Virus record (IMG/VR): IMGVR_UViG_3300028558_000791
Coordinates: 186,001 to 250,000 of that record
DNA length: 64,000 nucleotides
Reading direction: 5' to 3' (one strand)
In this document: positions 1-64,000 of the stretch, in pieces
Position numbering within the stretch: the first letter of the stretch is position 1
How the letters are laid out: each line of letters starts with the position of its first letter
Position numbers and translations under genes: made by a program
Notes under the pieces: model-generated
Database searches by the model: none
What the model saw: the letters and a program-made list of their open reading frames with translations, nothing else
What the model was told of the DNA's origin: nothing

Positions 1-954
1 CTAAACAGTTTCAACATCAAAGCTACCTGTCTCAGTATGCATCAGGTTGACAACTATGTCTATTATGACTTGAAGTTACACCCTCGCGCTAAGGTACGAG
101 AGATTCAGAAGTATGGTGATGAAATCTCCCTTGCACTGAAGAAGAGCAAGCCAAGTGTCAAGGTTCTCCACGAGCAAGGTGTCGTTCGTGTGGAGTTTGC
201 TTCTCCTCGTGAGAAGCCCCTCAAGCTGTTTGATTTGTTCACCAACGACGATGTTCCCAAAGGCGGCCTAGTTTGTTTACTTGGTCAGACGGTTGATGGT
301 AGTAAAGTGTGGACTGATCTGTTAGATAACCCTCACTGTCTGATTGCTGGAACTACTGGTTCTGGTAAGAGTACGCTGTTGCACAACATTATCGCTAACG
401 TATTCAACTATAACGATGCAGATTTGTATTTGGTTGATCCGAAGCGTATTGAGTTTGGTCAGTATCAAGGCGTGCGGAAAACTCAAGTGTATCATAACTA
501 TGATGACGTGGTAGAGTTGCTTGCTAACATGATTGATATCATGGAAGATAGGTACGAGAAGCTTCGAGCCGGCTGGAATCCCAAAGACTTGAAACCAATC
601 CTCATCATTATTGATGAGTTTGCGGATCTGGTCATGCAGGACAAGGGTGATATGTTTTTCGATAGACTCTGTCGCCTGGCACAGAAGTGCCGTGCAGCCA
701 GAATGAGTATCATTCTCTCTACACAGAGACCTTCGGTAAATGTTGTCAATGGCGCCATCAAGGCCAACTTCCCAGCCCGTATTGCTTGCAAAGTTGCAAG
801 TCATGTAGACTCTAAGGTAATCTTGGATGCAACTGGAGCGGAAAATTTGCTTGGGAAAGGTGATGCTCTTATGCGCGATAACTCTCGCAATATGGAACGT
901 TTCCAGGTGGCATATACGGACGCAACTGAAGTGTGTGAAGTTTTCGGAGCCTAA
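1..954 (+). CDS. FtsK/SpoIIIE-family ATPase, 5' truncated (frame is open from base 1)
   Basis: Walker A GTTGSGKS, LVDPKRIEF, Walker B IIIDEFADL, STQRPS, ANFPARIA and GAENLLGKGD are typical of the FtsK motor domain. No gamma domain follows. Confidence 0.9.
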   Translation, partial: LNSFNIKATCLSMHQVDNYVYYDLKLHPRAKVREIQKYGDEISLALKKSKPSVKVLHEQGVVRVEFASPREKPLKLFDLFTNDDVPKGGLVCLLGQTVDGSKVWTDLLDNPHCLIAGTTGSGKSTLLHNIIANVFNYNDADLYLVDPKRIEFGQYQGVRKTQVYHNYDDVVELLANMIDIMEDRYEKLRAGWNPKDLKPILIIIDEFADLVMQDKGDMFFDRLCRLAQKCRAARMSIILSTQRPSVNVVNGAIKANFPARIACKVASHVDSKVILDATGAENLLGKGDALMRDNSRNMERFQVAYTDATEVCEVFGA

Positions 955-2303
955 TGTTAGCTGTAAGTCCGATAAATCTAATGGACGTTGATTCCTTAGT
1001 AGAAGATTTTCTAAGGGAACGCGAACAAGGAATTGCCACATTACATCGTATCCATTTTAAGAATGGCAATCAGCTATCTCTGCGTGCTCTGATTGAAGAA
1101 TTAAAAGAAGAGCTGAAAACAGGTTGTGTGACTTTTATCAACAATGGTTCGCCTATTGATGAGATTAATGACTACCTGTTTTATATTGTCAACGCTTCAT
1201 GCAAGAAGCTAGCTACACCTGACCTACGACACAAGGCAGAGTATATTTGTCCAGGCTGCGTTTTTCTGGGCAAAGAGTATTCTGTGTTGTATTTCAATAA
1301 GATTCTGTTTTGCGATGAGTGCGAATCAGAACTGAAAGAGTCGACCGATCCTAAGAGGGTATATTTCTTTCGCACATTCTACCGCCACAACAAGAATGGA
1401 TATCGTTGCCCGGATTGTGAGAGATTTATCCCGCATCCAATAGATAATTCAGGAACGGTCTCTTGTCCGTTTTTCGATTGTTTCTTTTCTGGTTCCACAA
1501 ATGATTTGAGTAAGATGCATCATCCTACTTCCAAATCTAATCCAGAGAAGCTTATTCTCGATGCATCTCATGATGGATTTTCGTTGAAGGATAACATTCA
1601 GTCACATGACGTGGATGTCCATACTCAGATGGAAATTGCTGAAGACCTACAAGCCAAGATAAAGACAATCAAGGAGATCATCGAGACTCAGAGCAACAAT
1701 GCGGCTTACAGCAGCTCTAATGCAACCGTTAGGCACAAACAATGCGTTTATCAGGCTTTTGCTAATCTTCTAGAAAGAAATCCCGAGGAAATGTCGGCTT
1801 ACGTGCTTAACAGCACCGATAGTCATATGGGATTTCAGCATAAGATATTCCAGGAGTACGTTTCGTTGTTGGAGGCTTCCTTGCCATTTTTCGTGCTTAA
1901 AAATAGGAAGCCAATTAAGATAGATAACATACTGGACGAGCATCTCGGTATATTCGATGGTATATCCGTTTTCGAAGGCATCGTCAACACTAAGCTGGCG
2001 GTCAAGAACGAAACTAAAGAGTTTTACATTGGTGGTAGGAAAGCAGCCTATACTAAGCCGTACTACATTGGTAAGCTTCTGAATATCATTCAGCAAGATA
2101 CTAAGACTCCACTTATGCAGAATGTTAGGGAGTATAGTTTCTCTAAGATTCACATGTTTGATGTTAGACCAGGTACTCTGGTCACTGTGACACATCTTCG
2201 AGTGCCGCCTCATTATCAAATGGGTGGAATGGCCTATGTTAATAGGGTCCGTAAGAAGATTGTGGAAAGGGCGAGGCTACTGATTAATGAGCAGCAGAAA
2301 TGA
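954..2303 (+). CDS. Hypothetical protein, 449 aa, with several CxxC zinc-ribbon motifs
   Basis: Long ORF coupled to the upstream stop (TAATG); CPGC, CDEC, CPDC, CPFFDC. Confidence 0.8.
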   Translation: MLAVSPINLMDVDSLVEDFLREREQGIATLHRIHFKNGNQLSLRALIEELKEELKTGCVTFINNGSPIDEINDYLFYIVNASCKKLATPDLRHKAEYICPGCVFLGKEYSVLYFNKILFCDECESELKESTDPKRVYFFRTFYRHNKNGYRCPDCERFIPHPIDNSGTVSCPFFDCFFSGSTNDLSKMHHPTSKSNPEKLILDASHDGFSLKDNIQSHDVDVHTQMEIAEDLQAKIKTIKEIIETQSNNAAYSSSNATVRHKQCVYQAFANLLERNPEEMSAYVLNSTDSHMGFQHKIFQEYVSLLEASLPFFVLKNRKPIKIDNILDEHLGIFDGISVFEGIVNTKLAVKNETKEFYIGGRKAAYTKPYYIGKLLNIIQQDTKTPLMQNVREYSFSKIHMFDVRPGTLVTVTHLRVPPHYQMGGMAYVNRVRKKIVERARLLINEQQK

Positions 2304-2778
2304 TTCACTTAATCGTGCAATGGCTTTAATTATGAATCCTAAACAAGAAGTTGTTAGAATCAATATTTCATCAACGTTTTTACAGCGAGCCCGTTGTTCA
2401 GAGTGTGGGAAAGGCCCAACTTTCTACTATGCGAGCATGCAACCTTTCAAATGGAAAGAAATCAAGCATTTCTTAATCTATTCCAAGTTCTCTAAAAGAT
2501 GGGTCAAGAGAATGGTAACCAATTGGTACCAGGATTTCTCTCCTCGCTACTTCCGTAAGTTAGGCGATTTTTCTTTCGCTTTAGAAGGAAAATCATACAA
2601 TCCAGTTTTGCATAATGCACATGGTGCTAATGTAAAGGATCGCGATAACGTAATAGAGTACGTGGGTTGTGATTGCGGGTCAACCGTTTGGGCTTTCAAT
2701 GATAAGTCAACGAAAAAGCGACCCGAGGTTATCAATCGAAAGGGCCGATATAAATACCCTCAGAAGTTTGTGTTTTGA
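2287..2778 (+). CDS. Hypothetical protein with CxxC/CxC motifs
   Basis: 163 aa ORF overlapping the upstream gene end; CSEC, CDCG. Confidence 0.65.
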   Translation: MSSRNDSLNRAMALIMNPKQEVVRINISSTFLQRARCSECGKGPTFYYASMQPFKWKEIKHFLIYSKFSKRWVKRMVTNWYQDFSPRYFRKLGDFSFALEGKSYNPVLHNAHGANVKDRDNVIEYVGCDCGSTVWAFNDKSTKKRPEVINRKGRYKYPQKFVF

Positions 2779-3175
2779 GCTGAGGAAGGCGTTTACGAAC
2801 CTGCTCCTCAAGGGATAGGAAGTCGTCAGCTAGCTCTTCAAACAGTTTCCATTCACGATTGATTAATTTATAGCATGAGTAATAAGATAGCCTAGCTACT
2901 GTATCGTAATATTCTTTACTGGCATGATGAAGATGATTAGGCGCCAAAGTATTGGCGAAAAAAATCCAATCTCCTAAATTCTGGTAGGTCAAAAAATCTT
3001 GTTTATTGCGGGCTTGCGCGAACAGCAGAGTGACACTATCTTGTGATAGATCGAACTCGGCGCTCTTATATTTCCCGTAAATGCTCACGATGTAAGCTTT
3101 CGTATCTCGTTGGCAATGAAGATCGTTTAATAGTTCATCGAAAAAACTAGTAATGTTCTTGTGAAAGACATCCAT
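2732..3175 (-). CDS. Conserved hypothetical helical protein of a bacterial-type family; start refined to ATG 3175
   Basis: YQNLGDWIFF...EYYDTVARLSY...LFEELADDF resembles, from memory, an uncharacterised bacterial family with an LGD..LF...YY......Y....F.ELA..F pattern. Confidence 0.65.
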   Translation of the reverse strand: MDVFHKNITSFFDELLNDLHCQRDTKAYIVSIYGKYKSAEFDLSQDSVTLLFAQARNKQDFLTYQNLGDWIFFANTLAPNHLHHASKEYYDTVARLSYYSCYKLINREWKLFEELADDFLSLEEQVRKRLPQLKTQTSEGIYIGPFD

Positions 3176-3210
3176 AGGGTGATGCAAGAATATTGAAAGA
3201 CTTGGTAAAA

Positions 3211-5001
3211 ATGAAGACATTAGTTATTGTAGAATCTCCAGCTAAAGCTCAAAAGATTCAAGAGTATCTTGGCAAGGATTATGTGGTACTAGCTAGCAAG
3301 GGTCATATTACTGACCTGGCAAAGGGTGGCCGCTTTGGTCTAGGTGTAGATGTCGAAAACAACTTCCGTCCTCACTACATTCTGCAAGAAGATAAGGTTG
3401 ATACGCTTGATTTATTGCTCAAAGCTTCCAAGCAGTGTGACAACATCTTAGTGGCAAGCGACCCTGATCGTGAAGGCGAAGCTATCGCCTGGCATCTCCA
3501 GGAGCGTTTAAAAGATACTGGTTTACCTATCAAGCGAGTTGTTTTTAACGAAATCAAGAAGGATAAGATCAAGAAGGCAGTCGCCTCTCCTAGAGACGTA
3601 GATATCAACTTGTTCCATTCTCAAGAGGCCCGACGTATTCTGGATAGGTTGGTAGGATTTATGGCCTCCCCATTCCTAATGAATACTATGGGTCCCAAAC
3701 TGTCGGCTGGCCGAGTTCAGTCTGTAGTTACTCGTATGGTCATTGACCGTGAACGAGAAATTGAGGTTTTCGTTCCAGAAGAGTTCTGGACTATTCAGGT
3801 TATGCTGTCCAACGGAAAAACAGAGTTCGCTACCAAGTTTGTTGGCCGTCCAACCAATGACAAAGATGCTCAGGCCGCAAAGGCGCTGCTCAATGTAAAC
3901 CCATACATTGTTTCAGAGGTCTCGGCGGAAGAAGAGGCTAAGTACCCTCAGCCGCCTCTGGTAACTTCTACGCTTCAGCGAATCATGTCTAAAGATCACG
4001 GCTTCAGTGCTGACCGTACCATGAAAGCTGCGCAGTCTCTTTACGAGAATGGTTACTGTACTTACATCAGAACTGACTCTGTTCGAGTTGGCGATGAAGC
4101 CTTGGAAGATGTCCGTAACTTCATTAAGGATAAGAAGTATGCTTTGCCAAAGAAGGCTTATGCTTACAAGAATAAGGATGCATCACAGGACGCCCACGAG
4201 TGCATCCGTCCATCCGATTTGACGCTAGAGCCAAACAACAATTATGCTATGGTTGACCCAGACGAGAAGCTTGTCTATGAAGTCATTTGGAAGCAGTTCA
4301 TTGCTAGCCAGATGATGCCAGCCATCTACAACACATTGAAGGTGACTGCTCATGTCAAAGGCAACAAAGCTGCTGAAGTTCGCGCAGCGGGTAAGGCTCT
4401 TAAAGACAGTGGCTTCTTGGACATTCTTGAAGTTTCTGATAATAGCAAAATTGAAATCCCGCTCCTCGCTGTCGGAGATAGTCTTAGCCTATCAAGTAAA
4501 ATCCCTGTCAGACTGGAGAAAAAATCGACTCAACCACCTGCTAGATATTCTGAAGATAAGCTAATCAAAGAATTAGTTGCCAAGAATATTGGGCGTCCTG
4601 CAACCTATGCAGACCTTCTCAGTAAGATTACGAATCGTAACTATGTAGAGAAGAAGGGTAGCGTATTCCACGCCACTGATTTGGGCAAGAAGATTACTGA
4701 CGAACTACAGAAGTTCTTCACGTTTATGGACTACAACTACACCGCCAAAATGGAACAACAGCTCGATGAAGTGGAAAGTGGTAAAGTTGATCATATCGAT
4801 ATGCTGAAAAAGTTTTATCCAGATTTCAAAAAGGAATTAGATCGGGCATATCTAGGACATGGTGCGACCATGTGTCCGAAGTGCGGAAGCCCGATGTCAG
4901 TTCGCAAAACTAAGACGGGACAGTTTTTAGGATGCTCAGGATATCCAAAGTGTAGACATACTGTGAATATTGCTTCCCCAGCATCTGCAAATGTTGCTTA
5001 A
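3211..5001 (+). CDS. topA: DNA topoisomerase I (type IA)
   Basis: LVIVESPAKA, ASDPDREGEAIAWH, SAGRVQS, catalytic TYIRTDS, GRPATY, C-terminal C4 zinc ribbon; ATG at 3211 preferred. Confidence 0.97.
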   Translation: MKTLVIVESPAKAQKIQEYLGKDYVVLASKGHITDLAKGGRFGLGVDVENNFRPHYILQEDKVDTLDLLLKASKQCDNILVASDPDREGEAIAWHLQERLKDTGLPIKRVVFNEIKKDKIKKAVASPRDVDINLFHSQEARRILDRLVGFMASPFLMNTMGPKLSAGRVQSVVTRMVIDREREIEVFVPEEFWTIQVMLSNGKTEFATKFVGRPTNDKDAQAAKALLNVNPYIVSEVSAEEEAKYPQPPLVTSTLQRIMSKDHGFSADRTMKAAQSLYENGYCTYIRTDSVRVGDEALEDVRNFIKDKKYALPKKAYAYKNKDASQDAHECIRPSDLTLEPNNNYAMVDPDEKLVYEVIWKQFIASQMMPAIYNTLKVTAHVKGNKAAEVRAAGKALKDSGFLDILEVSDNSKIEIPLLAVGDSLSLSSKIPVRLEKKSTQPPARYSEDKLIKELVAKNIGRPATYADLLSKITNRNYVEKKGSVFHATDLGKKITDELQKFFTFMDYNYTAKMEQQLDEVESGKVDHIDMLKKFYPDFKKELDRAYLGHGATMCPKCGSPMSVRKTKTGQFLGCSGYPKCRHTVNIASPASANVA

Positions 5002-5024
5002 TGAAAGAACGAGTACATTGATAC

Positions 5025-6338
5025 ATGACCACAGATAAAGTAGAGTATTTGACTCCAGAAATTCTGGAGCAACAGGAGCACCTTTCGCCAGAAAGATTAG
5101 CGAAACTCGCTCCAACCTATAGGGTTTCTCCTTCGGATAACTGGGAACGACCGCAGGCCAACTTCATCGATTTGATGAATTGGACCCAGCAGATGTTTAG
5201 TCCGGCTCTAAAAGATCAGCAACATTTAGAGAAGTTTGTACATAACCGCATCATCATTGACGGTCAGTTTCTTCAGTTTGCTGAAGAGTCTGGCGTTACT
5301 GTTGAGTGTTTGTACAAGGACTCTAGCATCTCCTGGACGACCGATCATGATTTCGAGAAGTTTTTTGTCCAAGGTGTATTTTACATTAAGGCCAAAGGAT
5401 TGGAATTTTTGCATGCCGCCTTGTTCCATAAAGGGAATCAGCAGGAAGACGAAATCAGTTTCTTCATAGTTGTTTCTCAGAAGAACTATGAGGCTTACGT
5501 TAAACTGCGTAATCAATTTGATGATTGGGTTCAGGAACGTGACCGTAGCAATCTGAACATCCGCGTTATTGAGGGAGATGATATCCCTTACACTAAGGAT
5601 CATTCTTGGGAAGATTTGTTCTTACCCGAGTCCATCAAAAACGAAGTGCGTGGTTTGGTTGAGAACTTCTTGGCCTCTAAGGACTTCTATTTGGAAAATA
5701 AGATTCCTTGGAAGCGTGGTATCTTGCTGTATGGTAAGCCAGGTAACGGAAAGACCTCCATTATTCGTACTATCATTGCGCAATACAATTTCAAACCCGT
5801 AACCATTGTAGCAGGAGCTAATGATGAGGCGGTGCGTGAAGCATTTTCTTATGCGGAGGAACAAAGTCCTTCGTTGCTTTACTTTGAAGACTTAGACTCG
5901 TTACTTGAGAAGAGTGTAGATATCTCTTCGTTCCTTAACTTGATGGACGGCATCTCAGCGAAAAACGGTTTGCTGGTTATTGCAACTGCAAACGAAGTTA
6001 AAAAACTGAAGACTAACATTACTGATAGACCTTCACGATTTGATAGAAAATTCGAGATTCCTCTCCCAAACGCAGAAATGGCTTATATATATCTAAAGAG
6101 ATGGTTTGGAACTCTTCTTACTGCCAAGCAGTGTAGAGACCTAGCCAAGTATGCAGCCAAGTACGAGTTTTCTTATGCTTACTTAAAAGAATTGTATATC
6201 TCTGCTATGTTCGAAGCCCTAGCGCATAATCGCAAAAAGCCAACTAACAATGATGTACAGAGTGCCCTTAACCGCCTAGTCAAGGACAAAAATCTATTGA
6301 ATGGCGGAGCCGTGAATATCGATAAATACTTTCAGTAA
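5025..6338 (+). CDS. AAA+ ATPase, classical clade (FtsH/BCS1/Cdc48-like single module)
   Basis: RGILLYGKPGNGKT, Walker B LLYFEDLD, FLNLMDG, second region of homology DRPSRFDRKFEIPLP. Confidence 0.92.
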   Translation: MTTDKVEYLTPEILEQQEHLSPERLAKLAPTYRVSPSDNWERPQANFIDLMNWTQQMFSPALKDQQHLEKFVHNRIIIDGQFLQFAEESGVTVECLYKDSSISWTTDHDFEKFFVQGVFYIKAKGLEFLHAALFHKGNQQEDEISFFIVVSQKNYEAYVKLRNQFDDWVQERDRSNLNIRVIEGDDIPYTKDHSWEDLFLPESIKNEVRGLVENFLASKDFYLENKIPWKRGILLYGKPGNGKTSIIRTIIAQYNFKPVTIVAGANDEAVREAFSYAEEQSPSLLYFEDLDSLLEKSVDISSFLNLMDGISAKNGLLVIATANEVKKLKTNITDRPSRFDRKFEIPLPNAEMAYIYLKRWFGTLLTAKQCRDLAKYAAKYEFSYAYLKELYISAMFEALAHNRKKPTNNDVQSALNRLVKDKNLLNGGAVNIDKYFQ

Positions 6339-6358
6339 AGGTTAAAAGTGTTTTCTAG

Positions 6359-6730
6359 ATGAAAGATCAGAATAGACGAAGTAAGAGGAACTACAAAAAG
6401 GCACCGAAGGGAGGTGAAACGCAGCCAGTCGTCGTCAACGACAAATTCGCACATATTGAAGCAGTGCAAGCCCAACCCCTCGAAGTTAAAGTGTATGGGA
6501 ACAATTTCGATAAAGCTCTTAGAGCTTTTCGAGCCTTAGTGCAGAAAGAAAGGGTTCTTTCGTCATATAAGGAAAAGCAGTCGTACGAGAAACCGTCCGA
6601 TAAACGTAGGAGAAAGCGCAACGAATCCGTAAGGAAACAACTTGAACTCTGTAGCAAAGGTGACTGTAGACATACAGAACACGCCAAGAATCGCAAAGAG
6701 CGCAAGTTTAAGCGTAACTCCTCAGAATAA
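6359..6730 (+). CDS. rpsU: Ribosomal protein bS21 with N- and C-terminal extensions
   Basis: EVKVYGNNFDKALRAFRALVQKERVLSSYKEKQSYEKPSDKRRRKRNES matches the bS21 pattern (V.V....F.KAL+.F+......G+L.......+Y.KPS.+R++K). Confidence 0.88.
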   Translation: MKDQNRRSKRNYKKAPKGGETQPVVVNDKFAHIEAVQAQPLEVKVYGNNFDKALRAFRALVQKERVLSSYKEKQSYEKPSDKRRRKRNESVRKQLELCSKGDCRHTEHAKNRKERKFKRNSSE

Positions 6731-6742
6731 TCTGGGAACAAC

Positions 6743-7459
6743 ATGTCTGATACCGATGGAAAAGTAAAACTTATCAAGAATCCTGAAAGAAGTAAACCTG
6801 CGTCATACAAACCGTATGTACCGCAATATCAGGTTCATGGTAAAGAACCCCAAGAGTATCAAGGTGGTGCAGTGGTGCCTGGTGCTACAATTGCCAGGCC
6901 CACTCAACTACCCTCTGATAATCCAAGGGCGAGAAGAGTGCCAGTGCGTCAGCCATATGCTGAACCTACCTCTTCTCCCATCGGTAGAGGACCCGTTCCA
7001 AATGTAGGTAATAATATGGAACATACGTGGTCTAGTGTAGATGGTGAGATTGTAGATGATTTGACTGGTGGGGAACTTGATCCTAACCAAGAGATGGTTG
7101 ATAATAATGACTATGTTAGTGAATCAGCTTTTGGATTCAGAAATGGACCAACTGCCGCTGACATTCGTCCTGAATATCAAGCTTTTCCGCCAAAGGCTAT
7201 TGAACAAGAAGTTCAAGCCAAGCATATTCCAGTTGATCCAGAAGACTTATTACCAGTATTAGCGGATTTAGAGGCTGATGCTTATCTTCTAATTGTAGCA
7301 GGAACTCCAGTTTGTTCTGGTCCCAAAGAAGAGATTGAAGACCAGGCTATGGCATTAGTATCTGGCGAACATGAGATGTGTGACGGAAATCCTGTCTCAG
7401 TCGATGATATAATTATTCTTAAGAGAGTCAAGGTAAAGATTGGTCTTTTCTTAGAATAA
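6743..7459 (+). CDS. Hypothetical Pro-rich protein
   Basis: 238 aa ORF in operon orientation. Confidence 0.75.
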   Translation: MSDTDGKVKLIKNPERSKPASYKPYVPQYQVHGKEPQEYQGGAVVPGATIARPTQLPSDNPRARRVPVRQPYAEPTSSPIGRGPVPNVGNNMEHTWSSVDGEIVDDLTGGELDPNQEMVDNNDYVSESAFGFRNGPTAADIRPEYQAFPPKAIEQEVQAKHIPVDPEDLLPVLADLEADAYLLIVAGTPVCSGPKEEIEDQAMALVSGEHEMCDGNPVSVDDIIILKRVKVKIGLFLE

Positions 7460-7466
7460 AGGTACC

Positions 7467-8354
7467 ATGGGACAAGAGCCAAGAAAAGCTACAGATGTAT
7501 TGTTAGATTTAGAATCTAAAGTAACAGAATTACTAGGAATAATTCGTGCTCAGGATTTGAATATTAAGGTATTATCCAATAAATTAAATGATGTAATTGG
7601 ACGATTGGATAAGCAACCAGCCGGCCCACCAAAGATTGTAGTGGAGACAGTACAAGCGCCCCCAAGGGCAAATATTGTTCCATCGACATTCGACCAAATT
7701 CCGGCTGGTGATCCGACAAGGAACATTCCAGTAACGGCTGAATCTAAGCTTCCACAAGCTGGAGCACCACAAGGTTTCCGACGTTCTTCTAGACCGGAAA
7801 CTTATGCTGGTGACAATGCATACCTCCCTCGTCCTGAGCAAGAGATGAAGATGCCTGTCCAGCTTCCTAAGATGCCTCCAGCACGTCAAGACCCTAATGG
7901 GCCCCCTCCAGGTCGCGGGCCTTCTGATGCAGATGCTATGGTGCCACAAGAGGCAATGGAGAATCCAAGAAATAATAAGAGGGGCGTAATGGCTCCTCCT
8001 AATCCACGAGGAGCGCCAGTTGCACAACAACCACAAGCGCCGCCAATGGATGAAGAACATCAACAGCAAGCTGCACATGGACAAATTCCAGTTATGCAGC
8101 GATGTGTGGATAAGAATGGCAAATCCCTTTTCTTAGCGCCCGTTGAAATCGTTGACCTGTCAACCGGACAATCAGTTTTCAAAACAAGAACAAATGGAAC
8201 TGGTAAATGGATGGCGTCCCTTGGTATAGGAGGTTATCGAGTAACGATCACTAAGCAAGCTTCTATGAACAAGGAGAAGCTTGAAGCGGTACAAGACATT
8301 CAAGTGGACGGCACCCAATCGCCACTCGAATTACCGATGATGATCATCAAGTAA
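7467..8354 (+). CDS. Hypothetical protein: N-terminal coiled coil, Pro/Gln-rich linker, C-terminal carboxypeptidase-regulatory/prealbumin-like beta domain
   Basis: C-terminus VDKNGKSLFLAPVEIVD...TRTNGTGKW...GGYRVTITK fits a CnaB/CarboxypepD_reg-like sandwich. Confidence 0.6.
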   Translation: MGQEPRKATDVLLDLESKVTELLGIIRAQDLNIKVLSNKLNDVIGRLDKQPAGPPKIVVETVQAPPRANIVPSTFDQIPAGDPTRNIPVTAESKLPQAGAPQGFRRSSRPETYAGDNAYLPRPEQEMKMPVQLPKMPPARQDPNGPPPGRGPSDADAMVPQEAMENPRNNKRGVMAPPNPRGAPVAQQPQAPPMDEEHQQQAAHGQIPVMQRCVDKNGKSLFLAPVEIVDLSTGQSVFKTRTNGTGKWMASLGIGGYRVTITKQASMNKEKLEAVQDIQVDGTQSPLELPMMIIK

Positions 8355-8367
8355 TTGCGAGGCCCTA

Positions 8368-9066
8368 ATGGGTAAAAAGTATTCTGTAATTGTGGCTGAT
8401 CCGCCATGGCCGTTCAAGGATTCTCTTAAAATGTCCAATGTCAAGCGTGGCGCCCTGGCCAACTACGACACCATGACAATGCAACAAATTCGCGAGATGC
8501 CCGTAGCGGAGGCTTGCAATCCTGACGGAGCAGTCTTATGTTTATGGGTGCCGGGCTCTTTGCTACAAGACGGCCTCAACACCATGAAAGCTTGGGGCTT
8601 CGATCATAAGCAGACCTATGTATGGGTCAAAATCAAGAAGCATAGATTCAAGAGGTTTTCTGCTTGGATCAAAAAGAGTATATTGAAACATAAGCAAATA
8701 TCTTATGATAAGTTTGCTTATGATAGAGCCATCAAAGCAATTCTAGATTCATTGCCAAATGTTGATTTAGCAGATGAACTAGCTTTCTTTATGGGCCGCC
8801 TTTTTAGACAGACTCACGAAATTTGTTTGGTTGGAACTCGCGGTAAGATACTAAAGCAATTAGAAAACAAATCACAACGTTCTGTTAGTTTTGCTGAGAA
8901 CCTAAAACACTCAGCTAAACCAGAAGACCTACAAGACTCTTTGGAAGCTATGTTTCCAAAAGCTCGGAAACTAGAATTGTTCGCCAGGAGACTCCGCTCG
9001 GGTTGGACTTGTCTAGGTAACGAGATTGATGGTAAGGACATCTATGATGCTCTTGCCGAACTGTAA
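8368..9066 (+). CDS. MT-A70 family N6-adenine methyltransferase
   Basis: VIVADPPW, LCLWVP, WGFDHKQTYVWVK, THEICLVG, HSAKP, KLELFARR...GWTCLGNE. Confidence 0.92.
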   Translation: MGKKYSVIVADPPWPFKDSLKMSNVKRGALANYDTMTMQQIREMPVAEACNPDGAVLCLWVPGSLLQDGLNTMKAWGFDHKQTYVWVKIKKHRFKRFSAWIKKSILKHKQISYDKFAYDRAIKAILDSLPNVDLADELAFFMGRLFRQTHEICLVGTRGKILKQLENKSQRSVSFAENLKHSAKPEDLQDSLEAMFPKARKLELFARRLRSGWTCLGNEIDGKDIYDALAEL

Positions 9067-9083
9067 CGGAGAATAGAAACATC

Positions 9084-9593
9084 ATGTCGAAGAAAACGCT
9101 TTTGTTAAATGCCAGTTATGAGGTGCTTTCTTTCATCCCAGAAAGAAAAGTATTCAAGTTGCTTTTCAAGGATAAGGTTGAAGTTGTCTCATCTTGGGAC
9201 GAGTTCATCACCTGGGGTTCCGGAAAGGTTGCACACCCTTCTATCTTGAGATTGAAGAATCACGTAAAGAGAAATTACTTCAACTCAAACTTTAGTCGTA
9301 AGGCTTTGGTAAAAAGAGATAGAAGCACTTGTCAGTATTGTGGTAGGAAGCTTACCGCTTCTCAGGTTACTGTTGACCACGTTTTACCAAGAGCACAAGG
9401 AGGTATTACCTCTTTCGTGAACTGTGTGGTCTCGTGTCAGGTTTGTAATAACCAAAAGGCTGATAAGACGCCGGAACAAGCAAACATGAAGCTTTTGAAG
9501 AAGCCAACTCATCCGTCTTTTTCTGCGACATACTATGTGGCGGATCCCCAGGAATACTGGCATAAAGATTGGGATGACTTCTTACAGGGCTAA
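9084..9593 (+). CDS. HNH endonuclease
   Basis: TLLLNASYE N-terminus, RDRSTCQYCG, TVDHVLPRAQGG, NCVVSCQVCNNQK. Confidence 0.92.
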   Translation: MSKKTLLLNASYEVLSFIPERKVFKLLFKDKVEVVSSWDEFITWGSGKVAHPSILRLKNHVKRNYFNSNFSRKALVKRDRSTCQYCGRKLTASQVTVDHVLPRAQGGITSFVNCVVSCQVCNNQKADKTPEQANMKLLKKPTHPSFSATYYVADPQEYWHKDWDDFLQG

Positions 9594-9609
9594 AACCTGA
9601 TTTGTCTGG

Positions 9610-9640
9610 AGGGGATAATAGAAACATTATCCCCTTTTTC
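9610..9640 (+). terminator. Rho-independent terminator
   Basis: Perfect 10-bp stem aggggataat/attatcccct, 6-nt loop, then a T tract. Confidence 0.85.
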
Positions 9641-9675
9641 AGGGCAATAATATGGAATACCTATATACTTTCCCA

Positions 9676-9683
9676 TGATATAT
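9676..9683 (+). promoter_or_regulatory. TGATATAT promoter-like box
   Basis: Recurrent 8-mer at gene boundaries; here just after a terminator and 10 nt before ATG 9694. Confidence 0.6.
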
Positions 9684-9693
9684 AGGAAGCACC

Positions 9694-9954
9694 ATGACCC
9701 AGGTAACATCTTGTAACTGCATTGTTTGTGCGCAAGAGTTCGATTCAGAAGAACTCCAGAGCGTAGCGTTGTCTAAAATCAATGTAACTCGTTTCAAGAT
9801 TTGTCAGTCATGCCTTGATCATTGTGATCCAGCCGAAGACTATCGTGAAGTCCGTGAAATCATTAGTTCTTATCTTTGGTTTGCTGAGGCTAAGGGTCTA
9901 TTCAAGGAAGCTTCTGACATTTTGGATGATGTCAATTCCAAGAAGAAATCATAA
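9694..9954 (+). CDS. Small zinc-finger hypothetical protein
   Basis: CIVC and CQSC pairs; SD AGGAAG. Confidence 0.7.
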   Translation: MTQVTSCNCIVCAQEFDSEELQSVALSKINVTRFKICQSCLDHCDPAEDYREVREIISSYLWFAEAKGLFKEASDILDDVNSKKKS

Positions 9955-10101
9955 TTCTATTACGACGACTCGTGGAGTTTCTTCTTCATCGTTTGATTTC
10001 TTGCGCTCAATAGGAGGCGCCTCAAGCTCGATGTAAAGAGGTTGTAACTCTTCTTTTTTCTTTTTCTCGATTTTGTGGATAAAAGGAAAGAAATCGTTCA
10101 T
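9949..10101 (-). CDS. Small hypothetical protein, 50 aa; start refined to ATG 10101
   Basis: GGAGG SD upstream on the minus strand; MNDFFPFIHKIEKKKKEELQPLYIEL...RVVVIEL. Confidence 0.6.
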   Translation of the reverse strand: MNDFFPFIHKIEKKKKEELQPLYIELEAPPIERKKSNDEEETPRVVVIEL

Positions 10102-10139
10102 AGTCGCCTCCAATAGGGATATGCTGGAATAATGGTAAG

Positions 10140-10337
10140 ATGATGTGTTCAAATTGTTCCAAGCTAGCCTTCTTATACACTAAGAAGCAATGTATGCGCT
10201 GTCAAGGCACGGTTGTTGTCAACGTGGCCGTAATCTGTGAACTTTGTTCAACTAACGATAAGATTTGCTCCGTATGTTTGAAAAAACTTACGCCATTGCA
10301 ACCTAAGAGTGGTGGTTGCAACTGTGGTAAAAAGTGA
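10140..10337 (+). CDS. Cys-rich small protein (10 Cys in 65 aa)
   Basis: Four CxxC pairs plus C-terminal CNC. Confidence 0.7.
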   Translation: MMCSNCSKLAFLYTKKQCMRCQGTVVVNVAVICELCSTNDKICSVCLKKLTPLQPKSGGCNCGKK

Positions 10338-10367
10338 TTAGGATCCCTCGGGGTATATAGGTAAGAC

Positions 10368-10895
10368 ATGATAATCACAAATAATGAGGCCGCGCTACGT
10401 GTGTTCTGTGAACCCGTAACGATGGAAGAAGTAGGTTCTTTAATTGATACTCTCGAAAAAGAGCTAGACTATGCTAACCGTTTGGGTAAAAACGGAATTG
10501 GATTAGCAGCACCCCAAATAGGTATTGCTAAAGATATTGCTATTATACGTTTACCCAAGATTAGTTTAAATCTAATTAATGCAAGATTAACTCAAGGATT
10601 TGATCCTGCCACGTTTACAGATGAAGGTTGTTTATCTTTCCCTGGTCGTACAGAAAATACTACAAGATTCCAGGAAGTGTATATTACCAACAATCTAGTT
10701 GAGCCTCATAGTTTTGTAGCTAGCGGTTTTATCTCAGTAGTATGCCAACACGAGTTGGATCATTTGAGCTCTACTCTGTTTATGGATCGTAGCCTTCCTA
10801 AGCCGGTGCCGGTTATTAGGAAAGCCAAAGTTGGCCCTAATGAAACATGTATTTGTGGTTCGGGTAAGAAATACAAGAAGTGTTGTGGTCGCTGA
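10368..10895 (+). CDS. def: Peptide deformylase with C-terminal SEC-C zinc motif
   Basis: GIGLAAPQIG, EGCLSFP, QHELDHL; tail VGPNETCICGSGKKYKKCC is a SEC-C motif. Confidence 0.95.
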   Translation: MIITNNEAALRVFCEPVTMEEVGSLIDTLEKELDYANRLGKNGIGLAAPQIGIAKDIAIIRLPKISLNLINARLTQGFDPATFTDEGCLSFPGRTENTTRFQEVYITNNLVEPHSFVASGFISVVCQHELDHLSSTLFMDRSLPKPVPVIRKAKVGPNETCICGSGKKYKKCCGR

Positions 10896-10937
10896 ATCTC
10901 TAGCGATAACTGTTATAGAAAGATATGGGAGATTCTA

Positions 10938-11195
10938 ATGACTGACAAAAAAGATGCTAAGAACGAGCTAACTAATGATGTATTGATGGCAGATATTATG
11001 CTGCGCGTAACTGCCATTGAAAAGCTTCTAATTGAGAAGGGTGTATTTACCCAAACAGAACTAACTGCAGCTACTGAGGAAATAGCCAAAAGAGTGGCTA
11101 AGGTAGTTTTAGAGAAAGTTCAAGGCTCAAAGAATATAGAAGAGTTTGTGGCTGATTTAGAAGCTTCTTCTAAGAAAAAGGATTTTGATAACTAA
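10938..11195 (+). CDS. Small helical hypothetical protein
   Basis: 85 aa, SD GGAG. Confidence 0.7.
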   Translation: MTDKKDAKNELTNDVLMADIMLRVTAIEKLLIEKGVFTQTELTAATEEIAKRVAKVVLEKVQGSKNIEEFVADLEASSKKKDFDN

Positions 11196-11503
11196 TGCAG
11201 TTCATTACTCAAGAAGAGGAACTTCAAATTGACCTGCCATTGCAGGCTTTGTATTTTTACGCTTCCTGGATGCCCTATCATAATAAATTCATTACTATGA
11301 TAGGTAAGATTGAGGAGAAGTATAAGGATATTTCTTTTTTTGCAGTAGATGTAGACGCTTTTCCAAGTCAGTGTAAAAGGTTTTCTGTAAATTCAGTACC
11401 TGAAGTTATAATCCTAAAGGATGGGAAAGAAATAAAACGAATCAGCGGGCTGGTCTTAACCAGCGCTTTTAGAAGCGCTTTTGCTGATATATGTAGTTCT
11501 TGA
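11195..11503 (+). CDS. Thioredoxin-fold protein lacking CxxC
   Basis: LYFYASWMPYH at the WCxxC position, FAVDVD, SVPEVIILKDGKEIKRISG. Confidence 0.8.
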   Translation: MQFITQEEELQIDLPLQALYFYASWMPYHNKFITMIGKIEEKYKDISFFAVDVDAFPSQCKRFSVNSVPEVIILKDGKEIKRISGLVLTSAFRSAFADICSS

Positions 11504-11523
11504 AACTATTAAACGGAGTTTAT

Positions 11524-11856
11524 ATGCCAAAAAAAGTTGATACGACTGAAACACATGTTGAAGGTACTGAAACAGAAGCAACGCCAGCTACTAAGCCGGC
11601 TAAGACTGAAGCTCAGAAAATTTGGGAAGAGATTCAGGATCTCCCGATTCTAATGTTTGGTTTGCCAGATCAAACTGTTAACTTGCATTGTTCGCCAATT
11701 ACCGTAGAGCCATCCAGTTTATATTTGACTGTTCGCTCCAGCGCTACCCTACCATCTTTAGAGTCAGCAATCGGTTCTCGTTTTACTGTCGAATTGGCTG
11801 ATAAGTTTGTAATTGTCAAGCGTGCTCCAAAACCGCTCTTCCCTAAGAAGAAATAA
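11524..11856 (+). CDS. Hypothetical protein; start refined to ATG 11524
   Basis: SD GGAG before ATG 11524; TGATATAT at 11485-11492. Confidence 0.7.
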   Translation: MPKKVDTTETHVEGTETEATPATKPAKTEAQKIWEEIQDLPILMFGLPDQTVNLHCSPITVEPSSLYLTVRSSATLPSLESAIGSRFTVELADKFVIVKRAPKPLFPKKK

Positions 11857-11866
11857 TTGAGGTTGT

Positions 11867-12388
11867 ATGACGAATAGAAACGCACCACCTCCAGGCACAC
11901 CATTACAAAGTCCAGATGAATACACTCCTAAGGGAGCTGTTAAATCACAAGGCCAATCTATGTTTGATAACAAGCGTAGGAAGCCAACTCAGCAAGAGTT
12001 TCAACAGCAAGTTCATCAGGCTCAAGAGGTACAGTCAGGATACAAAAAGCGTGCGGCTGAATTATTCGTACAGTTTCAGCGAGCGATAATGGATAAGACT
12101 CTTCCTCAGAATCGTAACGTATTCAATGTAGAGTCAGAAAAAGAATTGCTGCAGAATATGATTCAGCTAGCAGTTGAAATTAACAATGACCCAAATGAAA
12201 GAGAGAGTGAAGGCTGTCTCACTTGGATTGTTCTTCTTCTCAAAACTTGTTTCGCTCAGAGAGATAAGTTGAATGAGCTAGAGTTTTCTATGGCTTCCCT
12301 TCAGAAAAAATTTGAGCCGGTCGCCCTTTCCGAGTTCATAAACAAAGAAATTAATAAGGCGCTTGACAAGAAAAAAGGTAGTGAATAA
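11867..12388 (+). CDS. Hypothetical helical protein
   Basis: 173 aa, SD GAGG. Confidence 0.75.
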   Translation: MTNRNAPPPGTPLQSPDEYTPKGAVKSQGQSMFDNKRRKPTQQEFQQQVHQAQEVQSGYKKRAAELFVQFQRAIMDKTLPQNRNVFNVESEKELLQNMIQLAVEINNDPNERESEGCLTWIVLLLKTCFAQRDKLNELEFSMASLQKKFEPVALSEFINKEINKALDKKKGSE

Positions 12389-12395
12389 CTTGCCT

Positions 12396-12575
12396 ATGAC
12401 CGCCAAAGAGTTACTTTTATCTTTAATTTCCGAAGAAAAAGAACGCTTCGGGCAGTATTCACAATTATGTGCTCTATACCAAGTGACCCCAGACCCAATA
12501 GCGATGGCAAGACACCAGGGGAAACTGGAAGTCCTTCAGCAGCTTTTGCGGGAAAAGATTATTACCAAGAGTTGA
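12396..12575 (+). CDS. Possible small helical protein overlapping the CHC2 gene
   Basis: ATG 7 nt after the upstream stop; amphipathic sequence MTAKELLLSLISEEKERF...GKLEVLQQLLREKII. Confidence 0.4.
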   Translation: MTAKELLLSLISEEKERFGQYSQLCALYQVTPDPIAMARHQGKLEVLQQLLREKIITKS

Positions 12576-13084
12576 TTGGCAAGGCTAACTCAGTCCCAAT
12601 CATGAAGCTGTTCAAGCATTACGGAATGCGATTGGACGCTTACAACAAGAAGTGTTCGTGCCCATTCAAATCGCACAAAGGCGGACGAGAACGTAGTCCG
12701 TCTTTTTATTTTTATCCAGACACCAACAGTTTCAACTGTTATGGTTGTAGTACTGGTGGACGTTGCTGCGATTTAGTAATGCATTTAGAAAGATGTACGA
12801 AGGTACAGGCAGCCTACAAGATACTTCAATTGTTTGGTTCTGATGTAGATGAGGATAACATCTATGACCCAGAAGATATGGCGGAACGCCTCCAAATAAT
12901 GATGGACTTTTCTAACGCCGTTCGCGAGTTTTATCAGAGTTATCCGACCGAGGAAGCAGGGGTATATGTTGAGGCAGTGTGCAAAAAATTTGACACGCTG
13001 AACCGCAAGAAAAAGCTGGATAACAAAGCTCTACAGCGAGTTGTAGAGCAATTCAAGCTATACATAACCCTATATAAACCATGA
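12467..13084 (+). CDS. CHC2 zinc-finger protein (primase zinc-binding domain) with helical C-terminus
   Basis: CSCPFKSHKGGRERSPSFYFYPDTNSFNCYGC...LVMHLE. Confidence 0.85.
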   Translation: MCSIPSDPRPNSDGKTPGETGSPSAAFAGKDYYQELIGKANSVPIMKLFKHYGMRLDAYNKKCSCPFKSHKGGRERSPSFYFYPDTNSFNCYGCSTGGRCCDLVMHLERCTKVQAAYKILQLFGSDVDEDNIYDPEDMAERLQIMMDFSNAVREFYQSYPTEEAGVYVEAVCKKFDTLNRKKKLDNKALQRVVEQFKLYITLYKP

Positions 13085-14277
13085 CTAACGCCATAATTCT
13101 TGGCGATGTGCACTTGGGTAAAGGAACGAACATCGGAAAAGGTGGTATCGGTTCTACACTGAATAGTCGCATCGTTGATCAGCTTAATCTGTTGGAATGG
13201 ACATTGGATCGTGCTGTAGAGCACCACGCAGAACATATCGTCCTTACTGGAGATATCTTCGAAGATCCAAAGCCACATCCAGCCCTAATTACATTGTTTA
13301 TTTCTTGGCTCAAAAAATGCCAAGCATATGAAGTTAATGTCCACATTATCGTGGGTAATCATGATATTCTTCGTAGCGGTCTTGTATCTACCTCGTCACT
13401 AGATATTATTAGTGAGGTAGATTTAGACGGTATTCATGTTTACAAGGACATCAATACAATCATCATTGGTACTACCGCTTTCACTATGGTACCATTTCGT
13501 GATAGAAAATCATTTACTGTAAATTCGAATGCGGATGCAATCTCGCTGGTTCGCGATAGTCTTGTCTACGAACTGGCTAGTATCCCCGACACTTATCACA
13601 AAGTTGTAATCGGACACTTAGCAATCGAAGGCTCAATCCCTGTTGGTGATGAGATTGACGATCTGGCTAATGAGTTGTTCTGCCCTCTCGATATGTTCGA
13701 GGGATACGACTATGTGTGGATGGGACACGTCCATAAACCGCAAGTTATGAAGAAGGCTAATCCGTACATCGCCCACATTGGTAGTATGGATATTTCTAAT
13801 TTCGGTGAAAGCGACCACGCTAAACACATCGTCATTTTCAACTGTGATGAGAGCAATGGTTGGTCAAGAGAGTTTTTGCCAACTAGGCCATTGCAGAAAA
13901 TCACCGTTAGTGTACCCAAAGATACTGAAGATCCAACCGCATACGTTTTAGACGAGATCAAAAAACTGGGTGTGCAAGATAAAGCGATTGTGCGCGTTGA
14001 AGTTGCGTTGACTTCCCCCGATCTCAAATCGGTCAACAAATCTACAATTGAGAAGTATCTGACGAGCCATGGAGCTTTTAACGTCAATGCAATCTCAGAG
14101 TCCAAGAAAGTCAATCTGATTAAGAAGGACAATAACAACACTATTGACTCCAAGATGGACGTGGTTGCTGCGATCAAAACATATGCGCAAACGTATATAG
14201 ATGACGCTACCAGAGCAAGCTTTATCGAGCTGGCCTTGGAAATCCATACTATCCATAAAACCGAGGGTAAAGAATGA
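13081..14277 (+). CDS. sbcD: SbcD/Mre11 metallophosphoesterase nuclease
   Basis: LGDVHLG, TGDIFE, VGNHD, IGHL, MGHVH, HIGS; coupled to the Rad50-like gene. Confidence 0.93.
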   Translation: MTNAIILGDVHLGKGTNIGKGGIGSTLNSRIVDQLNLLEWTLDRAVEHHAEHIVLTGDIFEDPKPHPALITLFISWLKKCQAYEVNVHIIVGNHDILRSGLVSTSSLDIISEVDLDGIHVYKDINTIIIGTTAFTMVPFRDRKSFTVNSNADAISLVRDSLVYELASIPDTYHKVVIGHLAIEGSIPVGDEIDDLANELFCPLDMFEGYDYVWMGHVHKPQVMKKANPYIAHIGSMDISNFGESDHAKHIVIFNCDESNGWSREFLPTRPLQKITVSVPKDTEDPTAYVLDEIKKLGVQDKAIVRVEVALTSPDLKSVNKSTIEKYLTSHGAFNVNAISESKKVNLIKKDNNNTIDSKMDVVAAIKTYAQTYIDDATRASFIELALEIHTIHKTEGKE

Positions 14278-16499
14278 AGCCATCTAGATTGTACATCGAA
14301 AACTTCATGTGCTATGATGATGCTTATATTGATTTCTCTGAATTCAGTTCAGCACTTATCGTTGGTAAAACAGAAAACAACAATGACATATCCAATGGTG
14401 TCGGTAAGACTACTATCTTCCGAGCTATTGAATATGGATTATTCAACCATTCAGATGTCAATTTAGAAAACATTGTTCGAGACGATGCAGACAGATGCAG
14501 TGTAACATTCGATTTTGCCGTTGGTGATGAAGAATACAGAGTCACGCGCACACGCACGCGTAAGGGTACAAGTGATTTAACATTATACAAGCGTACAGCG
14601 TTAGAAGGTGATGCAACCGAAGCTCTCCACAGTGTTAGTGGGGATCGCTATAAACCAATCGAAGATAAGGACGAGAAGTATTGGAAAGACATTTCTGGTC
14701 GTCGTTCTGCTGACACAGAAAAAGAACTTGGCAAATTGGTCAAGGTGAACCTAAAGTCCTTTAGGATTTTCGTGCATTTTATGCAACACGATTTCGGTGG
14801 TCTAACAACTGCCACGCCCGAGACTCGTAAAAAGATTCTTAAAGATGCCCTCAATCTAGTTATCTATTCTAAGTTGGAAAAGATTGCTAAAGACAAATCC
14901 TCGGCTTTATCTAAAGAGTCTGATAGGTTCCGTACGCTTATTGAGAATATTGGTGACCCTGATCGTGCTCTAGCTGAGATTTCTCAGAAACTTGCAGCGG
15001 CGGACCAAGAGATTGCTACCCGAGCCCTCAAAGTAGGTGAGTTTGAATCTTTGATTGCACTGGCTAATGAGACAGTCAATCAACTCATCAATGACCATGC
15101 AAATTTAGAAAGCAAGTATTCTGCCCTGGCTGCTAGAGAGCAAACTCTCAACACAGAAAAGACTAGAATAGAAACCTCTATCAAAGAGTATACTACTAAG
15201 AAGTCTAATATTGTCAAGCTGGCTAAAGAAGCTATTGTTGAGCTAAAAGAACTTGAGGAAACTCAGGTTAAGTTAGTTGGCCTAGATTTCCATCAAATAG
15301 ATATTCTATCTGAGCAGATTGTCTCTAACAAAGAGAAAAATGCTCAATTGAGCCTAACCATTCAAAATGACATGGCAAGGTCAGAAAAACTCAAGAAGCC
15401 AATCCCGCATGATGGCGAGTGCGAAGAATGCCGCCAGCCCATCACAGCCGAACACAGGAAAATTTGCCAGCAGAAGCTGAATGACGAGCTGCGTGAGAAG
15501 CAGGAGAATATCCAGAATTGCAAGAAGGACATCGCTGCCATCAACGCGCAGAACACCGTCCATCAACAAACCATTAATCATCTGACCCTGTCTAAGCAAC
15601 ATCTTGAAAGCATCAATAACAAGATTTCTTCTAAAAAGAAAGAAATGATTGATAGGCGTACTATACACGATGAGTACAAAGCGTTGTTGGATAAGTTTGG
15701 CCAAGAGCTAGAAGAAAAGATCAAAGAACTAGACGCTGTTGAGGTTGAGCTAAAGAACTCCCCAATTAAGGAGGCTAAAGTTCTAGAGAAGCGAATTCAA
15801 GAAGAGAAGCAGAAAGTAAAGCTTATTGAGCAACAGAATCTTCTTAATAACAAAGAGCTGACGCATTTCAATAGCAATAAAGCAGTTTTACAACATGACA
15901 TCAATCAACGTGCTGATGAAAAGCGCAAGAAGATTGAGTATACCAAACTTCTAAAGGAGCTTGAAGATAAGTTGGGCATGTATCCTGCCGTTGTTCAAGC
16001 ATTCTCTAGTACTGGGATTCCTAATCTGATTATCCAAAACGTATTGGATGATTTGCAGATAGAAGCTAATGCGTTGTTAACTCAGTTGAAGCCAGGTCTA
16101 CAACTTGCATTTTCAGTAGAGAAGACTGTGGAAAAGACTGGCGACCAAGCTGATACATTGGATATTCAGTATTCCATTAATGGCAAGAAGCGTTATTATG
16201 AAAACATCTCTGGCGCTATGCAGCTAGCAGTCAATTTCAGTTTGAAATTGGGCCTATCTTTCCTACTTCAAAAGCTAAGTGGTGTAGATGTCAAGTTCCT
16301 ATTGTTGGATGAAATTGACCAATCTTTGGATAAGGCTAGTGTAGATTTCTTTGCAGATATTGTGAAGTTTTTCCAGAAGGATTATTCTATTTTGGTGATT
16401 ACTCATAATGATCGTTTGAAGGATAAGTTTTCTCATGCCGTCTTGGTGGAGCAAGATATAAATATGGTATCACGAGCGCGTGTAGTATCATCATGGTAA
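14274..16499 (+). CDS. sbcC: SbcC/Rad50 SMC-like ATPase
   Basis: IENFMCY, Walker A SNGVGKTT, Q-loop FMQ, coiled coil with CEEC zinc hook, signature ISGAM, LLLDEIDQSLD, ITHN. Confidence 0.95.
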   Translation: MKPSRLYIENFMCYDDAYIDFSEFSSALIVGKTENNNDISNGVGKTTIFRAIEYGLFNHSDVNLENIVRDDADRCSVTFDFAVGDEEYRVTRTRTRKGTSDLTLYKRTALEGDATEALHSVSGDRYKPIEDKDEKYWKDISGRRSADTEKELGKLVKVNLKSFRIFVHFMQHDFGGLTTATPETRKKILKDALNLVIYSKLEKIAKDKSSALSKESDRFRTLIENIGDPDRALAEISQKLAAADQEIATRALKVGEFESLIALANETVNQLINDHANLESKYSALAAREQTLNTEKTRIETSIKEYTTKKSNIVKLAKEAIVELKELEETQVKLVGLDFHQIDILSEQIVSNKEKNAQLSLTIQNDMARSEKLKKPIPHDGECEECRQPITAEHRKICQQKLNDELREKQENIQNCKKDIAAINAQNTVHQQTINHLTLSKQHLESINNKISSKKKEMIDRRTIHDEYKALLDKFGQELEEKIKELDAVEVELKNSPIKEAKVLEKRIQEEKQKVKLIEQQNLLNNKELTHFNSNKAVLQHDINQRADEKRKKIEYTKLLKELEDKLGMYPAVVQAFSSTGIPNLIIQNVLDDLQIEANALLTQLKPGLQLAFSVEKTVEKTGDQADTLDIQYSINGKKRYYENISGAMQLAVNFSLKLGLSFLLQKLSGVDVKFLLLDEIDQSLDKASVDFFADIVKFFQKDYSILVITHNDRLKDKFSHAVLVEQDINMVSRARVVSSW

Positions 16500-16508
16500 G
16501 GGAGTTAG

Positions 16509-17147
16509 ATGTACAAAATTGCAATTTGCGGAAGAGCTAATACCGGCAAAAATACGTTAGCTAACCTTTTGTATGAAGAAGTTCATGAACGAGATAGCGC
16601 AGCGATGCTGGCTAAGTCTGGTGGTTTCACCGGGTTACAAGCATACTCTGGTAAGTTCATGGCCTTTGCTGATCCTATCAAAGAGATAGTGATGACTATG
16701 TTTCCACGAGCCAATAGAGAGTGCTTGTACGGGCCATCTCGTTTGCGTGCTGAACCTATTCCCGGCGCTTTTAAGAATGATAAGCCGCTAACCTATCGCC
16801 AGGCCCTGATTGATATTGGAACTGAAGTTGGGCGTTCCTATAGTGATAGGGTATGGTTGGAGAATTTTGACCACCGTTACGAGCAGATTCTTGTTAAGAA
16901 GAATCCGCCTAACATTGTTGTAGTGACCGACGTAAGATTCCGAAACGAATTCGATCATCTCAAAGAAAAAGGATTTTTTCAGATTCGTTTGTATCGTGAC
17001 ACTGGTGCTCCAGAGATTCAACACATCAGTGAAACAGGTCAGAGTTCAATCAAGGACGAAGAATTTGATTACGTTCTATTCAATAATAAGTCTTTAGAAG
17101 ATTTGAAAGAAGAGGTTAAGTGCCAGATCATTCCAAGGTTGATATGA
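16509..17147 (+). CDS. Deoxynucleoside monophosphate kinase (T4 gp1-like)
   Basis: IAICGRANTGKNT, AFADPIKE, YRQALIDIGTEVGR, VVTDVRFRNE, HISET. Confidence 0.9.
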   Translation: MYKIAICGRANTGKNTLANLLYEEVHERDSAAMLAKSGGFTGLQAYSGKFMAFADPIKEIVMTMFPRANRECLYGPSRLRAEPIPGAFKNDKPLTYRQALIDIGTEVGRSYSDRVWLENFDHRYEQILVKKNPPNIVVVTDVRFRNEFDHLKEKGFFQIRLYRDTGAPEIQHISETGQSSIKDEEFDYVLFNNKSLEDLKEEVKCQIIPRLI

Positions 17148-17497
17148 TGCAATGGGCTATTAATAAGTTTGTATCTGTACAAATGAGCGTAGAAGCCCTC
17201 AAACAAAACTTTGTACCTAAGTACCTGGCGACAGGAGAACGGAAATTCTATCGCTTTCTACTACTTTACGCCCTAAATAAACTAATCTATATTGAAAAGG
17301 GTTCTTTCAAAGGAACATCACCCGAATTAGAATTCCTAGATTATCATGAGCAGTTCATAATTCTGTATAGAAGAGAAGGTGAGGACGTTTATTTAGAGCT
17401 AGCCCGCTGTTTTAGACGAGCTGCCCATAAAGTTTATCGAGTCATGCTAAAGAAGAAAATGACCGAAAGAAACGCAAAGTTCCTCAATTTGGTATAA
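17144..17497 (+). CDS. Hypothetical protein; start refined to ATG 17144
   Basis: ATGA overlap with the kinase stop codon. Confidence 0.7.
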   Translation: MMQWAINKFVSVQMSVEALKQNFVPKYLATGERKFYRFLLLYALNKLIYIEKGSFKGTSPELEFLDYHEQFIILYRREGEDVYLELARCFRRAAHKVYRVMLKKKMTERNAKFLNLV

Positions 17498-17498
17498 A

Positions 17499-18527
17499 AT
17501 GGCAGTTATTAGCGTTACGATTACACAATCAGCAGAGCAAGTAGTTTCAGGAATCCCTAAAACAGTTTCTATCACTACCAACATTCCTGCTACCATTTTC
17601 TATACGCTAGACGGCATTGACCCAACCCTGTTCTCTAATATGTACACGGGTCCGATTTTCCTACCATTCAGTTCTCTATTAGTTACCTTGAAGGTATTAG
17701 CTACTAACGGAACAGATTCCTCTCCAATTGTTATTGAACAATACATGACTAACATAGTGGATGGCAACGCCCGCCTACCTCATGCAGGAACTACTGCTGA
17801 AGCTGGAAGTGTAATCCCAGACGCTTACCCTTTTGGAACGCCTCCGTACCAACCACAGCAAGGCTATACTAACCCCGCCGATGCTGGACCTTACACAGTT
17901 TACAACACTGCCTTACCCGCTACGCCAACCGGCTATGATGGTAAGGGTAACCCAACCGGATTCACTAACCAACCATACGACTCTACTAACTATCAGATTA
18001 CTTATACTGATAGGGATGCTACGGGTAACCAAGGCGGGTTTATTGGCAACATGCCAGGCAAGACTACACTTCCTTACCCAAGTGATGTGCAGCCAGACAA
18101 GGGCCAACTATCAGGACAGGGCCCAGAGCAGACTCAGCAATTTACAGCATTGTTCGATCCAAGGGCGATGGTTATCTTCCAAGACTTTAGTAAAGAGGAC
18201 CCAAACGATCCTCCACAGATTAACAGACAGTTCTTCACGCTTGAGAATCCCGAGAGAGCTAGAGATGGTACATTCTATTTCAATACCGGTTTGGACGCCT
18301 CTGCCCCAATCAGCGGTTCTTTCGTAAGGGCTCACTACAACCCACGTACCAACACTATCACACACTATTACAGAGACTCCTGGTCTAACAAATGGATTAT
18401 TTCTACGGCCCCATATCAACCAAGCGGAACGTTTGACGGAAACATGGCAGCGAGTGCTATGGGAACCAAGAGCGGCGCTGGTGTTGTTTTCGAGTGGCTG
18501 CCATTTGCAAGACGCGTTCTCTTCTAA
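17499..18527 (+). CDS. Hypothetical protein with N-terminal Fn3-associated/chitobiase-C-like beta domain
   Basis: VSITT..PATIFYTLDGIDPT...YTGPI...TLKVLA; Thr/Gly/Pro-rich remainder resembles a structural protein. Confidence 0.65.
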   Translation: MAVISVTITQSAEQVVSGIPKTVSITTNIPATIFYTLDGIDPTLFSNMYTGPIFLPFSSLLVTLKVLATNGTDSSPIVIEQYMTNIVDGNARLPHAGTTAEAGSVIPDAYPFGTPPYQPQQGYTNPADAGPYTVYNTALPATPTGYDGKGNPTGFTNQPYDSTNYQITYTDRDATGNQGGFIGNMPGKTTLPYPSDVQPDKGQLSGQGPEQTQQFTALFDPRAMVIFQDFSKEDPNDPPQINRQFFTLENPERARDGTFYFNTGLDASAPISGSFVRAHYNPRTNTITHYYRDSWSNKWIISTAPYQPSGTFDGNMAASAMGTKSGAGVVFEWLPFARRVLF

Positions 18528-18569
18528 ATCGATATATAAGTATTACACATTAAACGGAAGATTTACTAA

Positions 18570-19355
18570 ATGATAGATGAATTGCGCCTCTCGGTTAGCA
18601 AAACCAAAACTTTTTTGGATTGCAAGGCCAAGTTTAAGTTTTGCTATATCGAAAAGCTGCCTCGTAAAGAATGGGAATTCCATACTTTCGGGAAGTTCTG
18701 CCACTCTGTTTTAGAATACTTTCATCAACAGTATATTGATGGAAGTACGCTTCCATATAGTACGGTTATGACGGACGGTTTCAAGCAAGCTTGGGCTGAG
18801 TATAAAGACAGAATGACTCCTGAGATGAAGAAGGAGTGCTGGGATATTATCAATCAATATCTCAAGCTGGTCACCAAAGATAAACAAAACGGCCTGCCTG
18901 CCAACGTAATTGCGGCAGAAAAAAGATTCGACTTTCCGATCACGGATAATATTGTTTTAAACGGAGCAATTGACAGAATCCAACTGGATGCCGATAATGT
19001 TCTCCACGTAGCCGACTACAAAACGACCAAACATAAAAAATATCTGAAGAACGATTGGTTCCAACTCTTGACATATGCTTACGTCTTGTATCATGACGAT
19101 CCTACTATCACGAAGGTAAGAGGATCTTACGTTTTACTGAGACACAATTTTGAGTATATTACAACAGAGTTTTCTTTGGCTGATATCTTGTCGGTCAAGG
19201 ATAAGTTTGAAGAGTACGCAGCTAAGATGAGAGCGGAGAAAGAATTTCCGCCAACACCGACTAATCTTTGTAACTACTGCGACTACTTACAAGAATGCCC
19301 GGCCGGTAAGAGCAAGGCTTATGATCAACAAGTTTACGGTGAAGTTAACTGGTAA
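18570..19355 (+). CDS. PD-(D/E)XK nuclease, Cas4/AddB/RecB-like
   Basis: LSVSKTKTFLDCKAKF, GKFCH, GAIDRI, ADYKT, QLLTY, C-terminal CNYCDYLQEC (split four-Cys Fe-S arrangement). Confidence 0.9.
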   Translation: MIDELRLSVSKTKTFLDCKAKFKFCYIEKLPRKEWEFHTFGKFCHSVLEYFHQQYIDGSTLPYSTVMTDGFKQAWAEYKDRMTPEMKKECWDIINQYLKLVTKDKQNGLPANVIAAEKRFDFPITDNIVLNGAIDRIQLDADNVLHVADYKTTKHKKYLKNDWFQLLTYAYVLYHDDPTITKVRGSYVLLRHNFEYITTEFSLADILSVKDKFEEYAAKMRAEKEFPPTPTNLCNYCDYLQECPAGKSKAYDQQVYGEVNW

Positions 19356-19364
19356 GAGGAAACA

Positions 19365-20612
19365 ATGCAAATTGATGTAACTGAATTAGAACCATGCAGA
19401 TTGGCCATTCATTATGAAGCTAACTTCCTAGAGATTTCTGACAAGAGAGCAGAAGTTGAAGTAGCTTTCAAGAAGGCACCCGTTCCAGGCTTTAGGCCAG
19501 GAAAGGCTACGTCAGAAGTTATTAGAGTGCACTATCGTCAGCAGATTGACGACTCTCTAAAGCGAGCATTGGCTGAAGATGCTTTTCACAATACGCTTTT
19601 CGAAAAGAAACTAAGACCACACGGCGCCCCTCGTTTCAATAACTTACTGCTTGATGGTGGTAAGTTTACTTGTGAGTTTGAGCTTTTGACCAAGCCAAGT
19701 TTTGAGCTTCCAGATTGGAAGAATTTGGAAGTTCCCAAGCCACATGGTGAGGCAGATTCTAATGAACTAGCTCAGAAGATGATGCAGGACTTGCGCGTCC
19801 GTCTTGGTGATGTAACCCCATACACTGACACTGACTTTGTCCAAACTGGTGATAATGTCATTATCGATTACGAAGGTACTATCGATGGTGAGAAGGTTGA
19901 TAGCCTAGTTGCTCAGGGAGAAATGGTTACCATTGGTAGTAGCCCTCTAGCAGCTTTCGATAGCAATCTTTTGGGAATGTCTATGGGCGAGACTCGTGAG
20001 TTTGACTTCGTTGCACCGGAGAATGGTTTACCATCTCTATCTGGTAAGACTATCCACTTCACAGTTACTTTGAACATGGGCTCTAAGACTACGCCTGCCG
20101 CGTTGGATGATGAGATGGCTAAGAAGATGGGCAAAGCAAACTTTGCTGAGTTGGAGGAAATGGTGGCACAAGCCGCATTTGCCCGCTCTGCTAATATGAA
20201 CAAGATGGCCATTCATGAGGCTATCGCCAAGAAGTTGGTTGTTGAAACACAGGTTGCAGTTCCACGCTGGATGTCTCTATCCGAGGCTCAGTATCTAACT
20301 CAGCAGTCTCAGTTAGATTGGAATGTGTTGCCAGATTCTGACAAAGAGAAGATGATTGAAATGGCTGAGCAGAACGTAAAGCTATCTTTGGTCTTAGATA
20401 AGATTAGAGAGGCTGAACCAGAAGCTCAACTAACTGATCAGGAAGTCTTTGAGATTATTAAACAGAACCTAGCTCAAACTAAGGTTACTCAAAGTTTAGA
20501 TGAAGTTATTCAGCAAATGAATAAGACGGGTTATCTACAGATTCTGTTCTCTCGTATTAGAGATGAGAATACTATGGATTACGTAGTGAAGACAGTAAAG
20601 TTGATTGATTAA
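19365..20612 (+). CDS. tig: Trigger factor (ribosome-associated chaperone/PPIase)
   Basis: Ribosome-binding signature VPGFRPGKA, FKBP-like GDNVIIDYEGTIDGE...LLGMSMGETREF, SurA-like C-terminus. Confidence 0.92.
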   Translation: MQIDVTELEPCRLAIHYEANFLEISDKRAEVEVAFKKAPVPGFRPGKATSEVIRVHYRQQIDDSLKRALAEDAFHNTLFEKKLRPHGAPRFNNLLLDGGKFTCEFELLTKPSFELPDWKNLEVPKPHGEADSNELAQKMMQDLRVRLGDVTPYTDTDFVQTGDNVIIDYEGTIDGEKVDSLVAQGEMVTIGSSPLAAFDSNLLGMSMGETREFDFVAPENGLPSLSGKTIHFTVTLNMGSKTTPAALDDEMAKKMGKANFAELEEMVAQAAFARSANMNKMAIHEAIAKKLVVETQVAVPRWMSLSEAQYLTQQSQLDWNVLPDSDKEKMIEMAEQNVKLSLVLDKIREAEPEAQLTDQEVFEIIKQNLAQTKVTQSLDEVIQQMNKTGYLQILFSRIRDENTMDYVVKTVKLID

Positions 20613-20624
20613 GGAGAAAGTATA

Positions 20625-20951
20625 ATGGGAAAGAAAGCTGCTATTAATGTTCCGCTAACTAGTTTGCCTAAGAAGTGGGATGATCTCATTAAGAAGATGC
20701 CAGAGTTCAAAGACACGGCTGATGCGGCCGATGTGGATGGACTGAAGAAGATTATTGTTGAGTGTGAAGGTAACCTTTACACAGTCAACAAAGAACAAGA
20801 AGCCGATGCTAAGCTAGCGGGAGCACGTGAGATGGTTAAAGAACTATCTGCGCCTTACCGTGATGCCAGCAAGCATCAACAGGCTAAGATTCAGTACGCA
20901 CTACTTTGCTTAGAGAGCAAGGGCGTCGATCTAGATAACAAAGGCGACTAA
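20625..20951 (+). CDS. Hypothetical coiled-coil protein
   Basis: 108 aa, SD AAGGAG. Confidence 0.75.
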   Translation: MGKKAAINVPLTSLPKKWDDLIKKMPEFKDTADAADVDGLKKIIVECEGNLYTVNKEQEADAKLAGAREMVKELSAPYRDASKHQQAKIQYALLCLESKGVDLDNKGD

Positions 20952-21229
20952 TGAAAGTCGAGAGATTTCTCATACAAGCATGCTGTAACAAGACCCAGAT
21001 TGTCTTTAAACTAGACAAGCCTCTGGATCAAAGCATACTTGAAATTCTGAAAAGTAACGGGTTCACAGAAGCTCCACACTTTACTAAAGCCGGAATGCTA
21101 TATGCCGATAGTTCGGAATTAATAGTAACGGGTCCGTTTGGTGGGGATAAGCTTAATGCCAAGTGCAAAAAGCAAGACTGTAGCCAAACCCTCAATGATC
21201 TTGAGGCGTTACTTATCAGAATGGGGTGA
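20951..21229 (+). CDS. Hypothetical protein
   Basis: 92 aa, TAATG coupling. Confidence 0.7.
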   Translation: MKVERFLIQACCNKTQIVFKLDKPLDQSILEILKSNGFTEAPHFTKAGMLYADSSELIVTGPFGGDKLNAKCKKQDCSQTLNDLEALLIRMG

Positions 21230-21897
21230 CAATGGCAAATGGGTCAGGATCTATCGCTGAAATCAGAAAGAAAGTTACCAAAACCCATGAATTTATCTCT
21301 ACTTCATATCATGAAGCTGGACATACAATTTTTGCTCTTTTACACCTAATGAGAGTTAGTTCTGTATCGGTATTCGAAGATAAAAAATTGAAAAGGGTTC
21401 ATGGTAACACTTACTATGAATATCCTAGTGATTTGGACGAAGTCCAGGACCAAGACCTTCTAAATACTTTAGTTAAGGCCGAAGTTGGGATTAGTTACGC
21501 TGGTTTGATTGCTGAAAAGTCTTTGTTTAGAAGCATTTCTGGTTCTAAACAAACCCCAACGTTTATTAGCGATGGGTCAGCATCTGACAACAAGTCAGCC
21601 CGTGAGGTGATTAAAAAGTACAACCTAGCACCTCCTGGGCCTAAAAGAACTGCTTATAAAGCAAAGATTATGAGAGAAGTTCAACAGGAACTTCATGATA
21701 ATTGGGATGCTGTAATGGTCGTGTCTCACGCCCTATTCCGTCATCGTCGTTTGTCATTTGAAGATTTACAAGAATTGCTTACCAAAAAGACCCATAATAA
21801 AAAGTTTTGGAAAGACCAATTCAAAAAGATTAGCCATTTTTACGACAATAGCAAGGCCCTTGACGAAAAAGATCTAAAGATTATTTTATCAAGGTAA
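21226..21897 (+). CDS. Stand-alone peptidase M41 (FtsH protease-domain)-like protein
   Basis: SYHEAGHT (HExxH), YAGLIAE, GSASDNKSA corresponding to FtsH GASND. Confidence 0.75.
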   Translation: MTMANGSGSIAEIRKKVTKTHEFISTSYHEAGHTIFALLHLMRVSSVSVFEDKKLKRVHGNTYYEYPSDLDEVQDQDLLNTLVKAEVGISYAGLIAEKSLFRSISGSKQTPTFISDGSASDNKSAREVIKKYNLAPPGPKRTAYKAKIMREVQQELHDNWDAVMVVSHALFRHRRLSFEDLQELLTKKTHNKKFWKDQFKKISHFYDNSKALDEKDLKIILSR

Positions 21898-22018
21898 CGT
21901 AAGTTTCACACCGTATTCCCTGGCACAGTACACGCAGTCTATTCTTAGACTGAAAAATCCCCTAGAGTGGGTAAGATGTACAGACGTGTTACAATGCACA
22001 ACCACATCAGGAGGTCGT

Positions 22019-25000
22019 ATGACCGACTTTGTTTCATTGCATAATCAGACTGAGTTTTCTATTCTCGATTCAATCATCTCGCCCAAGGGGCTCTTCAAAC
22101 GAGCCAAAGAGTTAGGGCAGACAGCCGTTGCGATTACAGACCATGGCACACTAGCTGGAGCTTGGGATGCATGGAAAGCATCCAAAGAAACCGGAGTCAA
22201 ACTCATTATTGGTTGTGAGTGTTATTTTCAAGATGACGCTGCCAATGTCAATGAGAAGTTTCGTCATATCATTTTGCTAGCCAAGAACGCTGTTGGCTAT
22301 CGCAATCTTCTAACGTTGAACAAGAAGGGTTTCGACCAAAGTTCTTTCGTAGGTAAGCGCGTATACTCGGTTCTAGATTGGAATCTATTGGCCGAACATG
22401 CTGAGGGTCTCATTTGTTTGACGGCTTGTGGTAACGGTATTATCAGCCAGCCCATTATGAAGGGCAAGCTAGATGATGCTGAGAGAACGCTATTGCGCCT
22501 CAAGGATTTGTTTGGCGAGAATTTGGGTATCGAGATTCAGCCCAACAATATGAAGCGTGGTTCAAACATCTTTAACGATGAAATCGATCAAGACTTTTTG
22601 AACAGACAATTAGTGAAGCTCGGCAAGAAGCACGACATTCGTGTGGTCGCCGCTTGTAATGCGCACTATCTAACTAAGGAAGAGTCTAGTACTCATGATG
22701 CCTTTTTGGCAATTGGGTCTCACCAACCAATTCATTCTGGGTTCCGTCTTCGTTACCCCGTGCCAGAGTTTTATCTCAAGACTGGTGATGAAGTAAAGGA
22801 TTTCTTCACTAGAGTTTTCAAGGATGACGCTCAGACGTTTATCGACAACAGCATATACTTCTCCAATCTGTGCGAAGTGCCAGAATGGATTGACCCTAAG
22901 TATTCTAATCCATCAGGTAAGGAACTGCCACAGTTTCCGGTCAAAGATGAACTGGACTATGCTCAATTCCGTACTTGGGTTGCAACTCAGCCAGAAGATG
23001 TTCAGAAGTTAGAAGAAGATAAACTCTTCTTACGCTACCGTTGTGTTATGACGTTTGACTCTCGTGTCAAAAATTTGACACCAGAAAAACACAAAGAGTA
23101 TATGGCTCGTATTGATGAGGAGCTAGACGTTTTGGAGTTCCACGGCTTCTCTAGCTACATGCTCATCGTAGCCGATTTTATAGACTGGGCCAGAAAGCAT
23201 GAAATTGCTGTTGGTGAGGGTCGTGGTTCGGTCGGCGGCTCATTGATTGCATACCTGCTAGGAATCCATCAGGCCGATCCAATTAAGTACAATTTGATCT
23301 TTGCTCGTTTCCATAACAAGGAAAAGTCAAGCTTCCCCGATATTGATACGGACTTTGCGCCCTCTGGCCGTCCATTGGTTCAAGAATATCTACGAAACAA
23401 ATATGGAGCGGACCATGTAGCCCACGTTAGCAACGTCAACACTATTACGCCCAAGGTGTATGTGAAGGATATTGCCCGCGTTTGTGAGCTTGGTGGTTCC
23501 AAAGAAGATGCCGTTAGAATTGGCAATGAAGTGGCTAACTGCATTCCAGCAGAAATCCATTCTATTGACGATGCGTTGGCTAAAGTTCCGCTGTTTGCGG
23601 AATACGCCAAGAAATATCCAGAGTTCGAAAAGTACAAAGCTATCTGTGGAAAGTACCGTGCCTGGTCCACTCACGCTGGTGGTATTATCATCTCCGCTCG
23701 TCCCCTCACTGGACTTGTGCCGTTGAGAAAGGATAAAGATGGAGCATTGGCGATTGAGTATGATAAGGACAAGGCCGAAGAAAATGGTCTAGTCAAGATG
23801 GATACTTTGGGCCTTTCGACTCTGGATACTATTGGTCAAACCATGAAGCTGATCAAGGAGTCCGGTAAAATCGTTCCTGAAGTCATCAGCTATGATGAGT
23901 ACGACCAAGAAGCATACGATATCATTTCTAATGGTGATACGTTCTGTGTATTCCAGCTTGGAACATCTGGTGGTACGATTGATTTGTGTAAACAAATCAA
24001 GCCTAAATCTGTCAATGATATTAGCTACATTAACTCGTTAGCGCGTCCTTCTGCCCGTGATATGAGAAAGGACTTTATCCTTACTAAGGATGGAAAGAAA
24101 CCATTCTCTCTATTGCATCCAACATTAGGTCGAGCATTCAATAATACTTTCGGATTCGGTTTGTATGAAGAAAGTCTTATGTATTTAGCTCAAGACGTAG
24201 CAGGATGGAGCTTGCATGGAGCTGACCGTTTGCGTAAACTGACTAAGGAAAAGGGAAAGAATCCTAAGAAAGCGCAGGAATGGAGAAACGAATTTATCAA
24301 GGGCGCTGTTGAGAACAATGTAAACGAAGCTATTGCGAAACGTATCTGGGATGAAGTTGTTGACAAGTTCCAAGGTTACGGTTTCAATATGTCCCACTCC
24401 ATCTTGTATTCTATGACGAGTTACAAGACGGCATATCTCAAAGCTCATTTTCCAATTGAGTTCTTGATGGCTAACTTGATGGCTGAAGTCAAGTCCAATG
24501 CGCCAGACTCTAAGGGTAATATTGAGAAGATTAAGAAGGAGATTCGTAAACGTCGAGTCAAGATTGTTCCCCCAGATATCAACAAGTCTCAATTGGTTTA
24601 TACGATTGAAGATGGAAACAGATTGATTACTGGTTTGGATGCAATCAAGTTCGTAGGTGCAGATGCAATCAAGGAAATTATTGAGAAGCGACCGTTCACT
24701 GACTTCTTTGACTTTATGACCAGAGTAAGTTCCAAGGCAGTACGAGCGAATAGTATTCAAGCGCTTGCCGCGTGTGGTGCATTGGATTCGTTCAAGATTC
24801 CTCGTAAGCTGATGTTTTTGTATTGTTCTGACTATCGTAAGAAGTTACAGGTCTGGCTCAAGAAGCATGATCCAACGGTAGACCAGTTTGTTTACCCATG
24901 GCCTGCTGAACCAGATTGGTCGATGCCTGAAGTGTATGCTTTAGAGCAATATTATTTGGGAGAATCGTTTACTTGTAAACCTGCATTGGCTTATGGTAGA

Positions 25001-25534
25001 TTCTTTGATGGAGAGTTTGTGACTGTTCAGGACATTAAGCGATCCAAAGATAAGACCAATGTATCTTCTGTCAAAGGCATCATCCGAGACTTTTTTGAAT
25101 TTCGTGTCAAGAAGGAAGGTAAGTATTATGGTCAGCCAATGGTTAAGGCCGTAATGGAAGATAAGAATGGTGACCAATGTACATTGACGATCTTCCCAGA
25201 TCGTTGGAAGGTTGTGCAAGAAAGGATTGGAGAACTCAACAAGAAGGCTGAATTCGATGTAGGTATCGCATTGTTCTTTTCAGGGAATACCAATTCTTAT
25301 GAAGACGATATGGGTGTCATATTGGATCAATTGTATCATATTGCCCTGCCACCTCCCCTGCCAACCGACTTGAAAGCCAAGAAAATCAACCTCAAAGAGG
25401 CTAAGGCTAAAATGTTTGGAATTAAGGAAGAAGCCGAAAAACCTAAGAGTCCTCAGGAGATACTCGATGAAATCGAGGATACTTTGTATGATGAAGGTCT
25501 TATCGATTTGGATGACGAAAACGAGGATGACTGA
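22019..25534 (+). CDS. dnaE: DNA polymerase III alpha subunit
   Basis: PHP domain (SLHNQTEFSILD, AITDHG), GRGSVGGSL, catalytic FPDIDTDF, STHAGG, KMDTLGL, FNMSHS, OB fold; SD GGAGG before ATG 22019; no intein seen. Confidence 0.97.
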   Translation: MTDFVSLHNQTEFSILDSIISPKGLFKRAKELGQTAVAITDHGTLAGAWDAWKASKETGVKLIIGCECYFQDDAANVNEKFRHIILLAKNAVGYRNLLTLNKKGFDQSSFVGKRVYSVLDWNLLAEHAEGLICLTACGNGIISQPIMKGKLDDAERTLLRLKDLFGENLGIEIQPNNMKRGSNIFNDEIDQDFLNRQLVKLGKKHDIRVVAACNAHYLTKEESSTHDAFLAIGSHQPIHSGFRLRYPVPEFYLKTGDEVKDFFTRVFKDDAQTFIDNSIYFSNLCEVPEWIDPKYSNPSGKELPQFPVKDELDYAQFRTWVATQPEDVQKLEEDKLFLRYRCVMTFDSRVKNLTPEKHKEYMARIDEELDVLEFHGFSSYMLIVADFIDWARKHEIAVGEGRGSVGGSLIAYLLGIHQADPIKYNLIFARFHNKEKSSFPDIDTDFAPSGRPLVQEYLRNKYGADHVAHVSNVNTITPKVYVKDIARVCELGGSKEDAVRIGNEVANCIPAEIHSIDDALAKVPLFAEYAKKYPEFEKYKAICGKYRAWSTHAGGIIISARPLTGLVPLRKDKDGALAIEYDKDKAEENGLVKMDTLGLSTLDTIGQTMKLIKESGKIVPEVISYDEYDQEAYDIISNGDTFCVFQLGTSGGTIDLCKQIKPKSVNDISYINSLARPSARDMRKDFILTKDGKKPFSLLHPTLGRAFNNTFGFGLYEESLMYLAQDVAGWSLHGADRLRKLTKEKGKNPKKAQEWRNEFIKGAVENNVNEAIAKRIWDEVVDKFQGYGFNMSHSILYSMTSYKTAYLKAHFPIEFLMANLMAEVKSNAPDSKGNIEKIKKEIRKRRVKIVPPDINKSQLVYTIEDGNRLITGLDAIKFVGADAIKEIIEKRPFTDFFDFMTRVSSKAVRANSIQALAACGALDSFKIPRKLMFLYCSDYRKKLQVWLKKHDPTVDQFVYPWPAEPDWSMPEVYALEQYYLGESFTCKPALAYGRFFDGEFVTVQDIKRSKDKTNVSSVKGIIRDFFEFRVKKEGKYYGQPMVKAVMEDKNGDQCTLTIFPDRWKVVQERIGELNKKAEFDVGIALFFSGNTNSYEDDMGVILDQLYHIALPPPLPTDLKAKKINLKEAKAKMFGIKEEAEKPKSPQEILDEIEDTLYDEGLIDLDDENEDD

Positions 25535-25542
25535 TATATAAG

Positions 25543-25614
25543 ATACAGACGATATTGGATAATAACAAAATCGACGCATCAACCGAAAAATGATACGAAT
25601 GATATCGTCTGTAT
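25543..25614. repeat. Perfect 13-bp inverted repeat with 46-nt spacer
   Basis: atacagacgatat (25543-25555) / atatcgtctgtat (25602-25614). Confidence 0.9.
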
Positions 25615-25636
25615 ATGCATAATAAGGAAAGTAGTC

Positions 25637-26530
25637 ATGACCAAAATCAAACTCAAGGAATGGGCTGACCGTCACAACCTATCATATTTAACTGCAAATA
25701 GACATTTTCATGCAGGTATGATTCCAGGTGCGGTGCAGCTAGACTCAGGTACCATCCTTGTGGAGGATGAATCTCTGGAGCAGTCCATGGCCGCAAATCC
25801 ATCTCACGGTGATGCAATGTCTCTCTTCCTTAAAAAGACAGTTGAGTTTAGCAAGAACAATTCTACAGTAGAAGATTTTGCTGCTTTCATCATCTCTAAT
25901 TTCCAAATCAGGTTGAATACAACTCCTGATAGTCCTAAATACTCTCGTCGTAAACCAGAAGCGGATGAAGTGCAAAAACACTTTCAGCAATTCTTACCAG
26001 ATAAAGAATCCATTGAGCATCTAAAAGCCGTTAAGTCTTTGCTCAAGGAAGGTAAGCAAGCTGGTGATGTTGTGCCTGCCGAGGCAGCGCTCCCCGAGGC
26101 AGCGCTCCCCGTGGCAGCCACTTCACCCGTTGCTGGTTTAGATGAGAATCTCATGCAAGATTTTTTGGCGTCTCCTAGCGCCACAGACGTACGTATGTAC
26201 GGGAATGTTACTGAAGGTCTGGTATCACGAAGTGTTGATTTTGACACAACTCCACAACAGATCAACTATACCGGCTCTACAAGCCAGACCTTCAGTAACG
26301 CTTCTTTCAGCGAAGGCGTTAGTAGTAACTACATGGTAAGTGGTGTAAACGCAGCAAATCCAGTCTCACTCGGTTTTGTTGGAGCTAGCGTAATACTTAA
26401 TGCTGTCCCAGCCTCCGCTCCATTTCAACCAACACAAAAAGAATTATTGTCAGCCACACAGGTTATAGAGACAACCGAGACTGACGACCTCCCACGCAAG
26501 CGTGGCAGAAAACCATCTAAGAAGAGATAA
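25637..26530 (+). CDS. DNA-binding protein: IS607/MerR-like N-terminal HTH, no resolvase domain, basic AT-hook-like tail
   Basis: IKLKEWADRHNLSYLTANRHFHAGMIPGAVQLDSGTILV resembles the IS607 TnpA N-terminus; ends PRKRGRKPSKKR. Confidence 0.65.
   Translation: MTKIKLKEWADRHNLSYLTANRHFHAGMIPGAVQLDSGTILVEDESLEQSMAANPSHGDAMSLFLKKTVEFSKNNSTVEDFAAFIISNFQIRLNTTPDSPKYSRRKPEADEVQKHFQQFLPDKESIEHLKAVKSLLKEGKQAGDVVPAEAALPEAALPVAATSPVAGLDENLMQDFLASPSATDVRMYGNVTEGLVSRSVDFDTTPQQINYTGSTSQTFSNASFSEGVSSNYMVSGVNAANPVSLGFVGASVILNAVPASAPFQPTQKELLSATQVIETTETDDLPRKRGRKPSKKR
26081..26110 (+). repeat. In-frame 15-bp tandem duplication (EAALP x2)
   Basis: gaggcagcgctcccc twice, followed by a partial third copy. Confidence 0.9.
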
Positions 26531-26532
26531 TC

Positions 26533-27690
26533 ATGCAGCTACACAATCGTTTATCCAATTTGTTTCAAAAAGAAACTGACAGACTACTCAAGGGTTTCCT
26601 CAACGATAATCCCGATGTACTTAAGAAGTATGTTGAAGGTGGTGTTGTTGCCGTAGGCGCCGTTCTCAGACCAATCAATTCCTTTATGAGACACCTATTA
26701 GTGGTTCAAGGATTGGACCCGGAGGCCGTTCCTGGCGAGAAGCAAAGGCTTCTTGTCCTACAGTCTCTAACCAATTTCTTCGATTCAAAGCATGAAAAAG
26801 ACTTTGATGATGATTACGATCTATCTTGGGTTAATCAAAAGTTTGAAAAGACCAGAGGCGCTCTCAAAGACCTAAAGATGACTAAAGATAAGTTTATGGA
26901 ACTTACTGACCTATCTAGACTTCCAAATGTAAGAACATCTACCGTTCCTACTGTGGAAAGATTAGAAGATCTAACTGGTGAGCCAATTGATCATCTTGCT
27001 CAAAGAGTAAATCCAGTTGCTCCTGAACCAGAGAAGCGTGAGGCTCGTCTTACCTTTTCTGAACGAGCTGAAAAGTTGAAGAGAATTGCTCAAGATATTA
27101 GATCAGAATCTAAAGATTTCAATCCAGGTGATGCTATTCAGCAATTGAGAAGCTTTATGAATGACCTCGGCAAGCAGCTTGAAGATGTCAAGCCAGAGGT
27201 TGAAGAAAAGTCAGCTCCTCTAAAGCCAGGCAAGAAGAAGCTAAACAAAGGTAAGAGAGTCGGTTCAGGACTTAGAGTTCAGCGTGTTTCTAATACAGAA
27301 CCGGTGAAGGAAGTGCCAAGCACCCTAACTGTTGAGTCTGATCGTAAAGTACGCCCACCAGCAATACGTGAACCAGGCCGTAATCTAAGAGACTTGGCTT
27401 CTCAAAAGAAGGCAGAAATCAAGGCTGCTAAAGAAGCTACCCCTGAATTTAAGGCAGAGGCTGCTCGCAAATTAGCTAGAGCTACCGAGCTAACTCATCT
27501 TATGGCTCAAAAGGGTTTAGTTGAAGCTAGCGATACTGCTTTTAACACCCAGGTTGATTCTATGAAGAATTGGTCTGATAACAATTTTGATGCATTGGAA
27601 AGAGTAGTAACTAAGTACGGCCCTACTAAGGATGCCGTTGCAGAGAACAAATTCAAGGGTTCTTTCAGAAGAGCCAAGAATAAGGTATAA
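26533..27690 (+). CDS. Hypothetical protein carrying a copy of the scaffold C-terminal domain
   Basis: 385 aa; 27469-27624 aligns ungapped (20/52 identical) with 59998-60153 of the protease-scaffold ORF. Confidence 0.8.
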   Translation: MQLHNRLSNLFQKETDRLLKGFLNDNPDVLKKYVEGGVVAVGAVLRPINSFMRHLLVVQGLDPEAVPGEKQRLLVLQSLTNFFDSKHEKDFDDDYDLSWVNQKFEKTRGALKDLKMTKDKFMELTDLSRLPNVRTSTVPTVERLEDLTGEPIDHLAQRVNPVAPEPEKREARLTFSERAEKLKRIAQDIRSESKDFNPGDAIQQLRSFMNDLGKQLEDVKPEVEEKSAPLKPGKKKLNKGKRVGSGLRVQRVSNTEPVKEVPSTLTVESDRKVRPPAIREPGRNLRDLASQKKAEIKAAKEATPEFKAEAARKLARATELTHLMAQKGLVEASDTAFNTQVDSMKNWSDNNFDALERVVTKYGPTKDAVAENKFKGSFRRAKNKV

Positions 27691-28137
27691 ATGCCAATCA
27701 GACGCGTTCAACAACAATCAGATAGGGGAAGTATTAGTGACCTAGCCAATGGGGATGACGAGAAGTTTCCTCCAACGCCTCTCGAACTTCATTTGAAGGG
27801 ATTGTATGAACACGCTATGGTTACTAGAGATGAAGCTTTGCTCAACTCGTTAGGATTAATTCCTCTAAATGGCGATGCAAAGAACCCCGTTTCAATTTAT
27901 AGACATCGTGAGTATGTCAATGGCCTCAGCGCTGCTCTTGCGGAACAAATCAGGGAGACAGCTAAAGAAATTGAAGGATGCTTCACTGTAGACCAATCGA
28001 CCTTTTCATTTGAGTTGAAGATGTCTCAACACAAGCAAGCTCAAGCTTTATCCGTAATTTCTGAGCCAGAAACTTTAGTAAAGACAGCAAGTGATGATGG
28101 CGTTCCGCCAAGAAGAAGTTTTAGAAGGGTGATCTAA
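27691..28137 (+). CDS. Hypothetical protein
   Basis: 148 aa, abuts the upstream stop. Confidence 0.7.
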   Translation: MPIRRVQQQSDRGSISDLANGDDEKFPPTPLELHLKGLYEHAMVTRDEALLNSLGLIPLNGDAKNPVSIYRHREYVNGLSAALAEQIRETAKEIEGCFTVDQSTFSFELKMSQHKQAQALSVISEPETLVKTASDDGVPPRRSFRRVI

Positions 28138-28983
28138 ATGAAGTGTGTATCTTGCGAAACAGAAATCAATCCAAAATGGAAACACGCAATAGATATTAAC
28201 GTGTGCCCATTCTGTGGTAAGCATATCATGGAAGAGCACCTTAAGAATTGTGTTACTACTTTGGCTGCCGCTATGGAAGCCATGCTCAAATACCCTGAGC
28301 AGCTAGATGATTGGTTACTTTCAAACCATAATTACATCAAAACAGATTCACCAAATCTTAGAGAGTTCCTTCCTAAAGAAGCTCTTAAAGAGATGCGTAA
28401 AGTTCTTGATGATGAAGAGTTCCAAGAAAAGAAGAAGTCGGTTGTCAGGATCAAAACTCGTGATGAGGACGGTAACGTAACTGAGCAAGATGTTGTTGTT
28501 GAAAAGATGACAACTGACGATAGAACTCAGACGTTCCATGATCGTGCCAACAATATGCTAAAGCAAGAGAAAGCCGTGGACGGTGACCCTAAAAGTGTCG
28601 CCGACAAAACTAAAGATCTTAGGGCAGTTGCAGAAAAAGTCAAGAGAGAAGTCGCAGCAGCCATGTCCAACAAAGAAGGTGGTATGGCATCTATGACGAG
28701 CAAGGAAATGATGGCAGAAGCTGATCCAGAAGCAGTTGCCGAATTCCAGTCCGTAATCGGTAGCGGTGATATAGTTGCTTCGGGATTGCCGGCCCAAGCC
28801 ACAGCCGATGGGGATGATGATGAAATCCCACCAGCCGTTCTTGCTATGGCCAACATGAAGAAAGGCGGCGGCCCTGCCGGTGCCAATGAAAAAGATATGA
28901 GAGCGCTTGTCAACATGCAAGCGAAAGCTCAAGGCGCATCCAAGAGATTGGGCTCGGGTAAAGGTAGTTTCTCAAGAGGGTAA
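28138..28983 (+). CDS. Hypothetical protein with N-terminal zinc ribbon
   Basis: CVSC...CPFC. Confidence 0.75.
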   Translation: MKCVSCETEINPKWKHAIDINVCPFCGKHIMEEHLKNCVTTLAAAMEAMLKYPEQLDDWLLSNHNYIKTDSPNLREFLPKEALKEMRKVLDDEEFQEKKKSVVRIKTRDEDGNVTEQDVVVEKMTTDDRTQTFHDRANNMLKQEKAVDGDPKSVADKTKDLRAVAEKVKREVAAAMSNKEGGMASMTSKEMMAEADPEAVAEFQSVIGSGDIVASGLPAQATADGDDDEIPPAVLAMANMKKGGGPAGANEKDMRALVNMQAKAQGASKRLGSGKGSFSRG

Positions 28984-28986
28984 GTC

Positions 28987-29289
28987 ATGATCAGAGTCGT
29001 TGACAATAAGAAAGTGGAAATGACCGATGATGAGTACGAGATGTACAACAAAATCGTTAAGTCATACACTGACATAACGGGCAAGGGCGAAGACCTATTT
29101 ATTGACCTTTTTGAGTCCAATGATGATGGTATTATTATCTTCCTAAAGCCACCTTCTAAAAGAAGGACTAGTTTAGAAGTATTCTTATTTCTAATGGCAG
29201 TAATGCAGCACCAACACCTGCGATTAATGCATCAACAGATCGATGAAGCGGTAGCTGACATAAAGAAAAACAATATGGCCGCCAAGTAA
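28987..29289 (+). CDS. Hypothetical protein
   Basis: 100 aa, in operon. Confidence 0.7.
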   Translation: MIRVVDNKKVEMTDDEYEMYNKIVKSYTDITGKGEDLFIDLFESNDDGIIIFLKPPSKRRTSLEVFLFLMAVMQHQHLRLMHQQIDEAVADIKKNNMAAK

Positions 29290-29342
29290 TCATTTGTCGA
29301 GAAAAAGTTCGTTCAATTCAATATTACAGGAGAAAGACAAAC

Positions 29343-29849
29343 ATGAGCCAAACAGTAAGACTCGGCGATGTTTTAGGTTCTAATTTAGAGGAAAATTTCA
29401 AAGATTTCGACCTCACCGAGATACAGGAAGTATTAGAACAGCTACGAGACATTGATGCAATTGATTTGGCTCACGCTGAGATGTTGCAACAACAATCACT
29501 AAGGGGAGCAGACATTATAGTCGGTTACCTTTCAAAGATTGTAAAGACAGTAGGTTATCTAGAATCGCAAGTAAACAGTACGAAGAATAAAGTGTCCTTA
29601 GAATATGTAGCGCCTGATGGGGCTCGAACGACAGTGGACATGAAGAAATGGGCGGGAGAATCATCGCCTGAAGTTGAAAAAGTACAAATAAAATTAGCAG
29701 AAGCCAAGGGCGCGAAGATCGTCCTTGAACGAAAATACGAGATTTTAGTGAAGTCCCACCACCATTTTAAAGACATTGCGGCGGGCCTCCGAAAGACGAT
29801 CCTCGGTTATAGTTCAGGAACCAGCAACGCGGGCGAAGGCTACGAATGA
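29343..29849 (+). CDS. Helical hypothetical protein directly upstream of recA; possible UvsY-like mediator
   Basis: 168 aa, long amphipathic helices, SD AGGAG; function inferred from context only. Confidence 0.55.
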   Translation: MSQTVRLGDVLGSNLEENFKDFDLTEIQEVLEQLRDIDAIDLAHAEMLQQQSLRGADIIVGYLSKIVKTVGYLESQVNSTKNKVSLEYVAPDGARTTVDMKKWAGESSPEVEKVQIKLAEAKGAKIVLERKYEILVKSHHHFKDIAAGLRKTILGYSSGTSNAGEGYE

Positions 29850-29860
29850 TGGGAGATAAA

Positions 29861-31069
29861 ATGTCAGATGATAAGAAAAAGAAGTCAGATAGGCTAACCG
29901 CGTTTTTCCGAAGTTTTGCCGATGCAGACGAACAATTAGACTTTAGACTCGCCCACGAAACCATGGGAGAGAAGCTCCCCGTGACTTCCTCTGGTTCATT
30001 AGTTCTCGATGACGCTTTGTCATCTGGAGGACTTCCTAAGGGCAGATTAATTCAGTTCTATGGTGCTCCTGGTAGCGGTAAGACCTTGATGGCCATGCTA
30101 GCAATGAAAGAAGCTCAGCAAGCTGAGCCGGGCACTCAACAAATGTTCATTGACGCTGAAGGGACATTTGATGCTAAGTGGGCTGAAATTTTGGGATTGG
30201 ATGTTTCTCGTATCATTGTCGTTGATGGTGAGACTGCCGTTATTGGCCGTAGCTGTTTCGAAATGATCCTTGGCGTTCCTAAGGAAGACAAGAAGACTCA
30301 CTTGCTCGTCGGTAAGACCAAGCAAGGTTTGCTCGATATGATTATGGCAGGCGAGTTTAATATCAACATGGTTGTATTGGATTCACTTGGCGCTATTATT
30401 CCACCAGGCGAAGATGTTTCGGCTGTTGGAAAGATGAACATGGCTTTGTTAGCTAGATTCTTAACCACTACTTTCCGTAAGCTTTCTCTAGATGCAAATA
30501 GGGCTAATGTGCCATTCATTTTCATCAACCACAAGAAGGCTAATATGGATCCTTATGGTGTGGACCATTCATTCTCCGGCGGAAATACTTACGCTCACTT
30601 CTTGAGTGCCAACGTTTACTTTGAAGCAGTGGCACGTGCAGACGCACAAATCTTGGATGAAAAAGAGCAAAAGGTCGGTCATACAATGCGTGCCACCATT
30701 GAAAAGTCGAAGTTCGGCCCTTACCCACGTAAGTGCGAATTCAAAGTGAACTTCGGCATCGGTATCATTGATAAGCACGAAGAGGTCGCACAGCTAGCCT
30801 TGGACTACAACGTAGTCGTCAAGACCTCCACAGTGTCCCATGAATATGGCGACAAGAAGTGGGTTGGATTTCCAAAGTTCTGTGAAGCCGTCAAAGATGA
30901 TCCAGCCTTAGCGGCTGAGTTGACTCAGAAGATTGGTGAAGCTCGTGATTACAAGAGAGATGCCGCCAGAAGAGAACAAGAAGCAAAGAAAGAAGCTGCT
31001 TTGGCTCCAGCAGTAGCAGATGATGCTAGTGTTGAAATAGATACGAAGAAGAGTAAGAAAGGTAAGTAA
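29861..31069 (+). CDS. recA: RecA recombinase
   Basis: SGSLVLDDALSSGGLPKGR, GAPGSGKT, FIDAEG, VVLDSLGA, FINH, SGGN, KSKFGPYP; SD GGAG before ATG 29861. Confidence 0.95.
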   Translation: MSDDKKKKSDRLTAFFRSFADADEQLDFRLAHETMGEKLPVTSSGSLVLDDALSSGGLPKGRLIQFYGAPGSGKTLMAMLAMKEAQQAEPGTQQMFIDAEGTFDAKWAEILGLDVSRIIVVDGETAVIGRSCFEMILGVPKEDKKTHLLVGKTKQGLLDMIMAGEFNINMVVLDSLGAIIPPGEDVSAVGKMNMALLARFLTTTFRKLSLDANRANVPFIFINHKKANMDPYGVDHSFSGGNTYAHFLSANVYFEAVARADAQILDEKEQKVGHTMRATIEKSKFGPYPRKCEFKVNFGIGIIDKHEEVAQLALDYNVVVKTSTVSHEYGDKKWVGFPKFCEAVKDDPALAAELTQKIGEARDYKRDAARREQEAKKEAALAPAVADDASVEIDTKKSKKGK

Positions 31070-31072
31070 ACC

Positions 31073-31423
31073 ATGCCAATTGATTTAGGCCCAAACAGTC
31101 TAACGATGGCCATTGCGCCATCTCTTAAGAAACCTCCATTCATGATTGTATTGGATGGCGGTCTTCAAGGGAAGACTCGTATTTTCGAGAGATTTATTTC
31201 TTTGGATAAGCCTCTATCAGAAAATGGTTTTATCACAGTTAAAGGAATTTTCTGTGATAAGGACGAAGACGAAATAATCAAAGGTTTTGCGGACATCTTG
31301 ACGAATACCTCGAAAGAACTTATATTGGAGATGATGTTTCCGCTACACAGAGTTTACAGCATTAGAAGTTTAGTCTTCAATGCAGTAAAGACTATAAACA
31401 ATCCAAATAAGGAAAGTAAGTAA
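31073..31423 (+). CDS. Hypothetical protein
   Basis: 116 aa, in operon. Confidence 0.7.
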   Translation: MPIDLGPNSLTMAIAPSLKKPPFMIVLDGGLQGKTRIFERFISLDKPLSENGFITVKGIFCDKDEDEIIKGFADILTNTSKELILEMMFPLHRVYSIRSLVFNAVKTINNPNKESK

Positions 31424-31704
31424 TGCGAGAAGACATAGAGGTGAATGAGTTAGTATTCACCAAGATCAACACGATAGTAAGTAACCAATCTGGTAGCAAG
31501 TGGATCGGAACGATGACCAATTTGATGACTGCTTTGAACAGAGTTTCTAGCAAGCGTCAAAGAGAGATTCTACCCGGCTCTCCAGGTGCTCTCAGAGTGG
31601 TGATAAACAGAGTAGCCAACAGGCTACGTAACAGGGGTATCGGAGTAAGATTCAGCCGAACCACTGACCACGCACGAACTCGTAACGTACGATTTACACA
31701 CTGA
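31423..31704 (+). CDS. Small basic protein, probable winged-helix DNA-binding domain
   Basis: WIGTMTNLMTAL...LPGSPGALRVVINRVANRLRNRGIGVRF resembles winged-helix domains at the C-terminus of phage/plasmid primase-helicases. Confidence 0.55.
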   Translation: MREDIEVNELVFTKINTIVSNQSGSKWIGTMTNLMTALNRVSSKRQREILPGSPGALRVVINRVANRLRNRGIGVRFSRTTDHARTRNVRFTH

Positions 31705-31790
31705 TGTGATAGATAATACGATCGATGGTTTTGTTAAGTAGATAAAAGTACTAGAAACAGTACATAGAGAAATAACAGTAGGAGATCAAT

Positions 31791-32525
31791 ATGACGAATA
31801 CATTTGGTGAAGTAGACTGGAACTCAGACGTTTTCCCAGGCGACAACAAGAAACAAACAAACAGCAAAGACCTCTTTCTTCGTTTAGATGAGGGTCCAAA
31901 CGAGATCAGACTCCTGACCCAGCCACACCAGTACTTGGTTCACAAGTATAAGAAAGACGGTGACACAGGCTTTGGACAGAAGGTTCAGTGCTCCGCAATT
32001 CACGGAAGCTGCCCACTCTGTGCCACTGGCGATAAGGCCAAGCCACGTTGGTTGCTCGGCGTAATTAGCCGTAAGACTAACACTTACAAGATTCTTGATA
32101 TCTCTTTCGCTGTGTTCTCGCAGATCAGAAAGTACAACAAGAATGCGCGATTTGGTGATCCTACCAAGTACGACATCAACGTTGAAGTTGATAAGAACGG
32201 CGGAGCTACTGGATACTACAGTGTACAAGCCCTACCAAAAGAGCCACTATCGGCTGCTGACCAAGTAATTAAGGACAGCATTGATTTTGATGACCTGAAG
32301 CGCAGAGTCACTCCACCAACTCCTGACAAAGTTCAGGGTCGTTTGGACAAGATTAATGGTGTAACGACCACCGGTGCAACTACTTCCGCACCAGCTACGG
32401 CACCTGCCGCCGCTGCTGCTAAGAAGACTGTAACCAAGGCTGCCGCTCCAGCCGTCAGCATGACTGATGATGAAGACTTGGATAAGTCATTTCCGGACTA
32501 CGAAGGTGACCCAGCTCAATCCTAA
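31791..32525 (+). CDS. Single-stranded DNA-binding protein (T4 gp32-like)
   Basis: FLRLDEGPNEIRLL, zinc site CSAIHGSCPLC, PRWLLGVI, DPTKYDINV, Ala/Thr linker, acidic tail; SD AGGAG; followed by a terminator. Confidence 0.8.
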   Translation: MTNTFGEVDWNSDVFPGDNKKQTNSKDLFLRLDEGPNEIRLLTQPHQYLVHKYKKDGDTGFGQKVQCSAIHGSCPLCATGDKAKPRWLLGVISRKTNTYKILDISFAVFSQIRKYNKNARFGDPTKYDINVEVDKNGGATGYYSVQALPKEPLSAADQVIKDSIDFDDLKRRVTPPTPDKVQGRLDKINGVTTTGATTSAPATAPAAAAAKKTVTKAAAPAVSMTDDEDLDKSFPDYEGDPAQS

Positions 32526-32550
32526 ATCTATCACTCCCTAGATAGTACTG

Positions 32551-32588
32551 AAAAGCCTGCAACTTAACTGTTGTGGGCTTTTCTTTTT
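32551..32588 (+). terminator. Rho-independent terminator
   Basis: 13-bp stem aaaagcctgcaac/gttgtgggctttt (2 G-U pairs), loop ttaact, T tract. Confidence 0.85.
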
Positions 32589-32592
32589 CAAT

Positions 32593-32600
32593 TGATATAT
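32593..32600 (+). promoter_or_regulatory. TGATATAT promoter-like box, probably giving a leaderless transcript
   Basis: 7 nt before ATG 32608, no SD, directly after a terminator. Confidence 0.65.
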
Positions 32601-32607
32601 TACAAGT

Positions 32608-33168
32608 ATGGCAAAAACTATACTTGGCTTCGACGCCTCTTCGACTACTATTGGATATTGTGTATTAAGTTGGGATGAAACTACTAATGACATTTCCTTT
32701 GTCAAAGCAGGATATATCAAACCTAAGAAGACTGGAACTATTATTGAAAGAATAGTAGATACTAGAAATCAGGTTCAGAAAGTAATTGTAGATGCCCAAC
32801 CAGACTATATTGGAATTGAGGAAATTATTCAGTTCATGAAAGGTAAAAGCACGGCTAAGACTATTATCATGCTAACTACATTCAACAGAATGGTATGTTT
32901 GACCTCTTACGATTATCTGGGTAAATCTCCAACACTCTATAGTGTAATGACTATTCGTCATGGATTGAAGTTCGGCAAAGAATTACCAAAAAAAGAAGAA
33001 ATGCCGGCCCTTGTCGCCCAACATTTAGGAATTACATTTCCTTACGAGTATAATAAAAAGGGCAACATCAAGGTCGAAAGTTTTGACAAAGCTGACGGCA
33101 TCGCCGTTGCCCTTTATCATGCCCGAGTATTATCGGGTAAGGTGAAGCCCAAGGGTAAGAAGAAATGA
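32608..33168 (+). CDS. ruvC: RuvC-like Holliday junction resolvase
   Basis: TILGFDASSTTIGY, IGIEE, DKADGIAVA (D, E, D, D catalytic pattern). Confidence 0.85.
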   Translation: MAKTILGFDASSTTIGYCVLSWDETTNDISFVKAGYIKPKKTGTIIERIVDTRNQVQKVIVDAQPDYIGIEEIIQFMKGKSTAKTIIMLTTFNRMVCLTSYDYLGKSPTLYSVMTIRHGLKFGKELPKKEEMPALVAQHLGITFPYEYNKKGNIKVESFDKADGIAVALYHARVLSGKVKPKGKKK

Positions 33169-34094
33169 ATCTTAAGGAAGCCTACACAACTCTAGAATTG
33201 GCCCAGGGCTCGTCCCCGGAGGAAGCCAAGAAGAAGTACCGAGAACTTACTAAAAAGTATCACCCCGATATAAATAAGGACCCCGATGCCGAGGGTAAGT
33301 TCAAGAAAATCAATGAAGCCTACCAAATCATACAAACTGGTAAGGGGACTGATCTACAAGATAGGCATCCACAACAAGGCGGTTTTCATAGACAGCAGCA
33401 GGTAATTCAATTAGAGAACGTTGAAGTTCATCTAACCATCTCATTCAAAGAATCTGTTCTTGGATGTAAGAAAGAAATCAAATACGCTCGTCAAAGCAAA
33501 TGCCAAGACTGTAATGGAGCTGGAGACATCAAGCTCAACAACGGTTGTAAGAAGTGTGGCGGTAAAGGTCAAATTGTTAATCGACAAGGTAACATGGTTA
33601 TGGTTACAACATGTAATGAATGTTATGGGCGGGCCAATGTAGCTGAATGTTCAGCTTGTCATGGCCATGGGACCGTACAGGCAGACGTGTCTGTGCACGT
33701 GTCTGTGCCTGCGGGAATTATGAATAACAATACTCTTCGTCTACAAGGCATGGGTAATTACGCAGGTTCATTCCTGGGAGTGGCTGACCAACATACTGAC
33801 GCTTTCTGTCATGTTACTGTAACACAAGAGCCGGGCCTTAATATAGAGGGACCGCATGTCATTAGTCATCTAACGCTTCCTTTGTTAGACGCTTTGCGTG
33901 GTTGTAAGCGTAAGGTAAAGACGATTCATGGAGACAAAGAGATTCAAGTCAAACCGCAGTCTAGAAACCGTGATGAGGTAATTATACCCCATTGTGGTGT
34001 CAGCGGTACTGGAGACCAAAAAGTAGTTCTAGACGTTGAATATCCTAAGAACACTGACAAATTGATTGGCGTTCTGTTAGATGAGGTAATATAA
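33165..34094 (+). CDS. dnaJ: DnaJ chaperone (J domain, four CxxCxGxG-type repeats, C-terminal domain)
   Basis: KKYHPDIN, FKKINEAY, CQDCNGAG, CKKCGGKG, CNECYGRA, CSACHGHG, LRLQGMG. Confidence 0.95.
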   Translation: MNLKEAYTTLELAQGSSPEEAKKKYRELTKKYHPDINKDPDAEGKFKKINEAYQIIQTGKGTDLQDRHPQQGGFHRQQQVIQLENVEVHLTISFKESVLGCKKEIKYARQSKCQDCNGAGDIKLNNGCKKCGGKGQIVNRQGNMVMVTTCNECYGRANVAECSACHGHGTVQADVSVHVSVPAGIMNNNTLRLQGMGNYAGSFLGVADQHTDAFCHVTVTQEPGLNIEGPHVISHLTLPLLDALRGCKRKVKTIHGDKEIQVKPQSRNRDEVIIPHCGVSGTGDQKVVLDVEYPKNTDKLIGVLLDEVI

Positions 34095-34459
34095 TGCCAC
34101 TCGCACTAAACTGTACGAATACACACGTAGATAAATTTGGTAAGAAGAGACACTGTGGTCAAGTAGAACCATATATGGATCCCAAGACTGAGCAAGTGTT
34201 TTGTCCACTATGTGATAATGAGATGCCTAATGTAACTCACTTTACTAAAGTGACGTTAAAGAATCTTAGACAATTCCGCACAAAGCCACAGATTCCGTTT
34301 GGGGTCAAGTGTCAAAAGTGTGGAAAAGAGGCTCAGCCGGCGATAGTCAACGATGATATAGTATGTCCGTCGTGTGCTAATCCGCACAGCCACCTGAGCG
34401 AGCCGTTCAAAATGATGTTGAAGGATAAGCTCCGAACCGTTAATAAAGACGTCACTTAA
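34094..34459 (+). CDS. Multi zinc-ribbon hypothetical protein
   Basis: CPLC, CQKC, CPSC; coupled to the primase core gene. Confidence 0.7.
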   Translation: MPLALNCTNTHVDKFGKKRHCGQVEPYMDPKTEQVFCPLCDNEMPNVTHFTKVTLKNLRQFRTKPQIPFGVKCQKCGKEAQPAIVNDDIVCPSCANPHSHLSEPFKMMLKDKLRTVNKDVT

Positions 34460-35224
34460 ATGCTAGAAAAAATAGTTGAGTCGTGCCGCTTTCTGTTGGA
34501 AAACTATCCGGATGCGCGGCCCAGTAAGTCGTATCTCGACTCTCGCCTTAAAGGGGCAAGCCAGGAAGATTTCCGGTTTGGCTACTTCCCAGGGGTAGAA
34601 AACATTTCTGTACTCGCCGATTTGGTGGGTGAAGAATTTTTACAGAAGGAGAAGCTGCTCTTCGTAAAAGATATAGAGGATTCCCTTTTCCCTCGTAAAG
34701 TGCAGTCCTGTTACTTTGAGGACCACCCTCTGGTTATGCCATTCCGCGATCCCTACGGAAGAGTGGCTGGGCTGATTGGGCGCACCATCCTCTCTGATAA
34801 AGAGCAGAAAGAAAAGAATATCTCTAAATACAAGAATACTAAATTCGAAAAGGGAAGTCTTCTATTTGGTCTTTATGAGAATAAGCAACATATATTAGAC
34901 CGAAAGTTCGTTTATATCGTAGAAGGACAAATCGATGTTATAAAGGCATCTGAGATAGGTTTAAGAAATATTGTTGCTTTAGGTAATTCTTCTATCACAT
35001 CCTATCAATTTTCTGTCATTAGCAGATACTCCAGTAACCTGTTTTTGTTATTGGATAATGATGAAGCTGGCCAAAAAGGGAGGAAACAGATCATTAGTAA
35101 GTTTGGCCACTTGGCCAACATTCGTAATTTTTACATACCAGACGACTACAAAGACATCGATGAATACATCACTAAGGGGGGAGTTAGTGATCAGGAAGAA
35201 TTGTCTTTTGGCGTCAAGGATTGA
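34460..35224 (+). CDS. dnaG: DnaG-type primase catalytic core (TOPRIM) without zinc-binding domain
   Basis: YLDSR, FRFGYFP, VMPFRDPYGRVAGLIGR, KYKNT, LFGL, IVEGQIDV, LDNDEAG, KDIDEY. Confidence 0.92.
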   Translation: MLEKIVESCRFLLENYPDARPSKSYLDSRLKGASQEDFRFGYFPGVENISVLADLVGEEFLQKEKLLFVKDIEDSLFPRKVQSCYFEDHPLVMPFRDPYGRVAGLIGRTILSDKEQKEKNISKYKNTKFEKGSLLFGLYENKQHILDRKFVYIVEGQIDVIKASEIGLRNIVALGNSSITSYQFSVISRYSSNLFLLLDNDEAGQKGRKQIISKFGHLANIRNFYIPDDYKDIDEYITKGGVSDQEELSFGVKD

Positions 35225-35239
35225 AATTTATTAAGAAAT

Positions 35240-35304
35240 TTCCATCTTTCCCTTATTGATATATTGTGATTGTGTCTTTCAGTATCTAGGGGTAAAAGAT
35301 GGAA
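35240..35304 (+). promoter_or_regulatory. Hairpin burying the SD and ATG of the sigma-like gene, with TGATATAT in its loop
   Basis: ttccatcttt (35240-49) pairs perfectly with aaagatggaa (35295-304, contains the ATG); ccctta pairs with tagggg after a 2-nt bulge; box at 35257-35264. Confidence 0.8.
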
Positions 35305-35739
35305 CGCAGAAAAAACAGATCAGATAAGTATCAGTGGGTATTACTCGAAACAGTTTGTTCAAACGATATGATGGAGGCATTTTGCAATGAGGATAGTATC
35401 TCTGCAAGGCTCAATCCGTTTGACTACAACGAGGACCTAATCGAGCTAGAAGAGCAGCTCAAGAAAGAATTTTGGAGAGTCGTAGATACCCTATTGACCC
35501 CAAGACAAAGAGAAGTCATTCGACTTTATGCAGACGGCTATACTCAAATGGAGATTGCCAAGATGCTAAATGTCAACCAAAGTTCAATAACGAAAAGTTT
35601 GAACGGAAATGTAGACTATAAGAACGGAAAGAAAATCTACGGTGGCGCTCGTAAAAAGATCAGAAAGATTATCGAAAATGATGAGAAGATCAAGGATATT
35701 CTGAAAAAGATGAGTGACGCAAGAGACGAAAAATGGTGA
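35299..35739 (+). CDS. Sigma-70 region 4-like HTH protein
   Basis: LLTPRQREVIRLYADGYTQMEIAKMLNVNQSSITKSL...ARKKIRK; no recognisable region 2. Confidence 0.8.
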   Translation: MERRKNRSDKYQWVLLETVCSNDMMEAFCNEDSISARLNPFDYNEDLIELEEQLKKEFWRVVDTLLTPRQREVIRLYADGYTQMEIAKMLNVNQSSITKSLNGNVDYKNGKKIYGGARKKIRKIIENDEKIKDILKKMSDARDEKW

Positions 35740-35769
35740 AAATTCGACATCAGTGATATATGCTGATGT

Positions 35770-36450
35770 ATGAGAGTTTATTATCTTTACAAGATCACTA
35801 ATACGTTTAACGGTAAGATTTACATAGGACAAAGTGTGAACCCACGTTCACGTTGGTACGGACATAAAAAAGAAGCGGAACGTGAAGTTCCACGAATGGT
35901 AATAGCCAGAGCTATCAAAAAATATGGTAGCTCTGGTTTTCTATTTGAGTTAATAGCTTGCTGCTCTAATCAAGAAGATACCAATGAAATAGAGACGGAA
36001 CTCGTACGACAATATGATAGTAGAAATTCTGAAAAAGGATATAATATTGCACTCGGTGGTATGAACGCCCCCAAAACCGAAGAGTGGAAACGTAAGGTTT
36101 CAGAAAAACTAATGGGTCATGAAGTGACACAGCAAACTCGTGACAAAGTTTCTAAAGGTAATACCGGCAAAGTGCGCTCTGAAGAGTTCAAAAAAGACGT
36201 AGGAGATTTTTGGCGAGGTAAAGAGCGTTCGGAAGAGCATCGAGATAATTTATCAGAGGCTCTTAAGGGCAATCAGAATTGGTTGGGCAAGAAACATTCA
36301 GACGAATCTAAGCAAAAAATGTCACAAGCAAATAAGGGCCGAAGACCTGCCGAGATAACAATTCAAAAGTCTCTTGAGAAAACCAAAGGTAAGACCTGGA
36401 AAGTTATAGATGGCAAGAGAGTATGGGTGGATAATGGACAAAGAGACTGA
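35770..36450 (+). CDS. GIY-YIG homing endonuclease with NUMOD3 repeats (free-standing)
   Basis: YLYKITNTFNGKIYIGQS, RWYGH, YNIALGG; repeated H/R-S-EE..+K+S motifs (HSDESKQKMS). Confidence 0.92.
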   Translation: MRVYYLYKITNTFNGKIYIGQSVNPRSRWYGHKKEAEREVPRMVIARAIKKYGSSGFLFELIACCSNQEDTNEIETELVRQYDSRNSEKGYNIALGGMNAPKTEEWKRKVSEKLMGHEVTQQTRDKVSKGNTGKVRSEEFKKDVGDFWRGKERSEEHRDNLSEALKGNQNWLGKKHSDESKQKMSQANKGRRPAEITIQKSLEKTKGKTWKVIDGKRVWVDNGQRD

Positions 36451-36640
36451 TGAACAGTATGCGGAAAGAATTGGTTCGCTTCGTAAAATCTATAAAGTAA
36501 TGGATTTTCTTGAAATCCCATACGACTTTGAGTATGATGGTGATGAGGGTATGAATGTAAGAGATTTATACGATATCCTTATGGATGATGAAAAACTACG
36601 AGTTTTAGTCTCTAAACTTAGGAATAAAGCCTTTTGGTAA
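36434..36640 (+). CDS. Small hypothetical protein
   Basis: 68 aa from ATG 36434, overlapping the upstream stop. Confidence 0.6.
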   Translation: MDKETDEQYAERIGSLRKIYKVMDFLEIPYDFEYDGDEGMNVRDLYDILMDDEKLRVLVSKLRNKAFW

Positions 36641-36756
36641 CAAAAGCGTGGTAATAATCTGAAATCTACCTAGTAGGTTTACCACCAATAAAGTGCAGAA
36701 TTAGTATCAATATTACTCTATTTAATGTAGGTATGTTCTGTTTAACGGGAGACACG

Positions 36757-37218
36757 ATGCCAAAATTTTCGATAGATTACTCAGGCTTGACCAAACTAAC
36801 AAAGAAAGCATATCGTCTTGCTGATGTAAAAGATCAGTTGGAAACTGTGGCTTTTGATGTGGTTAGGTTCAAGGATAGCGACAAGGGTGCAGACCTTTGG
36901 CAGATCCAAAGCGCAGATGATGGTGATTACATCGTTGCTCTATATGATAACGAGGAAGTCGAAAAGACCGCTTCTTCCAACCCTTGGGGTGTGTTCGTGA
37001 CCAAGAATGGTTGCGACTTGCAAATATCTTACAAGGGTGACCCCCTTGTAAGATTAGCCTCAGCTAAGCTTGGTATTCCAAGTTCAGAGCTGCACAAGGC
37101 TGAGCAGTACCTACCAGAAAAACTAGCCGCTAACAAAAAGCTCGTCAAGGCTTTGTTGAGCGAGCTAAGCGAAGCAGCTAGACAAGAGGTATCAAGACGA
37201 TACCCAGAACTGGTTTAA
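36757..37218 (+). CDS. Hypothetical protein, first gene of the head module
   Basis: SD GGAG before ATG 36757; EKTAS motif. Confidence 0.75.
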   Translation: MPKFSIDYSGLTKLTKKAYRLADVKDQLETVAFDVVRFKDSDKGADLWQIQSADDGDYIVALYDNEEVEKTASSNPWGVFVTKNGCDLQISYKGDPLVRLASAKLGIPSSELHKAEQYLPEKLAANKKLVKALLSELSEAARQEVSRRYPELV

Positions 37219-37233
37219 CGGAATAGGTATTCA

Positions 37234-38832
37234 ATGAGCTTTGATAAAATACATCAACTAGTCGGTTCCTTAGCAAAAGCAGTGGACGAAAATCAAAGGA
37301 TTCCAACTCCAATTTTAGCTGCTAAGCTAGCACGTTATGTTGAAGTCTATCCTCAAGATAAAACTCTTGGATCTATGTCCAGAATTATCGACAAGATGGT
37401 CGACAACAATACAAACTTCATTCGTAAAGCCGAGCTAAAGTCGCTTTACGGAAAACTGTATCAACATGGCACTAAGGTTGCTGAGTTGCTATCAGAGGAG
37501 CTTGGCGAGACTGCCGAGCCAGAAATTACTACTTATCAGCGCGATGAAGCTGTTCAAGCCAATCCATATCACGTAGGTGATCAGGTTTTAGCTAGTGCTT
37601 TAGAGAGCGTATTCGATAAGCACCTACCACTCAAGATGTACTCACAACCAGTAGCCGAAAAAGCTATGAGATCAGTGGGTACAACTTTGGATGCTTGGAA
37701 TCTCAGACCATCTCACTTGACCGTAAGTGATGGTAACGATAAGTTCATCGTAATCAAAGCTGACTACGAAACTCCAAAGGGTGTTACTAGCTTTTACGTT
37801 CCAGTAGAAGTTACTAAGAATAATGTAGTCGAACCAGACGTATTCATGGGAAATACTGGTCCAGAAGACCTCAACCACACTACTATCAAGGCATATCTAA
37901 AGCAACAGGCCGGCACCAAGACTAAGATTGGCGCTGCTGATATCCTAACTGCTTTGACTCATGCCGCTAGTGATAAGCGTGAAGTATCTGCCGCTGAACT
38001 AGCTGTTACCCGTTTGAACGCAGAACGTCAAGGTAAGTCAGAGTTTTTCCAGGGACAAGTAGTTGGACTTAAGGTAGATGCCGCTGCTAAGGCAGATGTT
38101 GCTCTTCCAAAGTCTGATGAGTTTGTTTCTTTCGAAGATAAATTCACTACTCCACAAGGCTTGGCCTCTTGGAGATTTGGTGCAGATAAAGTTGGTACTG
38201 CTAAGGCTCACATCTCTCGTGAACTACAATCCATGGGATTTGCTACCCACCAAATAGTTGTTACTGGTAATGACGAAAACACTATTTTCTGTGGAGTCTC
38301 CTTAGACACTGGAAAAGTTGCTTTCACGGTTCCAGTCAAAGTTGCCAATGATAAACTTCAGAAACCATCTATCATGTTGTGTAATGGCTCTATCTCTAGT
38401 TTTGATAGAAAAGGTATCAACGGTTTAGTTTCTGGAAATAAGACAGATGTTAAGGTTGCCGCAGTTGCTTCTAATATGTCTTCTCTCAAGCCAAGCGAGA
38501 TTGTCAGCAATCTACGTCAAGCTCTTGCTGAAGATAATTATGCCAAGGCAGAAGATGCTCTCAACGTACTAGCAAACGCTGGTGATGAAAAGGCTTATGC
38601 CCTTGCATTCCAGCTATACATGACCGGACTAGCTGGTGTCAAAACGGCTGAGACAAAGTGCTCTAAGATGATTAAGAGTGCTAACAGCGAATACCCAATC
38701 TGTTCACACACCGGATTGCCAACCAATAAGGTTTACCAAGACAAGAGTGGATATTGCCGTCCTCTATATCGTAAGGGTATGGATGAGACTTACGAAGGTG
38801 CATCCTTTATCAACGCTAAAATATTCGGGTGA
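37234..38832 (+). CDS. Hypothetical protein, 532 aa, probably structural
   Basis: Long ORF in the head module; C-terminal Cys cluster KCSK, ICSH, YCRP. Confidence 0.8.
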   Translation: MSFDKIHQLVGSLAKAVDENQRIPTPILAAKLARYVEVYPQDKTLGSMSRIIDKMVDNNTNFIRKAELKSLYGKLYQHGTKVAELLSEELGETAEPEITTYQRDEAVQANPYHVGDQVLASALESVFDKHLPLKMYSQPVAEKAMRSVGTTLDAWNLRPSHLTVSDGNDKFIVIKADYETPKGVTSFYVPVEVTKNNVVEPDVFMGNTGPEDLNHTTIKAYLKQQAGTKTKIGAADILTALTHAASDKREVSAAELAVTRLNAERQGKSEFFQGQVVGLKVDAAAKADVALPKSDEFVSFEDKFTTPQGLASWRFGADKVGTAKAHISRELQSMGFATHQIVVTGNDENTIFCGVSLDTGKVAFTVPVKVANDKLQKPSIMLCNGSISSFDRKGINGLVSGNKTDVKVAAVASNMSSLKPSEIVSNLRQALAEDNYAKAEDALNVLANAGDEKAYALAFQLYMTGLAGVKTAETKCSKMIKSANSEYPICSHTGLPTNKVYQDKSGYCRPLYRKGMDETYEGASFINAKIFG

Positions 38833-38835
38833 ACC

Positions 38836-39663
38836 ATGAGAATAGCTAGGTTGGCAGACCTCTTAGCACACAAGTACGAGATGGTGTCTGAGGCCGCCCC
38901 CTCTGCTCAAGTGGTTAACGAAGTCAAAAGAGAACTCATCAATGCTTATAAGCTGTATGTCAATGGACAATCAGCTAAAGAGCCTATTCTACAAATGCTA
39001 GCTGATGCTGGCGAAACGTTCTCTAAAACATTAGTATCTATGTTCGAGGGCTTAATCGCTAGTATCGATAGTCATAGTAATTCCCAATTGTTCTTTAAGT
39101 TGAACAATATGTTGGGAATGATTAATGATATGAAGAATGACAAAGACTTCCCCGTTAGGTCATTCATTCATGATTCCGTCAGAGTCACCAAAGATTCTGA
39201 GAGAAATTATCGCGAACGTCTCAAGTCTAAGTTTGAGATGATCGTCTCTAGACTCTCCTCAATTTTAGAGAGAGAGGCTAAAAAATTACAAACCACATTG
39301 CCTCTAGGAACCCCTACTGGACTAGAAGGCGGCCGAGTTGAGCCACAAAGAAAAGAACTAAGCAAGGAAAAATTGCTTATGTTCATGAGGACTCCTGCGG
39401 CCCAATATTATGGGCTAGACAATATTGATATAATGACTAAAGCCCTTTCCTATAATGATGTGAAAGAAAAGATTACTACTCTTGTCAATGCTATTGATAG
39501 GGGTCATTTGCCGGCTGATGGGCCTGAAGTTATGGCTGAAACCCGTATGATTAAGAGCCGGTTGGATAGTAAACAGACTAATCTTCCGGCATTAGAGCAA
39601 ACACCTGAGAAACCGGCTCCTCCTGTTTCTCTCTTCGAGCAAGAGGAAGAAGATCCCAAATAA
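38836..39663 (+). CDS. Hypothetical helical protein
   Basis: 275 aa; starts MRIARLADLL. Confidence 0.75.
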   Translation: MRIARLADLLAHKYEMVSEAAPSAQVVNEVKRELINAYKLYVNGQSAKEPILQMLADAGETFSKTLVSMFEGLIASIDSHSNSQLFFKLNNMLGMINDMKNDKDFPVRSFIHDSVRVTKDSERNYRERLKSKFEMIVSRLSSILEREAKKLQTTLPLGTPTGLEGGRVEPQRKELSKEKLLMFMRTPAAQYYGLDNIDIMTKALSYNDVKEKITTLVNAIDRGHLPADGPEVMAETRMIKSRLDSKQTNLPALEQTPEKPAPPVSLFEQEEEDPK

Positions 39664-39674
39664 GAGGCTAAACT

Positions 39675-40388
39675 ATGAGAATCGCTGAACTATTAAATGC
39701 TATGGCTTCTTGGCTATCAAGCCCTAACAATGAAGCTATGTTGCTTGCTGAGTCCGATGAGAAGTGCATGCAAGTAGTGGCAGAGTCTTGTGTTCTAGCC
39801 GCTGAGCTACTCAAGAAAGCCGCTGTTGAAGTGGATACCCTTGAAGCTCCAACTGAGTCTGTTATCACTTCAGACTCCATCGAAGAGACTGCTGCTTTGG
39901 CAAACGCTTTCGATCAGTCTGGTGATCCTCAACTTAAGAGAATCGCATCCGTTCTAGACGAACTTCTTCTAACTATTGCTGCTCCACCAAACGCATACGC
40001 TGAGCGTAAGGATTTGGTTGATGCACGAGCTGATGCTCTGAAGAAGAAGTATGAGCAACCACGTGAAGACCTACACAAGTATAACCAAATTGGAAAGTCT
40101 GAGAAGGCTATTGAACAGAGTGGTTTTACTAAAGAATACAAGATTCTAGAGGCCCCACTAAGCTCACGTTACTGTCCAGATCATCCCGGCGCACAAATTG
40201 CCCGTGTTGGTGAACACATGTGGCAGTGCGATTTAGATAAGAAGACTTACAATTTTGAAACTGGATTTGAACTTGCTAATGGTTCAAAGGTGCCAGGTGG
40301 AGATGTCTCACAACAGACCAATGGTTTGGATACACCATTCCACGCCATCTTTGATACTCGTGAGGGCAGGCTCGGCTACAACAAGTGA
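39675..40388 (+). CDS. Hypothetical protein with CPDH...C motif
   Basis: 237 aa; starts MRIAELL; LANAFDQSG helical motif; RYCPDHPG...WQC. Confidence 0.75.
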   Translation: MRIAELLNAMASWLSSPNNEAMLLAESDEKCMQVVAESCVLAAELLKKAAVEVDTLEAPTESVITSDSIEETAALANAFDQSGDPQLKRIASVLDELLLTIAAPPNAYAERKDLVDARADALKKKYEQPREDLHKYNQIGKSEKAIEQSGFTKEYKILEAPLSSRYCPDHPGAQIARVGEHMWQCDLDKKTYNFETGFELANGSKVPGGDVSQQTNGLDTPFHAIFDTREGRLGYNK

Positions 40389-40402
40389 TTGATTGGTATA
40401 CA

Positions 40403-40552
40403 ATGGATCGGCATTTAGAAGAGTTTCAAGAGGCTATAGTAGAGGTTTTGTCACAGTTAGACTCGGGAATGGCTGAGCTTTTCTTAGACCGTTTCACGGA
40501 GATAATGAATGAACAAAAATGCACTCAAGAAAATTCTGGAACACCCAGATAA
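40403..40552 (+). CDS. Unlisted 49-aa ORF duplicating a C-terminal helix of the next protein
   Basis: HLEEFQEAIVEVLSQLDSGMAELFLDRFTEIM vs HISVFHDVIRDVLSQLDLESSMLFMELFQEKM (14/32 identical); no clear SD. Confidence 0.5.
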   Translation: MDRHLEEFQEAIVEVLSQLDSGMAELFLDRFTEIMNEQKCTQENSGTPR

Positions 40553-41267
40553 AGATGAAATCATTGCTAAGTTAGTATTAGACTATCCTGCCAAAGATAT
40601 TCATGATTGGCTTGCTGGCAAATATACCAATGTCAGCGAAGCTAAATTCGTAGTGGCTGAAAAGTCAATTAAAGTATTCAAAGAGAACTATCTTGATGTC
40701 TATAGCATGATCCGTGAGGACATGATTAAAACCAAGCAGGCCGTAGCTACCAGTACGGAAGATCAGCTAGAGTTAGCTGTCAAGAGTAATCCAACTTACA
40801 AGAGTAAAATGTTGGAATTGGCTGGTAAAGAAATAGATGTCCGTTCTATGGTGGCACAATTGTGTTTAGCTATTGAAACGCGTTTAGGTCAGGTTTTTGA
40901 TGAAATTCAAGAAGACCCGCGTAATATCAATACTAAGATAGATCGTGTTCTAATCGAATATGGTGAGCTACTAGGCGGCTTATTGGAAAAGTATTACAAA
41001 TTTACTGAGAATCCGGCCGATTTGGTTGTCCAGCATAACGTGACTTTGCAGGTCGTGGATCAGCATATTTCGGTATTTCATGATGTAATCCGAGATGTTC
41101 TGTCTCAGTTAGATTTGGAAAGCTCCATGCTATTTATGGAATTATTTCAAGAGAAGATGGCTAGACTAAAGCCACCAGCTCTAGAGCAACCACTCAACAC
41201 TGACATGAAGCTTGCTGAGGCTAAACTACTCAACGAAACCATTAACAAAAAGTTGAATAACTCATAA
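40509..41267 (+). CDS. Hypothetical helical protein; possible terminase small subunit-like
   Basis: N-terminal HPDKDEIIAKL..Y...DI..W HTH-like segment, central helices, VQHNVT strand; the TerS idea is weak. Confidence 0.55.
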   Translation: MNKNALKKILEHPDKDEIIAKLVLDYPAKDIHDWLAGKYTNVSEAKFVVAEKSIKVFKENYLDVYSMIREDMIKTKQAVATSTEDQLELAVKSNPTYKSKMLELAGKEIDVRSMVAQLCLAIETRLGQVFDEIQEDPRNINTKIDRVLIEYGELLGGLLEKYYKFTENPADLVVQHNVTLQVVDQHISVFHDVIRDVLSQLDLESSMLFMELFQEKMARLKPPALEQPLNTDMKLAEAKLLNETINKKLNNS

Positions 41268-43189
41268 TGCCAGAGAACAAGCCTTCCAACAAACCTATTA
41301 TCGACATGCCTTCCAAGAAGCAGTTGGAGAAGGCTACTAAACCATATTCTGATGAGGAGTTAAAACTAACTCCTGAACAAGAAGAAAAGATGAAGAAGCT
41401 CATGGAGTTTTTTGATCATCATGGTGTGGATTATGGTAAGTTTATTCCTAAATTCTATTCTTACATTACTGAGAAGAAGGCTTATCCAAATTACGATCAG
41501 TATCAGCATATTGCTGGACAGCATGATATGAAGAGATGGATGCTTGCCCTAAAAGACATCCACTACAAACAGAAGGCCGGGTTCCAATATCGAGAGGCTA
41601 TCAAGACTGCGACTCAGGGTTGGGCTAAAATGGAAATCTACGATTTCTTGAACTGGGTAAAGTTTCACGAAGAAGGGGCTCACATGAAATACAAGTTTGC
41701 ACAAGTCTGGTATGAAAATGGACAGCCAGGCTATTTCTTGCACATTAAGCCAGACGCCCAGAAAGAACCTGAACCTCACTCCGATGCTAATGCTATCAAT
41801 GATGCTCGTGAAGAGTCTGAGCGTAAAGAAGAGAAAAGACAAACCATCGAGAAGCAACGTTCCAAAATTATTGGACGTTTAGATTCCGCTGAGAAGTTAC
41901 TTCGTTCCCAAGAAGGTCAAGAGTTTGCTGGTGGCGAACTAGAAAATTTGATGGAGGCTATCTATAGTCTCAAGAAGAAAGTTCAGCTTGTTAACAAGTT
42001 GAGTGTTTCTACACGCCTATACGAAGATATGATTGTTCGTGAAGGTAACGTACTAAAACGTAATGGATTCGTTAAAGCTGCCGAGGTACTATACTCGTTA
42101 GCTCAAACCCCAGGTCAAGCAGGTCAAGACGCTAAGGGTACGACTGGCCCTGGTGCAGTTCCTCCAGTCGCTCCGCCCGCCGACCCATCAGGGGCCGGCA
42201 ATCCTGGTGCTCCAGGTGGATTGCCAACACAACCACCAGGAACGCCAAGCGTTCAAACCCCAGTCGGCGGAGATCAAAATGATCCACCACAACCAAAGGG
42301 CATCAAAGATTTCATCGACAATATGAACGATGGAAATAAGACCGATGGTGATGTAACTGGTGCAGAAGATGATGAACTAGAAGTGATTGACTCAGAAGAT
42401 CAGTTGATGGTTACTGAAGCACAAATTGTACCACCACCTACTCCAGGCATTCCACCAGCAGCTTTGGAAGACGTTCCTACTACAGATGCCCCAAAGCCAG
42501 AGAGAAACCCTCCAGCATTCATTCCAGATGCAGAGGAGAAAGAACCTGGTAAACCAGGCGATCCCGGTTCTCCAGCAACCGAAGAACCACTAGAAGTTAC
42601 AGAAGATGACATTAAGCCAGGTGGTGATAAACCTGAGCCTGCTGCATCTAATTTTGACTCTAAGGTCGATGAAGTATTCAAGAGCCTCACCATCGGTGAT
42701 GTTGTAGCTAAGCTAGAAGATATCTCTAAGTCTTACAAGACTAGAGAAATGCCAAGACAATTAGGCATCGTTGATATGATGTTAGATAGCCTTGGATTGG
42801 CCTCCCTATTCCCTTCACTCTCTGAAGCTCAGAACAAAGCACTAGAGGCTAACAACTATATCTCTACTCGTGTAGACGATATTCTTGCTAAGCTACGTGG
42901 TGCAATGGCAAGTGCCGAAAAGTCTCCAGTTGCACCAGCTCCTGAGAGAGAAGATATGGCTGGCATCAGAGGCAAGCTACAAGGTGACCAAGATAAAGAG
43001 AAGCAGCGCAAGCAACAGCGTAAAGAGCAAGAAGCTGCCGAACTCGATGGTACAGGTAAAGAAGAGGGTAAGGAAACTCCAGCAGTAGAGTTGGGTGAAT
43101 TAGGTGCTCCTACCGCTCCAGCAACTCCAGGACCAGCCGCTCCTCCAACTCCACCTCCACCAGTAGTTCCAAGACCACCAGCCGTTTAA
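41267..43189 (+). CDS. Hypothetical Pro-rich protein, 640 aa, probably head-associated
   Basis: Folded blocks separated by Pro/Gly/acidic linkers; KFAQ, SLAQ, TEAQ, DDELEVID. Confidence 0.8.
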   Translation: MPENKPSNKPIIDMPSKKQLEKATKPYSDEELKLTPEQEEKMKKLMEFFDHHGVDYGKFIPKFYSYITEKKAYPNYDQYQHIAGQHDMKRWMLALKDIHYKQKAGFQYREAIKTATQGWAKMEIYDFLNWVKFHEEGAHMKYKFAQVWYENGQPGYFLHIKPDAQKEPEPHSDANAINDAREESERKEEKRQTIEKQRSKIIGRLDSAEKLLRSQEGQEFAGGELENLMEAIYSLKKKVQLVNKLSVSTRLYEDMIVREGNVLKRNGFVKAAEVLYSLAQTPGQAGQDAKGTTGPGAVPPVAPPADPSGAGNPGAPGGLPTQPPGTPSVQTPVGGDQNDPPQPKGIKDFIDNMNDGNKTDGDVTGAEDDELEVIDSEDQLMVTEAQIVPPPTPGIPPAALEDVPTTDAPKPERNPPAFIPDAEEKEPGKPGDPGSPATEEPLEVTEDDIKPGGDKPEPAASNFDSKVDEVFKSLTIGDVVAKLEDISKSYKTREMPRQLGIVDMMLDSLGLASLFPSLSEAQNKALEANNYISTRVDDILAKLRGAMASAEKSPVAPAPEREDMAGIRGKLQGDQDKEKQRKQQRKEQEAAELDGTGKEEGKETPAVELGELGAPTAPATPGPAAPPTPPPPVVPRPPAV

Positions 43190-43197
43190 GGAGATAA

Positions 43198-43971
43198 ATG
43201 AAACTCCGCGAACTGCTTCAAGAAATGAAGAGAGTACAAGAAAAGATAGGCTCATCACCAGCCTATATTTGCGGAGGTACGCCCAGAGATAAGTACATGG
43301 GACAATTACAGAACATTGCTGACATAGATGTTACAACCGGTGATAAGACGGTTGATTACCTATCTCAAGAATTTTTCATTGAGTTTCGTAAGAAATACAA
43401 CGTTACTCGTAAGACAATGGAAGATGGCCACAGCACTATCTTTATCGGCAGTCTAAAAGTAGACTTCTCATCCAACTTTATGGTTCCTAACGTGGATCAA
43501 GAGTTAGCTAAGATAGGAATTAAAAATCCTTCTAACATACAGAGAGAAATGTTTAGTCGTGACTTTACGTGTAACTCTTTATTACTGACAACGGACCTTA
43601 AGCAGATTCTCGATCCAACTAAAAGAGGATTCAAAGATATCAAGGAAAAGAAAATCAGGACTTGTTTAGCTCCAGAGATTACTCTAACTTCTAATAGGAA
43701 TAGAGTTGTAAGGGCTATTTATCTAGCTTGCAAATTAGATTTCGACATAGATGATTCAATTATTGCGTATGTAAAGAAGTATCCACAAACTGTTAAGATT
43801 TCAACTGAAAAAGCCATGAATGATAAGTTGAATGAAGCTTTCTCTAGGAATCCAGAGAAGGCGGCGGAGTTAATTTCCAAGATGAATTTGTGGACTCAGA
43901 TTCCAATTACGGAAAAAGTTTATCCGTACTACATGAAACATATCAAAGGAAAAGCTAATGTCAGTAAATAA
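43198..43971 (+). CDS. CCA-adding enzyme/poly(A) polymerase family nucleotidyltransferase (class II), short form
   Basis: AYICGGTPRD, DIDVTT, RDFTCNS, DPTKRG..DI, RVVRAI..ACKLDF. Confidence 0.88.
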   Translation: MKLRELLQEMKRVQEKIGSSPAYICGGTPRDKYMGQLQNIADIDVTTGDKTVDYLSQEFFIEFRKKYNVTRKTMEDGHSTIFIGSLKVDFSSNFMVPNVDQELAKIGIKNPSNIQREMFSRDFTCNSLLLTTDLKQILDPTKRGFKDIKEKKIRTCLAPEITLTSNRNRVVRAIYLACKLDFDIDDSIIAYVKKYPQTVKISTEKAMNDKLNEAFSRNPEKAAELISKMNLWTQIPITEKVYPYYMKHIKGKANVSK

Positions 43972-45025
43972 GAAGGGATATTTTCAAGGTGGTGGCGGAG
44001 TCAACGAACCAACGCCCGGCGAAAAGAAATACAAGTCGGATCCGGCTTTGGTTGTTCAGCCGCGCTTTGAAGAACCATTTTATCGCAACTACGATTTGTA
44101 TACAATTCCTGGTATGGAGCACATCGGCCCAGGCACCGGGTACCATGGCCTACAAAATTACGATAGCGTCCAGGAATTTCTAGAAGCAAGACGCAAGAGG
44201 ATGAAGGACCGCTACGTAGCGGATGATTCCTGGCAATTAGATTCTGGCAAACGAACTAAAGAAAATCCGGGCATCAAAGCTCGTGCCGCTATTTTTGAAA
44301 GAATTATCAAGACTGCTGGACCTAATTACGATTTAGGTAAAGGGCTCTACCAAGAGATGAGTGATGGTAAGGTTGATAGTGTAGAGGAATTTAGAGAAGA
44401 AGGCAACCATGGTCCCGGCGCTCTAATGATGGCAGATGATAATGCTGACTATATGTTACCACCTAAAGAACATGGTACCAGTATCTATAATTGGAAGAAC
44501 AGTCCTTATCAAGGAACTCCTGGTGCCAAAAACAAGAAAAAGAAGAAGGATGTCAATCATATTGATTTCCCAATTGATGATGAGATTAACCATGATGGCG
44601 AGATTTATCCAAGTGAAGAATCTTACCACAAGCCAGGATTAGTCGGACCTAGTGGTATAGATAACGTTGCCACCTTCCCAGGTGAAACGGGAGCAACTGA
44701 CTTCTCATCCTACATGAATTCAACTGATATTGCTGGTGAACACTCTTATCTACCAGAGCACGACTTAATGGATAGGGGTGACGATGCCCTCAATTTTGGT
44801 CAGGATTTGGAAGATGAACAGGGCCCAGCCAGAGGGCTTCAAGATGATGACCTTCAAAAACTTTTTAATAAGTACCTAACTCCCGATGAGACCGGTTTAT
44901 TTGGACTACCAGACGGTGTAGACCCAGAGGGCCACGATGCTGACCAGACTCAACAGGTAGAAGAGCCTTTCACCGGAACTTCCGACATAGGTACTCAAAT
45001 GTATGAGGATAAGTGGAATATCTAA
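43958..45025 (+). CDS. Acidic low-complexity hypothetical protein beginning with the scaffold-repeat motif
   Basis: N-terminal KKGYFQGGGGVNEPTPGEKKY matches the repeats in 56566..60294. Confidence 0.8.
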   Translation: MSVNKKGYFQGGGGVNEPTPGEKKYKSDPALVVQPRFEEPFYRNYDLYTIPGMEHIGPGTGYHGLQNYDSVQEFLEARRKRMKDRYVADDSWQLDSGKRTKENPGIKARAAIFERIIKTAGPNYDLGKGLYQEMSDGKVDSVEEFREEGNHGPGALMMADDNADYMLPPKEHGTSIYNWKNSPYQGTPGAKNKKKKKDVNHIDFPIDDEINHDGEIYPSEESYHKPGLVGPSGIDNVATFPGETGATDFSSYMNSTDIAGEHSYLPEHDLMDRGDDALNFGQDLEDEQGPARGLQDDDLQKLFNKYLTPDETGLFGLPDGVDPEGHDADQTQQVEEPFTGTSDIGTQMYEDKWNI

Positions 45026-45093
45026 AACCAACGATTATCATTGCATACAACCGCATATTATCATATAAAGAAAGCACTCCCAGAGGTACCTAA

Positions 45094-46176
45094 ATGACTT
45101 TACGATCAACAGCACAACAGCTATACGTCATAGACCCGTCGTCACCGGCGTCCCAGCTACCAGCACACGATGAGCACTCGGTTTCGCACATGCCTGAACA
45201 CATGCAGCATGATTTTTCCGAAGAGCTTATGGCTGGTGCCCCAATCGAAGTTTCCGAACCTGGTGAGATTGAAATCGTAGTTGAAGAACTTCCTGGCGCT
45301 CCTCCTGGCACTAAACACCCAGAACCAGAACTCGAAGTACATGATGAATCTTTGCAAGTCGAAGACGGCGAAGATAAGAAGGAAGATCCAAAAGAGACTA
45401 AGAACGCCAAATGGGATTGGTCTAAGCACGGTCCTCATGGCTTCGTAGCTTGGGTTAAGGAAAGACTTGATGGTGTTCCTAAGCACTCTGGCTATGACTC
45501 TGCCGGCCTTGAACGTGCCATGGCTTACATGGAAAAACTAGATAGCGAAATTTCTAAGGCCATGAGAATGGATCTAGATTCTGAATTGGATGCCAATCAA
45601 GTTGAAAAGATTCGCTCTCAACTAGATGATGGTTTATCTCGTTTGCGTGATCGTCTTGACAAGGTCAAAGATTCTAAGAAGTCTTCTAAGAAGCGTAAGA
45701 AGACTGCTGCTGAAATGCAACCACAAATTCAAGAAGTACTGAACAGATGGTCTGATGAAGATATCCAATCTTATGTTGTTGATGCTTCCATTCCAGGCGA
45801 AGAGTGGGATATCCAAAAGGCTATTCACCAAATTGCTAATGGTGGTGAAGAGCCAGGTTTTGAAGGCGCTTGGATTAAGACCGCACAAAAAATCTATGGT
45901 GTTGGTAATGGTGTAATGATTACTGTTCCACTTTTGATTTCTAGAATTGCAAGAGTTTGTGTTAATGGTACTGTTTCTGCAGGACATGATATCGAAGATT
46001 TGTACAATAGACAAGTTAAGAAGTGGGCTTTGAGCGAACGTGAACAAGCTGAAGTTCAACAACTATTGTTTGATATGGGATACCCACTACGTCAAGACCG
46101 CGGCTTTATGCCAGAGGATGACTTAGAAGTATTTGACACTGACAATATGGATTGGGCAGCCAACTACAGAGCATAA
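45094..46176 (+). CDS. Hypothetical protein, probably head-associated
   Basis: 360 aa; SD GAGG; STAQ, KTAA, KTAQ, DDLEVFD. Confidence 0.8.
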   Translation: MTLRSTAQQLYVIDPSSPASQLPAHDEHSVSHMPEHMQHDFSEELMAGAPIEVSEPGEIEIVVEELPGAPPGTKHPEPELEVHDESLQVEDGEDKKEDPKETKNAKWDWSKHGPHGFVAWVKERLDGVPKHSGYDSAGLERAMAYMEKLDSEISKAMRMDLDSELDANQVEKIRSQLDDGLSRLRDRLDKVKDSKKSSKKRKKTAAEMQPQIQEVLNRWSDEDIQSYVVDASIPGEEWDIQKAIHQIANGGEEPGFEGAWIKTAQKIYGVGNGVMITVPLLISRIARVCVNGTVSAGHDIEDLYNRQVKKWALSEREQAEVQQLLFDMGYPLRQDRGFMPEDDLEVFDTDNMDWAANYRA

Positions 46177-46177
46177 T

Positions 46178-46822
46178 ATGAGCAGACATCCAAGACATCA
46201 ATCTGTTGTCAGTAGACAATCTGACGCACCCGATAGTGACGACCACTGGTTAAGAGCGTTTGAGAACTCTCTTCAAAAGACCAGCGTACAGCCACGTGGT
46301 AATAGTTTATTCGAGCAGATTAACACCATCATGAATGGTAAATCAAAGTATCCATCGGTACAAGCTGCCGTTGATGATATGATGCAGCGTAGTGGTTTGA
46401 CTGACTATCTACAGACTAAAACTTCTTCTGCCGATGAAGATGAGCCTGTTAGTAAGCCAAAGAGATCAAAGAAGACTGCGCAAGCACAGGACCCTAAGAC
46501 TCCACAAGTAATTATCGAGAAGCCAAGCATTGCGCGTACTCTTGATAATATCATTGAGAACTCTAAAGGTAATTTATCCGTTCCAACTGTCATTAGTCGT
46601 TTACGCGCATTGCATGGTAGCGATGTTTCTGACAATGGTGCTTGGGAAGATGAGAGGCTCATTCGTTTAGTTAGCAATCTCAACCTAACTGCCAAGAAAA
46701 ACAACCCAGATAGCTACGATAGGTTTGATAACCTTGGCACTGGTGACCATTCTAGTAGTGAACGTGACATTGATCCATCAAATACTGATGCGTTCAACGC
46801 TTTAATGCCTGCTAAAATTTAA
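46178..46822 (+). CDS. Hypothetical protein; start refined to ATG 46178
   Basis: ATG 1 nt after the upstream stop; KTAQ. Confidence 0.75.
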   Translation: MSRHPRHQSVVSRQSDAPDSDDHWLRAFENSLQKTSVQPRGNSLFEQINTIMNGKSKYPSVQAAVDDMMQRSGLTDYLQTKTSSADEDEPVSKPKRSKKTAQAQDPKTPQVIIEKPSIARTLDNIIENSKGNLSVPTVISRLRALHGSDVSDNGAWEDERLIRLVSNLNLTAKKNNPDSYDRFDNLGTGDHSSSERDIDPSNTDAFNALMPAKI

Positions 46823-46836
46823 GTGCTTTGCACTTA
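46820..46836. terminator. Short palindrome joining two convergent stop codons; possible bidirectional terminator
   Basis: taagtgc-ttt-gcactta: 7-bp stem whose arms contain both stop codons. Confidence 0.35.
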
Positions 46837-47385
46837 CCCAGCCTGTTTTTCAGGTTCTGGCGGGTATTTTTCAGTCCATAGCTTGCTATACTTACAGTTA
46901 TAGCACAACACCTCTTTGTCTTTGCTAAGAGTTAGCGTTTCTACTCTATCACTTTTGCATTCTTTGCAGCATCCACCATAGCATTCAACAATTTTTCTTC
47001 TGTATGCCTCAGCATATTTGCTTTTGAACGGCTTATTCTTATTACAGTTGTAGCAAATCACTTTGTGACCACTCTTCTGAACAATATTGTCATACAGATA
47101 GTTAATGTCACCATTGATTGTTAACTTAGTATATTCATCTTCACCACAGTTACAGCAAGCATTACCATAAGCAAGAATGACGGCGCTTCGTTTCATACGA
47201 TAGCGCCCGTTTTGTTTTTTAGAGTAATCCACATCAGACTGATGAGACTTCTTGTCAGCCTTTTTGCGACATGGCTTGCAGATATAATAGCCTTTATTTT
47301 GGTCGTAAGTATGCCAATTTTTGAGGGTTAATGAAATGCCACATTTGAGGCATGCCTTTTTTCTTCGTTTTTTCGTGGAAGGCAT
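46834..47385 (-). CDS. Cys-rich protein with two degenerate HNH-like repeats
   Basis: AYGNACCNCGE..KLTI...VICYNCN and CYGGCCKEC...TLTL...VLCYNCK; N-terminal CLKC, CKPC. Confidence 0.65.
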   Translation of the reverse strand: MPSTKKRRKKACLKCGISLTLKNWHTYDQNKGYYICKPCRKKADKKSHQSDVDYSKKQNGRYRMKRSAVILAYGNACCNCGEDEYTKLTINGDINYLYDNIVQKSGHKVICYNCNKNKPFKSKYAEAYRRKIVECYGGCCKECKSDRVETLTLSKDKEVLCYNCKYSKLWTEKYPPEPEKQAG

Positions 47386-47411
47386 CTTACTGAATATACG
47401 ATCATTTTAGT

Positions 47412-49295
47412 ATGCCAAGTCTACATATTGAAAATAAAGAAATGTTCGAGAAGATGAAGAAGCAACTTGCAATGCTTGACCCTGTAACTTTTTGCGAGTC
47501 CAATTTAACATTGGAAGGAGAGCCATTCAAACTAAGTGGTAATGGATATAAGCCGTTCTCAGATATCTATAGATACATCGGAATCAAAGCATTAGAGCCA
47601 GATGCAAAACCAGTTATCTTAGTTAAGGGACGTCAGGTAGGAGCCACTACGATGGCCAGCGCCCTAGAAATGTACTTCATGGGTTCTGGATTATTTGGTG
47701 ATGGATTCCGTCCACCAATCCGTATCATTCATGCATTCCCTCAATTGGAATTAGCTGCCGCTTATTCAAAGACCAAGCTTCAGCAAATGATTAGTCAGGC
47801 TAAGATTCCCGAAGGAACTCCAGAAAACAAGGCTTCCCGCCCAAAGTCTTTCATGCAGCAATTGCTTGATCAGTCATCTCCAACTAATGACTCTTTGCAC
47901 TTCAAACAGTTTATTGGCGGAAACCATTTGTGGGTTGAGTCAACTGGTATTGATGCCGACAGAATCATGGGTCGTACCGCTGACATTCTATTCTTTGACG
48001 AAGTCCAGAAGACTACCAGCCAAGCCATCGGAAACGCGCTCAAGATTCTAACCAACGCTAAGTATGGTAGACCAACTAAGGGCGTACAAGTTTTCTTTGG
48101 AACGCCTCGTCGTAAGGGATCTGATTACCACAAGATGTGGCAGTCATCTTCTCAACAGTATTACTATTTAGGATGTGAGAGCTGTAAAGAACATTTCCCA
48201 CTATATACTCCAGGATCTGATGATTGGGAGAAAGTTTGGATTCACGGTAAAGTTGTTAAGTGCTCTAAGTGCGGACATGAACAAGATAAGCTACAAGCAC
48301 AGGAACGTGGTAAATGGGTAGCCTTTAAGAATCCAAATGACCCAGACTGTGATATGATTGGCTTTCATATTAATCAGCTTTACATGCCTAAATTCACACG
48401 AGAAGATATCGATAAGGAAAAGCCGGGCCGTCATCCAATCAATACGGAACGTGTTTTTCAAAACGAAGTTCTTGGAGAGTTTTACCAGGGCGATGCAAGT
48501 CCATTGTCTCCAGATGAAGTTCGCACCATGTGCGCTGACTTCGAGAGAAAGTTTAGCCCACGTATTCTTCCATCAAAAGGTATTAACCAATATTTTACTG
48601 TACTTGGAATCGATTATGGCGCTCGTTCCGACTTGGAGCAATTGGCCGATCCAGAAAGAGTTAAGCCGGCAGGACAGTCATACAGCACGGCTGTTGTTCT
48701 ACAAACTAAGGGCGCTCAATTGTTATCAATCGAGTTTGCTACCAAGTTCAAGCGTAATGACGTTGAAAGTAAAAAAGGAATCATTGATCAACTGATGAGA
48801 CAATATAGTATTCAGTTGGCGGTCGGAGACATTGGTTACTCCAATGACTTCTCTTCTATGTTGCATAACACGTATGGAGATAGGTATTTAGTTTCTCGTG
48901 CCCATAATAAGATTAATGACCATGTCAAATTCAATCATGAAGCATTTCCAAAAGAAATCATTTTTGAAAGAGACTTCTACATTACTGAACTTTATGATCA
49001 GATGAAGAAGGGGATGATTAGATTTCCATTTGGAGATTATGAAAAGATAGCCTGGTTGATTGAACACAGTTGCAGTATGGAACTAAAGCCATCTATTTCT
49101 AAATATGGAGATCATACAGTTCATTATGTGAAAGGTGGAACTCCAAACGACGGGTTTATGGCATTGTTGAATGCCTATTTAGCCTTTAAGTTCTTGGTAA
49201 GTAGAGGATTTACAAATAATAATCCGGCTAATCATACAGCCAAAAACCTAACCAAACCCATGGTAATGTCTGGTTATGTGCCCAGGAAGTTCTAA
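47412..49295 (+). CDS. terL: Terminase large subunit
   Basis: VILVKGRQVGATT, LFFDEVQ, FGTP, zinc module CESC...CSKC, GFHINQL, NEVLGE, nuclease LGIDYG, DIGY, DGFMA. Confidence 0.92.
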   Translation: MPSLHIENKEMFEKMKKQLAMLDPVTFCESNLTLEGEPFKLSGNGYKPFSDIYRYIGIKALEPDAKPVILVKGRQVGATTMASALEMYFMGSGLFGDGFRPPIRIIHAFPQLELAAAYSKTKLQQMISQAKIPEGTPENKASRPKSFMQQLLDQSSPTNDSLHFKQFIGGNHLWVESTGIDADRIMGRTADILFFDEVQKTTSQAIGNALKILTNAKYGRPTKGVQVFFGTPRRKGSDYHKMWQSSSQQYYYLGCESCKEHFPLYTPGSDDWEKVWIHGKVVKCSKCGHEQDKLQAQERGKWVAFKNPNDPDCDMIGFHINQLYMPKFTREDIDKEKPGRHPINTERVFQNEVLGEFYQGDASPLSPDEVRTMCADFERKFSPRILPSKGINQYFTVLGIDYGARSDLEQLADPERVKPAGQSYSTAVVLQTKGAQLLSIEFATKFKRNDVESKKGIIDQLMRQYSIQLAVGDIGYSNDFSSMLHNTYGDRYLVSRAHNKINDHVKFNHEAFPKEIIFERDFYITELYDQMKKGMIRFPFGDYEKIAWLIEHSCSMELKPSISKYGDHTVHYVKGGTPNDGFMALLNAYLAFKFLVSRGFTNNNPANHTAKNLTKPMVMSGYVPRKF

Positions 49296-49319
49296 AGTAG
49301 TCTAAATACCGAGGTTTAC

Positions 49320-49327
49320 TGATATAT
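49320..49327 (+). promoter_or_regulatory. TGATATAT promoter-like box upstream of the portal gene
   Basis: Intergenic; lies between tctaaat (49301-07) and atttaga (49331-37). Confidence 0.55.
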
Positions 49328-49375
49328 CACATTTAGAGTATTAGGTAGAGGGTATAGTGGAACAACAGAGGTTAC

Positions 49376-51253
49376 ATGGCTGGTATTAAAAAATCAGGTT
49401 TAGGGGAGGCTCCTTCCTTTTCAGCGAGATTCTTGGAAGGTAGATCCACTACCCCACAGGTCAGCGCCATTATGGCTCATGGCGTTTCAGGAGAGAGAAG
49501 AGTTATTCTTTCTGATGAAGTAGACCAAGGCTATTTTCGCGATGGCTCAGGCCCTAATTACAATAAGATGGCGTTAGCTAACGCCCCTACAAATGCTTCT
49601 AACGTAGTTTCATCTACTGGCGTAAAGAAATATGGACAGGCAGTTAGCAGTTCTGGTGGTATGTTTCGCGGTATTCATGGCGATACTGTCAAGCAAACCC
49701 CTGAAGTTTATTCGCCATTGTGGCTGAACAGCAACTTAAATCTTCCCCGCGACCGTGCAACTATTAATGCATGGTGTCGTAGCTTTTTCGCATTGAATCC
49801 ATTCGTGCACAATGCAATCAGTTTGCATAGCACTTATCCAATTAGCAAGCTTTCTATCAAATGTCCTAACAAGGATATTGAAAAGTTCTTCGATGATATG
49901 ATTGAAGAAATTGACCTAATGAATATCTGTATTCAAATCGCCCAAGAGTATTGGCTCTTAGGAGAAGCGTTTGTTTATGCAGAACTGGATGAAGGTAAAG
50001 GTAAGTGGAGTCGCCTACACATTCAAAATCCAGACTTCATGATTGTCAAACGTACGGTCGTAGCCAGCGAACCAATCATCATGCTTCGTCCTGATGAGAA
50101 TCTCAAGAAGATCATTTTCTCTAATCGTCCAACCGATATTGAACAGCGTAAGCAGCTTAACCAGCACATTATCGATTCTGTCAGACGCGGAGAAAACATT
50201 CCACTAGACAACTTCCACGTATCACATTTGGCCCGTAGAATTAGTCCTTACGAAATTAGAGGTACTGGACTTCCAGTCTGTATTTTCCGTCAGTTGATGC
50301 TTTTCGACAAGCTTCGTGAATCCAAGTACGCCCAGTCCGATAATATGATTAACCCATTGACTTTGGTCAAGATTGGTTCGGCCGATTACAAGCCAACCTT
50401 CGCTGACCTTGAAGCATGGAGAGGCGTATTCGAAGAAGCCCAGTACGACAAGGACTTTAAGATTTTCACTCATGAAGGTGTTGCCGTTGAAAGAGTTGGT
50501 TGGGGACAGGGTATCTATGATATCTCTGGAGACATCACTCAACTTATTAAGGAAATCTTCGTTGGTATGTTCGTTCCACCAGTAATGATGGATGGTGGTG
50601 ATACAACTACTTATGCTAACGGATCTGTAGCTCTTGACGTTCTTCGTCAGAGATACATGCAGTTTCGCAATATGATGTCCCAATGGTTGAAGACCAAGAT
50701 TTTCGCCCCAATCTCTAAGATTCAAGGGTTCTACGACTACTCTGGTGGTGAAAAGCAACTCATTGTTCCAGAAATTGATTGGAACCATATGTCTTTGTTT
50801 GATGCAGACACTTACATCAATAGCTTGGTAACTCTATCTCAGGGACAGGCTGACCAGAAGAGAGTCTCCGTTCATACTTTGTATCGTTCATTGGGTCTTG
50901 AGTATGAAGACGAAGTACGCAAGATGCGTAAAGAAAATGTTCAGAATGCAATCTCCAAGAAGGAAATGGCAGCTCTAGAATCTATGGACCTCAATGCACT
51001 ACGTGCCCTGGATGACCAGGATGAAATTCCAGAGCCAAAACAACCGGGTGCAGGTCAAGAGCAACCACTACCAGGCGAAACTCCAGGTGGAGCCCCTCCA
51101 GGCGGTGGAATGCCGGATCTTGGTGGCCTACCAGGCGGACCTCCTCCACCACCTCCACCAGCAGGTGGCCCTCCACCCCCTCCGAGTGGCGCTTCAGCGG
51201 GTCTTCCTCCACCAGGTGGCGGAGCCCCTCCAGGTCCACCTCCAGCCGGATAA
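49376..51253 (+). CDS. Portal protein with Pro/Gly-rich C-terminal tail
   Basis: Directly after TerL; NPFVHNAISLH, EYWLLGEAFVY, LHIQNPD, SPYEIRGTG, IFVGMFVP, LRQRY; about 75-aa PG tail. Confidence 0.85.
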   Translation: MAGIKKSGLGEAPSFSARFLEGRSTTPQVSAIMAHGVSGERRVILSDEVDQGYFRDGSGPNYNKMALANAPTNASNVVSSTGVKKYGQAVSSSGGMFRGIHGDTVKQTPEVYSPLWLNSNLNLPRDRATINAWCRSFFALNPFVHNAISLHSTYPISKLSIKCPNKDIEKFFDDMIEEIDLMNICIQIAQEYWLLGEAFVYAELDEGKGKWSRLHIQNPDFMIVKRTVVASEPIIMLRPDENLKKIIFSNRPTDIEQRKQLNQHIIDSVRRGENIPLDNFHVSHLARRISPYEIRGTGLPVCIFRQLMLFDKLRESKYAQSDNMINPLTLVKIGSADYKPTFADLEAWRGVFEEAQYDKDFKIFTHEGVAVERVGWGQGIYDISGDITQLIKEIFVGMFVPPVMMDGGDTTTYANGSVALDVLRQRYMQFRNMMSQWLKTKIFAPISKIQGFYDYSGGEKQLIVPEIDWNHMSLFDADTYINSLVTLSQGQADQKRVSVHTLYRSLGLEYEDEVRKMRKENVQNAISKKEMAALESMDLNALRALDDQDEIPEPKQPGAGQEQPLPGETPGGAPPGGGMPDLGGLPGGPPPPPPPAGGPPPPPSGASAGLPPPGGGAPPGPPPAG

Positions 51254-51272
51254 TGTTTTAAATCCGCCGAAT

Positions 51273-51330
51273 AACCCCTACTTGTGAATAATCACGCATT
51301 GTTTTAGCTATTGCGCACAAGTAGAGGGTT
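51273..51330 (+). promoter_or_regulatory. 14-bp hairpin (one bulge) covering the SD of gene 51334
   Basis: aacccctacttgtg (51273-86) / cacaagtag-a-gggtt (51316-30); 29-nt loop. Confidence 0.75.
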
Positions 51331-51333
51331 TCC

Positions 51334-52569
51334 ATGGATAAATTAGCTCAAAGTAAAAGACAAACAGGTCGTGGTTTTTTCAACGAATTGCGTGAAAAGA
51401 TCAATGCTCCTGGTGCTTTCGTAGAAGGTATATTCAAACCCGAATTAAATAGGGTTATGGAATCCTTAAAAGCACTAGATGACCGTGTTCGTTCAGAATT
51501 AACCGGCAAACAAATTGGCAGTGCCACAGAGCCAGCCATCAAAGAGTCTGCTAAGAAGCTCTTGAGTGACTCTAGAGGTCTTTTCAATCGTCGTGAATAT
51601 ATGTCCGGCGTTTCTGATTTGGCCATGTTTCATAAAAAGCTTCAGGCTATTGTTAATGACATTGATAAGTTCTTTGTTGATGTGAATAAAATTCATCACA
51701 AGTTCTTATTTGATGGAGTTAAGGAAGATAAAATCAACAGACTTCGTGAACACATGGAGCCTAAAGCTGCGTCTTTAATCGCCGATCAACTTCTCAAGGA
51801 AGCTGGCCTTGTTGACTCTCTATTGAATTTCTTTACAACTCGTGGTCGTGGACTTGCTGCTTGGGAAAAGAAGTATCCTAAGGAAATTAAGGCACTTCGT
51901 GATGGTGGCTTCAAGCTGCTAGATCAAGCTGATTCAGTACTAGCTTCCACTATCTCTGTTATGAAAGATATGGCAACTGCTAGAGCTACTCGTAGACCAG
52001 ATGATTATATGGATTATGCCAATAAGATTAAGCAGGACTTCAACAAGTTTGATGCTGCATTTAAATCTTATTATCAAAATGCTGTAATGCCTTGGATGAG
52101 AATCAAGGATCAGATGGAAGCAGAATTAGCAAAGCAGCAAGCTGCGCAACAATCAAGCAATCCAAATGTAGGAAAAACTGAATTAGGTACAGACCCTACA
52201 GTACCGCCAACACCAGGTGGTCCACCTAGTGGTCCTTCAGGTGGATCTCCTATTCCTCCAATGGGTGGTGGTTTTATTAACCCACATCCAGGTGCACCAC
52301 CAGTTCCAGTTGCGGCACCTCCAGTTGAGGAAGCCGCTCCAGATACTCTTCCAGGCGGCTACCAGCCAGAGGCTAAGGTTCGTATTGCCCCAGAGCCACC
52401 CAAGGTCAGAGTTGCTCATGAACAATTCTATAAATCACTTGAGGCCATGGCCGGAGAAGATCCTCGCGTTCTGTGTGGTTACATTGCTAAATATGCTAAA
52501 TCTATTCAAGGAGATGACCCAGAGACTGCTATTTCGCTATTTTCAATCGTCAAGAAACTAAAGGAGTAA
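51334..52569 (+). CDS. Hypothetical helical protein with Pro-rich segment, probably head-associated
   Basis: 411 aa; starts MDKLAQ. Confidence 0.8.
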   Translation: MDKLAQSKRQTGRGFFNELREKINAPGAFVEGIFKPELNRVMESLKALDDRVRSELTGKQIGSATEPAIKESAKKLLSDSRGLFNRREYMSGVSDLAMFHKKLQAIVNDIDKFFVDVNKIHHKFLFDGVKEDKINRLREHMEPKAASLIADQLLKEAGLVDSLLNFFTTRGRGLAAWEKKYPKEIKALRDGGFKLLDQADSVLASTISVMKDMATARATRRPDDYMDYANKIKQDFNKFDAAFKSYYQNAVMPWMRIKDQMEAELAKQQAAQQSSNPNVGKTELGTDPTVPPTPGGPPSGPSGGSPIPPMGGGFINPHPGAPPVPVAAPPVEEAAPDTLPGGYQPEAKVRIAPEPPKVRVAHEQFYKSLEAMAGEDPRVLCGYIAKYAKSIQGDDPETAISLFSIVKKLKE

Positions 52570-52570
52570 T

Positions 52571-53719
52571 ATGCCAGTCAGGGGTAAAGCCAACCTTGGA
52601 CCAAATTTCTATCCGAAATTGGTCCAGATATCCGAAGAATTGGGGATGAAACCAGAAGACCTTCTGGCTGTCATGACCTCAGAGTCTGGCTTGAATCCAT
52701 CAGCATATGAAGAAACATACAAAGGATCTGGTTTAATTGGATTTATGCCAGATACTTTGAGGGGCCTTGGCTATAAAGGCACTTGGCAAGACTTTACCAA
52801 ACTAACTGGCGAAGAGCAACTTGATTGGGTCAAGAAATTCATTCAAGGTAAAAATGGATTGATGGGTAATCGTAAGTTTACATCTGCCGGATTGTACTAT
52901 ACTGGTAACTTATGGCCTATTGCTCTAAAACTTCCTGGTGTAATTAAAGGCGATCCTAGTACTCGTATTCTAGAATCAGATCCAGAAACGGATGCAAGCG
53001 GTAAGTATAGTAAGAAGTATTTTGATCTTGGATACAAGATTAGCAAAAGTTTTGAAAGCAAAGCATATAAAGCAAATCCTCTTTTTGATCGTGATAAAAA
53101 AGGATACATCACTTATGGTGATATGATTAAGCAGACTGAGATTAACAGAAAGAATCCTGTTTATCAAAAGGCAATTGCGGAAATGGCTAAGAGCACCGGC
53201 TATCAACCTGGAAAATCAATCAACCCATCTATGCTCGCACAAAAAAATAATACACAGTCACCTTCATCGCTACAAGGAATGGATGGCATCATGGATAAAT
53301 ATATACAGGAGTTGCAGGTGGCTGCCACGTCTTATGACTTAAAGAAGTTATACAAGCGTGCCTTACCAACTCATGACGTCCTGATTCAAATTTCTGCACC
53401 AGACTATTCTAGCGCAATAGAATTCTCTCGCGTATTGACTGCGGCTTTAGACGAAGATTTACTATCATCATCTTATCCATATACAGATGGTCATCAAGTG
53501 GAAATTGAATGTTCCATCTCAGGACCAGAGAAAGAATGTTTCGCCGCAGTTCAACAGATGACCAATGCTGTAGCTGAGGCTTTCAAAGATGCAACTGCAA
53601 AAATTGGTGGTATTGCTATTAAAACCCAGCAATTTACCAATAAGAAGTCATCTTATCAACCAATCAGCCCTAGAACTGCTGATACTAACTACAGGAAGTT
53701 CCTGCTCAAATTCATCTAA
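52571..53719 (+). CDS. Lytic transglycosylase/lysozyme-like protein with additional C-terminal domain
   Basis: EELGMKPEDLLAVMTSESGLNPSA...GSGLIGFMPDT matches SLT motifs I and II. Confidence 0.8.
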   Translation: MPVRGKANLGPNFYPKLVQISEELGMKPEDLLAVMTSESGLNPSAYEETYKGSGLIGFMPDTLRGLGYKGTWQDFTKLTGEEQLDWVKKFIQGKNGLMGNRKFTSAGLYYTGNLWPIALKLPGVIKGDPSTRILESDPETDASGKYSKKYFDLGYKISKSFESKAYKANPLFDRDKKGYITYGDMIKQTEINRKNPVYQKAIAEMAKSTGYQPGKSINPSMLAQKNNTQSPSSLQGMDGIMDKYIQELQVAATSYDLKKLYKRALPTHDVLIQISAPDYSSAIEFSRVLTAALDEDLLSSSYPYTDGHQVEIECSISGPEKECFAAVQQMTNAVAEAFKDATAKIGGIAIKTQQFTNKKSSYQPISPRTADTNYRKFLLKFI

Positions 53720-53730
53720 GGAATAGCAAA

Positions 53731-54135
53731 ATGGTATCGGAAAAACAACTTTTGGACACAATTCAGCAGCTTCAAGGTTCAGGCAAAACATTTGCTGAGT
53801 TCCTGGCAGAGATTTTTAAAGATAAATTCATCGAAGTTTATGTTGGAGATTCTTATGAAGATGTAAGTACAGAACAAATCTCAACAACATATCCTGCTGT
53901 ATTTTGTGGTAAAGTTGTTGCTGCATATCGTGAATGTTTAATTCTTAGTTGCGCTTATGTTAATGGTAAGCACTTAACAATGGGCAATATGATGTTCGTT
54001 AATGAAAGAGCTATTAGAGCTTTGAATGAAGTGGATGGTAAAGGTACACTAGAAGATATGATGCTTCGTAGTAAAGAGACTTTGGATATTAAAGCGACCT
54101 TTGGGTCTGTAGAAAAGCCTGATACAAAGAAATGA
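53731..54135 (+). CDS. Hypothetical protein
   Basis: 134 aa, SD AAGGA. Confidence 0.75.
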   Translation: MVSEKQLLDTIQQLQGSGKTFAEFLAEIFKDKFIEVYVGDSYEDVSTEQISTTYPAVFCGKVVAAYRECLILSCAYVNGKHLTMGNMMFVNERAIRALNEVDGKGTLEDMMLRSKETLDIKATFGSVEKPDTKK

Positions 54136-54884
54136 TCAACACCGACACGCTGCTACAACTTGCTAGTACTTATGAAGATAAGTGTTTACAGGATTTGGTA
54201 AAGGTCGCGAAAATTCGCGAATTACCAGACGGTAGCTATCGTGTGCTCTCTGAAAAGGGAAAAGAACTAGGTTCCTATAAATCTAGGAAAGGCGCAGAAA
54301 AACGTCTTCGTCAAATAGAGTTCTTCAAACACTTGGACAAATCAAAGGCTGATGATCAAGGCAATCCAATGAAGCCAATTGACTTATCTAAAGCGGATGA
54401 GTTTAGTTATTCTGCTTTGATGAGGGCGTTACGTCAACAAGCCACTCCTGAACAAGTAATTACATTTCTTAAGATTTTCAAACTACAATTCGATAGAGCG
54501 GTTAAGGGTAAAATCAATAAGCCAGAACGAGTCGCTTTACAGAATGCGGTTATCAAATTCCATAAGATTCACCCAATCAAATTAGATAAGAAGATGGTTA
54601 AGTTTGCTGCTGTTGCAGAACTTGGAAATGCTGATCAAGTTGGAACATATTTATCCGGTATTGTTAGGTTCATTCTTAATAGATTGCCACAGGATAAAAG
54701 ACCAAGGGCTACTGAGATTCTCAAGCAGAAATTTAACGTTATGAGTGAGAATGAGATTTCTGGTAAGAACATGCCAAACGCCGCTGTTTACGGTCAAGCC
54801 ATTACATTCGTTAAACACGTACTGTTCAATCAGGACGCCAGCTATGTAAGGGAAGTTCTTAACAGCCTATCGAGGAATCTATGA
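54132..54884 (+). CDS. Hypothetical protein with basic IRELPDGSYRV...LGSYKSRKGAEKRLRQIEFFK module
   Basis: 250 aa, ATGA coupling. Confidence 0.75.
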   Translation: MINTDTLLQLASTYEDKCLQDLVKVAKIRELPDGSYRVLSEKGKELGSYKSRKGAEKRLRQIEFFKHLDKSKADDQGNPMKPIDLSKADEFSYSALMRALRQQATPEQVITFLKIFKLQFDRAVKGKINKPERVALQNAVIKFHKIHPIKLDKKMVKFAAVAELGNADQVGTYLSGIVRFILNRLPQDKRPRATEILKQKFNVMSENEISGKNMPNAAVYGQAITFVKHVLFNQDASYVREVLNSLSRNL

Positions 54885-55651
54885 TTAGAAGATTCCGAGC
54901 TGTAATTCCAGGGGTTCTGTATCGTGGCTCCGGCCCCACTCCACAAGACGTTCTCGAATTACAAGATAAATTAGGGATCAAAAAGATTGTCTCTTTAGAC
55001 CAAGAGATTGGTGAGAAAATTGATCGCGCTTGTCAAATGTTAGGTATCAATCATATCAAATTGTATATTGATCATACTAGAAAGAGTTTGTATGATTTTT
55101 TATCTCAGGATATGAAAAAACTCTTTCTAGAGGGTGGGCCAACATTTGTTCATTGCCATGAGGGTAAGGATAGAACTGGATTGGCCTGCGCTATAGTAGA
55201 ATGTAAATTCCTTGGTAAAGATCCCGAGAAAGCTATTCAAGAGGCAAAGGCTTTAGGGTTTGGTGTTGGCATAGCTCCTCAAACTACTCAGCAGTTTGAG
55301 CGTATCATTCGTCACTGCAAGCCCGATAAGGATACTAATAGTGCTGATATAGTCTCTAATGAACGAGAGTATATTGGTGATAATCGTGATAGTTTCTTGG
55401 ATGAGGGACATCAAGGATCGTTCTCTCCATACCTATCTCAGACTAAGCAAGACCCAGTGGATTCATTATACCCATCTACACTAGACCAATACCCAACTCG
55501 TCAAAATTATGATAGTCCACCATTATTCCGGCATGATCCTAGTGAGAGTGTCACATTACCTAATGTAGGGGAATATGACAACGATGCTGGTCAACGAGGT
55601 TTTGGGCCAGTGGAACGCATGGATGGTTTCTTCTCAGAGGTAGGTCATTGA
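54881..55651 (+). CDS. Cys-dependent tyrosine/dual-specificity phosphatase with acidic tail
   Basis: LYRGSGP, IKKIVSL, P-loop FVHCHEGKDRTG (CX5R). Confidence 0.9.
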   Translation: MIRRFRAVIPGVLYRGSGPTPQDVLELQDKLGIKKIVSLDQEIGEKIDRACQMLGINHIKLYIDHTRKSLYDFLSQDMKKLFLEGGPTFVHCHEGKDRTGLACAIVECKFLGKDPEKAIQEAKALGFGVGIAPQTTQQFERIIRHCKPDKDTNSADIVSNEREYIGDNRDSFLDEGHQGSFSPYLSQTKQDPVDSLYPSTLDQYPTRQNYDSPPLFRHDPSESVTLPNVGEYDNDAGQRGFGPVERMDGFFSEVGH

Positions 55652-56302
55652 ATGATTAAAAAGTCTTATTCCGTACAAATGAGCTATGATGTGTCTGACA
55701 GCGAAAAGCAGCAGGCAGAGAAAGCGCTATTGTATTTTAAGGCTGCTGAAAGATTCTTAATGCAATCTTCTGATCATTTGAATATTATGAAGACTCCATT
55801 TAAGGATAATCCAGATATGACGCCTGAAGATGTTATGAAGGCTCGTGCCGTCATTAGACGTTTCAGAGATAAAGCTATTGATAATTTTGACCAATTCAAA
55901 AAAGTAGCTTTTGATTGCGTTAATCTTATGCAGACTTTTGAAAGCGACACTCAAACTCTCAAACTAATGAAATCATTCATTGCTGCTATTGATGATTTGG
56001 AAGTTAGTGTTAATCAATTCTCAGAATTATTTAATGATTTGCACTCAAAAGACTTCGTCAAAAACGTAGTAACTTTCATTGAGAGTATCCAAAAGCAATG
56101 CGATGAGATTGATGAAATTATTGACGAAAGAATCAAGTCCCATATTCAAACCAATATATTGGCTAGTAGTTGGGTTGACTCAGTTAGCAATGATTTACAA
56201 ATGAAAATAGAGAAAAAGACACCATTAATCGTCGATCTCTATAATCAAAGACAAGAGCAGCTAAATGATGCTGTAGAGGAAAGGATGCCATCAGGGAAAT
56301 GA
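55652..56302 (+). CDS. Hypothetical coiled-coil protein
   Basis: 216 aa; DDLEV motif. Confidence 0.75.
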   Translation: MIKKSYSVQMSYDVSDSEKQQAEKALLYFKAAERFLMQSSDHLNIMKTPFKDNPDMTPEDVMKARAVIRRFRDKAIDNFDQFKKVAFDCVNLMQTFESDTQTLKLMKSFIAAIDDLEVSVNQFSELFNDLHSKDFVKNVVTFIESIQKQCDEIDEIIDERIKSHIQTNILASSWVDSVSNDLQMKIEKKTPLIVDLYNQRQEQLNDAVEERMPSGK

Positions 56303-56404
56303 AAATGGTAATATCGCTGTATATTAGATGAAGTTTTCGGTCGTAGATCGGAAAATTGTAGCAATATTACATTATACCTGTGTGGTCTCCCAATTGGAGA
56401 GTTT

Positions 56405-56560
56405 ATGTTCATTAAACACGGTGATGGAAAAATACTAGACGTTGTTGACGGAGAAGAGCTAACTGACGCTCAGAAGAAAGCTGTCAAAGATCGTTCTAAA
56501 GACCTCGTCAAACAATCTGACGATTCAACTGATTCTTCCAAGAAGAAGTCAGGGAGCTAA
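56405..56560 (+). CDS. Unlisted 51-aa protein
   Basis: SD GGAGA; MFIKHGDGKILDVVDGEELTDAQKKAVKDRSKDLVKQSDDSTDSSKKKSGS; ends 5 nt before the protease gene. Confidence 0.7.
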   Translation: MFIKHGDGKILDVVDGEELTDAQKKAVKDRSKDLVKQSDDSTDSSKKKSGS

Positions 56561-56565
56561 AACGA

Positions 56566-59500
56566 ATGCCCATTATTAAACTAGGCGAAGCCCACGAAAT
56601 TAAACTGGAGAACATGGAGTCATGTCTTCCTGAAGTGAGTGCTGAGGTCTTAGATAACTTTAGGAAGTTTGCAACCAATCTAAAGAAGATTGCTCCTAAA
56701 GCTGAAGACTTCCTCTATTTCTCTGCTGTTATGATGCATGCTGCTGAAGCATCTGCGCTTAACGAAGATGGTACACCAAAGCTAACCCTCAAAGGCGAAC
56801 CAGTCCAAGTAGGATGGGATACTAGTGGTGGTACATGGAAATGGGCATCTAATGACCCTAACATTAAGCCATATAAGAATTCTAATGGAGACATATTTCC
56901 AGAAGCAGAATTAACCAAAGCTTACAAGAAGTGGAAGCACAAGCCTCTATGCGTGGATCATAAATCGAGTTCGGTTGACCATGTTAGAGGTTTTATCGTT
57001 GATACTTATTACGACCGCTCACTCAAGAGAGTGATTGCATTGTGCGCCTTAGATAAGGCCGGATTCCCTCAATTAGCTAGACAAATTTCAACAGGCGTTT
57101 CTAACTGTGTATCCATGGGTACAGCAGTAGGAAGAGCCATCTGTTATGACTGCGGTAGAGTCGCTCGTGCTGAGCAAGACTTCTGCGCTCATATGAAGAA
57201 CAAGACTTGCTACGGTGAAATCAACGTAGACCTCAATCCAATTGAGTTATCTATCGTTGTAAATGGTGCAGACCCTAGAGCCAACATCAAACACATCATC
57301 GCCGCAGCAAACACAATGAACACTTACCTAGAGAATCGCGCTAAGGAACTAGAAAAAATAGCCGACCTCAAGTTTAGTGCTCAATTCAGTGTGTCAGATC
57401 TTAATGGTGACGAAGGTGGAGGAAGTGCTCAATTTAATGTTGATGCTACTGACATTAACCAGTTCAAGAGCGAATTAGACGAAGCATTCCGCAAAGTCCA
57501 AGAGTTCAAGAATGTAAAAATTTCTGAAAAAGATACTAATTCTACAGCATCTAATCAGACGTCGGGTTCGATCGCCATGGATGAAGGTGCACCCACGGAT
57601 TCTGGATTGGCTCTCCAAACTCCGCAAGCCATTAGGCTTGCATCCGCTGATGTAGAGGCGGAATCATTGGCTGAGCTTCAGCAAGTAACTGCATCAATTG
57701 AAGCTACGTTAGGTCAAATGAAGAAGAGCTTGGATAAGTTAGCAAAAACTTCTACTACTAAAAAACAAGAGGAAAACATGTCTGGATCAAAAGAAATCAA
57801 TAAGCAAGCTTATTTCCAGGGTGGCGGTGGCGTTAATGAACCAACTCCAGGCCAAGTTAAATATCCAAAGGACGGTCTTAACGAGCAACTTCGTGAACAC
57901 GAAGATAAGCACATGACCGGTCAACCACCTTTCCCTGAGGTTGGTCCAGTGGATGGAATGCATCCTTCTCCAGCTTCGGCTGATCCTTCTGACGAGCTTG
58001 CTCGTAAGAAGATGCTCGCTAGAGCAGAAGCAGAAGAGCGTGCCCTCAAGCGTAACGCCATTGTCAATATGGCCAAGGACGCATTGAAGAGCAAGGAAGC
58101 TTACTACCTCGGTGGTGGCGGTGTAAACGAGCCAACTCCAGGTAAAGTAAAGTATCCAAAAGACAAGCTCAACGAAGAGCTACGTGACTACGAAGATAAG
58201 CACATGGTTGGACAGCCTCCATTCCCAGGTGTTGGTCCAGTCGACGGCATGCACCCTTCTCCATCATCTGCTGATCCAAAGGATGAATTGAAGCGTAAGC
58301 AAATGCTCGCTCGTGCACAACTACGTGCCAGATTTGTCAAGGCCGCTAACAGTAACGGCACTCAGAACAGAGCCAGAAGCGCTTGGGAAGTATTCCTTGG
58401 TGACAAGCTATTGTTGACCGCATCTGTTGACGAACTCTCCGGTGGAAACACTGACGTTCTATATGACTCAATTGCTACTAAGGACTTCGGAGCCAAGTTG
58501 ATCGAAAAGGTCAAAGTTCAAGGCGCTGATGCAGTAAGCAAGCTAATTAAGAAAGCCCAAGGCGCTCCAGGCGCACCACCAGCCGGCCCTCCAGCAGGTG
58601 ATCCATCCAGTGCTCCACCTCCAGGCGGTGACATGGGTGCAGGCGCTCCAGATGCTGGTCCTCCAGCAGAAGACGCAGGCAAGTCTGGTGACCCAAAGCA
58701 AAGCGCAGTAGAACTCGCTGAGAAGGTAAGAGACCTAAGCTCTGACCTAGTAGAAGCAGTTCGTGCCCTAACCGGTGAACAAGCCGAAATGGGTGGCGCA
58801 GGCCCAGCACCAGATGCAGGTGGAGTTGGTGGCCCAGCCGGTGGTCCAATGGCCGCTGATGACCAGGATGCAAAGAAGAAGAAAGACTCTATGGAGTCCT
58901 CTGCTAACTTTAGCACCTCAACTCTCAACACCTTGAGAAAAGAATTGAATGGCGCACTTACTCATGCAATGAAGGAAGCTATTGCAGAGCTAACCGAACA
59001 CCAGCAAGAATTAGACATGATTGCCGGTATGTACGACAAGGGTGCTGTAACTCAATCTAACCAAGACTTTGTTGGAACTATCGTAGAAGACGCATTGAGC
59101 GAAGCTAAGACTGCTGTTGCAGACGGCTTTAAGCTAATGACCGCCTTCGTCAAGTATGCTCGTGGTACCAAGGCAATTGTCAAGCGTGCTGAGATTGAAT
59201 CAGAACTTGAATCACTAGCCGATGGAGACACTATGAGCGACAAGAAGGACAGTCACTCCGCAGACGGCGGTGACTTGATGGGACTAATTAATGACACCAA
59301 TGCAGACTTGGACGCAGTTCAAGAGATGATGGGTGACGACCAGGATCACGATCTTGGCGGTGAACTTGATGGCGATGGCCTAGCTGGACTCTTTGAAGAG
59401 GGTGGCGAAGGTGAAGAACATGGTCACGAGGAACCACTATTCGAAGGTTTGGCTGACGACAACGATCTCACTTTTGAACAAGGTGAGAAAGTACCACCAG

Positions 59501-60294
59501 AGTTGGCCGGAAAGAAGTTAACTATGGCATCATTTGATGATAGAGCAGGCCGTGCAGCTCTCAGGGCCAAGTTGGCTGCTGACGCTCTCGGAAAAGAAGA
59601 CGACGGAGAAGTTCAGGATATGTCCAAGCAAAAGTGGAGCGATATGCTAGATGCTGCTGACAAGCACTCTGACGGTCAAACCGAATTGGACGTCAAGCCA
59701 TCCGACAGCCTCGGATTGGTTGAGACCCTACCAGAAGTAAACAAGGCCATGATGGACGTTGCTAAAGCTCCACCAAAGGTTCGTAAGGAAGCAGAAGTAA
59801 TTCAGAGATTAGTTTCTGAAGGCAAGCTTGATCCAAATGATGTTGATGCACTCGCATCTTACGGATTGGATAAAGAAGCCGTTGCTTACTGGAAGAAGTA
59901 CTTCGGTGAAGTTGATGGTGGCAGTGAATTCGCCAGTGAGATGGTGAAGGAACATGTCAAGGCAGCTATGGAAGAAGAACTAAACACCTTCAGAGTCAAG
60001 CTAGCCCGTGCTTACGAACTAACTTACGATATGGTTGACCGTGGCCTATGCCGTCACGACAGAGTCACCATCTCTGATCAAGTTGACCAGATTATGAGAT
60101 TTAACGATGATGCATTCGAATCCTTGAAGAAGGTCGTTGCCCGTCATGAACCAGGTAATCTACGCAAGTCTGCTGGCGCAATGCCACAGGTTGGTCTCAG
60201 AGTTGACGGAGAATTCTCTCCAGCTCAAGCAGTCGAGGATGACTCTTATACCCAATTGTCAAGCCTCTTTGGTAACAAAAAGGGTGTGTTCTAA
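56566..60294 (+). CDS. Prohead protease-scaffold polyprotein, 1242 aa
   Basis: N-terminal NSNGDIFPEAEL..AY..W..KPLCVDH...VRGFIVD...VSMG...CYDCG...CAH...PIELSIVVNGADPRA resembles herpes-fold phage maturation proteases with a zinc insert; long repeat, acidic and helical C-terminal part; lies after portal. Confidence 0.75.
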   Translation: MPIIKLGEAHEIKLENMESCLPEVSAEVLDNFRKFATNLKKIAPKAEDFLYFSAVMMHAAEASALNEDGTPKLTLKGEPVQVGWDTSGGTWKWASNDPNIKPYKNSNGDIFPEAELTKAYKKWKHKPLCVDHKSSSVDHVRGFIVDTYYDRSLKRVIALCALDKAGFPQLARQISTGVSNCVSMGTAVGRAICYDCGRVARAEQDFCAHMKNKTCYGEINVDLNPIELSIVVNGADPRANIKHIIAAANTMNTYLENRAKELEKIADLKFSAQFSVSDLNGDEGGGSAQFNVDATDINQFKSELDEAFRKVQEFKNVKISEKDTNSTASNQTSGSIAMDEGAPTDSGLALQTPQAIRLASADVEAESLAELQQVTASIEATLGQMKKSLDKLAKTSTTKKQEENMSGSKEINKQAYFQGGGGVNEPTPGQVKYPKDGLNEQLREHEDKHMTGQPPFPEVGPVDGMHPSPASADPSDELARKKMLARAEAEERALKRNAIVNMAKDALKSKEAYYLGGGGVNEPTPGKVKYPKDKLNEELRDYEDKHMVGQPPFPGVGPVDGMHPSPSSADPKDELKRKQMLARAQLRARFVKAANSNGTQNRARSAWEVFLGDKLLLTASVDELSGGNTDVLYDSIATKDFGAKLIEKVKVQGADAVSKLIKKAQGAPGAPPAGPPAGDPSSAPPPGGDMGAGAPDAGPPAEDAGKSGDPKQSAVELAEKVRDLSSDLVEAVRALTGEQAEMGGAGPAPDAGGVGGPAGGPMAADDQDAKKKKDSMESSANFSTSTLNTLRKELNGALTHAMKEAIAELTEHQQELDMIAGMYDKGAVTQSNQDFVGTIVEDALSEAKTAVADGFKLMTAFVKYARGTKAIVKRAEIESELESLADGDTMSDKKDSHSADGGDLMGLINDTNADLDAVQEMMGDDQDHDLGGELDGDGLAGLFEEGGEGEEHGHEEPLFEGLADDNDLTFEQGEKVPPELAGKKLTMASFDDRAGRAALRAKLAADALGKEDDGEVQDMSKQKWSDMLDAADKHSDGQTELDVKPSDSLGLVETLPEVNKAMMDVAKAPPKVRKEAEVIQRLVSEGKLDPNDVDALASYGLDKEAVAYWKKYFGEVDGGSEFASEMVKEHVKAAMEEELNTFRVKLARAYELTYDMVDRGLCRHDRVTISDQVDQIMRFNDDAFESLKKVVARHEPGNLRKSAGAMPQVGLRVDGEFSPAQAVEDDSYTQLSSLFGNKKGVF
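57802..58317 (+). repeat. Two 225-nt (75-aa) direct repeats in the scaffold region
   Basis: 57802-58026 KQAYFQGGGGVNEPTPG...KKMLARA and 58093-58317 KEAYYLGGGGVNEPTPG...KQMLARA; many synonymous differences. Confidence 0.95.
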
Positions 60295-60318
60295 AGCTAA
60301 CCTAGAACGAGGATACAA

Positions 60319-61029
60319 ATGAAAAACCAGAGCGTATCAGATTTTGTAGCCGCAACTATGAATGCGGTGCTAAACAGCAAAGAACACAAGTCGTTGTTCG
60401 ATGTTCAATACAAGTATGCACAAGACATGAGTGATGCAAAAGACTCTTGTGGCAAGTGCGGATCTAAACACGGCGATGCAGATAGCTGCATGGCTGATGA
60501 TGACGACAATGACGCCCGTAAGGCTAAGAAGGATTCTGACTCAGACTCCTCTAGTGCTTGGGATGATGACAATGATGCTCGTAAGAAGAAGGATTCCGAT
60601 TCTGATTCCAGCGATGCAGATGATGATGAGAACGATGCCCGTAAGAAGAAGGACTCTGATTCTGACTCCAGCTCTGCTGATGACGATCTAGAAGTTTCTG
60701 CTGCATTCGACGTAGCTATCGACAGCTTGCTAACTGCATCTGCCGCTCTTGACTCCGTTGGTCTCGGTCGTGGTTCCTCACTTACCTTGAAGATTGCTTC
60801 TTTGGTTGTTGAAGCCAAGAAGAAGGACAAGGATTCCAAGAAGGACAAGAAGAAGAGTGACTCTCAATCTGCCAAGGACAAGAAGTCCAATCCATTCGCT
60901 AAGAAGAAGGATGACAAGAAGAAGAGTGACGACAAGAAGAAGAGCGATTCTCATTCTGCAAAGGATAAGAAGAGTGATTCTAAGTCTTCTAAAGACTCTA
61001 AGAAGCCAGCTTCTAAATCTTCCAAGTAA
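60319..61029 (+). CDS. Asp/Ser/Lys-rich low-complexity protein with helical A..LD..G module
   Basis: Three D-rich NDARKKKDSDSDSS-type repeats, K/D/S-rich tail, SD GAGGA. Confidence 0.8.
   Translation: MKNQSVSDFVAATMNAVLNSKEHKSLFDVQYKYAQDMSDAKDSCGKCGSKHGDADSCMADDDDNDARKAKKDSDSDSSSAWDDDNDARKKKDSDSDSSDADDDENDARKKKDSDSDSSSADDDLEVSAAFDVAIDSLLTASAALDSVGLGRGSSLTLKIASLVVEAKKKDKDSKKDKKKSDSQSAKDKKSNPFAKKKDDKKKSDDKKKSDSHSAKDKKSDSKSSKDSKKPASKSSK
60493..60687 (+). repeat. Three imperfect tandem repeats encoding (A)DDDxNDARKKKDSDSDSS
   Basis: About 60-66-nt units with synonymous variation. Confidence 0.85.
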
Positions 61030-61037
61030 GGATAACA

Positions 61038-61253
61038 ATGTACAAACAAAGCAGTTTTGAGGACGAACTCTATCGTTCGATGGAGAAGACTATAGTCAAA
61101 AATCAAACCGAAGATAAGCACGGTTTCAATAAGCTAGCTCAAGCTGCTGACCTTTTGAATGCGGCGGCCGATATTTTCGACCGTGCTGGTATGCAAGAGG
61201 AGTCGAAAGACGTTACTAATATTCTAGAAGAACTAGCTAAGGATCTCAAATGA
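61038..61253 (+). CDS. Small protein paralogous to the N-terminus of the next gene
   Basis: SFEDELYRSME...AADLLNAAADIFDRAG vs LFEDELVASME...AAECLHAALEIFEEQG; SD AAGGA. Confidence 0.8.
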   Translation: MYKQSSFEDELYRSMEKTIVKNQTEDKHGFNKLAQAADLLNAAADIFDRAGMQEESKDVTNILEELAKDLK

Positions 61254-62170
61254 GTAAAAGTCTATTTGAAGATGAATTAGTTGCTAGCATGGAGAGCCAG
61301 TTGCGCAAGCAGGGGTCGGCCGAGAAGCCAGCCCTTACTAAAGCTGCTGAGTGCCTCCATGCTGCTCTAGAAATTTTCGAAGAGCAGGGCCTGACCGCAA
61401 GAGCGGATCAGGTACTGCAACTTCTACAGAAGATTGCGCAAACCAACGAAGCACGTGACGTTCAGCAAATGCCATCAGTTCACAAACTAATGGAAGCTGG
61501 ATTGACTCAGCGTGATATGCATGAATTTGCTAAAGGCAGTCCAATTGCCAAGGCTAAATTCAATATGGTTCTGCGTGGTTTGGGATATTCTGATCATCAG
61601 ATTGGCAAGTTCATTGGTCCAACTAATGTTATGTCCGAAGATGATGCCAAGCAAGTTCTTGACCCAAATCGTTCATTCAGCAAGATTTATGACTGGATGA
61701 AGAACCCAGGCAAGCCAGTTGATCCAAGGAACCCACAGCCAGGTGAAGAGTTTTCTATCAAGAGCCTTCCAGTTACTGGTCCTGGCGATACTTTGCAGTT
61801 TGAGAGTCTCAAGCCAAAGCCAACTCAAGTTCCAAAAGACGAAGCTCTTGAGTTCAAGAGCATTGCTCAAAAAAAAAGATCAAATCTGACTGATCGTCAC
61901 ACCCATGGTCTAACTCCTGAAAAAGAAGTTGAGAACCTAAAGCATCACGGCACTCCTTTCAATATGGCTGATGATGTTCCTCTTCCATTTGATAGACACA
62001 ACGTCAAAGAGAAAGACGTCGATCCTGATTTTGCTGAGTTACTTAACTCACCAACGTTTGATCTTGATGCCTCTGACGATGAGTTAATGGGGATTGAAAT
62101 TAAAGATGATACTCTAGAAGTCTTTGATAACGATGGCCATATTGAGGATTTTGAAGACGAAAGAGATTAA
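61250..62170 (+). CDS. Hypothetical head-associated protein
   Basis: 306 aa; KIAQ, SIAQ, acidic tail DDTLEVFD. Confidence 0.8.
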   Translation: MSKSLFEDELVASMESQLRKQGSAEKPALTKAAECLHAALEIFEEQGLTARADQVLQLLQKIAQTNEARDVQQMPSVHKLMEAGLTQRDMHEFAKGSPIAKAKFNMVLRGLGYSDHQIGKFIGPTNVMSEDDAKQVLDPNRSFSKIYDWMKNPGKPVDPRNPQPGEEFSIKSLPVTGPGDTLQFESLKPKPTQVPKDEALEFKSIAQKKRSNLTDRHTHGLTPEKEVENLKHHGTPFNMADDVPLPFDRHNVKEKDVDPDFAELLNSPTFDLDASDDELMGIEIKDDTLEVFDNDGHIEDFEDERD

Positions 62171-62221
62171 TTCAAACGTTATATAGGGTACTAGAGCTGT
62201 ATAGGTGAAATAAGGACACTA

Positions 62222-62911
62222 ATGCTAAGACTAGTACAAGTGGGTAACACGTTACCCGTCAGTTTCATTTGCGACCCATCCGCAGAATTTCAACCTGGAC
62301 AGGTTGCTGAATTAACCGTTATTGGTAACCAGGTAATGGCTACCGTCAGTAATGGTACCGCACCTATTGGTATTATTGATGATATCAAAACCAAAGCTTT
62401 CTCCAACGTTTCTTGGAATGAAACTGTTATTGTTCCCGCTGTAGGCGTACTAGGACCAAATAATACATTAGTTACTCCAGTTGATATTAAAGCCGAACTA
62501 AGGAAGCCAAATATTATTCCATCCAGCTTCAATTCTACAGTTAATGTAGTTTTGAATCCTGTGAATGGAATTATTACTTTTGTAGCTGGCACTCCATTAA
62601 ATATTGATTTGTCTGGTACTGGACAACCAAATGCTATTAAAGCAATTGTCAATTATACTTATCAAGTAGCTAATATTCCAGGAGATGACAGCACTGCTGG
62701 TTCTGGTAGAATGACTGTATGGTTTGAGAGAATGTTTTTCCAAACCGACCAGTACGAAACCAATCAACAGTACCCTGTCCGTGCTAACTTATACGTTTCT
62801 GAAGCGGGCTTCTTGACTACTCGTAGGCCAAGTCCGATTCATCCTGCTGTTGGTATGGTTACTGCGCCTCCTACTCCGATGAACCCAATGATCGAAATCT
62901 TGTGGTTCTAA
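62222..62911 (+). CDS. Probable head decoration/cement-like beta protein
   Basis: FQPGQVAEL...APIGIIDD...DDSTAGSGRMTVW...TDQY...LYVS..GFLTT...VGMVTAPP; typical position upstream of a major capsid gene. Confidence 0.55.
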   Translation: MLRLVQVGNTLPVSFICDPSAEFQPGQVAELTVIGNQVMATVSNGTAPIGIIDDIKTKAFSNVSWNETVIVPAVGVLGPNNTLVTPVDIKAELRKPNIIPSSFNSTVNVVLNPVNGIITFVAGTPLNIDLSGTGQPNAIKAIVNYTYQVANIPGDDSTAGSGRMTVWFERMFFQTDQYETNQQYPVRANLYVSEAGFLTTRRPSPIHPAVGMVTAPPTPMNPMIEILWF

Positions 62912-63000
62912 ACCCCTTAGAATAGCTGCATATTCTTTTATTTAGTAGAAGCTTTCTATAATATCGCATATTGTAGACAATCTACTCAATTGAGGCCATA

Positions 63001-64000
63001 ATGACTTTTAAACACATGAAATTCGAGGATTCTCCGACTATGCGTGCCTTAGAGAAGGTCGCTAAGGAAAAGGGCCTAGTCAAACCAGAGACTCTGGAAA
63101 AGAAAGCCTCAGTTACAAAGAAGGCAGACTACTCACCAACGCACGATCTCATGGAGAACATTCTAAAGCTATGTGCCGGTTTGAGAACTCAAGGTCTTGC
63201 TAAAGAAGCTTCTGAAATTGAAACTAACTTCCTAAACTATAAACAAGCGCAAACTCTTTATGAAACTTCTAAGGAGAAGGGCGAAGACTTAGTTGACTCT
63301 GCTCATCCTAAGGGAAGCCACAAGCTAGAGGGTGTCGAAGGTGACGAAGCTACGTTCGAGACTATCGTTGACCAACACTTAAAGAATCTAGAAATGATTA
63401 GCAAGAAGCCAACTGGTAAGTTATCTAATGCTTCTATTTTATCTTCTGTCAAGAAGGCTTTAGGTCAGGTAACTGCTCCTCAAGAATCAGAATCAGATTT
63501 ATACAATACCATGAACCAAAGATTGAATAAGCTTCTTGCCGATCTTGGTGCAGTAATTTCCGTATTGAAATTAGATGGTGGGCCAGATTATGATACTGAA
63601 GGTGCCGATGCTGGTGCCGATGCTCTAAGAGCTGCTGTAGCCGCCAGACCATTTACCAGAGATAAGTATCGTGCCGCTATGGCCGCTCTAAATCAGATTC
63701 AAAATACATCAAAGAGTGGTGCTTATAAAACAAGCGAATGGTTTGGTAGTCCAGATGCAAATGATCCTGGCCTCGCGGCTTGGAACAAGCGTGCAGGCGG
63801 TATGATGGGTAAACTAGTTAATAACTTGCGTTCCATCGAGCCATTAATTTCCAAGATTGAAAACATCAGAGTTCTTAAAGAGCAAGGAACTTATCAAAGC
63901 CCGGAAGATGCGGCTAAGAAAAATACAATCACTCTTCCAGAACAAACTCTAGTTTCTGATCCATTAGTTGTAAAGCTACAAAATTTAGTTAACCAACTCA
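63001..64000 (+). CDS. Hypothetical head-module protein, 3' truncated (not in the ORF track)
   Basis: SD GAGG, ATG 63001, frame read open to the window end: MTFKHMKFEDSPTMRALEKVAKEKGLVK...KQAQTLYE...AHPKGSHKL. Confidence 0.8.
   Translation, partial: MTFKHMKFEDSPTMRALEKVAKEKGLVKPETLEKKASVTKKADYSPTHDLMENILKLCAGLRTQGLAKEASEIETNFLNYKQAQTLYETSKEKGEDLVDSAHPKGSHKLEGVEGDEATFETIVDQHLKNLEMISKKPTGKLSNASILSSVKKALGQVTAPQESESDLYNTMNQRLNKLLADLGAVISVLKLDGGPDYDTEGADAGADALRAAVAARPFTRDKYRAAMAALNQIQNTSKSGAYKTSEWFGSPDANDPGLAAWNKRAGGMMGKLVNNLRSIEPLISKIENIRVLKEQGTYQSPEDAAKKNTITLPEQTLVSDPLVVKLQNLVNQL

What the first reader, a model, noticed from the sequence alone, without database searches (positions are those of the whole stretch)
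6359..34094. Ribosome and nascent-chain toolkit: bS21, PDF-SEC-C, trigger factor and DnaJ in one phage
Peptide deformylase and trigger factor both act at the ribosomal tunnel exit (established), bS21 acts in initiation and DnaJ folds downstream. All four within 28 kb of a phage suggests a pathway that captures ribosomes and processes phage nascent chains. It may serve the very large, low-complexity head proteins encoded to the right.
Basis: partly seen in the sequence, partly recalled or inferred. Interest (0 to 1): 0.65.

Follow-up and report, generated by a model that had tools for sequence, protein, structure and literature searches.

The report
Huge-phage ribosome and nascent-chain gene set
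A 481-kb soil phage and its whole lineage carry their own ribosomal protein bS21, a peptide deformylase fused to a SecA-type zinc tail, a trigger factor and a DnaJ, so these phages probably supply their own protein-maturation factors; the four genes are inherited together but are not one gene cluster.

Summary
All four genes are real, intact and at the stated coordinates: bS21 (6359-6730), PDF with a C-terminal SEC-C/SecA-type metal-binding tail (10368-10895), trigger factor (19365-20612) and DnaJ (33165-34094). The window lies in a 480,838-bp virus record from rhizosphere metagenomes.

In 13 of 14 large related contigs, and in all three complete genomes, the four genes occur in the same order and spacing. 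They diverge like neighbouring replication genes, have dN/dS of about 0.04-0.14 and normal GC. The trigger factor belongs to a phage-only family. Members down to 27% identity still sit between a PD-(D/E)XK nuclease and DNA polymerase III alpha.

The genes are not a cluster. They are scattered among about 35 replication and recombination genes in at least three transcription units, and DnaJ is coupled to RuvC and a primase.

The genome adds a type I methionine aminopeptidase, an EF-G-sized GTPase, 57 tRNAs, a tmRNA and an AAA-less FtsH-type protease domain. It lacks DnaK, GrpE, GroEL and SmpB.

bS21, PDF and tRNA sets are known in huge phages. The conserved phage trigger factor and the virus-associated PDF-MBD fusion appear undescribed. 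Function is inferred, and no RNA data exist.

The parts
6359..6730 (+). Phage bS21 (123 aa). The S21 core is at residues 42-94, with a basic N-terminal extension and a C-terminal extension.
   Evidence: PF01165 scores 55.8 bits and the TIGR00030 equivalog 53.3 against 28.95. It is present in 13 of 14 relatives. The core is invariant and the KKAxxGG extension is conserved. dN/dS is 0.10-0.14.
10368..10895 (+). Peptide deformylase (type 1B-like catalytic domain, residues 1 to about 146) fused through a Pro-rich linker to a SecA-type metal-binding domain.
   Evidence: PF01327 scores 83.7 bits and PF02810 35.9 bits. All three catalytic motifs are intact and invariant. Alignment to solved PDFs stops at about residue 146, which corresponds to residues 150-154 of 168-171-aa bacterial enzymes. 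It is present in 13 of 14 relatives. The fusion is kept in nearly all of the top 120 homologues.
10839..10892 (+). SEC-C / SecA-like metal-binding domain (MBD), CICGSGKKYKKCCGR. It is the only SEC-C motif in the 481-kb genome.
   Evidence: The tail aligns end to end with the E. coli SecA MBD peptide 1sx0 (16 of 22 identical), with the SecA peptide of the SecB complex 1ozb, and with the YchJ C-terminus 9l6b. A genome-wide search finds a single hit.
19365..20612 (+). Trigger factor (415 aa) with an N-terminal ribosome-binding domain carrying GFRPGK, an FKBP-like domain and a C-terminal arm domain.
   Evidence: Pfam finds all three domains and the TIGR00115 equivalog scores 200.7 against 180.2. 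It is present in 13 of 14 relatives. G42, F43, R44 and G46 are invariant. The phage-type family is one side of a branch with SH-aLRT 100. The same synteny holds at 27-34% identity.
33165..34094 (+). DnaJ-like co-chaperone (309 aa) with a J domain carrying HPD, a very short G/F linker, a four-motif zinc finger and C-terminal domains. Its start overlaps the RuvC stop and its stop overlaps the next gene's start.
   Evidence: PF00226 scores 60.8 bits, PF01556 79 bits and PF00684 32.4 bits, the last just under its cut-off. TIGR02349 scores 191 against 377, so it is not an equivalog. HPD and the cysteines are invariant. It is present in 13 of 14 relatives.
32608..35224 (+). Tightly coupled unit of RuvC (32608-33168), DnaJ, a zinc-ribbon protein (34094-34459) and a Toprim/DnaG-type primase domain protein (34460-35224).
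   Evidence: The overlapping or abutting start and stop codons can be read from the coordinates. The order is conserved in relatives.
32550..32583 (+). Intrinsic-terminator-like hairpin with a 14-bp stem followed by a U tract. It is followed by a TGATATAT promoter-like motif and sits just upstream of RuvC-DnaJ.
   Evidence: Found in the scan. The fold has a free energy of -21.3 kcal/mol and z = -6.2. The motif was found.
9611..9637 (+). Intrinsic-terminator-like hairpin followed by a U tract and a TGATATAT motif. It separates the AAA-bS21...HNH unit from the unit that contains PDF.
   Evidence: The fold has a free energy of -17.3 kcal/mol and z = -3.25. The gap sequence is shown.
21226..21897 (+). 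FtsH-type (M41) zinc protease domain without an AAA module. It lies two small ORFs downstream of trigger factor and may be a degradation arm of the set.
   Evidence: The sequence hits are weak (PF01434 E = 0.008; TIGR01241 E = 0.0013). HEAGH, E97 and D121 are invariant in 11 genomes. The AlphaFold2 model has pLDDT 88.5. The top 50 Foldseek PDB hits are almost all FtsH, AFG3L2 or YME1 protease domains, the best at E = 4.6e-5.
5025..6338 (+). Classic-clade AAA+ ATPase (437 aa) immediately upstream of bS21 in every relative. It could partner the AAA-less protease domain, but this is speculative.
   Evidence: PF00004 scores 72 bits. The nearest NCBIfam families are the proteasome-activating nucleotidase, CDC48 and FtsH, all far below their cut-offs. 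It is conserved at 71-92% identity.

Best explanation
The four genes belong to the vertically inherited core genome of a large lineage of huge phages of about 430-510 kb found in soil and rhizosphere samples. Together with genes elsewhere in the genome they give the phage its own factors for translation initiation and co-translational maturation. Those other genes are a type I methionine aminopeptidase, an EF-G-sized GTPase, 57 tRNAs, a tmRNA and a CCA-adding-type nucleotidyltransferase.

Proposed mechanism, all of it inferred from what is known of the families. Phage bS21, with its basic N-terminal extension, enters host 30S subunits and biases initiation. PDF removes the N-formyl group. Its usual C-terminal ribosome-docking helix is replaced by a SecA-type metal-binding domain. 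That module tethers SecA and AscA/YecA to 70S ribosomes near uL23 and to SecB, so it would hold PDF at the tunnel exit. Map then removes the methionine. Trigger factor docks on uL23 through its GFRxGK loop and shields nascent chains. DnaJ passes clients to host DnaK, because the phage has no DnaK or GrpE.

The genes are not a dedicated operon. They sit in at least three transcription units inside the replication and recombination module, so they are probably expressed with the replication genes. The likely benefit is to keep nascent-chain processing capacity up while a genome of about 550 genes is expressed and host protein synthesis declines.
For: Shown:
- Identities and intact motifs.
- Presence in 13 of 14 related contigs and all three genomes that are at least 97% complete, with the same order and spacing.
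- Collinearity of the whole 30-kb block, with divergence like that of the neighbours.
- dN/dS of 0.04-0.14, similar to PolIII alpha and RecA.
- GC and GC3 within two standard deviations of the window's genes.
- Motif invariance across 11 genomes.
- Map present here and in all complete relatives.
- Genome-wide set: 57 tRNAs plus a tmRNA, an EF-G-sized GTPase, and no HSP70, Cpn60, GrpE or SmpB.
- Trigger factor is a phage-specific family. 160 clusters at 50% identity reach E <= 1e-30. Five of five informative members at 27-34% identity lie in the PDDEXK-TF-PolIII alpha context. The family is one clade with SH-aLRT 100.
- A sister phage with 50% TerL identity has the same order S21-PDF-TF-TerL.
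- The PDF catalytic domain ends where the bacterial C-terminal helix would begin, and the tail is 16 of 22 identical to the E. coli SecA MBD.

From the literature:
- The SecA C-terminal tail cross-links to uL23 (PMC6620043).
- The MBD binds SecB and ribosomes, and AscA/YecA binds 70S ribosomes only when its MBD is present (bioRxiv 10.1101/613315 and 10.1101/2020.07.21.215244).
- Huge phages are already proposed to redirect translation with S21, PDF, tRNAs and tmRNA (PMC7162821).
Against: No expression or biochemical data exist. Only DNA runs hold this sequence.

The genes are interspersed with DNA-metabolism genes and separated by terminator-like hairpins, so nothing in the layout ties them into one pathway.

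PDF and DnaJ fall below the NCBIfam equivalog cut-offs. DnaJ lacks a normal G/F region.

The trigger factor signature lacks the final proline. In more distant phage lineages the phenylalanine is replaced: GFRxG is present in 85 of 122 representatives.

The host is unknown, so compatibility with its ribosome, DnaK or SecB cannot be judged.

The MBD docking idea rests only on analogy.
Confidence: 0.6

Rival explanations
1. The genes have separate jobs and do not form a pathway. Each is kept for its own reason, and some act on DNA transactions rather than nascent chains. DnaJ, with host DnaK, would remodel replication or recombination complexes, as host DnaJ/DnaK do for lambda O-P-DnaB and P1 RepA. 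Trigger factor would serve a specific client such as the 1182-aa PolIII alpha encoded next to it, or virion assembly.
For: DnaJ's start overlaps the RuvC stop. Its stop overlaps a zinc-ribbon gene, which abuts a Toprim primase-domain gene. All of this lies behind a strong terminator. The PDDEXK-TF-PolIII alpha adjacency survives down to 27% trigger factor identity. The lambda and P1 precedents come from established knowledge, not from a tool.
Against: The whole block is collinear, so conserved adjacency may be only inherited gene order. The trigger factor keeps all three domains and its ribosome-binding loop. The genome also carries Map, PDF and bS21, which have no role in DNA transactions.
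Confidence: 0.22
2. The set antagonises the host rather than supplementing it. Phage trigger factor and the MBD-tagged PDF would occupy the uL23/uL29 exit site, and possibly SecB. This would exclude host SRP, SecA or trigger factor and shut down host membrane and secretory protein biogenesis. bS21 would redirect initiation away from host mRNAs.
For: The MBD is the module that SecA and AscA use to bind ribosomes and SecB. Trigger factor, SRP and SecA share the uL23 site (SecA at uL23; trigger factor and SRP from established knowledge). The nearest PDF+SEC-C clusters in the ESM Atlas are about 95% viral.
Against: The PDF catalytic motifs are invariant and under strong purifying selection (dN/dS 0.04-0.06), which a mere blocker would not need. 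A catalytically complete Map is also kept. There is no direct evidence of competition.
Confidence: 0.1
3. The genes are an artefact or recent pickups: host DNA in a provirus-flagged or chimeric contig, or recently acquired auxiliary genes from unrelated hosts.
For: IMG/VR classes the record's ends as 'provirus'. Nearly all trigger factor hits in deposited phage records are bacterial contamination, for example a tig-clpP context in a so-called Acinetobacter phage.
Against: The genes lie at 192-220 kb of a 481-kb record, between phage replication genes and the terminase. The synteny is the same in 13 related contigs, including a 452-kb genome with direct terminal repeats. GC is native. The trigger factor scores only 14-78 bits against bacterial trigger factors but at least 138 bits against phage-type ones.
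Confidence: 0.02

Closest known systems
Translation-redirecting gene sets of huge phages (Al-Shayeb et al. 2020, PMC7162821; ribosomal proteins in viruses, Mizuno et al. 2019)
   Same: bS21 with a basic N-terminal extension, PDF, large tRNA sets, a tmRNA and a CCA-adding enzyme in phages over 200 kb, interpreted as interception of host translation.
   Different: That paper's main text does not mention trigger factor, DnaJ or Map. Here the set extends to the tunnel exit with PDF-MBD, Map and trigger factor, and it is a fixed, collinear core of a whole lineage rather than a scattered occurrence. The lineage has no close relative among deposited phage genomes: the best TerL hit is 27% identical.
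Phage peptide deformylases: cyanophage S-SSM7 PDF (3uwa, PMC3660681) and Vibrio phage Vp16 PDF (5mtc)
   Same: A type 1B-like catalytic core without the bacterial C-terminal helix. Both solved phage enzymes are hit by sequence.
   Different: Those enzymes simply end after the core (154 and 137 aa). This one adds a Pro-rich linker and a SecA-type MBD. None of the 12 best of the 149 deposited phage records with a PDF match aligns past query residue 152.
SecA-like MBD proteins: SecA C-terminal tail, AscA/YecA, YchJ
   Same: The C-terminal CxCxSx6C[CH] zinc or iron module, 16 of 22 residues identical to the E. coli SecA MBD. In SecA and AscA it mediates binding to SecB and the ribosome.
   Different: The attached domain is a nascent-chain processing enzyme, not a translocation ATPase or a holdase. 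The nearest clusters with this architecture are about 95% viral. No paper in the library pairs deformylase with SEC-C in this sense.
Bacterial trigger factor (tig, TIGR00115)
   Same: Three-domain architecture, passes the equivalog cut-off, and keeps the GFRxGK ribosome-binding loop.
   Different: It is shorter (415 aa) and forms a separate clade from the sampled bacterial trigger factors. Identity to bacterial trigger factor genes present as contaminants in phage records is at most about 30%. It sits between a PD-(D/E)XK nuclease and PolIII alpha instead of next to clpP-clpX. The last proline of the signature is missing.
Phage-encoded or phage-exploited chaperones: DnaJ homologues in Lak and other huge phages and in marine RCA and HMO-2011-type phages; from general knowledge, T4 gp31, phage EL GroEL, and lambda's use of host DnaJ/DnaK
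   Same: A phage carries a co-chaperone that must work with a host partner. HPD is intact and there is no phage DnaK.
   Different: Identity to those phage DnaJs is only about 25%. The G/F region is nearly absent. The gene is translationally coupled to RuvC and a primase domain.

Membership tests
Ribosomal protein bS21 | S21 domain above the curated cut-offs | tested here: met
   PF01165 scores 55.8 against 27. The TIGR00030 equivalog scores 53.3 against 28.95.
Ribosomal protein bS21 | Incorporation into the 30S subunit | not testable with these tools
   This needs ribosome purification from infected cells.
Peptide deformylase (type 1B) | Three catalytic motifs: G[IVL]GLAAxQ, EGC[LI]S and QHExDH | tested here: met
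   GIGLAAPQ, EGCLS and QHELDH are present and invariant in 11 to 19 sequences.
Peptide deformylase (type 1B) | Score above the equivalog cut-off | tested here: not met
   TIGR00079 scores 88.1 against 103.95. The Pfam cut-off is met, 83.7 against 22.8.
Peptide deformylase (type 1B) | C-terminal alpha-helix that docks the enzyme on the ribosome | tested here: not met
   Alignment to solved PDFs ends at query residue about 146, which corresponds to residues 150-154 of 168-171 aa. What follows is PKPVPVIRKAKVGPNE and then the MBD. The AlphaFold2 model was too poor to add anything.
SecA-like metal-binding domain (SEC-C) | CxCxSx6C[CH] motif at the extreme C-terminus | tested here: met
   PF02810 scores 35.9 against 20.4. 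The tail is 16 of 22 identical to SecA MBD 1sx0. Both the CC and CH variants occur among homologues.
SecA-like metal-binding domain (SEC-C) | Binding to SecB and/or the 70S ribosome | tested here: inconclusive
   The complex prediction with the E. coli SecB tetramer returned no verdict. Ribosome binding is not testable here.
Trigger factor | N-terminal, PPIase and C-terminal domains, and the equivalog cut-off | tested here: met
   Trigger_N 70.2, FKBP_C 28.3 and Trigger_C 30.7 bits are all above their cut-offs. TIGR00115 scores 200.7 against 180.2.
Trigger factor | Ribosome-binding signature GFRxGxxP | tested here: inconclusive
   The sequence is GFRPGKAT. G, F, R and G are invariant in the clade but the final proline is absent. 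GFRxG is present in 85 of 122 wider phage-type representatives.
Class A (type I) DnaJ | J domain with HPD | tested here: met
   PF00226 scores 60.8 against 27.8. HPD is invariant.
Class A (type I) DnaJ | Gly/Phe-rich region after the J domain | tested here: not met
   The linker is only about 25 residues with a single GGF. The TIGR02349 alignment skips model positions of about 60-107.
Class A (type I) DnaJ | Four CxxCxGxG zinc motifs and the C-terminal domains, and the equivalog cut-off | tested here: inconclusive
   Three motifs are canonical and one is degenerate (CNECYGRA). PF00684 scores 32.4 against 32.7. DnaJ_C scores 79 against 26.6. TIGR02349 scores 191 against 377.2 and is not met.
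Type I methionine aminopeptidase (outside the window, genome 348995-349684) | Equivalog cut-off | tested here: met
   TIGR00500 scores 231.1 against 171.35. PF00557 scores 114.9 bits.
FtsH (M41) protease | HEXXH zinc site and the M41 fold | tested here: met
   HEAGH, E97 and D121 are invariant. The model has pLDDT 88.5 and the top Foldseek hits are FtsH, AFG3L2 and YME1.
FtsH (M41) protease | Fused AAA+ module, membrane anchor and family cut-offs | tested here: not met
   The protein is 223 aa with no AAA domain. PF01434 scores 16.5 against 29.9. TIGR01241 scores 17.6 against 600.
Dedicated operon or gene cluster ('toolkit locus') | Members adjacent or in one transcription unit | tested here: not met
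   The gaps between members are 3.6, 8.5 and 12.6 kb and are filled with DNA-metabolism genes. Terminator-like hairpins lie at 9611-9637 and 32550-32583.
Co-inherited functional gene set | Co-occurrence and conserved order across relatives | tested here: met
   Each gene is present in 13 of 14 relatives, and the one exception is a fragment that lacks the region. The block is collinear.

The most novel reading that the evidence does not exclude
This phage lineage refits the exit port of the host ribosome with its own factors. The first is a PDF that uses a SecA-type metal-binding domain, rather than the bacterial C-terminal helix, to dock near uL23, an architecture found so far mostly in viruses. 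The others are its own Map and an ancient phage-specific trigger factor family, working together with a phage bS21 on the small subunit. If so, phage-modified ribosomes with phage-specific co-translational processing would be a hallmark of a major group of soil huge phages. The MBD would then be a portable ribosome- and Sec-targeting tag that viruses have exploited.
Probability: 0.3. Interest if true: 0.8.

Novelty: new variant of a known kind. Interest (0 to 1): 0.6.

Why it matters
Huge phages are already thought to take over host translation at initiation and elongation. This lineage suggests the takeover reaches the next step: what happens to the chain as it leaves the ribosome, through deformylation, methionine removal, shielding by trigger factor and hand-over to DnaK.

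Three concrete, testable objects come out of it:
1. A PDF whose ribosome anchor has been exchanged for a SecA-type zinc module. This is a natural experiment on how exit-site factors are recruited.
2. A deep, phage-only trigger factor family of about 160 clusters at 50% identity. It can be expressed and tested on model ribosomes.
3. A fixed five-gene set (bS21, PDF-MBD, Map, trigger factor, DnaJ) that marks an abundant soil phage lineage with no cultured or deposited representative.

If these factors work as proposed, phage infection would be a setting in which the capacity for co-translational maturation limits fitness.

Tried and rejected
- AlphaFold2 model of PDF-MBD from a 19-sequence alignment: mean pLDDT was 44.8, so it was unusable. 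The claim about the C-terminus rests on sequence alignment to solved PDFs.
- Complex prediction of the PDF tail (residues 140-175) with an E. coli SecB tetramer and zinc: no verdict. It is not used as evidence either way.
- Expression: the look-up of sequencing runs found four rhizosphere DNA runs and no RNA run. Timing could not be tested and read laying was not used.
- Donor of the trigger factor: the genome-contig scan with a trigger factor alignment returned only a 383-kb contig binned in a Chitinophagales MAG. That contig is itself a sister huge phage, with a TerL 25 kb downstream and S21 and PDF upstream. A Bacteroidota donor is not supported. The window trigger factor scores 14-48 bits against 17 Bacteroidota trigger factors, against 66-78 bits for Staphylococcus and Acinetobacter. 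The donor remains unresolved. The tree left out every second phage representative, fragments under 380 aa, and bacterial loci with no ORF hit at E <= 1e-3.
- Deposited phage genomes: trigger factor hits are almost all bacterial contamination. bS21 gave no tblastn hit, probably because the query is short and of low complexity.
- The sigma-70 consensus scan was uninformative: 53 sites against 39.8 expected. Rfam found nothing in the window.
- Alternative genetic code: I considered this because ARAGORN calls tRNAs with CTA (two) and TTA (one) anticodons. I rejected it for this analysis. The standard code gives 92% coding and every gene used here is open under table 11. No other code was named.
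- Host contamination or a provirus flank: rejected.
- Literature: no paper in the held library describes a phage trigger factor or a PDF-SEC-C fusion. This absence applies to that library only.

Full report
**1. What is in the region**

All long ORFs in the window lie on the + strand.

Pfam scans confirm the four genes at the stated limits:

| Gene | Coordinates | Length |
|---|---|---|
| bS21 | 6359-6730 | 123 aa |
| Peptide deformylase with a C-terminal SEC-C motif | 10368-10895 | 175 aa |
| Trigger factor with all three domains | 19365-20612 | 415 aa |
| DnaJ (J domain, zinc finger, C-terminal domains) | 33165-34094 | 309 aa |

In the NCBIfam scan, bS21 and trigger factor pass their equivalog cut-offs. 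PDF and DnaJ do not.

Read directly from the translations:
- PDF has GIGLAAPQ, EGCLS and QHELDH, and ends in CICGSGKKYKKCCGR.
- Trigger factor has GFRPGKAT where bacterial enzymes have GFRxGxxP.
- DnaJ has HPD, four zinc motifs and almost no Gly/Phe region.
- bS21 has a basic N-terminal extension of about 41 residues, as reported for huge-phage S21 proteins (PMC7162821).

**2. What surrounds the genes**

The roughly 35 other genes between 5 kb and 36 kb are mostly for DNA metabolism:

| Gene | Start |
|---|---|
| Topoisomerase | 3193 |
| AAA+ ATPase | 5025 |
| MT-A70 methylase | 8368 |
| HNH endonuclease | 9084 |
| Thioredoxin-fold protein | 11195 |
| DnaG zinc ribbon | 12467 |
| Mre11/Rad50-like pair | 13081, 14274 |
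| dNMP kinase | 16509 |
| PD-(D/E)XK nuclease | 18570 |
| PolIII alpha | 21986 |
| RecA | 29846 |
| RuvC | 32608 |
| Toprim primase domain | 34460 |
| Sigma-like protein | 35299 |
| GIY-YIG endonuclease | 35770 |

To the right lie a CCA-adding-type nucleotidyltransferase (43198), the terminase large subunit (47412) and the portal (49376). There is also a 1242-aa repetitive protein whose N-terminus resembles a prohead protease (56566). This is phage DNA.

The window is bases 186001-250000 of a 480,838-bp IMG/VR virus record rated 100% complete. The sequence is held by rhizosphere metagenome runs.

**3. The four genes are not one locus**

- They are separated by 3.6, 8.5 and 12.6 kb of unrelated genes.
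- A terminator-like hairpin with a U tract lies at 9611-9637, between the AAA-bS21...HNH unit and the unit that holds PDF.
- A stronger hairpin lies at 32550-32583, just upstream of RuvC.
- Both hairpins are followed by a TGATATAT motif that recurs in four intergenic gaps.
- DnaJ's start overlaps the RuvC stop. Its stop overlaps a zinc-ribbon gene, which abuts the Toprim gene.

The layout therefore says "expressed with replication genes". It does not say "a nascent-chain operon".

**4.

The terminase has at least 80 relatives in IMG/VR at 65-94% identity. I searched 14 large related records.

| Gene | Records with it (of 14) |
|---|---|
| Trigger factor | 13 |
| PDF | 13 |
| bS21 | 13 |
| DnaJ | 13 |

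- The single exception is a 47%-complete fragment whose terminase lies 8 kb from the contig start, so the upstream block is missing.
- Order and spacing are the same in the three genomes rated 97-100% complete. These are 446, 433 and 452 kb, and the last has direct terminal repeats.
- A gene-by-gene comparison of the 30-kb block in 10 relatives shows complete collinearity.

| Gene | Identity to the window across 10 relatives |
|---|---|
| bS21 | 63-96% |
| PDF | 55-89% |
| Trigger factor | 57-86% |
| DnaJ | 48-82% |
| PolIII alpha (for comparison) | 72-93% |
| RecA (for comparison) | 71-93% |

- dN/dS against three relatives is 0.04-0.14 for the four genes, like the replication genes. dS is near saturation, so these values are approximate.
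- GC and GC3 are within two standard deviations of the window's genes.
- All functional motifs are invariant.

The distribution is not patchy and the genes are not recent arrivals.

**5. The trigger factor is an old, phage-specific family**

- The word search returned 1453 relatives. The top 120 are all at least 67% identical, on contigs up to 511 kb.
- The exhaustive search of representatives clustered at 50% identity found 160 clusters at E <= 1e-30. Identity runs continuously from 67% down to about 27%, and nearly all are 400-430 aa.
- I looked up the genomic context of six distant representatives. Five were informative (27-34% identity), and all five lie in the same phage context: a CHB_HEX-domain protein and/or the PD-(D/E)XK nuclease upstream, then trigger factor, then small ORFs, then PolIII alpha, often with inteins.
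- One of these also has DnaJ 9 kb downstream. The sixth contig was too short.
- The only hit in 185,579 species genomes was a 383-kb contig binned in a Chitinophagales MAG. That contig has a TerL at about 50% identity 25 kb downstream, and S21 and PDF upstream in the same order. It is a misbinned sister phage.
- In a tree of 63 phage-type and 20 bacterial trigger factors, the phage type is one side of a branch with SH-aLRT 100. The bacterial sample is narrow (17 Bacteroidota and 3 others), so the donor is unresolved.
- Bacteroidota trigger factors score lower against the window protein (14-48 bits) than Staphylococcus or Acinetobacter ones (66-78 bits).
- In deposited phage genomes, trigger factor hits are essentially bacterial contamination.

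**6. The PDF-MBD fusion**

- Against solved structures, the catalytic domain aligns to type 1B PDFs only up to residue about 146. That corresponds to residues 150-154 of 168-171-aa enzymes, which is where their C-terminal helix begins. The truncated phage PDFs 5mtc and 3uwa are also hit.
- In place of the helix there is a Pro-rich linker and a 22-residue tail. The tail is 16 of 22 identical to the E. coli SecA metal-binding domain (1sx0). It also aligns to the SecA peptide of the SecB complex (1ozb) and to the YchJ C-terminus.
- The fusion is kept in nearly all of the top 120 homologues, with CC or CH endings.
- It is the only SEC-C motif in the genome.
- The 12 nearest ESM Atlas clusters have the same two-domain make-up and are about 95% viral.
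- None of the 12 best of the 149 deposited phage records with a PDF match aligns past residue 152.
- Literature: the MBD binds SecB and ribosomes, and AscA/YecA co-sediments with 70S ribosomes only when its MBD is present (bioRxiv 10.1101/613315 and 10.1101/2020.07.21.215244). The SecA C-terminal tail cross-links to uL23 at the tunnel exit (PMC6620043).
- My inference, which is not shown: the MBD replaces the lost helix as the ribosome anchor of PDF, or links PDF to SecB.
- The phage has no SecB.
- The fold model was unusable and the SecB complex test gave no verdict.

**7. The wider set in the genome**

Present:
- A type I methionine aminopeptidase at genome 348995-349684. It passes its equivalog cut-off and is found in all complete relatives.
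- A 705-aa translational GTPase of EF-G size.
- 57 tRNAs and a tmRNA.

Absent from the genome: HSP70, GrpE, Cpn60 and SmpB. DnaJ must therefore use host DnaK.

Two small ORFs downstream of trigger factor lies a 223-aa protein at 21226-21897:
- HEAGH, E97 and D121 are invariant.
- The model is confident, with pLDDT 88.5.
- It matches almost only FtsH, AFG3L2 and YME1 protease domains.

It is an AAA-less FtsH-type protease domain. A classic AAA+ ATPase sits directly upstream of bS21 in every relative. Whether the two work together is speculation.

**8. Interpretation**

The best-supported reading is a co-inherited, selectively maintained set that lets the phage supply its own initiation and nascent-chain maturation factors. 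The factors are bS21, PDF-MBD, Map, trigger factor, and DnaJ working with host DnaK.

This extends the known huge-phage theme of redirecting translation (PMC7162821) to the ribosome exit site.

The step-by-step mechanism is inferred from family knowledge. Nothing here shows ribosome binding, expression or clients.

The main rival is that the genes have separate roles. In particular DnaJ could act in replication or recombination, given its coupling to RuvC and a primase domain. Trigger factor could have a specific client such as the PolIII alpha next to it. A competitive "block the host exit site" reading is possible but fits poorly with the strictly conserved catalytic residues. Contamination or recent transfer is excluded.

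**9. Novelty**

bS21, PDF, tRNA sets and tmRNA in huge phages are already published. DnaJ homologues occur in other phages.

Two features appear undescribed in the held literature, although pipelines already label the proteins:
- the phage-specific trigger factor family with fixed synteny;
- the largely viral PDF-MBD architecture.

I rate the finding a new variant of a known kind.

No non-standard genetic code was used.

Noticed in passing
window 21226-21897: A standalone FtsH-type (M41) protease domain with invariant HEAGH, no AAA module and no membrane anchor, two small ORFs downstream of trigger factor. The AlphaFold2 model has pLDDT 88.5 and matches almost only FtsH, AFG3L2 and YME1 protease domains.
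   Followed up: yes
window 5025-6338: A 437-aa protein with a classic AAA+ domain (nearest families are proteasome-activating nucleotidase, CDC48 and FtsH, all far below cut-off) and an unassigned N-terminal region of about 200 aa. It lies directly upstream of bS21 in all 10 compared relatives.
   Followed up: partly
window 11195-11503 and 10938-11195: The thioredoxin-fold protein has SWMPYH where the CxxC active site should be, so it is probably redox-inactive. The 85-aa ORF before it gives weak sub-threshold hits to nitrile hydratase alpha and beta N-terminal regions, which is leader-peptide-like. Both follow PDF directly and are conserved in relatives.
   Followed up: no
genome G000:C1 9-175 kb and 477 kb (outside the window): ARAGORN finds 57 tRNAs in clusters, including anticodons CTA (two) and TTA (one) that would read stop codons, plus a tmRNA at 170047-170403 with tag ANDNAFAMAA but no SmpB. 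TAG is a rare stop (30 of 578 ORFs). The standard code gives 92% coding, so there is no sign of recoding.
   Followed up: partly
genome G000:C1 67398-68252 (outside the window): A 705-aa ORF with a translational GTPase domain (GTP_EFTU, 205.6 bits) of EF-G size lies within the tRNA-rich region.
   Followed up: no
window 56566-60294: A 1242-aa protein with higher GC (0.47). Residues 105-213 resemble a head maturation protease. The rest is repetitive and of low complexity, rich in Ala, Gly, Asp, Lys and Glu, with a repeated unit of about 100 aa, suggesting a protease-scaffold fusion. It is the only large low-complexity head protein seen to the right of the region.
   Followed up: partly
L118-L120, L125 (G015:C75, record JAIXLO010000160.1): A 383-kb contig binned in a Chitinophagales MAG is a sister huge phage with the order S21, PDF, TF, TerL. 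Its TerL match is split in two within a 984-aa open frame, which suggests an intein-like insertion. PolIII alpha genes of more distant relatives also carry intein and LAGLIDADG hits.
   Followed up: partly
window 9594-9693, 32526-32607, 35225-35298, 49296-49375: The motif TGATATAT, like an extended -10 element, recurs in four intergenic gaps, twice directly after terminator-like hairpins. It may be the promoter type of this module. A long hairpin at 25543-25614 follows PolIII alpha.
   Followed up: partly
window 43198-43971: A 257-aa protein has only the head domain of CCA-adding or poly(A) polymerase enzymes (PF01743, 49.7 bits) and is far below the NCBIfam CCA-enzyme cut-offs. It may be a truncated tRNA nucleotidyltransferase serving the phage's tRNA set.
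   Followed up: no
window 2779-3192 and 46823-47411: Two unusually long gaps without a + strand ORF (414 and 589 bp) in an otherwise tightly packed window. The second lies directly upstream of the terminase. No Rfam family matches them.
   Followed up: no
window 6640-6700 (bS21 C-terminal extension): In the six closest genomes, including the window, the bS21 C-terminal extension carries CSKG[DE]CxHxxH, a possible small metal-binding knuckle. More distant relatives lack it.
   Followed up: no
G009, G012, G013 (relatives): Some relatives carry a second J-domain protein elsewhere in the genome, for example 188 aa at G013:141072 and 343 aa at G009:194680.
   Followed up: no

What the first reader, a model, noticed from the sequence alone, without database searches (positions are those of the whole stretch)
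9676..49327. Recurrent TGATATAT box: candidate phage-specific extended -10 promoter with leaderless starts
TGATATAT occurs at 9676, 11485, 25532, 32593, 35257, 35754 and 49320, and CGATATAT at 18530. All lie at gene boundaries, two right after terminators, with no shared -35. It reads as TG-n-TATATN, an extended -10 lacking the conserved last T. At ruvC (32608) and the GIY-YIG gene (35770) the ATG follows the hexamer by 6 and 7 nt with no SD, the spacing expected for leaderless mRNA. I saw no exact copy deep inside coding sequence, but I did not count computationally.
Basis: partly seen in the sequence, partly recalled or inferred. Interest (0 to 1): 0.7.

Follow-up and report, generated by a model that had tools for sequence, protein, structure and literature searches.

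The report
Phage promoter box giving leaderless mRNAs
A short DNA box (tG[A/T]TATAT) recurring between genes of an uncultivated 480-kb soil phage is very probably a one-element promoter shared by its whole phage clade. It starts transcripts 7-9 bases downstream, so several genes are made as mRNAs with no leader or ribosome-binding site.

Summary
All eight listed sites exist. The real core is G[A/T]TATAT, with T preferred just before it and no conserved -35.

In the whole 480,838-bp phage record, 32 of 40 coding-strand copies lie outside deep coding sequence (p=2e-21). Fifteen tRNA genes or cluster heads have the box or a close variant 10-16 nt upstream.

The box is kept at the same intergenic places in dozens of related IMG/VR megaphages while its flanks drift:
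- after the terminase gene: 64 of 66 loci;
- before ruvC: 30 of 35 loci.

Box-to-ATG distance peaks sharply at 8 and 7 nt, with no Shine-Dalgarno. Distances of 11-14 nt are almost absent. From 15 nt on, a Shine-Dalgarno is usually present. The five ruvC loci without the box carry a GGAG-type Shine-Dalgarno (GAGG in one) instead.

No phage RNA polymerase was found. The clade has a conserved 209-aa sigma factor whose -10-reading region is conserved and whose -35-reading helix is not, so it is my preferred reader. Host primary sigma is not excluded.

No RNA data exist, so start sites are inferred. This is a new variant of a known kind, of moderate interest.

The parts
9611..9639 (+). Terminator-like hairpin GGGGATAAT...ATTATCCCC plus T5. 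It closes the upstream unit about 40 nt before box 1.
   Evidence: (dG -13.6); the hairpin is conserved in relatives
9676..9683 (+). Box 1, TGATATAT. The ATG at 9694 is 10 nt downstream (AGGAAGCACC), so the leader would be 0-3 nt.
   Evidence: conserved in L163, L165, L168, L169 and L170, but GACATAT in G003
11485..11492 (+). Box 2, TGATATAT, inside the last codons of ORF 11195-11503. It is followed by a 31-nt leader with a GGAG Shine-Dalgarno, then the ATG at 11524.
   Evidence: no orthologue of the downstream gene was found, so conservation was not tested
18530..18537 (+). Box 3, CGATATAT, 32 nt upstream of the PD-(D/E)XK exonuclease gene (18570-19355).
   Evidence: conserved as C/T/G-GATATAT or GTTATAT in 7 relatives
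25532..25539 (+). Box 4, TGATATAT. Its TGA is the stop codon of the Pol III alpha gene (21986-25534).
   Evidence: conserved in L165, L166, L169 and L170
25543..25614 (+). Long-range 15-bp stem in the 97-nt leader between box 4 and the ATG at 25637. It may regulate the downstream gene.
   Evidence: -19.2 kcal/mol, z -2.55; both arms are present in relatives
32550..32592 (+). Intrinsic terminator (14-bp stem plus T-run) directly upstream of box 5.
   Evidence: a hairpin plus T-run is present in most of the 30 relatives that carry the box
32593..32600 (+). Box 5, TGATATAT. The ruvC ATG at 32608 is 7 nt downstream with no Shine-Dalgarno, so a leaderless mRNA is predicted. The TGA of the box is an in-frame stop.
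   Evidence: 30 of 35 relatives have G[A/T]TATAT 7-8 nt before the ATG, and the other 5 have a Shine-Dalgarno instead
35257..35264 (+). Box 6, TGATATAT, followed by a 34-nt leader with a Shine-Dalgarno before the sigma-region-4-like HTH gene (35299-35739).
   Evidence: conserved wherever this gene order is kept
35754..35761 (+). Box 7, TGATATAT. The ATG of the GIY-YIG/NUMOD3 homing-endonuclease gene at 35770 is 8 nt downstream with no Shine-Dalgarno, so a leaderless mRNA is predicted.
   Evidence: the gene is mobile, so its context is not conserved
49320..49327 (+). Box 8, TGATATAT (the palindrome TGATATATCA), between the terminase large subunit and the portal gene (ATG 49376). The 48-nt leader is strongly conserved.
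   Evidence: GATATAT in 59 and GTTATAT in 5 of 66 related loci
62178..62184 (+). Variant box GTTATAT in the gap before gene 62222-62911.
   Evidence: in the genome GTTATAT occurs 13 times in non-coding against 14 times in coding sequence
10352..10358 (+). Possible weak variant GGTATAT, 9 nt before the ATG at 10368. Low certainty.
   Evidence: GGTATAT also precedes two tRNA genes by 13-15 nt
12363..12391 (+). Candidate promoter of the other, canonical class: TTGACA, 17 nt, TAACTT. Listed for contrast.
   Evidence: genome-wide this composite occurs 15 times in non-coding against 11 in coding sequence on the + strand (p=1e-7)
32711..32717 (+). Internal GATATAT (the palindrome GATATATC) inside ruvC. 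It is probably a chance copy and is the only deep-coding copy in the window.

Best explanation
**What the box is.** It is the only sequence-specific element of a -35-independent promoter class used by this megaphage and its whole clade. The consensus is tG[A/T]TATAT, with G at about -14/-15 and TATAT at about -12 to -8.

**How it is read.** A bacterial-type RNA polymerase holoenzyme reads it as an extended -10-like element. Transcription starts 7-9 nt after the last T.

**What follows from the spacing.**
- Where an ATG sits 7-8 nt downstream, the mRNA is leaderless. In the window this applies to ruvC and the GIY-YIG gene. Elsewhere it applies to an NTP-transferase, a Thg1-like gene and about ten other gene families.
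- Where the start codon is 15 nt or more away, the short leader carries a Shine-Dalgarno.
- At tRNA clusters the primary transcript has a leader of about 3-9 nt.

**Most likely reader** (inferred, about 50% within this explanation): the clade's own 209-aa sigma-70-family factor at G000:343306-343935, bound to host core polymerase.

**What is shown:** enrichment, strand bias, orthologous conservation, the spacing law, and the trade-off between box and Shine-Dalgarno.

**What is inferred:** the start sites, leaderless translation and the identity of the sigma.
For: **The motif was recovered without a seed**
- An unseeded 8-mer scan of intergenic against coding DNA puts GATATATA (18 against 2) and TGATATAT (17 against 3) at the top of the AT-rich words.
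- Copies are strongly intergenic (p=2e-21) and strand-biased: 40 against 13 here.
- Four relatives show a strong bias towards one strand: 31 against 6, 7 against 36, 25 against 8 and 6 against 24. A fifth, G002, is weaker at 30 against 16.
- The box is highly specific. Only GATATAT and GTTATAT are enriched, and changes at G, T-10 or A-9 abolish enrichment.
- There is no -35.

**Conservation at orthologous sites**
- Between terminase and portal, 64 of 66 loci carry it.
- Upstream of ruvC, 30 of 35 loci carry it.
- The orthologues of sites 9676, 18530, 25532 and 35257 carry it.

**It acts on transcription, not translation**
- Fifteen tRNA genes or cluster heads have the box or a GATATAA/GATATAG, GTTATAA or GGTATAT variant 10-16 nt upstream.
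- At ruvC the box follows an intrinsic terminator.

**Spacing law**
- The distance from box end to start codon peaks at 8 nt (33 sites) and 7 nt (10 sites).
- There are only 2 sites at 11-14 nt, then a broad tail from 15 nt.
- A Shine-Dalgarno-like 4-mer is present in 0 of 43 sites at 7-8 nt and in 86 of 135 at 15 nt or more. ATG is the start in 39 of 43. The sites cover 17 downstream protein families, about 13 after false starts are removed.
- N-termini are confirmed by Pfam profile starts for RuvC, GIY-YIG, NTP_transferase and Thg1. No upstream in-frame starts exist.
- ruvC loci without the box have a GGAG-type Shine-Dalgarno, or GAGG in one.

**Register**
- Two hybrid promoters place the box, or its close variant GTTATAAT, at the -10 position (G = -14) relative to a consensus TTGACA. 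These are G000:49378, which carries GTTATAT, and G000:169036, which carries GTTATAAT.

**Which polymerase**
- No phage RNA polymerase was found.
- One sigma factor is present and conserved at 67-94% identity in five relatives.
- In an alignment of 18 family members down to 28% identity, the region 2.3-2.4/3.0 residues are invariant or nearly so (W89, Y93, T96, R100, N103, H105, P111). The region 4.2 recognition helix is variable. This matches a conserved box with no -35.
Against: - No transcription start site has been measured. No RNA run was listed for this sequence.
- Orthologous sites are not independent observations, so the spacing histogram overstates n.
- At site 9676 and its orthologues the ATG is 10 nt away, preceded by a conserved AGG that looks like a Shine-Dalgarno. 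That AGG would lie upstream of the predicted start.
- One box in G003 lies only 3 nt from a predicted tRNA 5' end.
- The sigma has a region 4, yet no -35 is seen.
- The sigma gene's own upstream region carries a box-like variant (TATCAATAA-N3-4-AGTATA), so its expression logic is unclear.
- Short contigs carrying distant sigma homologues showed no clear box, but they were too small to judge.
- The host primary sigma could read TGnTATAT-type elements, especially those with T at -7, as at ruvC.
Confidence: 0.75

Rival explanations
1. The box is an ordinary extended -10 promoter read by the host's primary sigma factor, and the phage sigma is not involved. A phage factor that displaces sigma region 4 might favour such promoters later in infection, as in Thermus phage P23-45.
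For: - The geometry fits TGn plus hexamer, with G at -14, T preferred at -15, and T-12 and A-11 invariant.
- Two tRNA promoters combine a consensus TTGACA at 16-17 nt spacing with the box or a near variant in the -10 position.
- At ruvC the hexamer is TATATT, with T at -7.
- P23-45 middle and late promoters are of the extended -10 class and are read by the host sigma-A holoenzyme while gp39 shuts off -10/-35 promoters (PMC3950348).
Against: - T-7, one of the two best-conserved sigma-70 positions, is not conserved here: A 19, T 7, G 4, C 2 of 32.
- T-10 and A-9, which matter little to sigma-70, are strictly required.
- The same genome has a separate canonical class, TTGACA-N16-18-TAnn[TA]T, which makes a second specificity plausible.
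- The clade keeps its own sigma with a conserved -10-reading region.
Confidence: 0.3
2. The box is the promoter of an unrecognised phage-encoded RNA polymerase, like the AT-rich single-block early promoters of the phiKZ/AR9 virion polymerases.
For: - The promoter is a single short AT-rich block with the start a fixed few nt downstream.
- AR9 early promoters are AAATATATATTAT-N6-G(+1) (PMC5312081).
- Many large ORFs of the genome have no annotation.
Against: - There is no Rpb2 domain.
- No DFDGD-type beta-prime motif and no T7-like motifs occur in the six-frame translations of G000 or G003.
- No polymerase PHROG was found among the 11 largest ORFs tested.
- Two tRNA promoters combine the box or a near variant with a bacterial -35 at canonical spacing.
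Confidence: 0.05
3. The box acts at the RNA level rather than as a promoter. It would be an AU-rich ribosome-recruiting element standing in for the Shine-Dalgarno 8 nt before AUG, or an RNA-processing site.
For: The spacing to ATG is fixed at 7-8 nt and no Shine-Dalgarno is present.
Against: - The same box precedes tRNA genes by 10-16 nt.
- It also precedes genes that have their own Shine-Dalgarno at 15-50 nt.
- At ruvC it follows an intrinsic terminator, so a new transcript must begin within about 15 nt of the ATG.
- It is almost absent from tight intra-operon junctions.
Confidence: 0.04
4. The box is an operator for a DNA-binding regulator, for example the highly conserved sigma-4-like HTH protein at 35299-35739, and not the core promoter itself.
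For: - That HTH gene is flanked by two boxes and is 85-100% identical across most of the clade (61% and 52% in the two most distant loci).
- One box is a perfect 10-bp palindrome (49319-49328).
Against: - Most boxes are not palindromic and the flanks are not conserved.
- Nothing else is conserved nearby that could act as the promoter.
- The strict 7-8 nt spacing to leaderless ATGs and the -10 register in the hybrid promoters fit a core element.
Confidence: 0.05

Closest known systems
Extended -10 (TGnTATAAT) promoters without a -35, as used for the middle and late genes of Thermus phage P23-45 (PMC3950348)
   Same: - A single element at the -10 position.
- G at -14 with T preferred at -15.
- T-12 and A-11 present.
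- No -35.
- Used by a phage that depends on host core polymerase.
   Different: - T-7 is not conserved.
- T-10, A-9 and T-8 are strictly required.
- GTTATAT is allowed.
- The clade carries its own sigma.
- No homologue of gp39 or gp76 has been identified.
T4-type late promoters, TATAAATA at -13 to -6, read by the phage sigma gp55 with gp33 and gp45 (PMC1524935)
   Same: - A short, highly conserved AT-rich box.
- No -35.
- Phage-specified recognition on host core polymerase.
- The box is conserved across a phage clade.
   Different: - The sequence differs. TATAAATA is not enriched here: 2 intergenic against 7 coding.
- The candidate sigma here has regions 2 and 4 and is nearest to group 1/2 sigmas.
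- The box serves tRNA and DNA-metabolism genes as well as the portal gene.
Early promoters of the phiKZ/AR9 virion RNA polymerases, AAATATATATTAT-N6-G(+1) (PMC5312081)
   Same: An AT-rich single block containing ATATAT, with the start a fixed 6-7 nt downstream.
   Different: - Those promoters are read by phage multisubunit polymerases, and none is detectable here.
- AR9 leaders are 26-491 nt long, not leaderless.
Leaderless mRNAs with a -10 element at a fixed distance from the start codon, as in lambda cI from PRM and in many Actinobacteria, Deinococcus-Thermus and archaea (from general knowledge)
   Same: - The ATG lies 7-8 nt after the -10-like element.
- No Shine-Dalgarno is present.
- AUG is strongly preferred.
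   Different: - Here this is a feature of one promoter class of a megaphage clade that otherwise uses Shine-Dalgarno sequences.
- The host is unknown.
Sigma-28/SigD -10 element GCCGATAA/T and the SPO1 gp33-34 late -10 element GATATT (recalled from memory, not checked in the literature here)
   Same: They share the GATAT/CGATAT string.
   Different: - Those promoters need a -35 (TAAA or CGTTAGA), and none is found here.
- The register implied by the leaderless starts differs by 3-4 nt.

Membership tests
Extended -10 sigma-70-class promoter | A TG motif one base upstream of the -10 hexamer | tested here: met
   G is required: AATATAT, CATATAT and TATATAT are not enriched or only weakly so. T precedes G in 18 of 32 sites in G000 and 15 of 29 in G003.
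Extended -10 sigma-70-class promoter | A -10 hexamer of TATAAT type with A-11 and T-7 as the best-conserved positions | tested here: not met
   A-11 is invariant, but -7 is A 19, T 7, G 4, C 2 of 32. T-10 and A-9 are strictly required instead.
Extended -10 sigma-70-class promoter | No -35 element is required | tested here: met
   No position from -45 to -4 exceeds 0.45 bit.
Extended -10 sigma-70-class promoter | Recognition by the primary sigma (regions 2.4 and 3.0) of the host | not testable with these tools
   The host is unknown and no biochemistry is available.
T4-type late promoter (gp55 class) | TATAAATA consensus at -13 to -6 | tested here: not met
   TATAAATA occurs 2 times in intergenic and 7 times in coding sequence on the + strand.
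T4-type late promoter (gp55 class) | gp55, gp33 and sliding-clamp co-activator genes | not tested
   Only Pfam Sigma70_r2 and r4 were searched. gp55-like proteins escape these models.
Promoter of a phage-encoded RNA polymerase (phiKZ/AR9, T7 or N4 types) | The genome encodes such a polymerase | tested here: not met
   - PF00562 gave no hit.
- No DFDGD or T7 motif A/C was found in six frames of G000 and G003.
- The large ORFs gave no polymerase PHROG.
- The PF00940 search had no valid control.
Leaderless mRNA | The start codon lies at or within about 1-2 nt of the transcription start | not testable with these tools
   This is inferred from the 7-8 nt box-to-ATG spacing. No RNA runs were listed.
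Leaderless mRNA | No Shine-Dalgarno, and AUG as the start codon | tested here: met
   None of 43 sites has a Shine-Dalgarno-like 4-mer and 39 of 43 start with ATG. ruvC loci without the box have a Shine-Dalgarno.
Sigma-28/FliA-type promoter | A TAAA -35 element 15 nt upstream of a GCCGATAA -10 element | tested here: not met
   There is no upstream conservation. C precedes GATAT in only 7 of 32 sites.

The most novel reading that the evidence does not exclude
A large, uncultivated lineage of soil and rhizosphere megaphages may run a multi-tier transcription programme on host core polymerase with no polymerase of its own.

- A minimal phage sigma, consisting of sigma-2, a stub of region 3.0 and a degenerate sigma-4, reads a -35-less G[A/T]TATAT box.
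- That box fires tRNA operons and a sizeable set of truly leaderless mRNAs.
- A second, unrelated box (GCTCCCATTCAC, or xCCCATC in relatives) drives about 55 small genes in a high-GC terminal block.
- Canonical -35/-10 promoters serve the host sigma.
Probability: 0.35. Interest if true: 0.6.

Novelty: new variant of a known kind. Interest (0 to 1): 0.5.

Why it matters
Megaphages of 350-480 kb are known almost only from metagenomes, and how they schedule gene expression is unknown.

- **A usable promoter rule.** A clade-wide, easily recognised promoter box gives transcription-unit boundaries and corrected start codons for hundreds of genomes that cannot be cultured.
- **A testable pairing.** The work names one sigma and one box that can be tested entirely in vitro with synthetic DNA and any bacterial core polymerase.
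- **Leaderless translation.** The box-or-Shine-Dalgarno alternation at the same gene (ruvC) is a clean natural experiment. It suggests these phages rely on leaderless translation for part of their programme, which also constrains what kind of host they infect.
- **Annotation.** Gene callers that require a Shine-Dalgarno or prefer the longest ORF will mis-start such genes.

Tried and rejected
- **RNA evidence.** Two searches for sequencing runs listed only five DNA metagenome runs and no RNA run. Read laying was therefore not used, because DNA contigs cannot show start sites.
- **Identity of the phage.**
  - Megablast of 10 kb against GenBank phages found nothing.
  - The terminase is at most 27% identical to isolates.
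  - The sigma and the sigma-4-like protein have no homologue in isolates.
- **Host.** A terminase scan of 185,579 species genomes found nothing, so the host remains unknown.
- **Terminator hypothesis.** Only 2 of 32 boxes follow a hairpin plus T-run. Rejected.
- **Palindromic operator hypothesis.** Only the portal site is palindromic. Rejected.
- **Phage polymerase.** Domain, motif and PHROG searches were all negative.
- **Does the box travel with the sigma family outside this clade?**
  - An exhaustive search found about 200 clusters of ~210-aa homologues.
  - The contigs that could be fetched are 1-16 kb of tightly packed operons with the same synteny (Zn-ribbon, sigma, ribonucleotide reductase).
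  - They show no clear box pattern, so the result is inconclusive.
  - Scans of IMG/VR with three distant homologues found nothing.
- **Literature.** A search for the motif string returned only primer hits.
- **Known RNA families.** Rfam has no family in the window.
- **Built-in sigma-70 scan.** It does not pick up the boxes because it demands a -35 and T at -7.

Full report
**Setting**

The window is G000:C1:186001-250000 of a 480,838-bp IMG/VR virus record from a rhizosphere metagenome. Nearly all genes are on the + strand.

Genes identified in the window:
- topoisomerase I;
- an SbcC-like ATPase;
- a PD-(D/E)XK exonuclease;
- Pol III alpha;
- RuvC;
- a GIY-YIG/NUMOD3 endonuclease;
- the terminase large subunit;
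- the portal protein.

The genome also carries 57 tRNA genes and a tmRNA. No isolated phage is close. Megablast found nothing, and the terminase is at most 27% identical to any GenBank phage. IMG/VR, however, holds a large clade of relatives of 200-450 kb.

**Observation**

| Measure | Result |
|---|---|
| TGATATAT in the window | 9 matches against 2.5 expected |
| TGATATAT in the genome | 20 forward, 4 reverse; reversed-pattern control 3 and 6 |
| Unseeded 8-mer scan, intergenic against coding | GATATATA 18 against 2; TGATATAT 17 against 3 |
| Core GATATAT | 32 non-coding against 8 coding |
| Only other enriched variant, GTTATAT | 13 against 14 |
| Copies outside deep coding (13% expected) | 32 of 40, p=2e-21 |

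- Single substitutions at the G, at T-10 or at A-9 abolish enrichment.
- T precedes the G in 18 of 32 sites and A follows the box in 19 of 32.
- Nothing is conserved from -45 to -4.
- Only two boxes, both in the window, follow a terminator.

**Comparative evidence**

- **Terminase-portal gap.** In 66 related loci (terminase 65-94% identical), 59 have GATATAT and 5 have GTTATAT. The sequence between the stop codon and the box varies freely.
- **Upstream of ruvC.** In 35 loci (RuvC 46-91% identical), 30 keep G[A/T]TATAT 7-8 nt before the ATG, usually after a hairpin and T-run, with no Shine-Dalgarno.
- **The five loci without the box.** There ruvC follows another gene, and they have a GGAG-type Shine-Dalgarno, or GAGG in one, instead.
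- **Other window sites.** The orthologues of 9676, 18530, 25532 and 35257 also carry the box.
- **Whole relatives.** Four of five show a strong bias towards one strand and the fifth a weaker one.

**The box acts on transcription**

Fifteen tRNA genes or cluster heads in G000 and G003 have the box, or a GATATAA/GATATAG, GTTATAA or GGTATAT variant, 10-16 nt before the mature 5' end. This excludes a purely translational signal.

Two of the tRNA promoters, at G000:49378 and 169036, have a consensus TTGACA 16-17 nt upstream of TATATT or TATAAT. The first carries the box as GTTATAT and the second the close variant GTTATAAT. Both put the G at -14 and the TATAT at -12 to -8.

**Spacing and leaderless starts**

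I pooled G000, the complete relative G003 (452 kb, fetched) and 126 loci. I then measured the distance from the box end to the first start codon that opens an ORF of at least 60 codons.

| Distance from box end | Sites | Shine-Dalgarno-like 4-mer |
|---|---|---|
| 8 nt | 33 | 0 of 43 (7 and 8 nt together) |
| 7 nt | 10 | see above |
| 11-14 nt | 2 | not assessed |
| 15 nt or more | 135 | 86 of 135 |

- In the 7-8 nt class, ATG is the start in 39 of 43 sites.
- The downstream proteins fall into 17 families, about 13 after GTG/TTG false starts are removed.
- The start codons of RuvC, GIY-YIG, an NTP-transferase and a Thg1-like protein are confirmed. Pfam profiles begin at residues 4-7 of these proteins.
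- No in-frame upstream start exists for these genes.

This is the pattern expected if transcription begins 7-9 nt after the box:
- The ATG is at the 5' end of the transcript at 7-8 nt.
- A leader of 3-6 nt would be useless, which explains the gap.
- A leader long enough for a Shine-Dalgarno begins at about 15 nt.

The orthologous sites are not independent, so the counts overstate n. The family count and the box-or-Shine-Dalgarno swap at ruvC do not depend on that.

**Who reads the box**

No phage RNA polymerase was found:
- no Rpb2 domain;
- no DFDGD or T7-type motifs in the six-frame translations of G000 and G003;
- no polymerase PHROG among the largest ORFs tested.

The genome encodes one sigma-70-family protein of 209 aa.
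- It is 67-94% identical in five relatives.
- Its nearest solved relatives are group 1/2 sigmas.
- It aligns through regions 2.1-2.4 and the first turn of 3.0, lacks most of region 3, and ends with region 4.
- An exhaustive search found about 200 clusters of such ~210-aa proteins.
- In an alignment of 18 members down to 28% identity, the -10-reading segment is invariant or nearly so (W89, Y93, T96, R100, N103, H105, P111). The region 4.2 recognition helix is not conserved.
- That matches a conserved -10-like box with no -35.

The same genome also has a separate canonical class, TTGACA-N16-18-TAnn[TA]T. It occurs 15 times in intergenic and 11 times in coding sequence on the + strand (p=1e-7), against 2 intergenic and 6 coding, unenriched, on the - strand. 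The box class differs from sigma-70 rules in not conserving T-7 and in strictly requiring T-10 and A-9.

The host primary sigma acting on an extended -10, as in Thermus phage P23-45 (PMC3950348), remains a serious rival. The attempt to follow the sigma family into more distant phages was inconclusive, because the available contigs are too short.

**Comparison with known systems**

- The geometry is that of extended -10 promoters and of T4 late promoters (TATAAATA at -13 to -6, read by gp55; PMC1524935).
- It also resembles the single AT-rich block of AR9/phiKZ virion-polymerase promoters (PMC5312081).
- The sequence, the strict positions and the systematic coupling to leaderless starts are particular to this clade.
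- I found no description of the motif in the literature.
- I rate it a new variant of a known kind.

**Limits**

- There are no RNA data and the host is unknown.
- At site 9676 and its orthologues, a conserved AGG lies immediately after the box with the ATG at 10 nt. This does not fit the simple model well.
- One G003 box sits 3 nt from a predicted tRNA 5' end.

Noticed in passing
G000:C1:419,979-478,484 and 9040, 17350, 22736 (outside the window): A high-GC block (0.50-0.59 against 0.42 elsewhere) of small + strand genes. It carries about 55 copies of (G)GCTCCCATTCAC(GG), mostly in the gaps between genes and, where an ATG follows, about 12-30 nt upstream of its Shine-Dalgarno. The count is 60 forward and 0 reverse for CTCCCATTCA. 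The relative G003 has a comparable high-GC terminal region with an xCCCATC box. This looks like a second, unrelated promoter-like class whose reader is unknown. It is arguably as interesting as the finding itself.
   Followed up: partly
G000:35598, 62224, 72822, 169043 (variants at 43320, 121730, 171139); sigma-gene upstream G000:343256 and L097-L101: A CTATCAATA(A) element lies 2-6 nt upstream of the box at tRNA-cluster promoters. It is conserved upstream of the sigma gene in six phages as TATCAATAA-N3-4-AGTATA(A/C). It may be an activator site or a distinct sub-class of promoter.
   Followed up: partly
G000:9,194-175,530 (tRNA region); suppressor-type tRNAs at 50073, 172924, 173183: The genome has 57 tRNA genes and a tmRNA (tag ANDNAFAMAA). 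Two tRNAs have anticodon CTA and one has TTA, although the window's genes read open in the standard code. The box at G000:171139 is followed at 8 nt by ATG-AGT-TAT-CTA-TAG, a 4-codon ORF that ends in TAG.
   Followed up: no
window 25543-25614: The 97-nt leader after box 4 folds into a 15-bp long-range stem (-19.2 kcal/mol, z -2.55). Both arms are kept in relatives. It matches no Rfam family.
   Followed up: partly
window 49328-49375: The portal-gene leader is strongly conserved in about 60 relatives (CATATTTAGWGTAT...TAGTAGAGGGTATAGTGGAAC...GAGG), far more than other intergenic DNA. It may be a translational control element.
   Followed up: no
window 35299-35739: A 146-aa protein with a sigma-region-4/LuxR-type HTH lies between two boxes. 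It is among the most conserved proteins of the clade, at 85-100% identity in relatives whose terminase is 71-94% identical. It has no homologue in GenBank phages.
   Followed up: partly
sigma locus, G000:342327-346503; L185-L191: The gene order Zn-ribbon protein, sigma, ribonucleotide reductase is kept in contigs whose sigma is only 28-39% identical to this one. One 90-kb contig also carries TubZ, UvsW and DnaB genes. The ~210-aa sigma therefore marks a much wider phage lineage.
   Followed up: partly
G003 (IMG/VR 3300035661_000001), about 110.7 kb into the stretch 400001-451956 joined to 1-80000, i.e. near G003:58.8 kb: There is a long run of GATGAG/GATGAT repeats (an acidic D/E repeat if coding) in the high-GC region of the relative.
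   Followed up: no

What the first reader, a model, noticed from the sequence alone, without database searches (positions are those of the whole stretch)
27469..27624. Scaffold C-terminal domain duplicated in a gene 32 kb away in the replication region
KLARATELTHLMAQKGLVEASDTAFNTQVDSMKNWSDNNFDALERVVTKYGP (27469-27624) aligns without gaps to KLARAYELTYDMVDRGLCRHDRVTISDQVDQIMRFNDDAFESLKKVVARHEP (59998-60153), with 20 of 52 identical. Both lie near their protein C-termini. Scaffold C-termini are the coat-binding elements in P22-type systems. This protein could be a second scaffold, a head-size modulator, an adaptor linking proheads to replication, or an assembly inhibitor.
Basis: partly seen in the sequence, partly recalled or inferred. 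Interest (0 to 1): 0.75.

Follow-up and report, generated by a model that had tools for sequence, protein, structure and literature searches.

The report
Scaffold domain copy in replication gene
A giant phage related to Bacillus phage G carries one small, previously undescribed three-helix domain twice, once near the end of its head protease-scaffold protein and once in a conserved gene of its DNA-replication operon; the homology is real and old, but whether it links that gene to head assembly is not shown.

Summary
Residues 313-364 of a 385-aa ORF (26533-27690, "ORF-A") align without gaps to residues 1145-1196 of a 1242-aa ORF (56566-60294, "ORF-B"): 20/52 identical, BLASTP E 3e-8. Profiles of the two protein families match at 98% probability, E 1.8e-14.

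The window lies in a 481-kb megaphage whose capsid protein is 54% identical to that of Bacillus phage G. ORF-B is an N-terminal prohead protease fused to a long scaffold-like region in the terminase-portal-capsid module. In phage G the same domain sits in gp21, a separate gene between the protease and capsid genes. ORF-A lies between DnaE and UvsX/RecA, and this synteny holds in distant relatives.

The domain ("DOM", about 57 aa, three helices, pLDDT above 90) has no Pfam, PHROG, NCBIfam or PDB match. It is not at the extreme C-terminus; 19 and 46 residues follow it. It also occurs in other architectures.

The scaffold copy has invariant helix-1 tyrosines that ORF-A lacks. Co-folding ORF-A's C-terminus with the capsid protein gave no verdict.

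Best reading (about 0.38): DOM docks ORF-A onto the scaffold or procapsid. Nearly equal rival (about 0.33): a generic association module reused in a replication-side protein.

The parts
26533..27690 (+). ORF-A, 385 aa: orphan helical N-domain, disordered basic middle, DOM copy, short conserved tail
   Evidence: ORF list. 75 homologues down to 32% identity, no Pfam, PHROG or NCBIfam match. AF2 model.
26533..26937 (+). ORF-A N-terminal domain (res 1-135), all-helical, family-specific
   Evidence: Invariant Y33 P47 H54 P63 P67 G68 D94 T125 D126. pLDDT about 80-87. No fold or sequence match.
27457..27630 (+).
   Evidence: HMM envelope 309-366, 84 bits. BLASTP and hhalign. Helices 304-326, 334-344 and 349-362 with pLDDT above 90.
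27646..27672 (+). Conserved C-terminal tail motif NKF(K/T)GSFRR of ORF-A (res 372-380); G376, F378 and R380 invariant
   Evidence: Alignments. Tail list of 75 homologues. Predicted disordered.
56566..60294 (+). ORF-B, 1242 aa: prohead protease fused to a scaffold-like region
   Evidence: Conservation profile.
56566..57345 (+). Prohead (head maturation) protease domain of ORF-B (res 1-260)
   Evidence: phrog_18299 E 1.8e-12, res 105-213. tblastn to phage G gp19 at 1e-19, and to genes annotated capsid maturation or prohead protease in Gordonia and Rhodococcus phages. Invariant H132, S183 and the cluster C193/C196/C207/H209.
57775..58341 (+). Internal tandem duplication in ORF-B (res 404-495 and 501-592)
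   Evidence: 65/92 identical, E 6e-50.
59986..60159 (+). DOM copy in ORF-B (res 1141-1198)
   Evidence: HMM 99 bits. Helices 1119-1158, 1166-1177 and 1181-1193 with pLDDT above 90.
60244..60291 (+). Extreme C-terminus of ORF-B: short amphipathic helix (res 1227-1235) followed by the ending ...KKGVF
   Evidence: Model. Every one of about 60 distinct B-family tails ends in F, preceded by K(K/R)(G)x.
25637..26530 (+). ORF297, directly upstream of ORF-A; its res 64-136 are found fused to two DOM copies in a relative (P0267)
   Evidence: BLASTP E 7e-11. P0267 architecture.
27691..28137 (+). ORF148, abuts ORF-A (TAA then ATG); ends ...PRRSFRRVI
28138..28983 (+). ORF281, N-terminal zinc-ribbon-like CxxC...CxxC; ends ...GKGSFSRG
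21986..25534 (+). DNA polymerase III alpha (DnaE), context of ORF-A
   Evidence: ORF list. Pfam PHP / DNA_pol3_alpha on the syntenic genes of relatives.
29846..31069 (+). UvsX/RecA recombinase, context of ORF-A
   Evidence: phrog_97 E 1.7e-51; PF00154 E 6.5e-33.
47412..51253 (+). Large terminase (47412-49295) and portal (49376-51253), context of ORF-B
   Evidence: phrog_675 E 5e-61; phrog_16240 E 1.1e-49.

Best explanation
DOM is a compact three-helix protein-association domain. It belongs ancestrally to the scaffold part of the head-assembly machinery of the phage-G-related megaphages. In ORF-B it lies after the protease and the long scaffold region. It is followed by a flexible linker and a terminal helix-plus-hook, and it helps hold the protease-scaffold in the procapsid core, by contact with other scaffold molecules or with the inner face of the capsid protein. 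ORF-A acquired a paralogous copy. Through that copy a protein made from the replication/recombination operon docks onto the same assembling core. ORF-A would then be co-assembled into proheads as an accessory or internal (possibly ejected) protein. Shown here: the homology, its age and conservation, the two genomic contexts, the predicted fold, and the protease identity of ORF-B. Inferred: that DOM binds scaffold or capsid protein, that ORF-A's copy keeps that specificity, and that ORF-A enters proheads.
For: (1) Homology is real. (2) DOM is an old part of the head-assembly protein. It is present in more than 300 ORF-B homologues. It makes up about 97 of the best 143 profile hits among 1.84 billion representatives. 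In phage G it occurs only in gp21, between protease gp19 and capsid gp27. Phage G has no ORF-A N-domain, so a scaffold-to-ORF-A origin is the more parsimonious direction. (3) The last 240 or so residues of ORF-B form one of its conserved blocks (0.73-0.82 column identity), and DOM folds with pLDDT above 90 in both proteins. (4) Fold-determining positions are kept in both families: K5 A9 L12 M16 G20 A28 Q32 D41 F44 L47 R49 V50 V51. (5) Precedents of the same kind exist. The 80alpha scaffold and SaPI1 CpmB share a C-terminal helix-and-hook and compete for the capsid protein (PMC5644958). Herpesvirus UL26/UL26.5 and the T4 capsid-targeting sequence are further examples (own knowledge; T4 and SPN3US papers were listed but not read). 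(6) One phage G study reports many nucleic-acid-metabolism proteins in particle proteomics (PMC12484599). This is weak evidence and may reflect contamination.
Against: ORF-A is embedded in a tightly packed DnaE...UvsX...SSB gene string; the strongest of the few plus-strand terminator-like hairpins the consensus scan reports in 21-33 kb is the one after SSB, and the synteny is conserved. A more distant phage has a different DOM protein (P0247) in the same slot. A relative fuses an ORF297-like segment to two DOMs. These features point to a replication-side role. The scaffold copy's near-invariant helix-1 tyrosines (Y10 92%, Y14 76%) and K48 are not kept in ORF-A (T/Q/K, N/D/K, E), so the two copies may have different partners. 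DOM also occurs in other architectures. The co-fold of the capsid protein with ORF-A residues 296-385 gave no verdict (not evidence either way). No virion data exist for this uncultured clade.
Confidence: 0.38

Rival explanations
1. DOM is a general-purpose self-association (dimerisation or oligomerisation) three-helix module. The scaffold uses it to oligomerise. ORF-A, and the other DOM proteins in the same genomic slot, use it independently. ORF-A then works in replication, recombination or DNA handling together with ORF297, ORF148 and ORF281, with no physical link to capsids. Divergence of the surface residues insulates the paralogues from each other.
For: Strictly conserved position between DnaE and UvsX/RecA in relatives of only 36-42% identity. 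A slot-equivalent DOM protein with otherwise unrelated sequence (P0247). An ORF297-like segment fused to two DOMs (P0267). Proteins with 2-3 tandem DOMs, a weak sub-threshold KOW match or lysine-rich tails. B-specific Y10, Y14 and K48 are not kept in ORF-A. ORF-A shares its C-terminal SFRR-type tail with the two genes downstream, not with head proteins. One 3.9-kb contig from a soil RNA library spans ORF297 to ORF281 of a relative.
Against: No replication-related fold or family was found for any part of ORF-A. No clamp or other obvious hub for the tails was found. DOM's best-populated and oldest home is the head-assembly protein. Self-association of DOM is itself untested.
Confidence: 0.33
2. 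ORF-A regulates or competes in head assembly. Made early from the replication operon, its DOM occupies the scaffold's binding site. It thereby delays or tunes shell nucleation or capsid size, in the manner of SaPI1 CpmB against the 80alpha scaffold.
For: Shares a scaffold domain. The precedent is PMC5644958. The gene lies in an operon that is probably expressed before the head genes (timing is inferred).
Against: ORF-A is a conserved resident gene of the phage itself, not of a satellite. The large conserved N-domain and tail are unexplained by simple competition. The scaffold-specific surface residues are not kept. No binding was shown.
Confidence: 0.1
3. ORF-A is a physical adaptor. Its DOM binds the procapsid or scaffold, while its N-domain or SFRR tail binds replication or recombination proteins. 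This brings proheads to replicating or recombining DNA for packaging.
For: Two-part architecture with separately conserved modules. The tail motif is shared with neighbouring replication-operon genes.
Against: Scaffold normally leaves, or is degraded, before or as DNA enters. No partner has been identified. The idea is entirely inferential.
Confidence: 0.06
4. The similarity is chance or compositional, for example two amphipathic helices.
For: The domain is short and helical. Its profile picks up summed weak matches to designed PPR repeats.
Against: Pairwise E 3e-8, profile-profile E 1.8e-14, and 351 database hits that fall almost entirely into the two families. No single PPR stretch passes on its own.
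Confidence: 0.01

Closest known systems
80alpha scaffolding protein gp46 and SaPI1 CpmB (PMC5644958)
   Same: Two different proteins share a homologous C-terminal element of a scaffold. In that system the shared element is what contacts the capsid protein. ORF-B also ends in a short helix followed by a hook-like peptide.
   Different: There the shared element is the last 16 residues and the second protein belongs to a satellite. Here the shared element is a 57-aa folded domain that is not terminal. ORF-A lacks ORF-B's terminal helix and hook. The second protein is a resident gene of the same phage in its replication operon. No sequence or fold similarity to gp46 or CpmB was found.
Herpesvirus UL26 (protease-scaffold) and UL26.5 (scaffold); phage P2 gpO; lambda C/Nu3 (own knowledge)
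   Same: An N-terminal maturation protease joined to a scaffold whose C-terminal part ties it to the shell, and a second product that shares the C-terminal part.
   Different: In those systems the second product is an in-frame nested product of the same gene. ORF-A is a separate gene 32 kb away and shares only DOM. Homology of ORF-B's protease to assemblin or gpO was not tested here; only homology to the phage G, Rhodococcus phage E3 and Mycobacterium phage Myrna type proteases is shown.
Bacillus phage G gp19 (protease), gp21 and gp27 (capsid protein)
   Same: The closest cultured relative. The capsid protein is 53.7% identical and the protease matches at 1e-19. gp21 carries the only DOM of phage G (E 2.7e-9) and sits between protease and capsid genes.
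   Different: In phage G the protease and the DOM protein are separate genes; here they are fused. Phage G has no second DOM gene and no ORF-A N-domain. No statement about gp21's function or presence in virions was found in the one phage G paper searched for it by exact term; a looser word-start search of the same paper returned two unshown 'gp21' matches.
T4 capsid targeting sequence of internal proteins; ejection proteins of phiKZ/SPN3US-type giant phages (own knowledge; papers listed but not read)
   Same: Proteins encoded outside the head gene cluster are delivered into the prohead by a shared targeting element that associates with the scaffold core.
   Different: The T4 signal is a short N-terminal peptide removed by the protease. 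DOM is a folded, C-proximal domain. Packaging of ORF-A has not been shown.

Membership tests
Phage scaffolding protein with a C-terminal coat-binding element (P22 gp8, phi29 gp7, 80alpha gp46 kind) | Gene lies in the head module between the portal or protease gene and the major capsid gene | tested here: met
   Met for ORF-B: TerL 47412, portal 49376, ORF-B 56566, and the capsid protein about 10 kb downstream at G000:256223-257236. Not met for ORF-A, which lies between DnaE and UvsX.
Phage scaffolding protein with a C-terminal coat-binding element (P22 gp8, phi29 gp7, 80alpha gp46 kind) | The C-terminal element binds the major capsid protein | tested here: inconclusive
   Co-fold of the capsid protein with ORF-A residues 296-385: ipSAE 0.27, under the mark of 0.32, reported as 'no answer'. 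ORF-B's C-terminus was not co-folded because only one job was allowed.
Phage scaffolding protein with a C-terminal coat-binding element (P22 gp8, phi29 gp7, 80alpha gp46 kind) | Sequence or fold similarity to a solved scaffold C-terminal domain | tested here: not met
   The profile against PDB sequences gives no scaffold. Foldseek against PDB gives E above 1. VIA-align gives a best Z of 6.0, within helical noise. BFVD lists several 'scaffolding protein' and 'protease' rows, all at E 0.2 or worse.
Prohead protease-scaffold fusion proteins | N-terminal domain homologous to phage head maturation proteases, with conserved candidate catalytic residues | tested here: met
   phrog_18299 E 1.8e-12. 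tblastn to phage G gp19 and to annotated capsid maturation or prohead proteases. H132 and S183 invariant in 111 homologues. Catalysis itself was not tested.
Prohead protease-scaffold fusion proteins | The remainder of the protein acts as a scaffold and is processed or removed on maturation | not testable with these tools
   Only indirect evidence: a long, partly low-complexity helical region, a homologue as a separate gene (gp21) in phage G, and its position in the head module.
T4-type capsid-targeting-sequence internal proteins | A short N-terminal targeting peptide ending at a protease cleavage site | tested here: not met
   The shared element is a folded 57-aa domain near the C-terminus. 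The N-termini of ORF-A and ORF-B are unrelated.
Any curated protein family (Pfam-A, PHROGs v4, NCBIfam 20) | Significant HMM match over the DOM region | tested here: not met
   None for ORF-A, for ORF-B's C-terminus, for phage G gp21 or for 63 family members scanned singly.
Pentatricopeptide (PPR) repeat | A 35-residue helix-turn-helix repeat matched over its whole length and in tandem | tested here: not met
   Only profile positions 4-21 match designed PPR proteins, by summed repeats. No stretch passes on its own, and neither ORF has tandem copies.

The most novel reading that the evidence does not exclude
DOM is a modular, folded cargo-loading domain of phage-G-related megaphages. Any protein that carries it would be docked on the scaffold core and packed into the giant capsid for delivery with the DNA. 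Candidates are ORF-A, the ORF297-like fusions, the multi-DOM proteins with lysine-rich tails and the protein with a weak KOW-like match. It would be a phage counterpart of encapsulin cargo-loading peptides, and a handle for identifying injected proteins of uncultured megaphages from sequence alone.
Probability: 0.13. Interest if true: 0.8.

Novelty: new variant of a known kind. Interest (0 to 1): 0.45.

Why it matters
Almost nothing is known about how megaphages of about 500 kb build and load their very large heads; phage G is the only cultured example. This finding defines a new conserved domain family, with about 350 cluster representatives and no entry in any curated family library. The domain marks the scaffold region of that lineage. 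It also shows that the protease and scaffold genes, separate in phage G, are fused in the uncultured clade.

If the copy in the replication operon really docks on the procapsid, it would give a sequence signature for proteins packaged or injected by uncultured megaphages. It would also be a second natural example, after 80alpha and SaPI1, of proteins sharing a scaffold's docking element, this time within a single genome. If it does not dock there, the result is a modest one: a reusable three-helix association module in megaphage proteins.

Tried and rejected
1. Co-folding of the capsid protein (alignment A5) with ORF-A residues 296-385 scored 0.27 against a mark of 0.32. The tool reports 'no answer', so this is not evidence for or against binding.

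2. A suspected second, degenerate DOM just upstream in ORF-B (res about 1075-1115) was rejected: hhalign probability 0.6% and no HMM hit.

3. On re-reading, the title fits the evidence, with the finding's coordinates being the replication-side copy.

4. Resemblance to PPR repeats consists of summed sub-threshold matches to designed repeat proteins only. Rejected as homology.

5. Fold searches on both AF2 models found nothing above noise: PDB by Foldseek and PDB by VIA-align on both models, BFVD on the ORF-B C-terminal model only, and AFDB clusters on the ORF-A model only. The ESM Atlas also gave nothing.

6. I tested whether a C-terminal 'KGxF' peptide is shared by ORF-A, ORF-B and other head proteins. 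Six of about 702 genes carry [KR]G.F in their last 12 residues, against about 1.7 expected. Apart from a 420-aa gene two genes upstream of the capsid gene (L005:5939-7201, ending SKGLFGGLFGK), no head-module protein has it, here or in a relative. The ORF-A to ORF-B link through this motif was dropped as too weak. The SF(R/S)R tail shared by ORF-A, ORF148 and ORF281 stands.

7. No beta-clamp Pfam domain was found in the genome that could serve as a hub for those tails.

8. DOM was sought in other capsid-related large phages. It is absent from LR745208, Tunturi_5, Lu11 and PaBG, with one weak partial hit in Rctr197k. tblastn of ORF-B residues 1119-1200 (DOM plus the helix before it) against 50,697 phage records found nothing, and tblastn of whole ORF-A found nothing.

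The cryo-EM and proteomics paper PMC7316594 is not held, and no supplements are held.

11. Soil metatranscriptomes hold only relatives' contigs. They show presence in RNA libraries, not timing or abundance.

Full report
**What the window is.** The window is bases 186001-250000 of a single 480,838-bp virus record that CheckV rates as complete. Its major capsid protein lies just outside the window (G000:C1:256223-257236, 337 aa, phrog_2522 E 2.9e-81). It is 53.7% identical to gp27 of Bacillus phage G. Relatives are on metagenomic contigs of up to about 510 kb, mostly from environmental samples. Only relatives turn up in the soil and rhizosphere RNA libraries. This is an uncultured megaphage of the phage G lineage.

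**The observation.** ORF-A (26533..27690, 385 aa) and ORF-B (56566..60294, 1242 aa) are long + strand ORFs.
- I collected 75 homologues of ORF-A and more than 300 of ORF-B. Profile-profile comparison gives probability 98.3%, E 1.8e-14 over 57 columns.
- A 58-position profile built from both families (A2) finds exactly two places in the whole genome.
- The same profile finds 351 cluster representatives at E 1e-3 or better among 1.84 billion proteins.

The similarity is therefore homology, conserved across two protein families, and not a recent duplication in this one genome.

**Context of the two genes.**
- ORF-B's first 260 residues are a prohead maturation protease: phrog_18299 E 1.8e-12, and tblastn 1e-19 to phage G gp19 and to annotated capsid-maturation proteases of Gordonia and Rhodococcus phages. 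H132 and S183 are invariant in 111 homologues.
- Upstream of ORF-B are the large terminase and the portal. The capsid gene is about 10 kb downstream.
- The rest of ORF-B is long, partly low-complexity and helical. It contains an internal 92-residue duplication and alternating conserved and variable blocks.
- In phage G the only DOM match (E 2.7e-9) is in gp21, a 486-aa gene two genes after protease gp19 and before capsid gp27. Protease and DOM protein are thus separate genes in phage G and fused here.
- ORF-A lies in a different module: topoisomerase, SbcCD-like genes, a PD-(D/E)XK nuclease, trigger factor, DnaE (21986-25534), ORF297, ORF-A, ORF148, ORF281, two small ORFs, UvsX/RecA (29846-31069), SSB, DnaJ and primase. 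This order is kept in relatives whose ORF-A is only 36-42% identical.
- The genes abut one another (TAA then ATG). The strongest of the few plus-strand terminator-like hairpins the consensus scan reports in 21-33 kb follows SSB. One 3.9-kb contig from a soil RNA library spans ORF297 to ORF281 of a relative (weak evidence).

**Anatomy of the domain.**
- AF2 models built with family alignments give three helices with pLDDT above 90 in both proteins. In ORF-A they are 304-326, 334-344 and 349-362. In ORF-B they are 1119-1158, 1166-1177 and 1181-1193. The first helix extends about 20 residues to the N-terminal side of the conserved core.
- The domain is not terminal. ORF-A continues with a disordered tail carrying an invariant NKF(K/T)GSFRR motif. 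ORF-B continues with a disordered linker, a short helix (1227-1235) and an ending ...KKGVF that closes with F in all family members listed.
- Positions kept in both families are mostly core and turn residues: K5 A9 L12 M16 G20 A28 Q32 D41 F44 L47 R49 V50 V51.
- Two helix-1 tyrosines (92% and 76%) and K48 (84%) are specific to the scaffold copy. ORF-A has polar or acidic residues at those positions.
- No curated family covers the domain. No solved or predicted structure matches above the noise expected for small helical bundles.

**Where else the domain occurs.** I classified the best 143 representatives.
- About 97 are ORF-B-like: protease plus DOM, or C-terminal fragments of such proteins.
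- About 25 are ORF-A-like.
- The rest are fragments or other architectures: proteins with two or three tandem DOMs and lysine-rich tails, one with a weak KOW match just under Pfam's cut-off (20.6 against 22.3 bits), and P0267. P0267's N-terminus is homologous to ORF297, the gene just upstream of ORF-A (E 7e-11).
- P0247 is a 278-aa protein with DOM near its N-terminus and otherwise unrelated sequence. It occupies the same slot after DnaE and before RecA in a 205-kb contig.
- DOM was not found in more distant large phages with related capsid proteins. BLAST found it in none of 50,697 phage records.

**Interpretation.** Two readings are nearly balanced.
- I rank the docking reading first. DOM is oldest and most populous in the head-assembly protein. 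It lies in one of that protein's conserved C-terminal blocks. There are also direct precedents for a second protein borrowing a scaffold's docking element (80alpha/CpmB; herpesvirus UL26/UL26.5 and the T4 targeting sequence, own knowledge).
- The rival reading is that DOM is a generic association module reused by replication-side proteins. It is supported by the conserved operon context, the slot-equivalent P0247, the ORF297-DOM fusion, the other architectures and the loss of the scaffold-specific tyrosine face in ORF-A.
- A competitor or size-regulator role and a prohead-replisome adaptor role remain possible but have no specific support.

**Novelty and verdict.** The domain family is new to the curated libraries. 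The protease-scaffold fusion relative to phage G is a new observation. The phenomenon, two proteins sharing a scaffold C-terminal module, is a variant of a known kind. The functional claim is untested. Interest is moderate: the finding is real, conserved and gives a concrete experiment, but the sequence evidence does not decide between a link to head assembly and a reused helical module.

Noticed in passing
window 27646-27687, 28108-28134, 28957-28980 (C-termini of ORF-A, ORF148, ORF281): Three consecutive genes end in a similar basic peptide: ...KFKGSFRRAKNKV, ...PRRSFRRVI and ...GKGSFSRG. The tails are kept in two distant relatives (L006, L007) at varying distance from the stop codon, so this is a protein-level motif and not a ribosome-binding-site artefact. 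Only these three of about 702 genes match SF[RSKW]R in their last 12 residues. It may be a shared docking peptide for an unknown hub.
   Followed up: partly
window 19365-20612 and 33165-34094: The phage encodes a full trigger factor (Trigger_N, FKBP_C, Trigger_C) and a DnaJ (J domain, zinc-finger and C-terminal domains) inside the replication module. Both are conserved in relatives.
   Followed up: partly
window 57775-58341 (ORF-B res 404-495 and 501-592): A tandem 92-residue duplication inside the scaffold region, 71% identical (E 6e-50). By eye, the N-terminus of phage G gp21 resembles the end of this unit.
   Followed up: partly
window 61038-61253 and 61250-62170: The 71-aa ORF and the N-terminus of the following 306-aa ORF are paralogues (23/65 identical, E 2e-9). 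They lie directly downstream of ORF-B in the head module; function unknown.
   Followed up: partly
window 60319-61029: A 236-aa extremely charged low-complexity protein, with acidic D/S-rich repeats followed by a K/S-rich tail. It contains a 60-nt tandem repeat (60562-60687, 2.1 copies). It lies right after ORF-B and could be an internal head or core protein.
   Followed up: no
window 57142-57192 (ORF-B res 193-209): An invariant C193-x2-C196 ... C207-x-H209 cluster is inserted in the protease domain. It is a possible zinc site and is conserved in 111 homologues.
   Followed up: no
homologues P0176, P0202, P0226 and others; locus L018 4505-9966: Some ORF-B homologues are 1400-1580 aa, with the protease profile split in two. 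P0176 carries Hint, intein and LAGLIDADG Pfam hits, so inteins appear to be inserted in the protease. In a 205-kb relative DnaE is split by a 505-aa ORF.
   Followed up: no
G000:C1:256223-257236 (L005:8224-9237), outside the window: The capsid protein is at least 87% identical across the 120 best homologues. It has a conserved 41-residue N-terminal extension that I judge from the sequence to contain an amphipathic helix. Phage G gp27 lacks this extension, since only 25 nt separate gp26 and gp27. It may be a scaffold-contact arm or a propeptide.
   Followed up: partly
window 25637-26530 (ORF297): A segment of this ORF (res 64-136) occurs fused to two DOM copies in the metagenomic protein P0267. 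The N-terminus of ORF297 looks, by eye only, like a small helix-turn-helix.
   Followed up: partly
G000:C1:253938-255200 (L005:5939-7201), outside the window: A 420-aa head-module gene two genes upstream of the capsid gene ends ...SKGLFGGLFGK. It is one of only six genes with [KR]G.F in the last 12 residues.
   Followed up: no
whole record G000: IMG/VR labels this 481-kb record a 'provirus' although it is rated 100% complete. The 64-kb window and the 14 kb downstream that I read show only phage-type genes, nearly all on one strand. The label looks doubtful.
   Followed up: no
window 43198-43971: A tRNA nucleotidyltransferase (CCA-adding enzyme) homologue (phrog_2244 E 8.8e-14) lies between the replication and head modules.
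   Followed up: no
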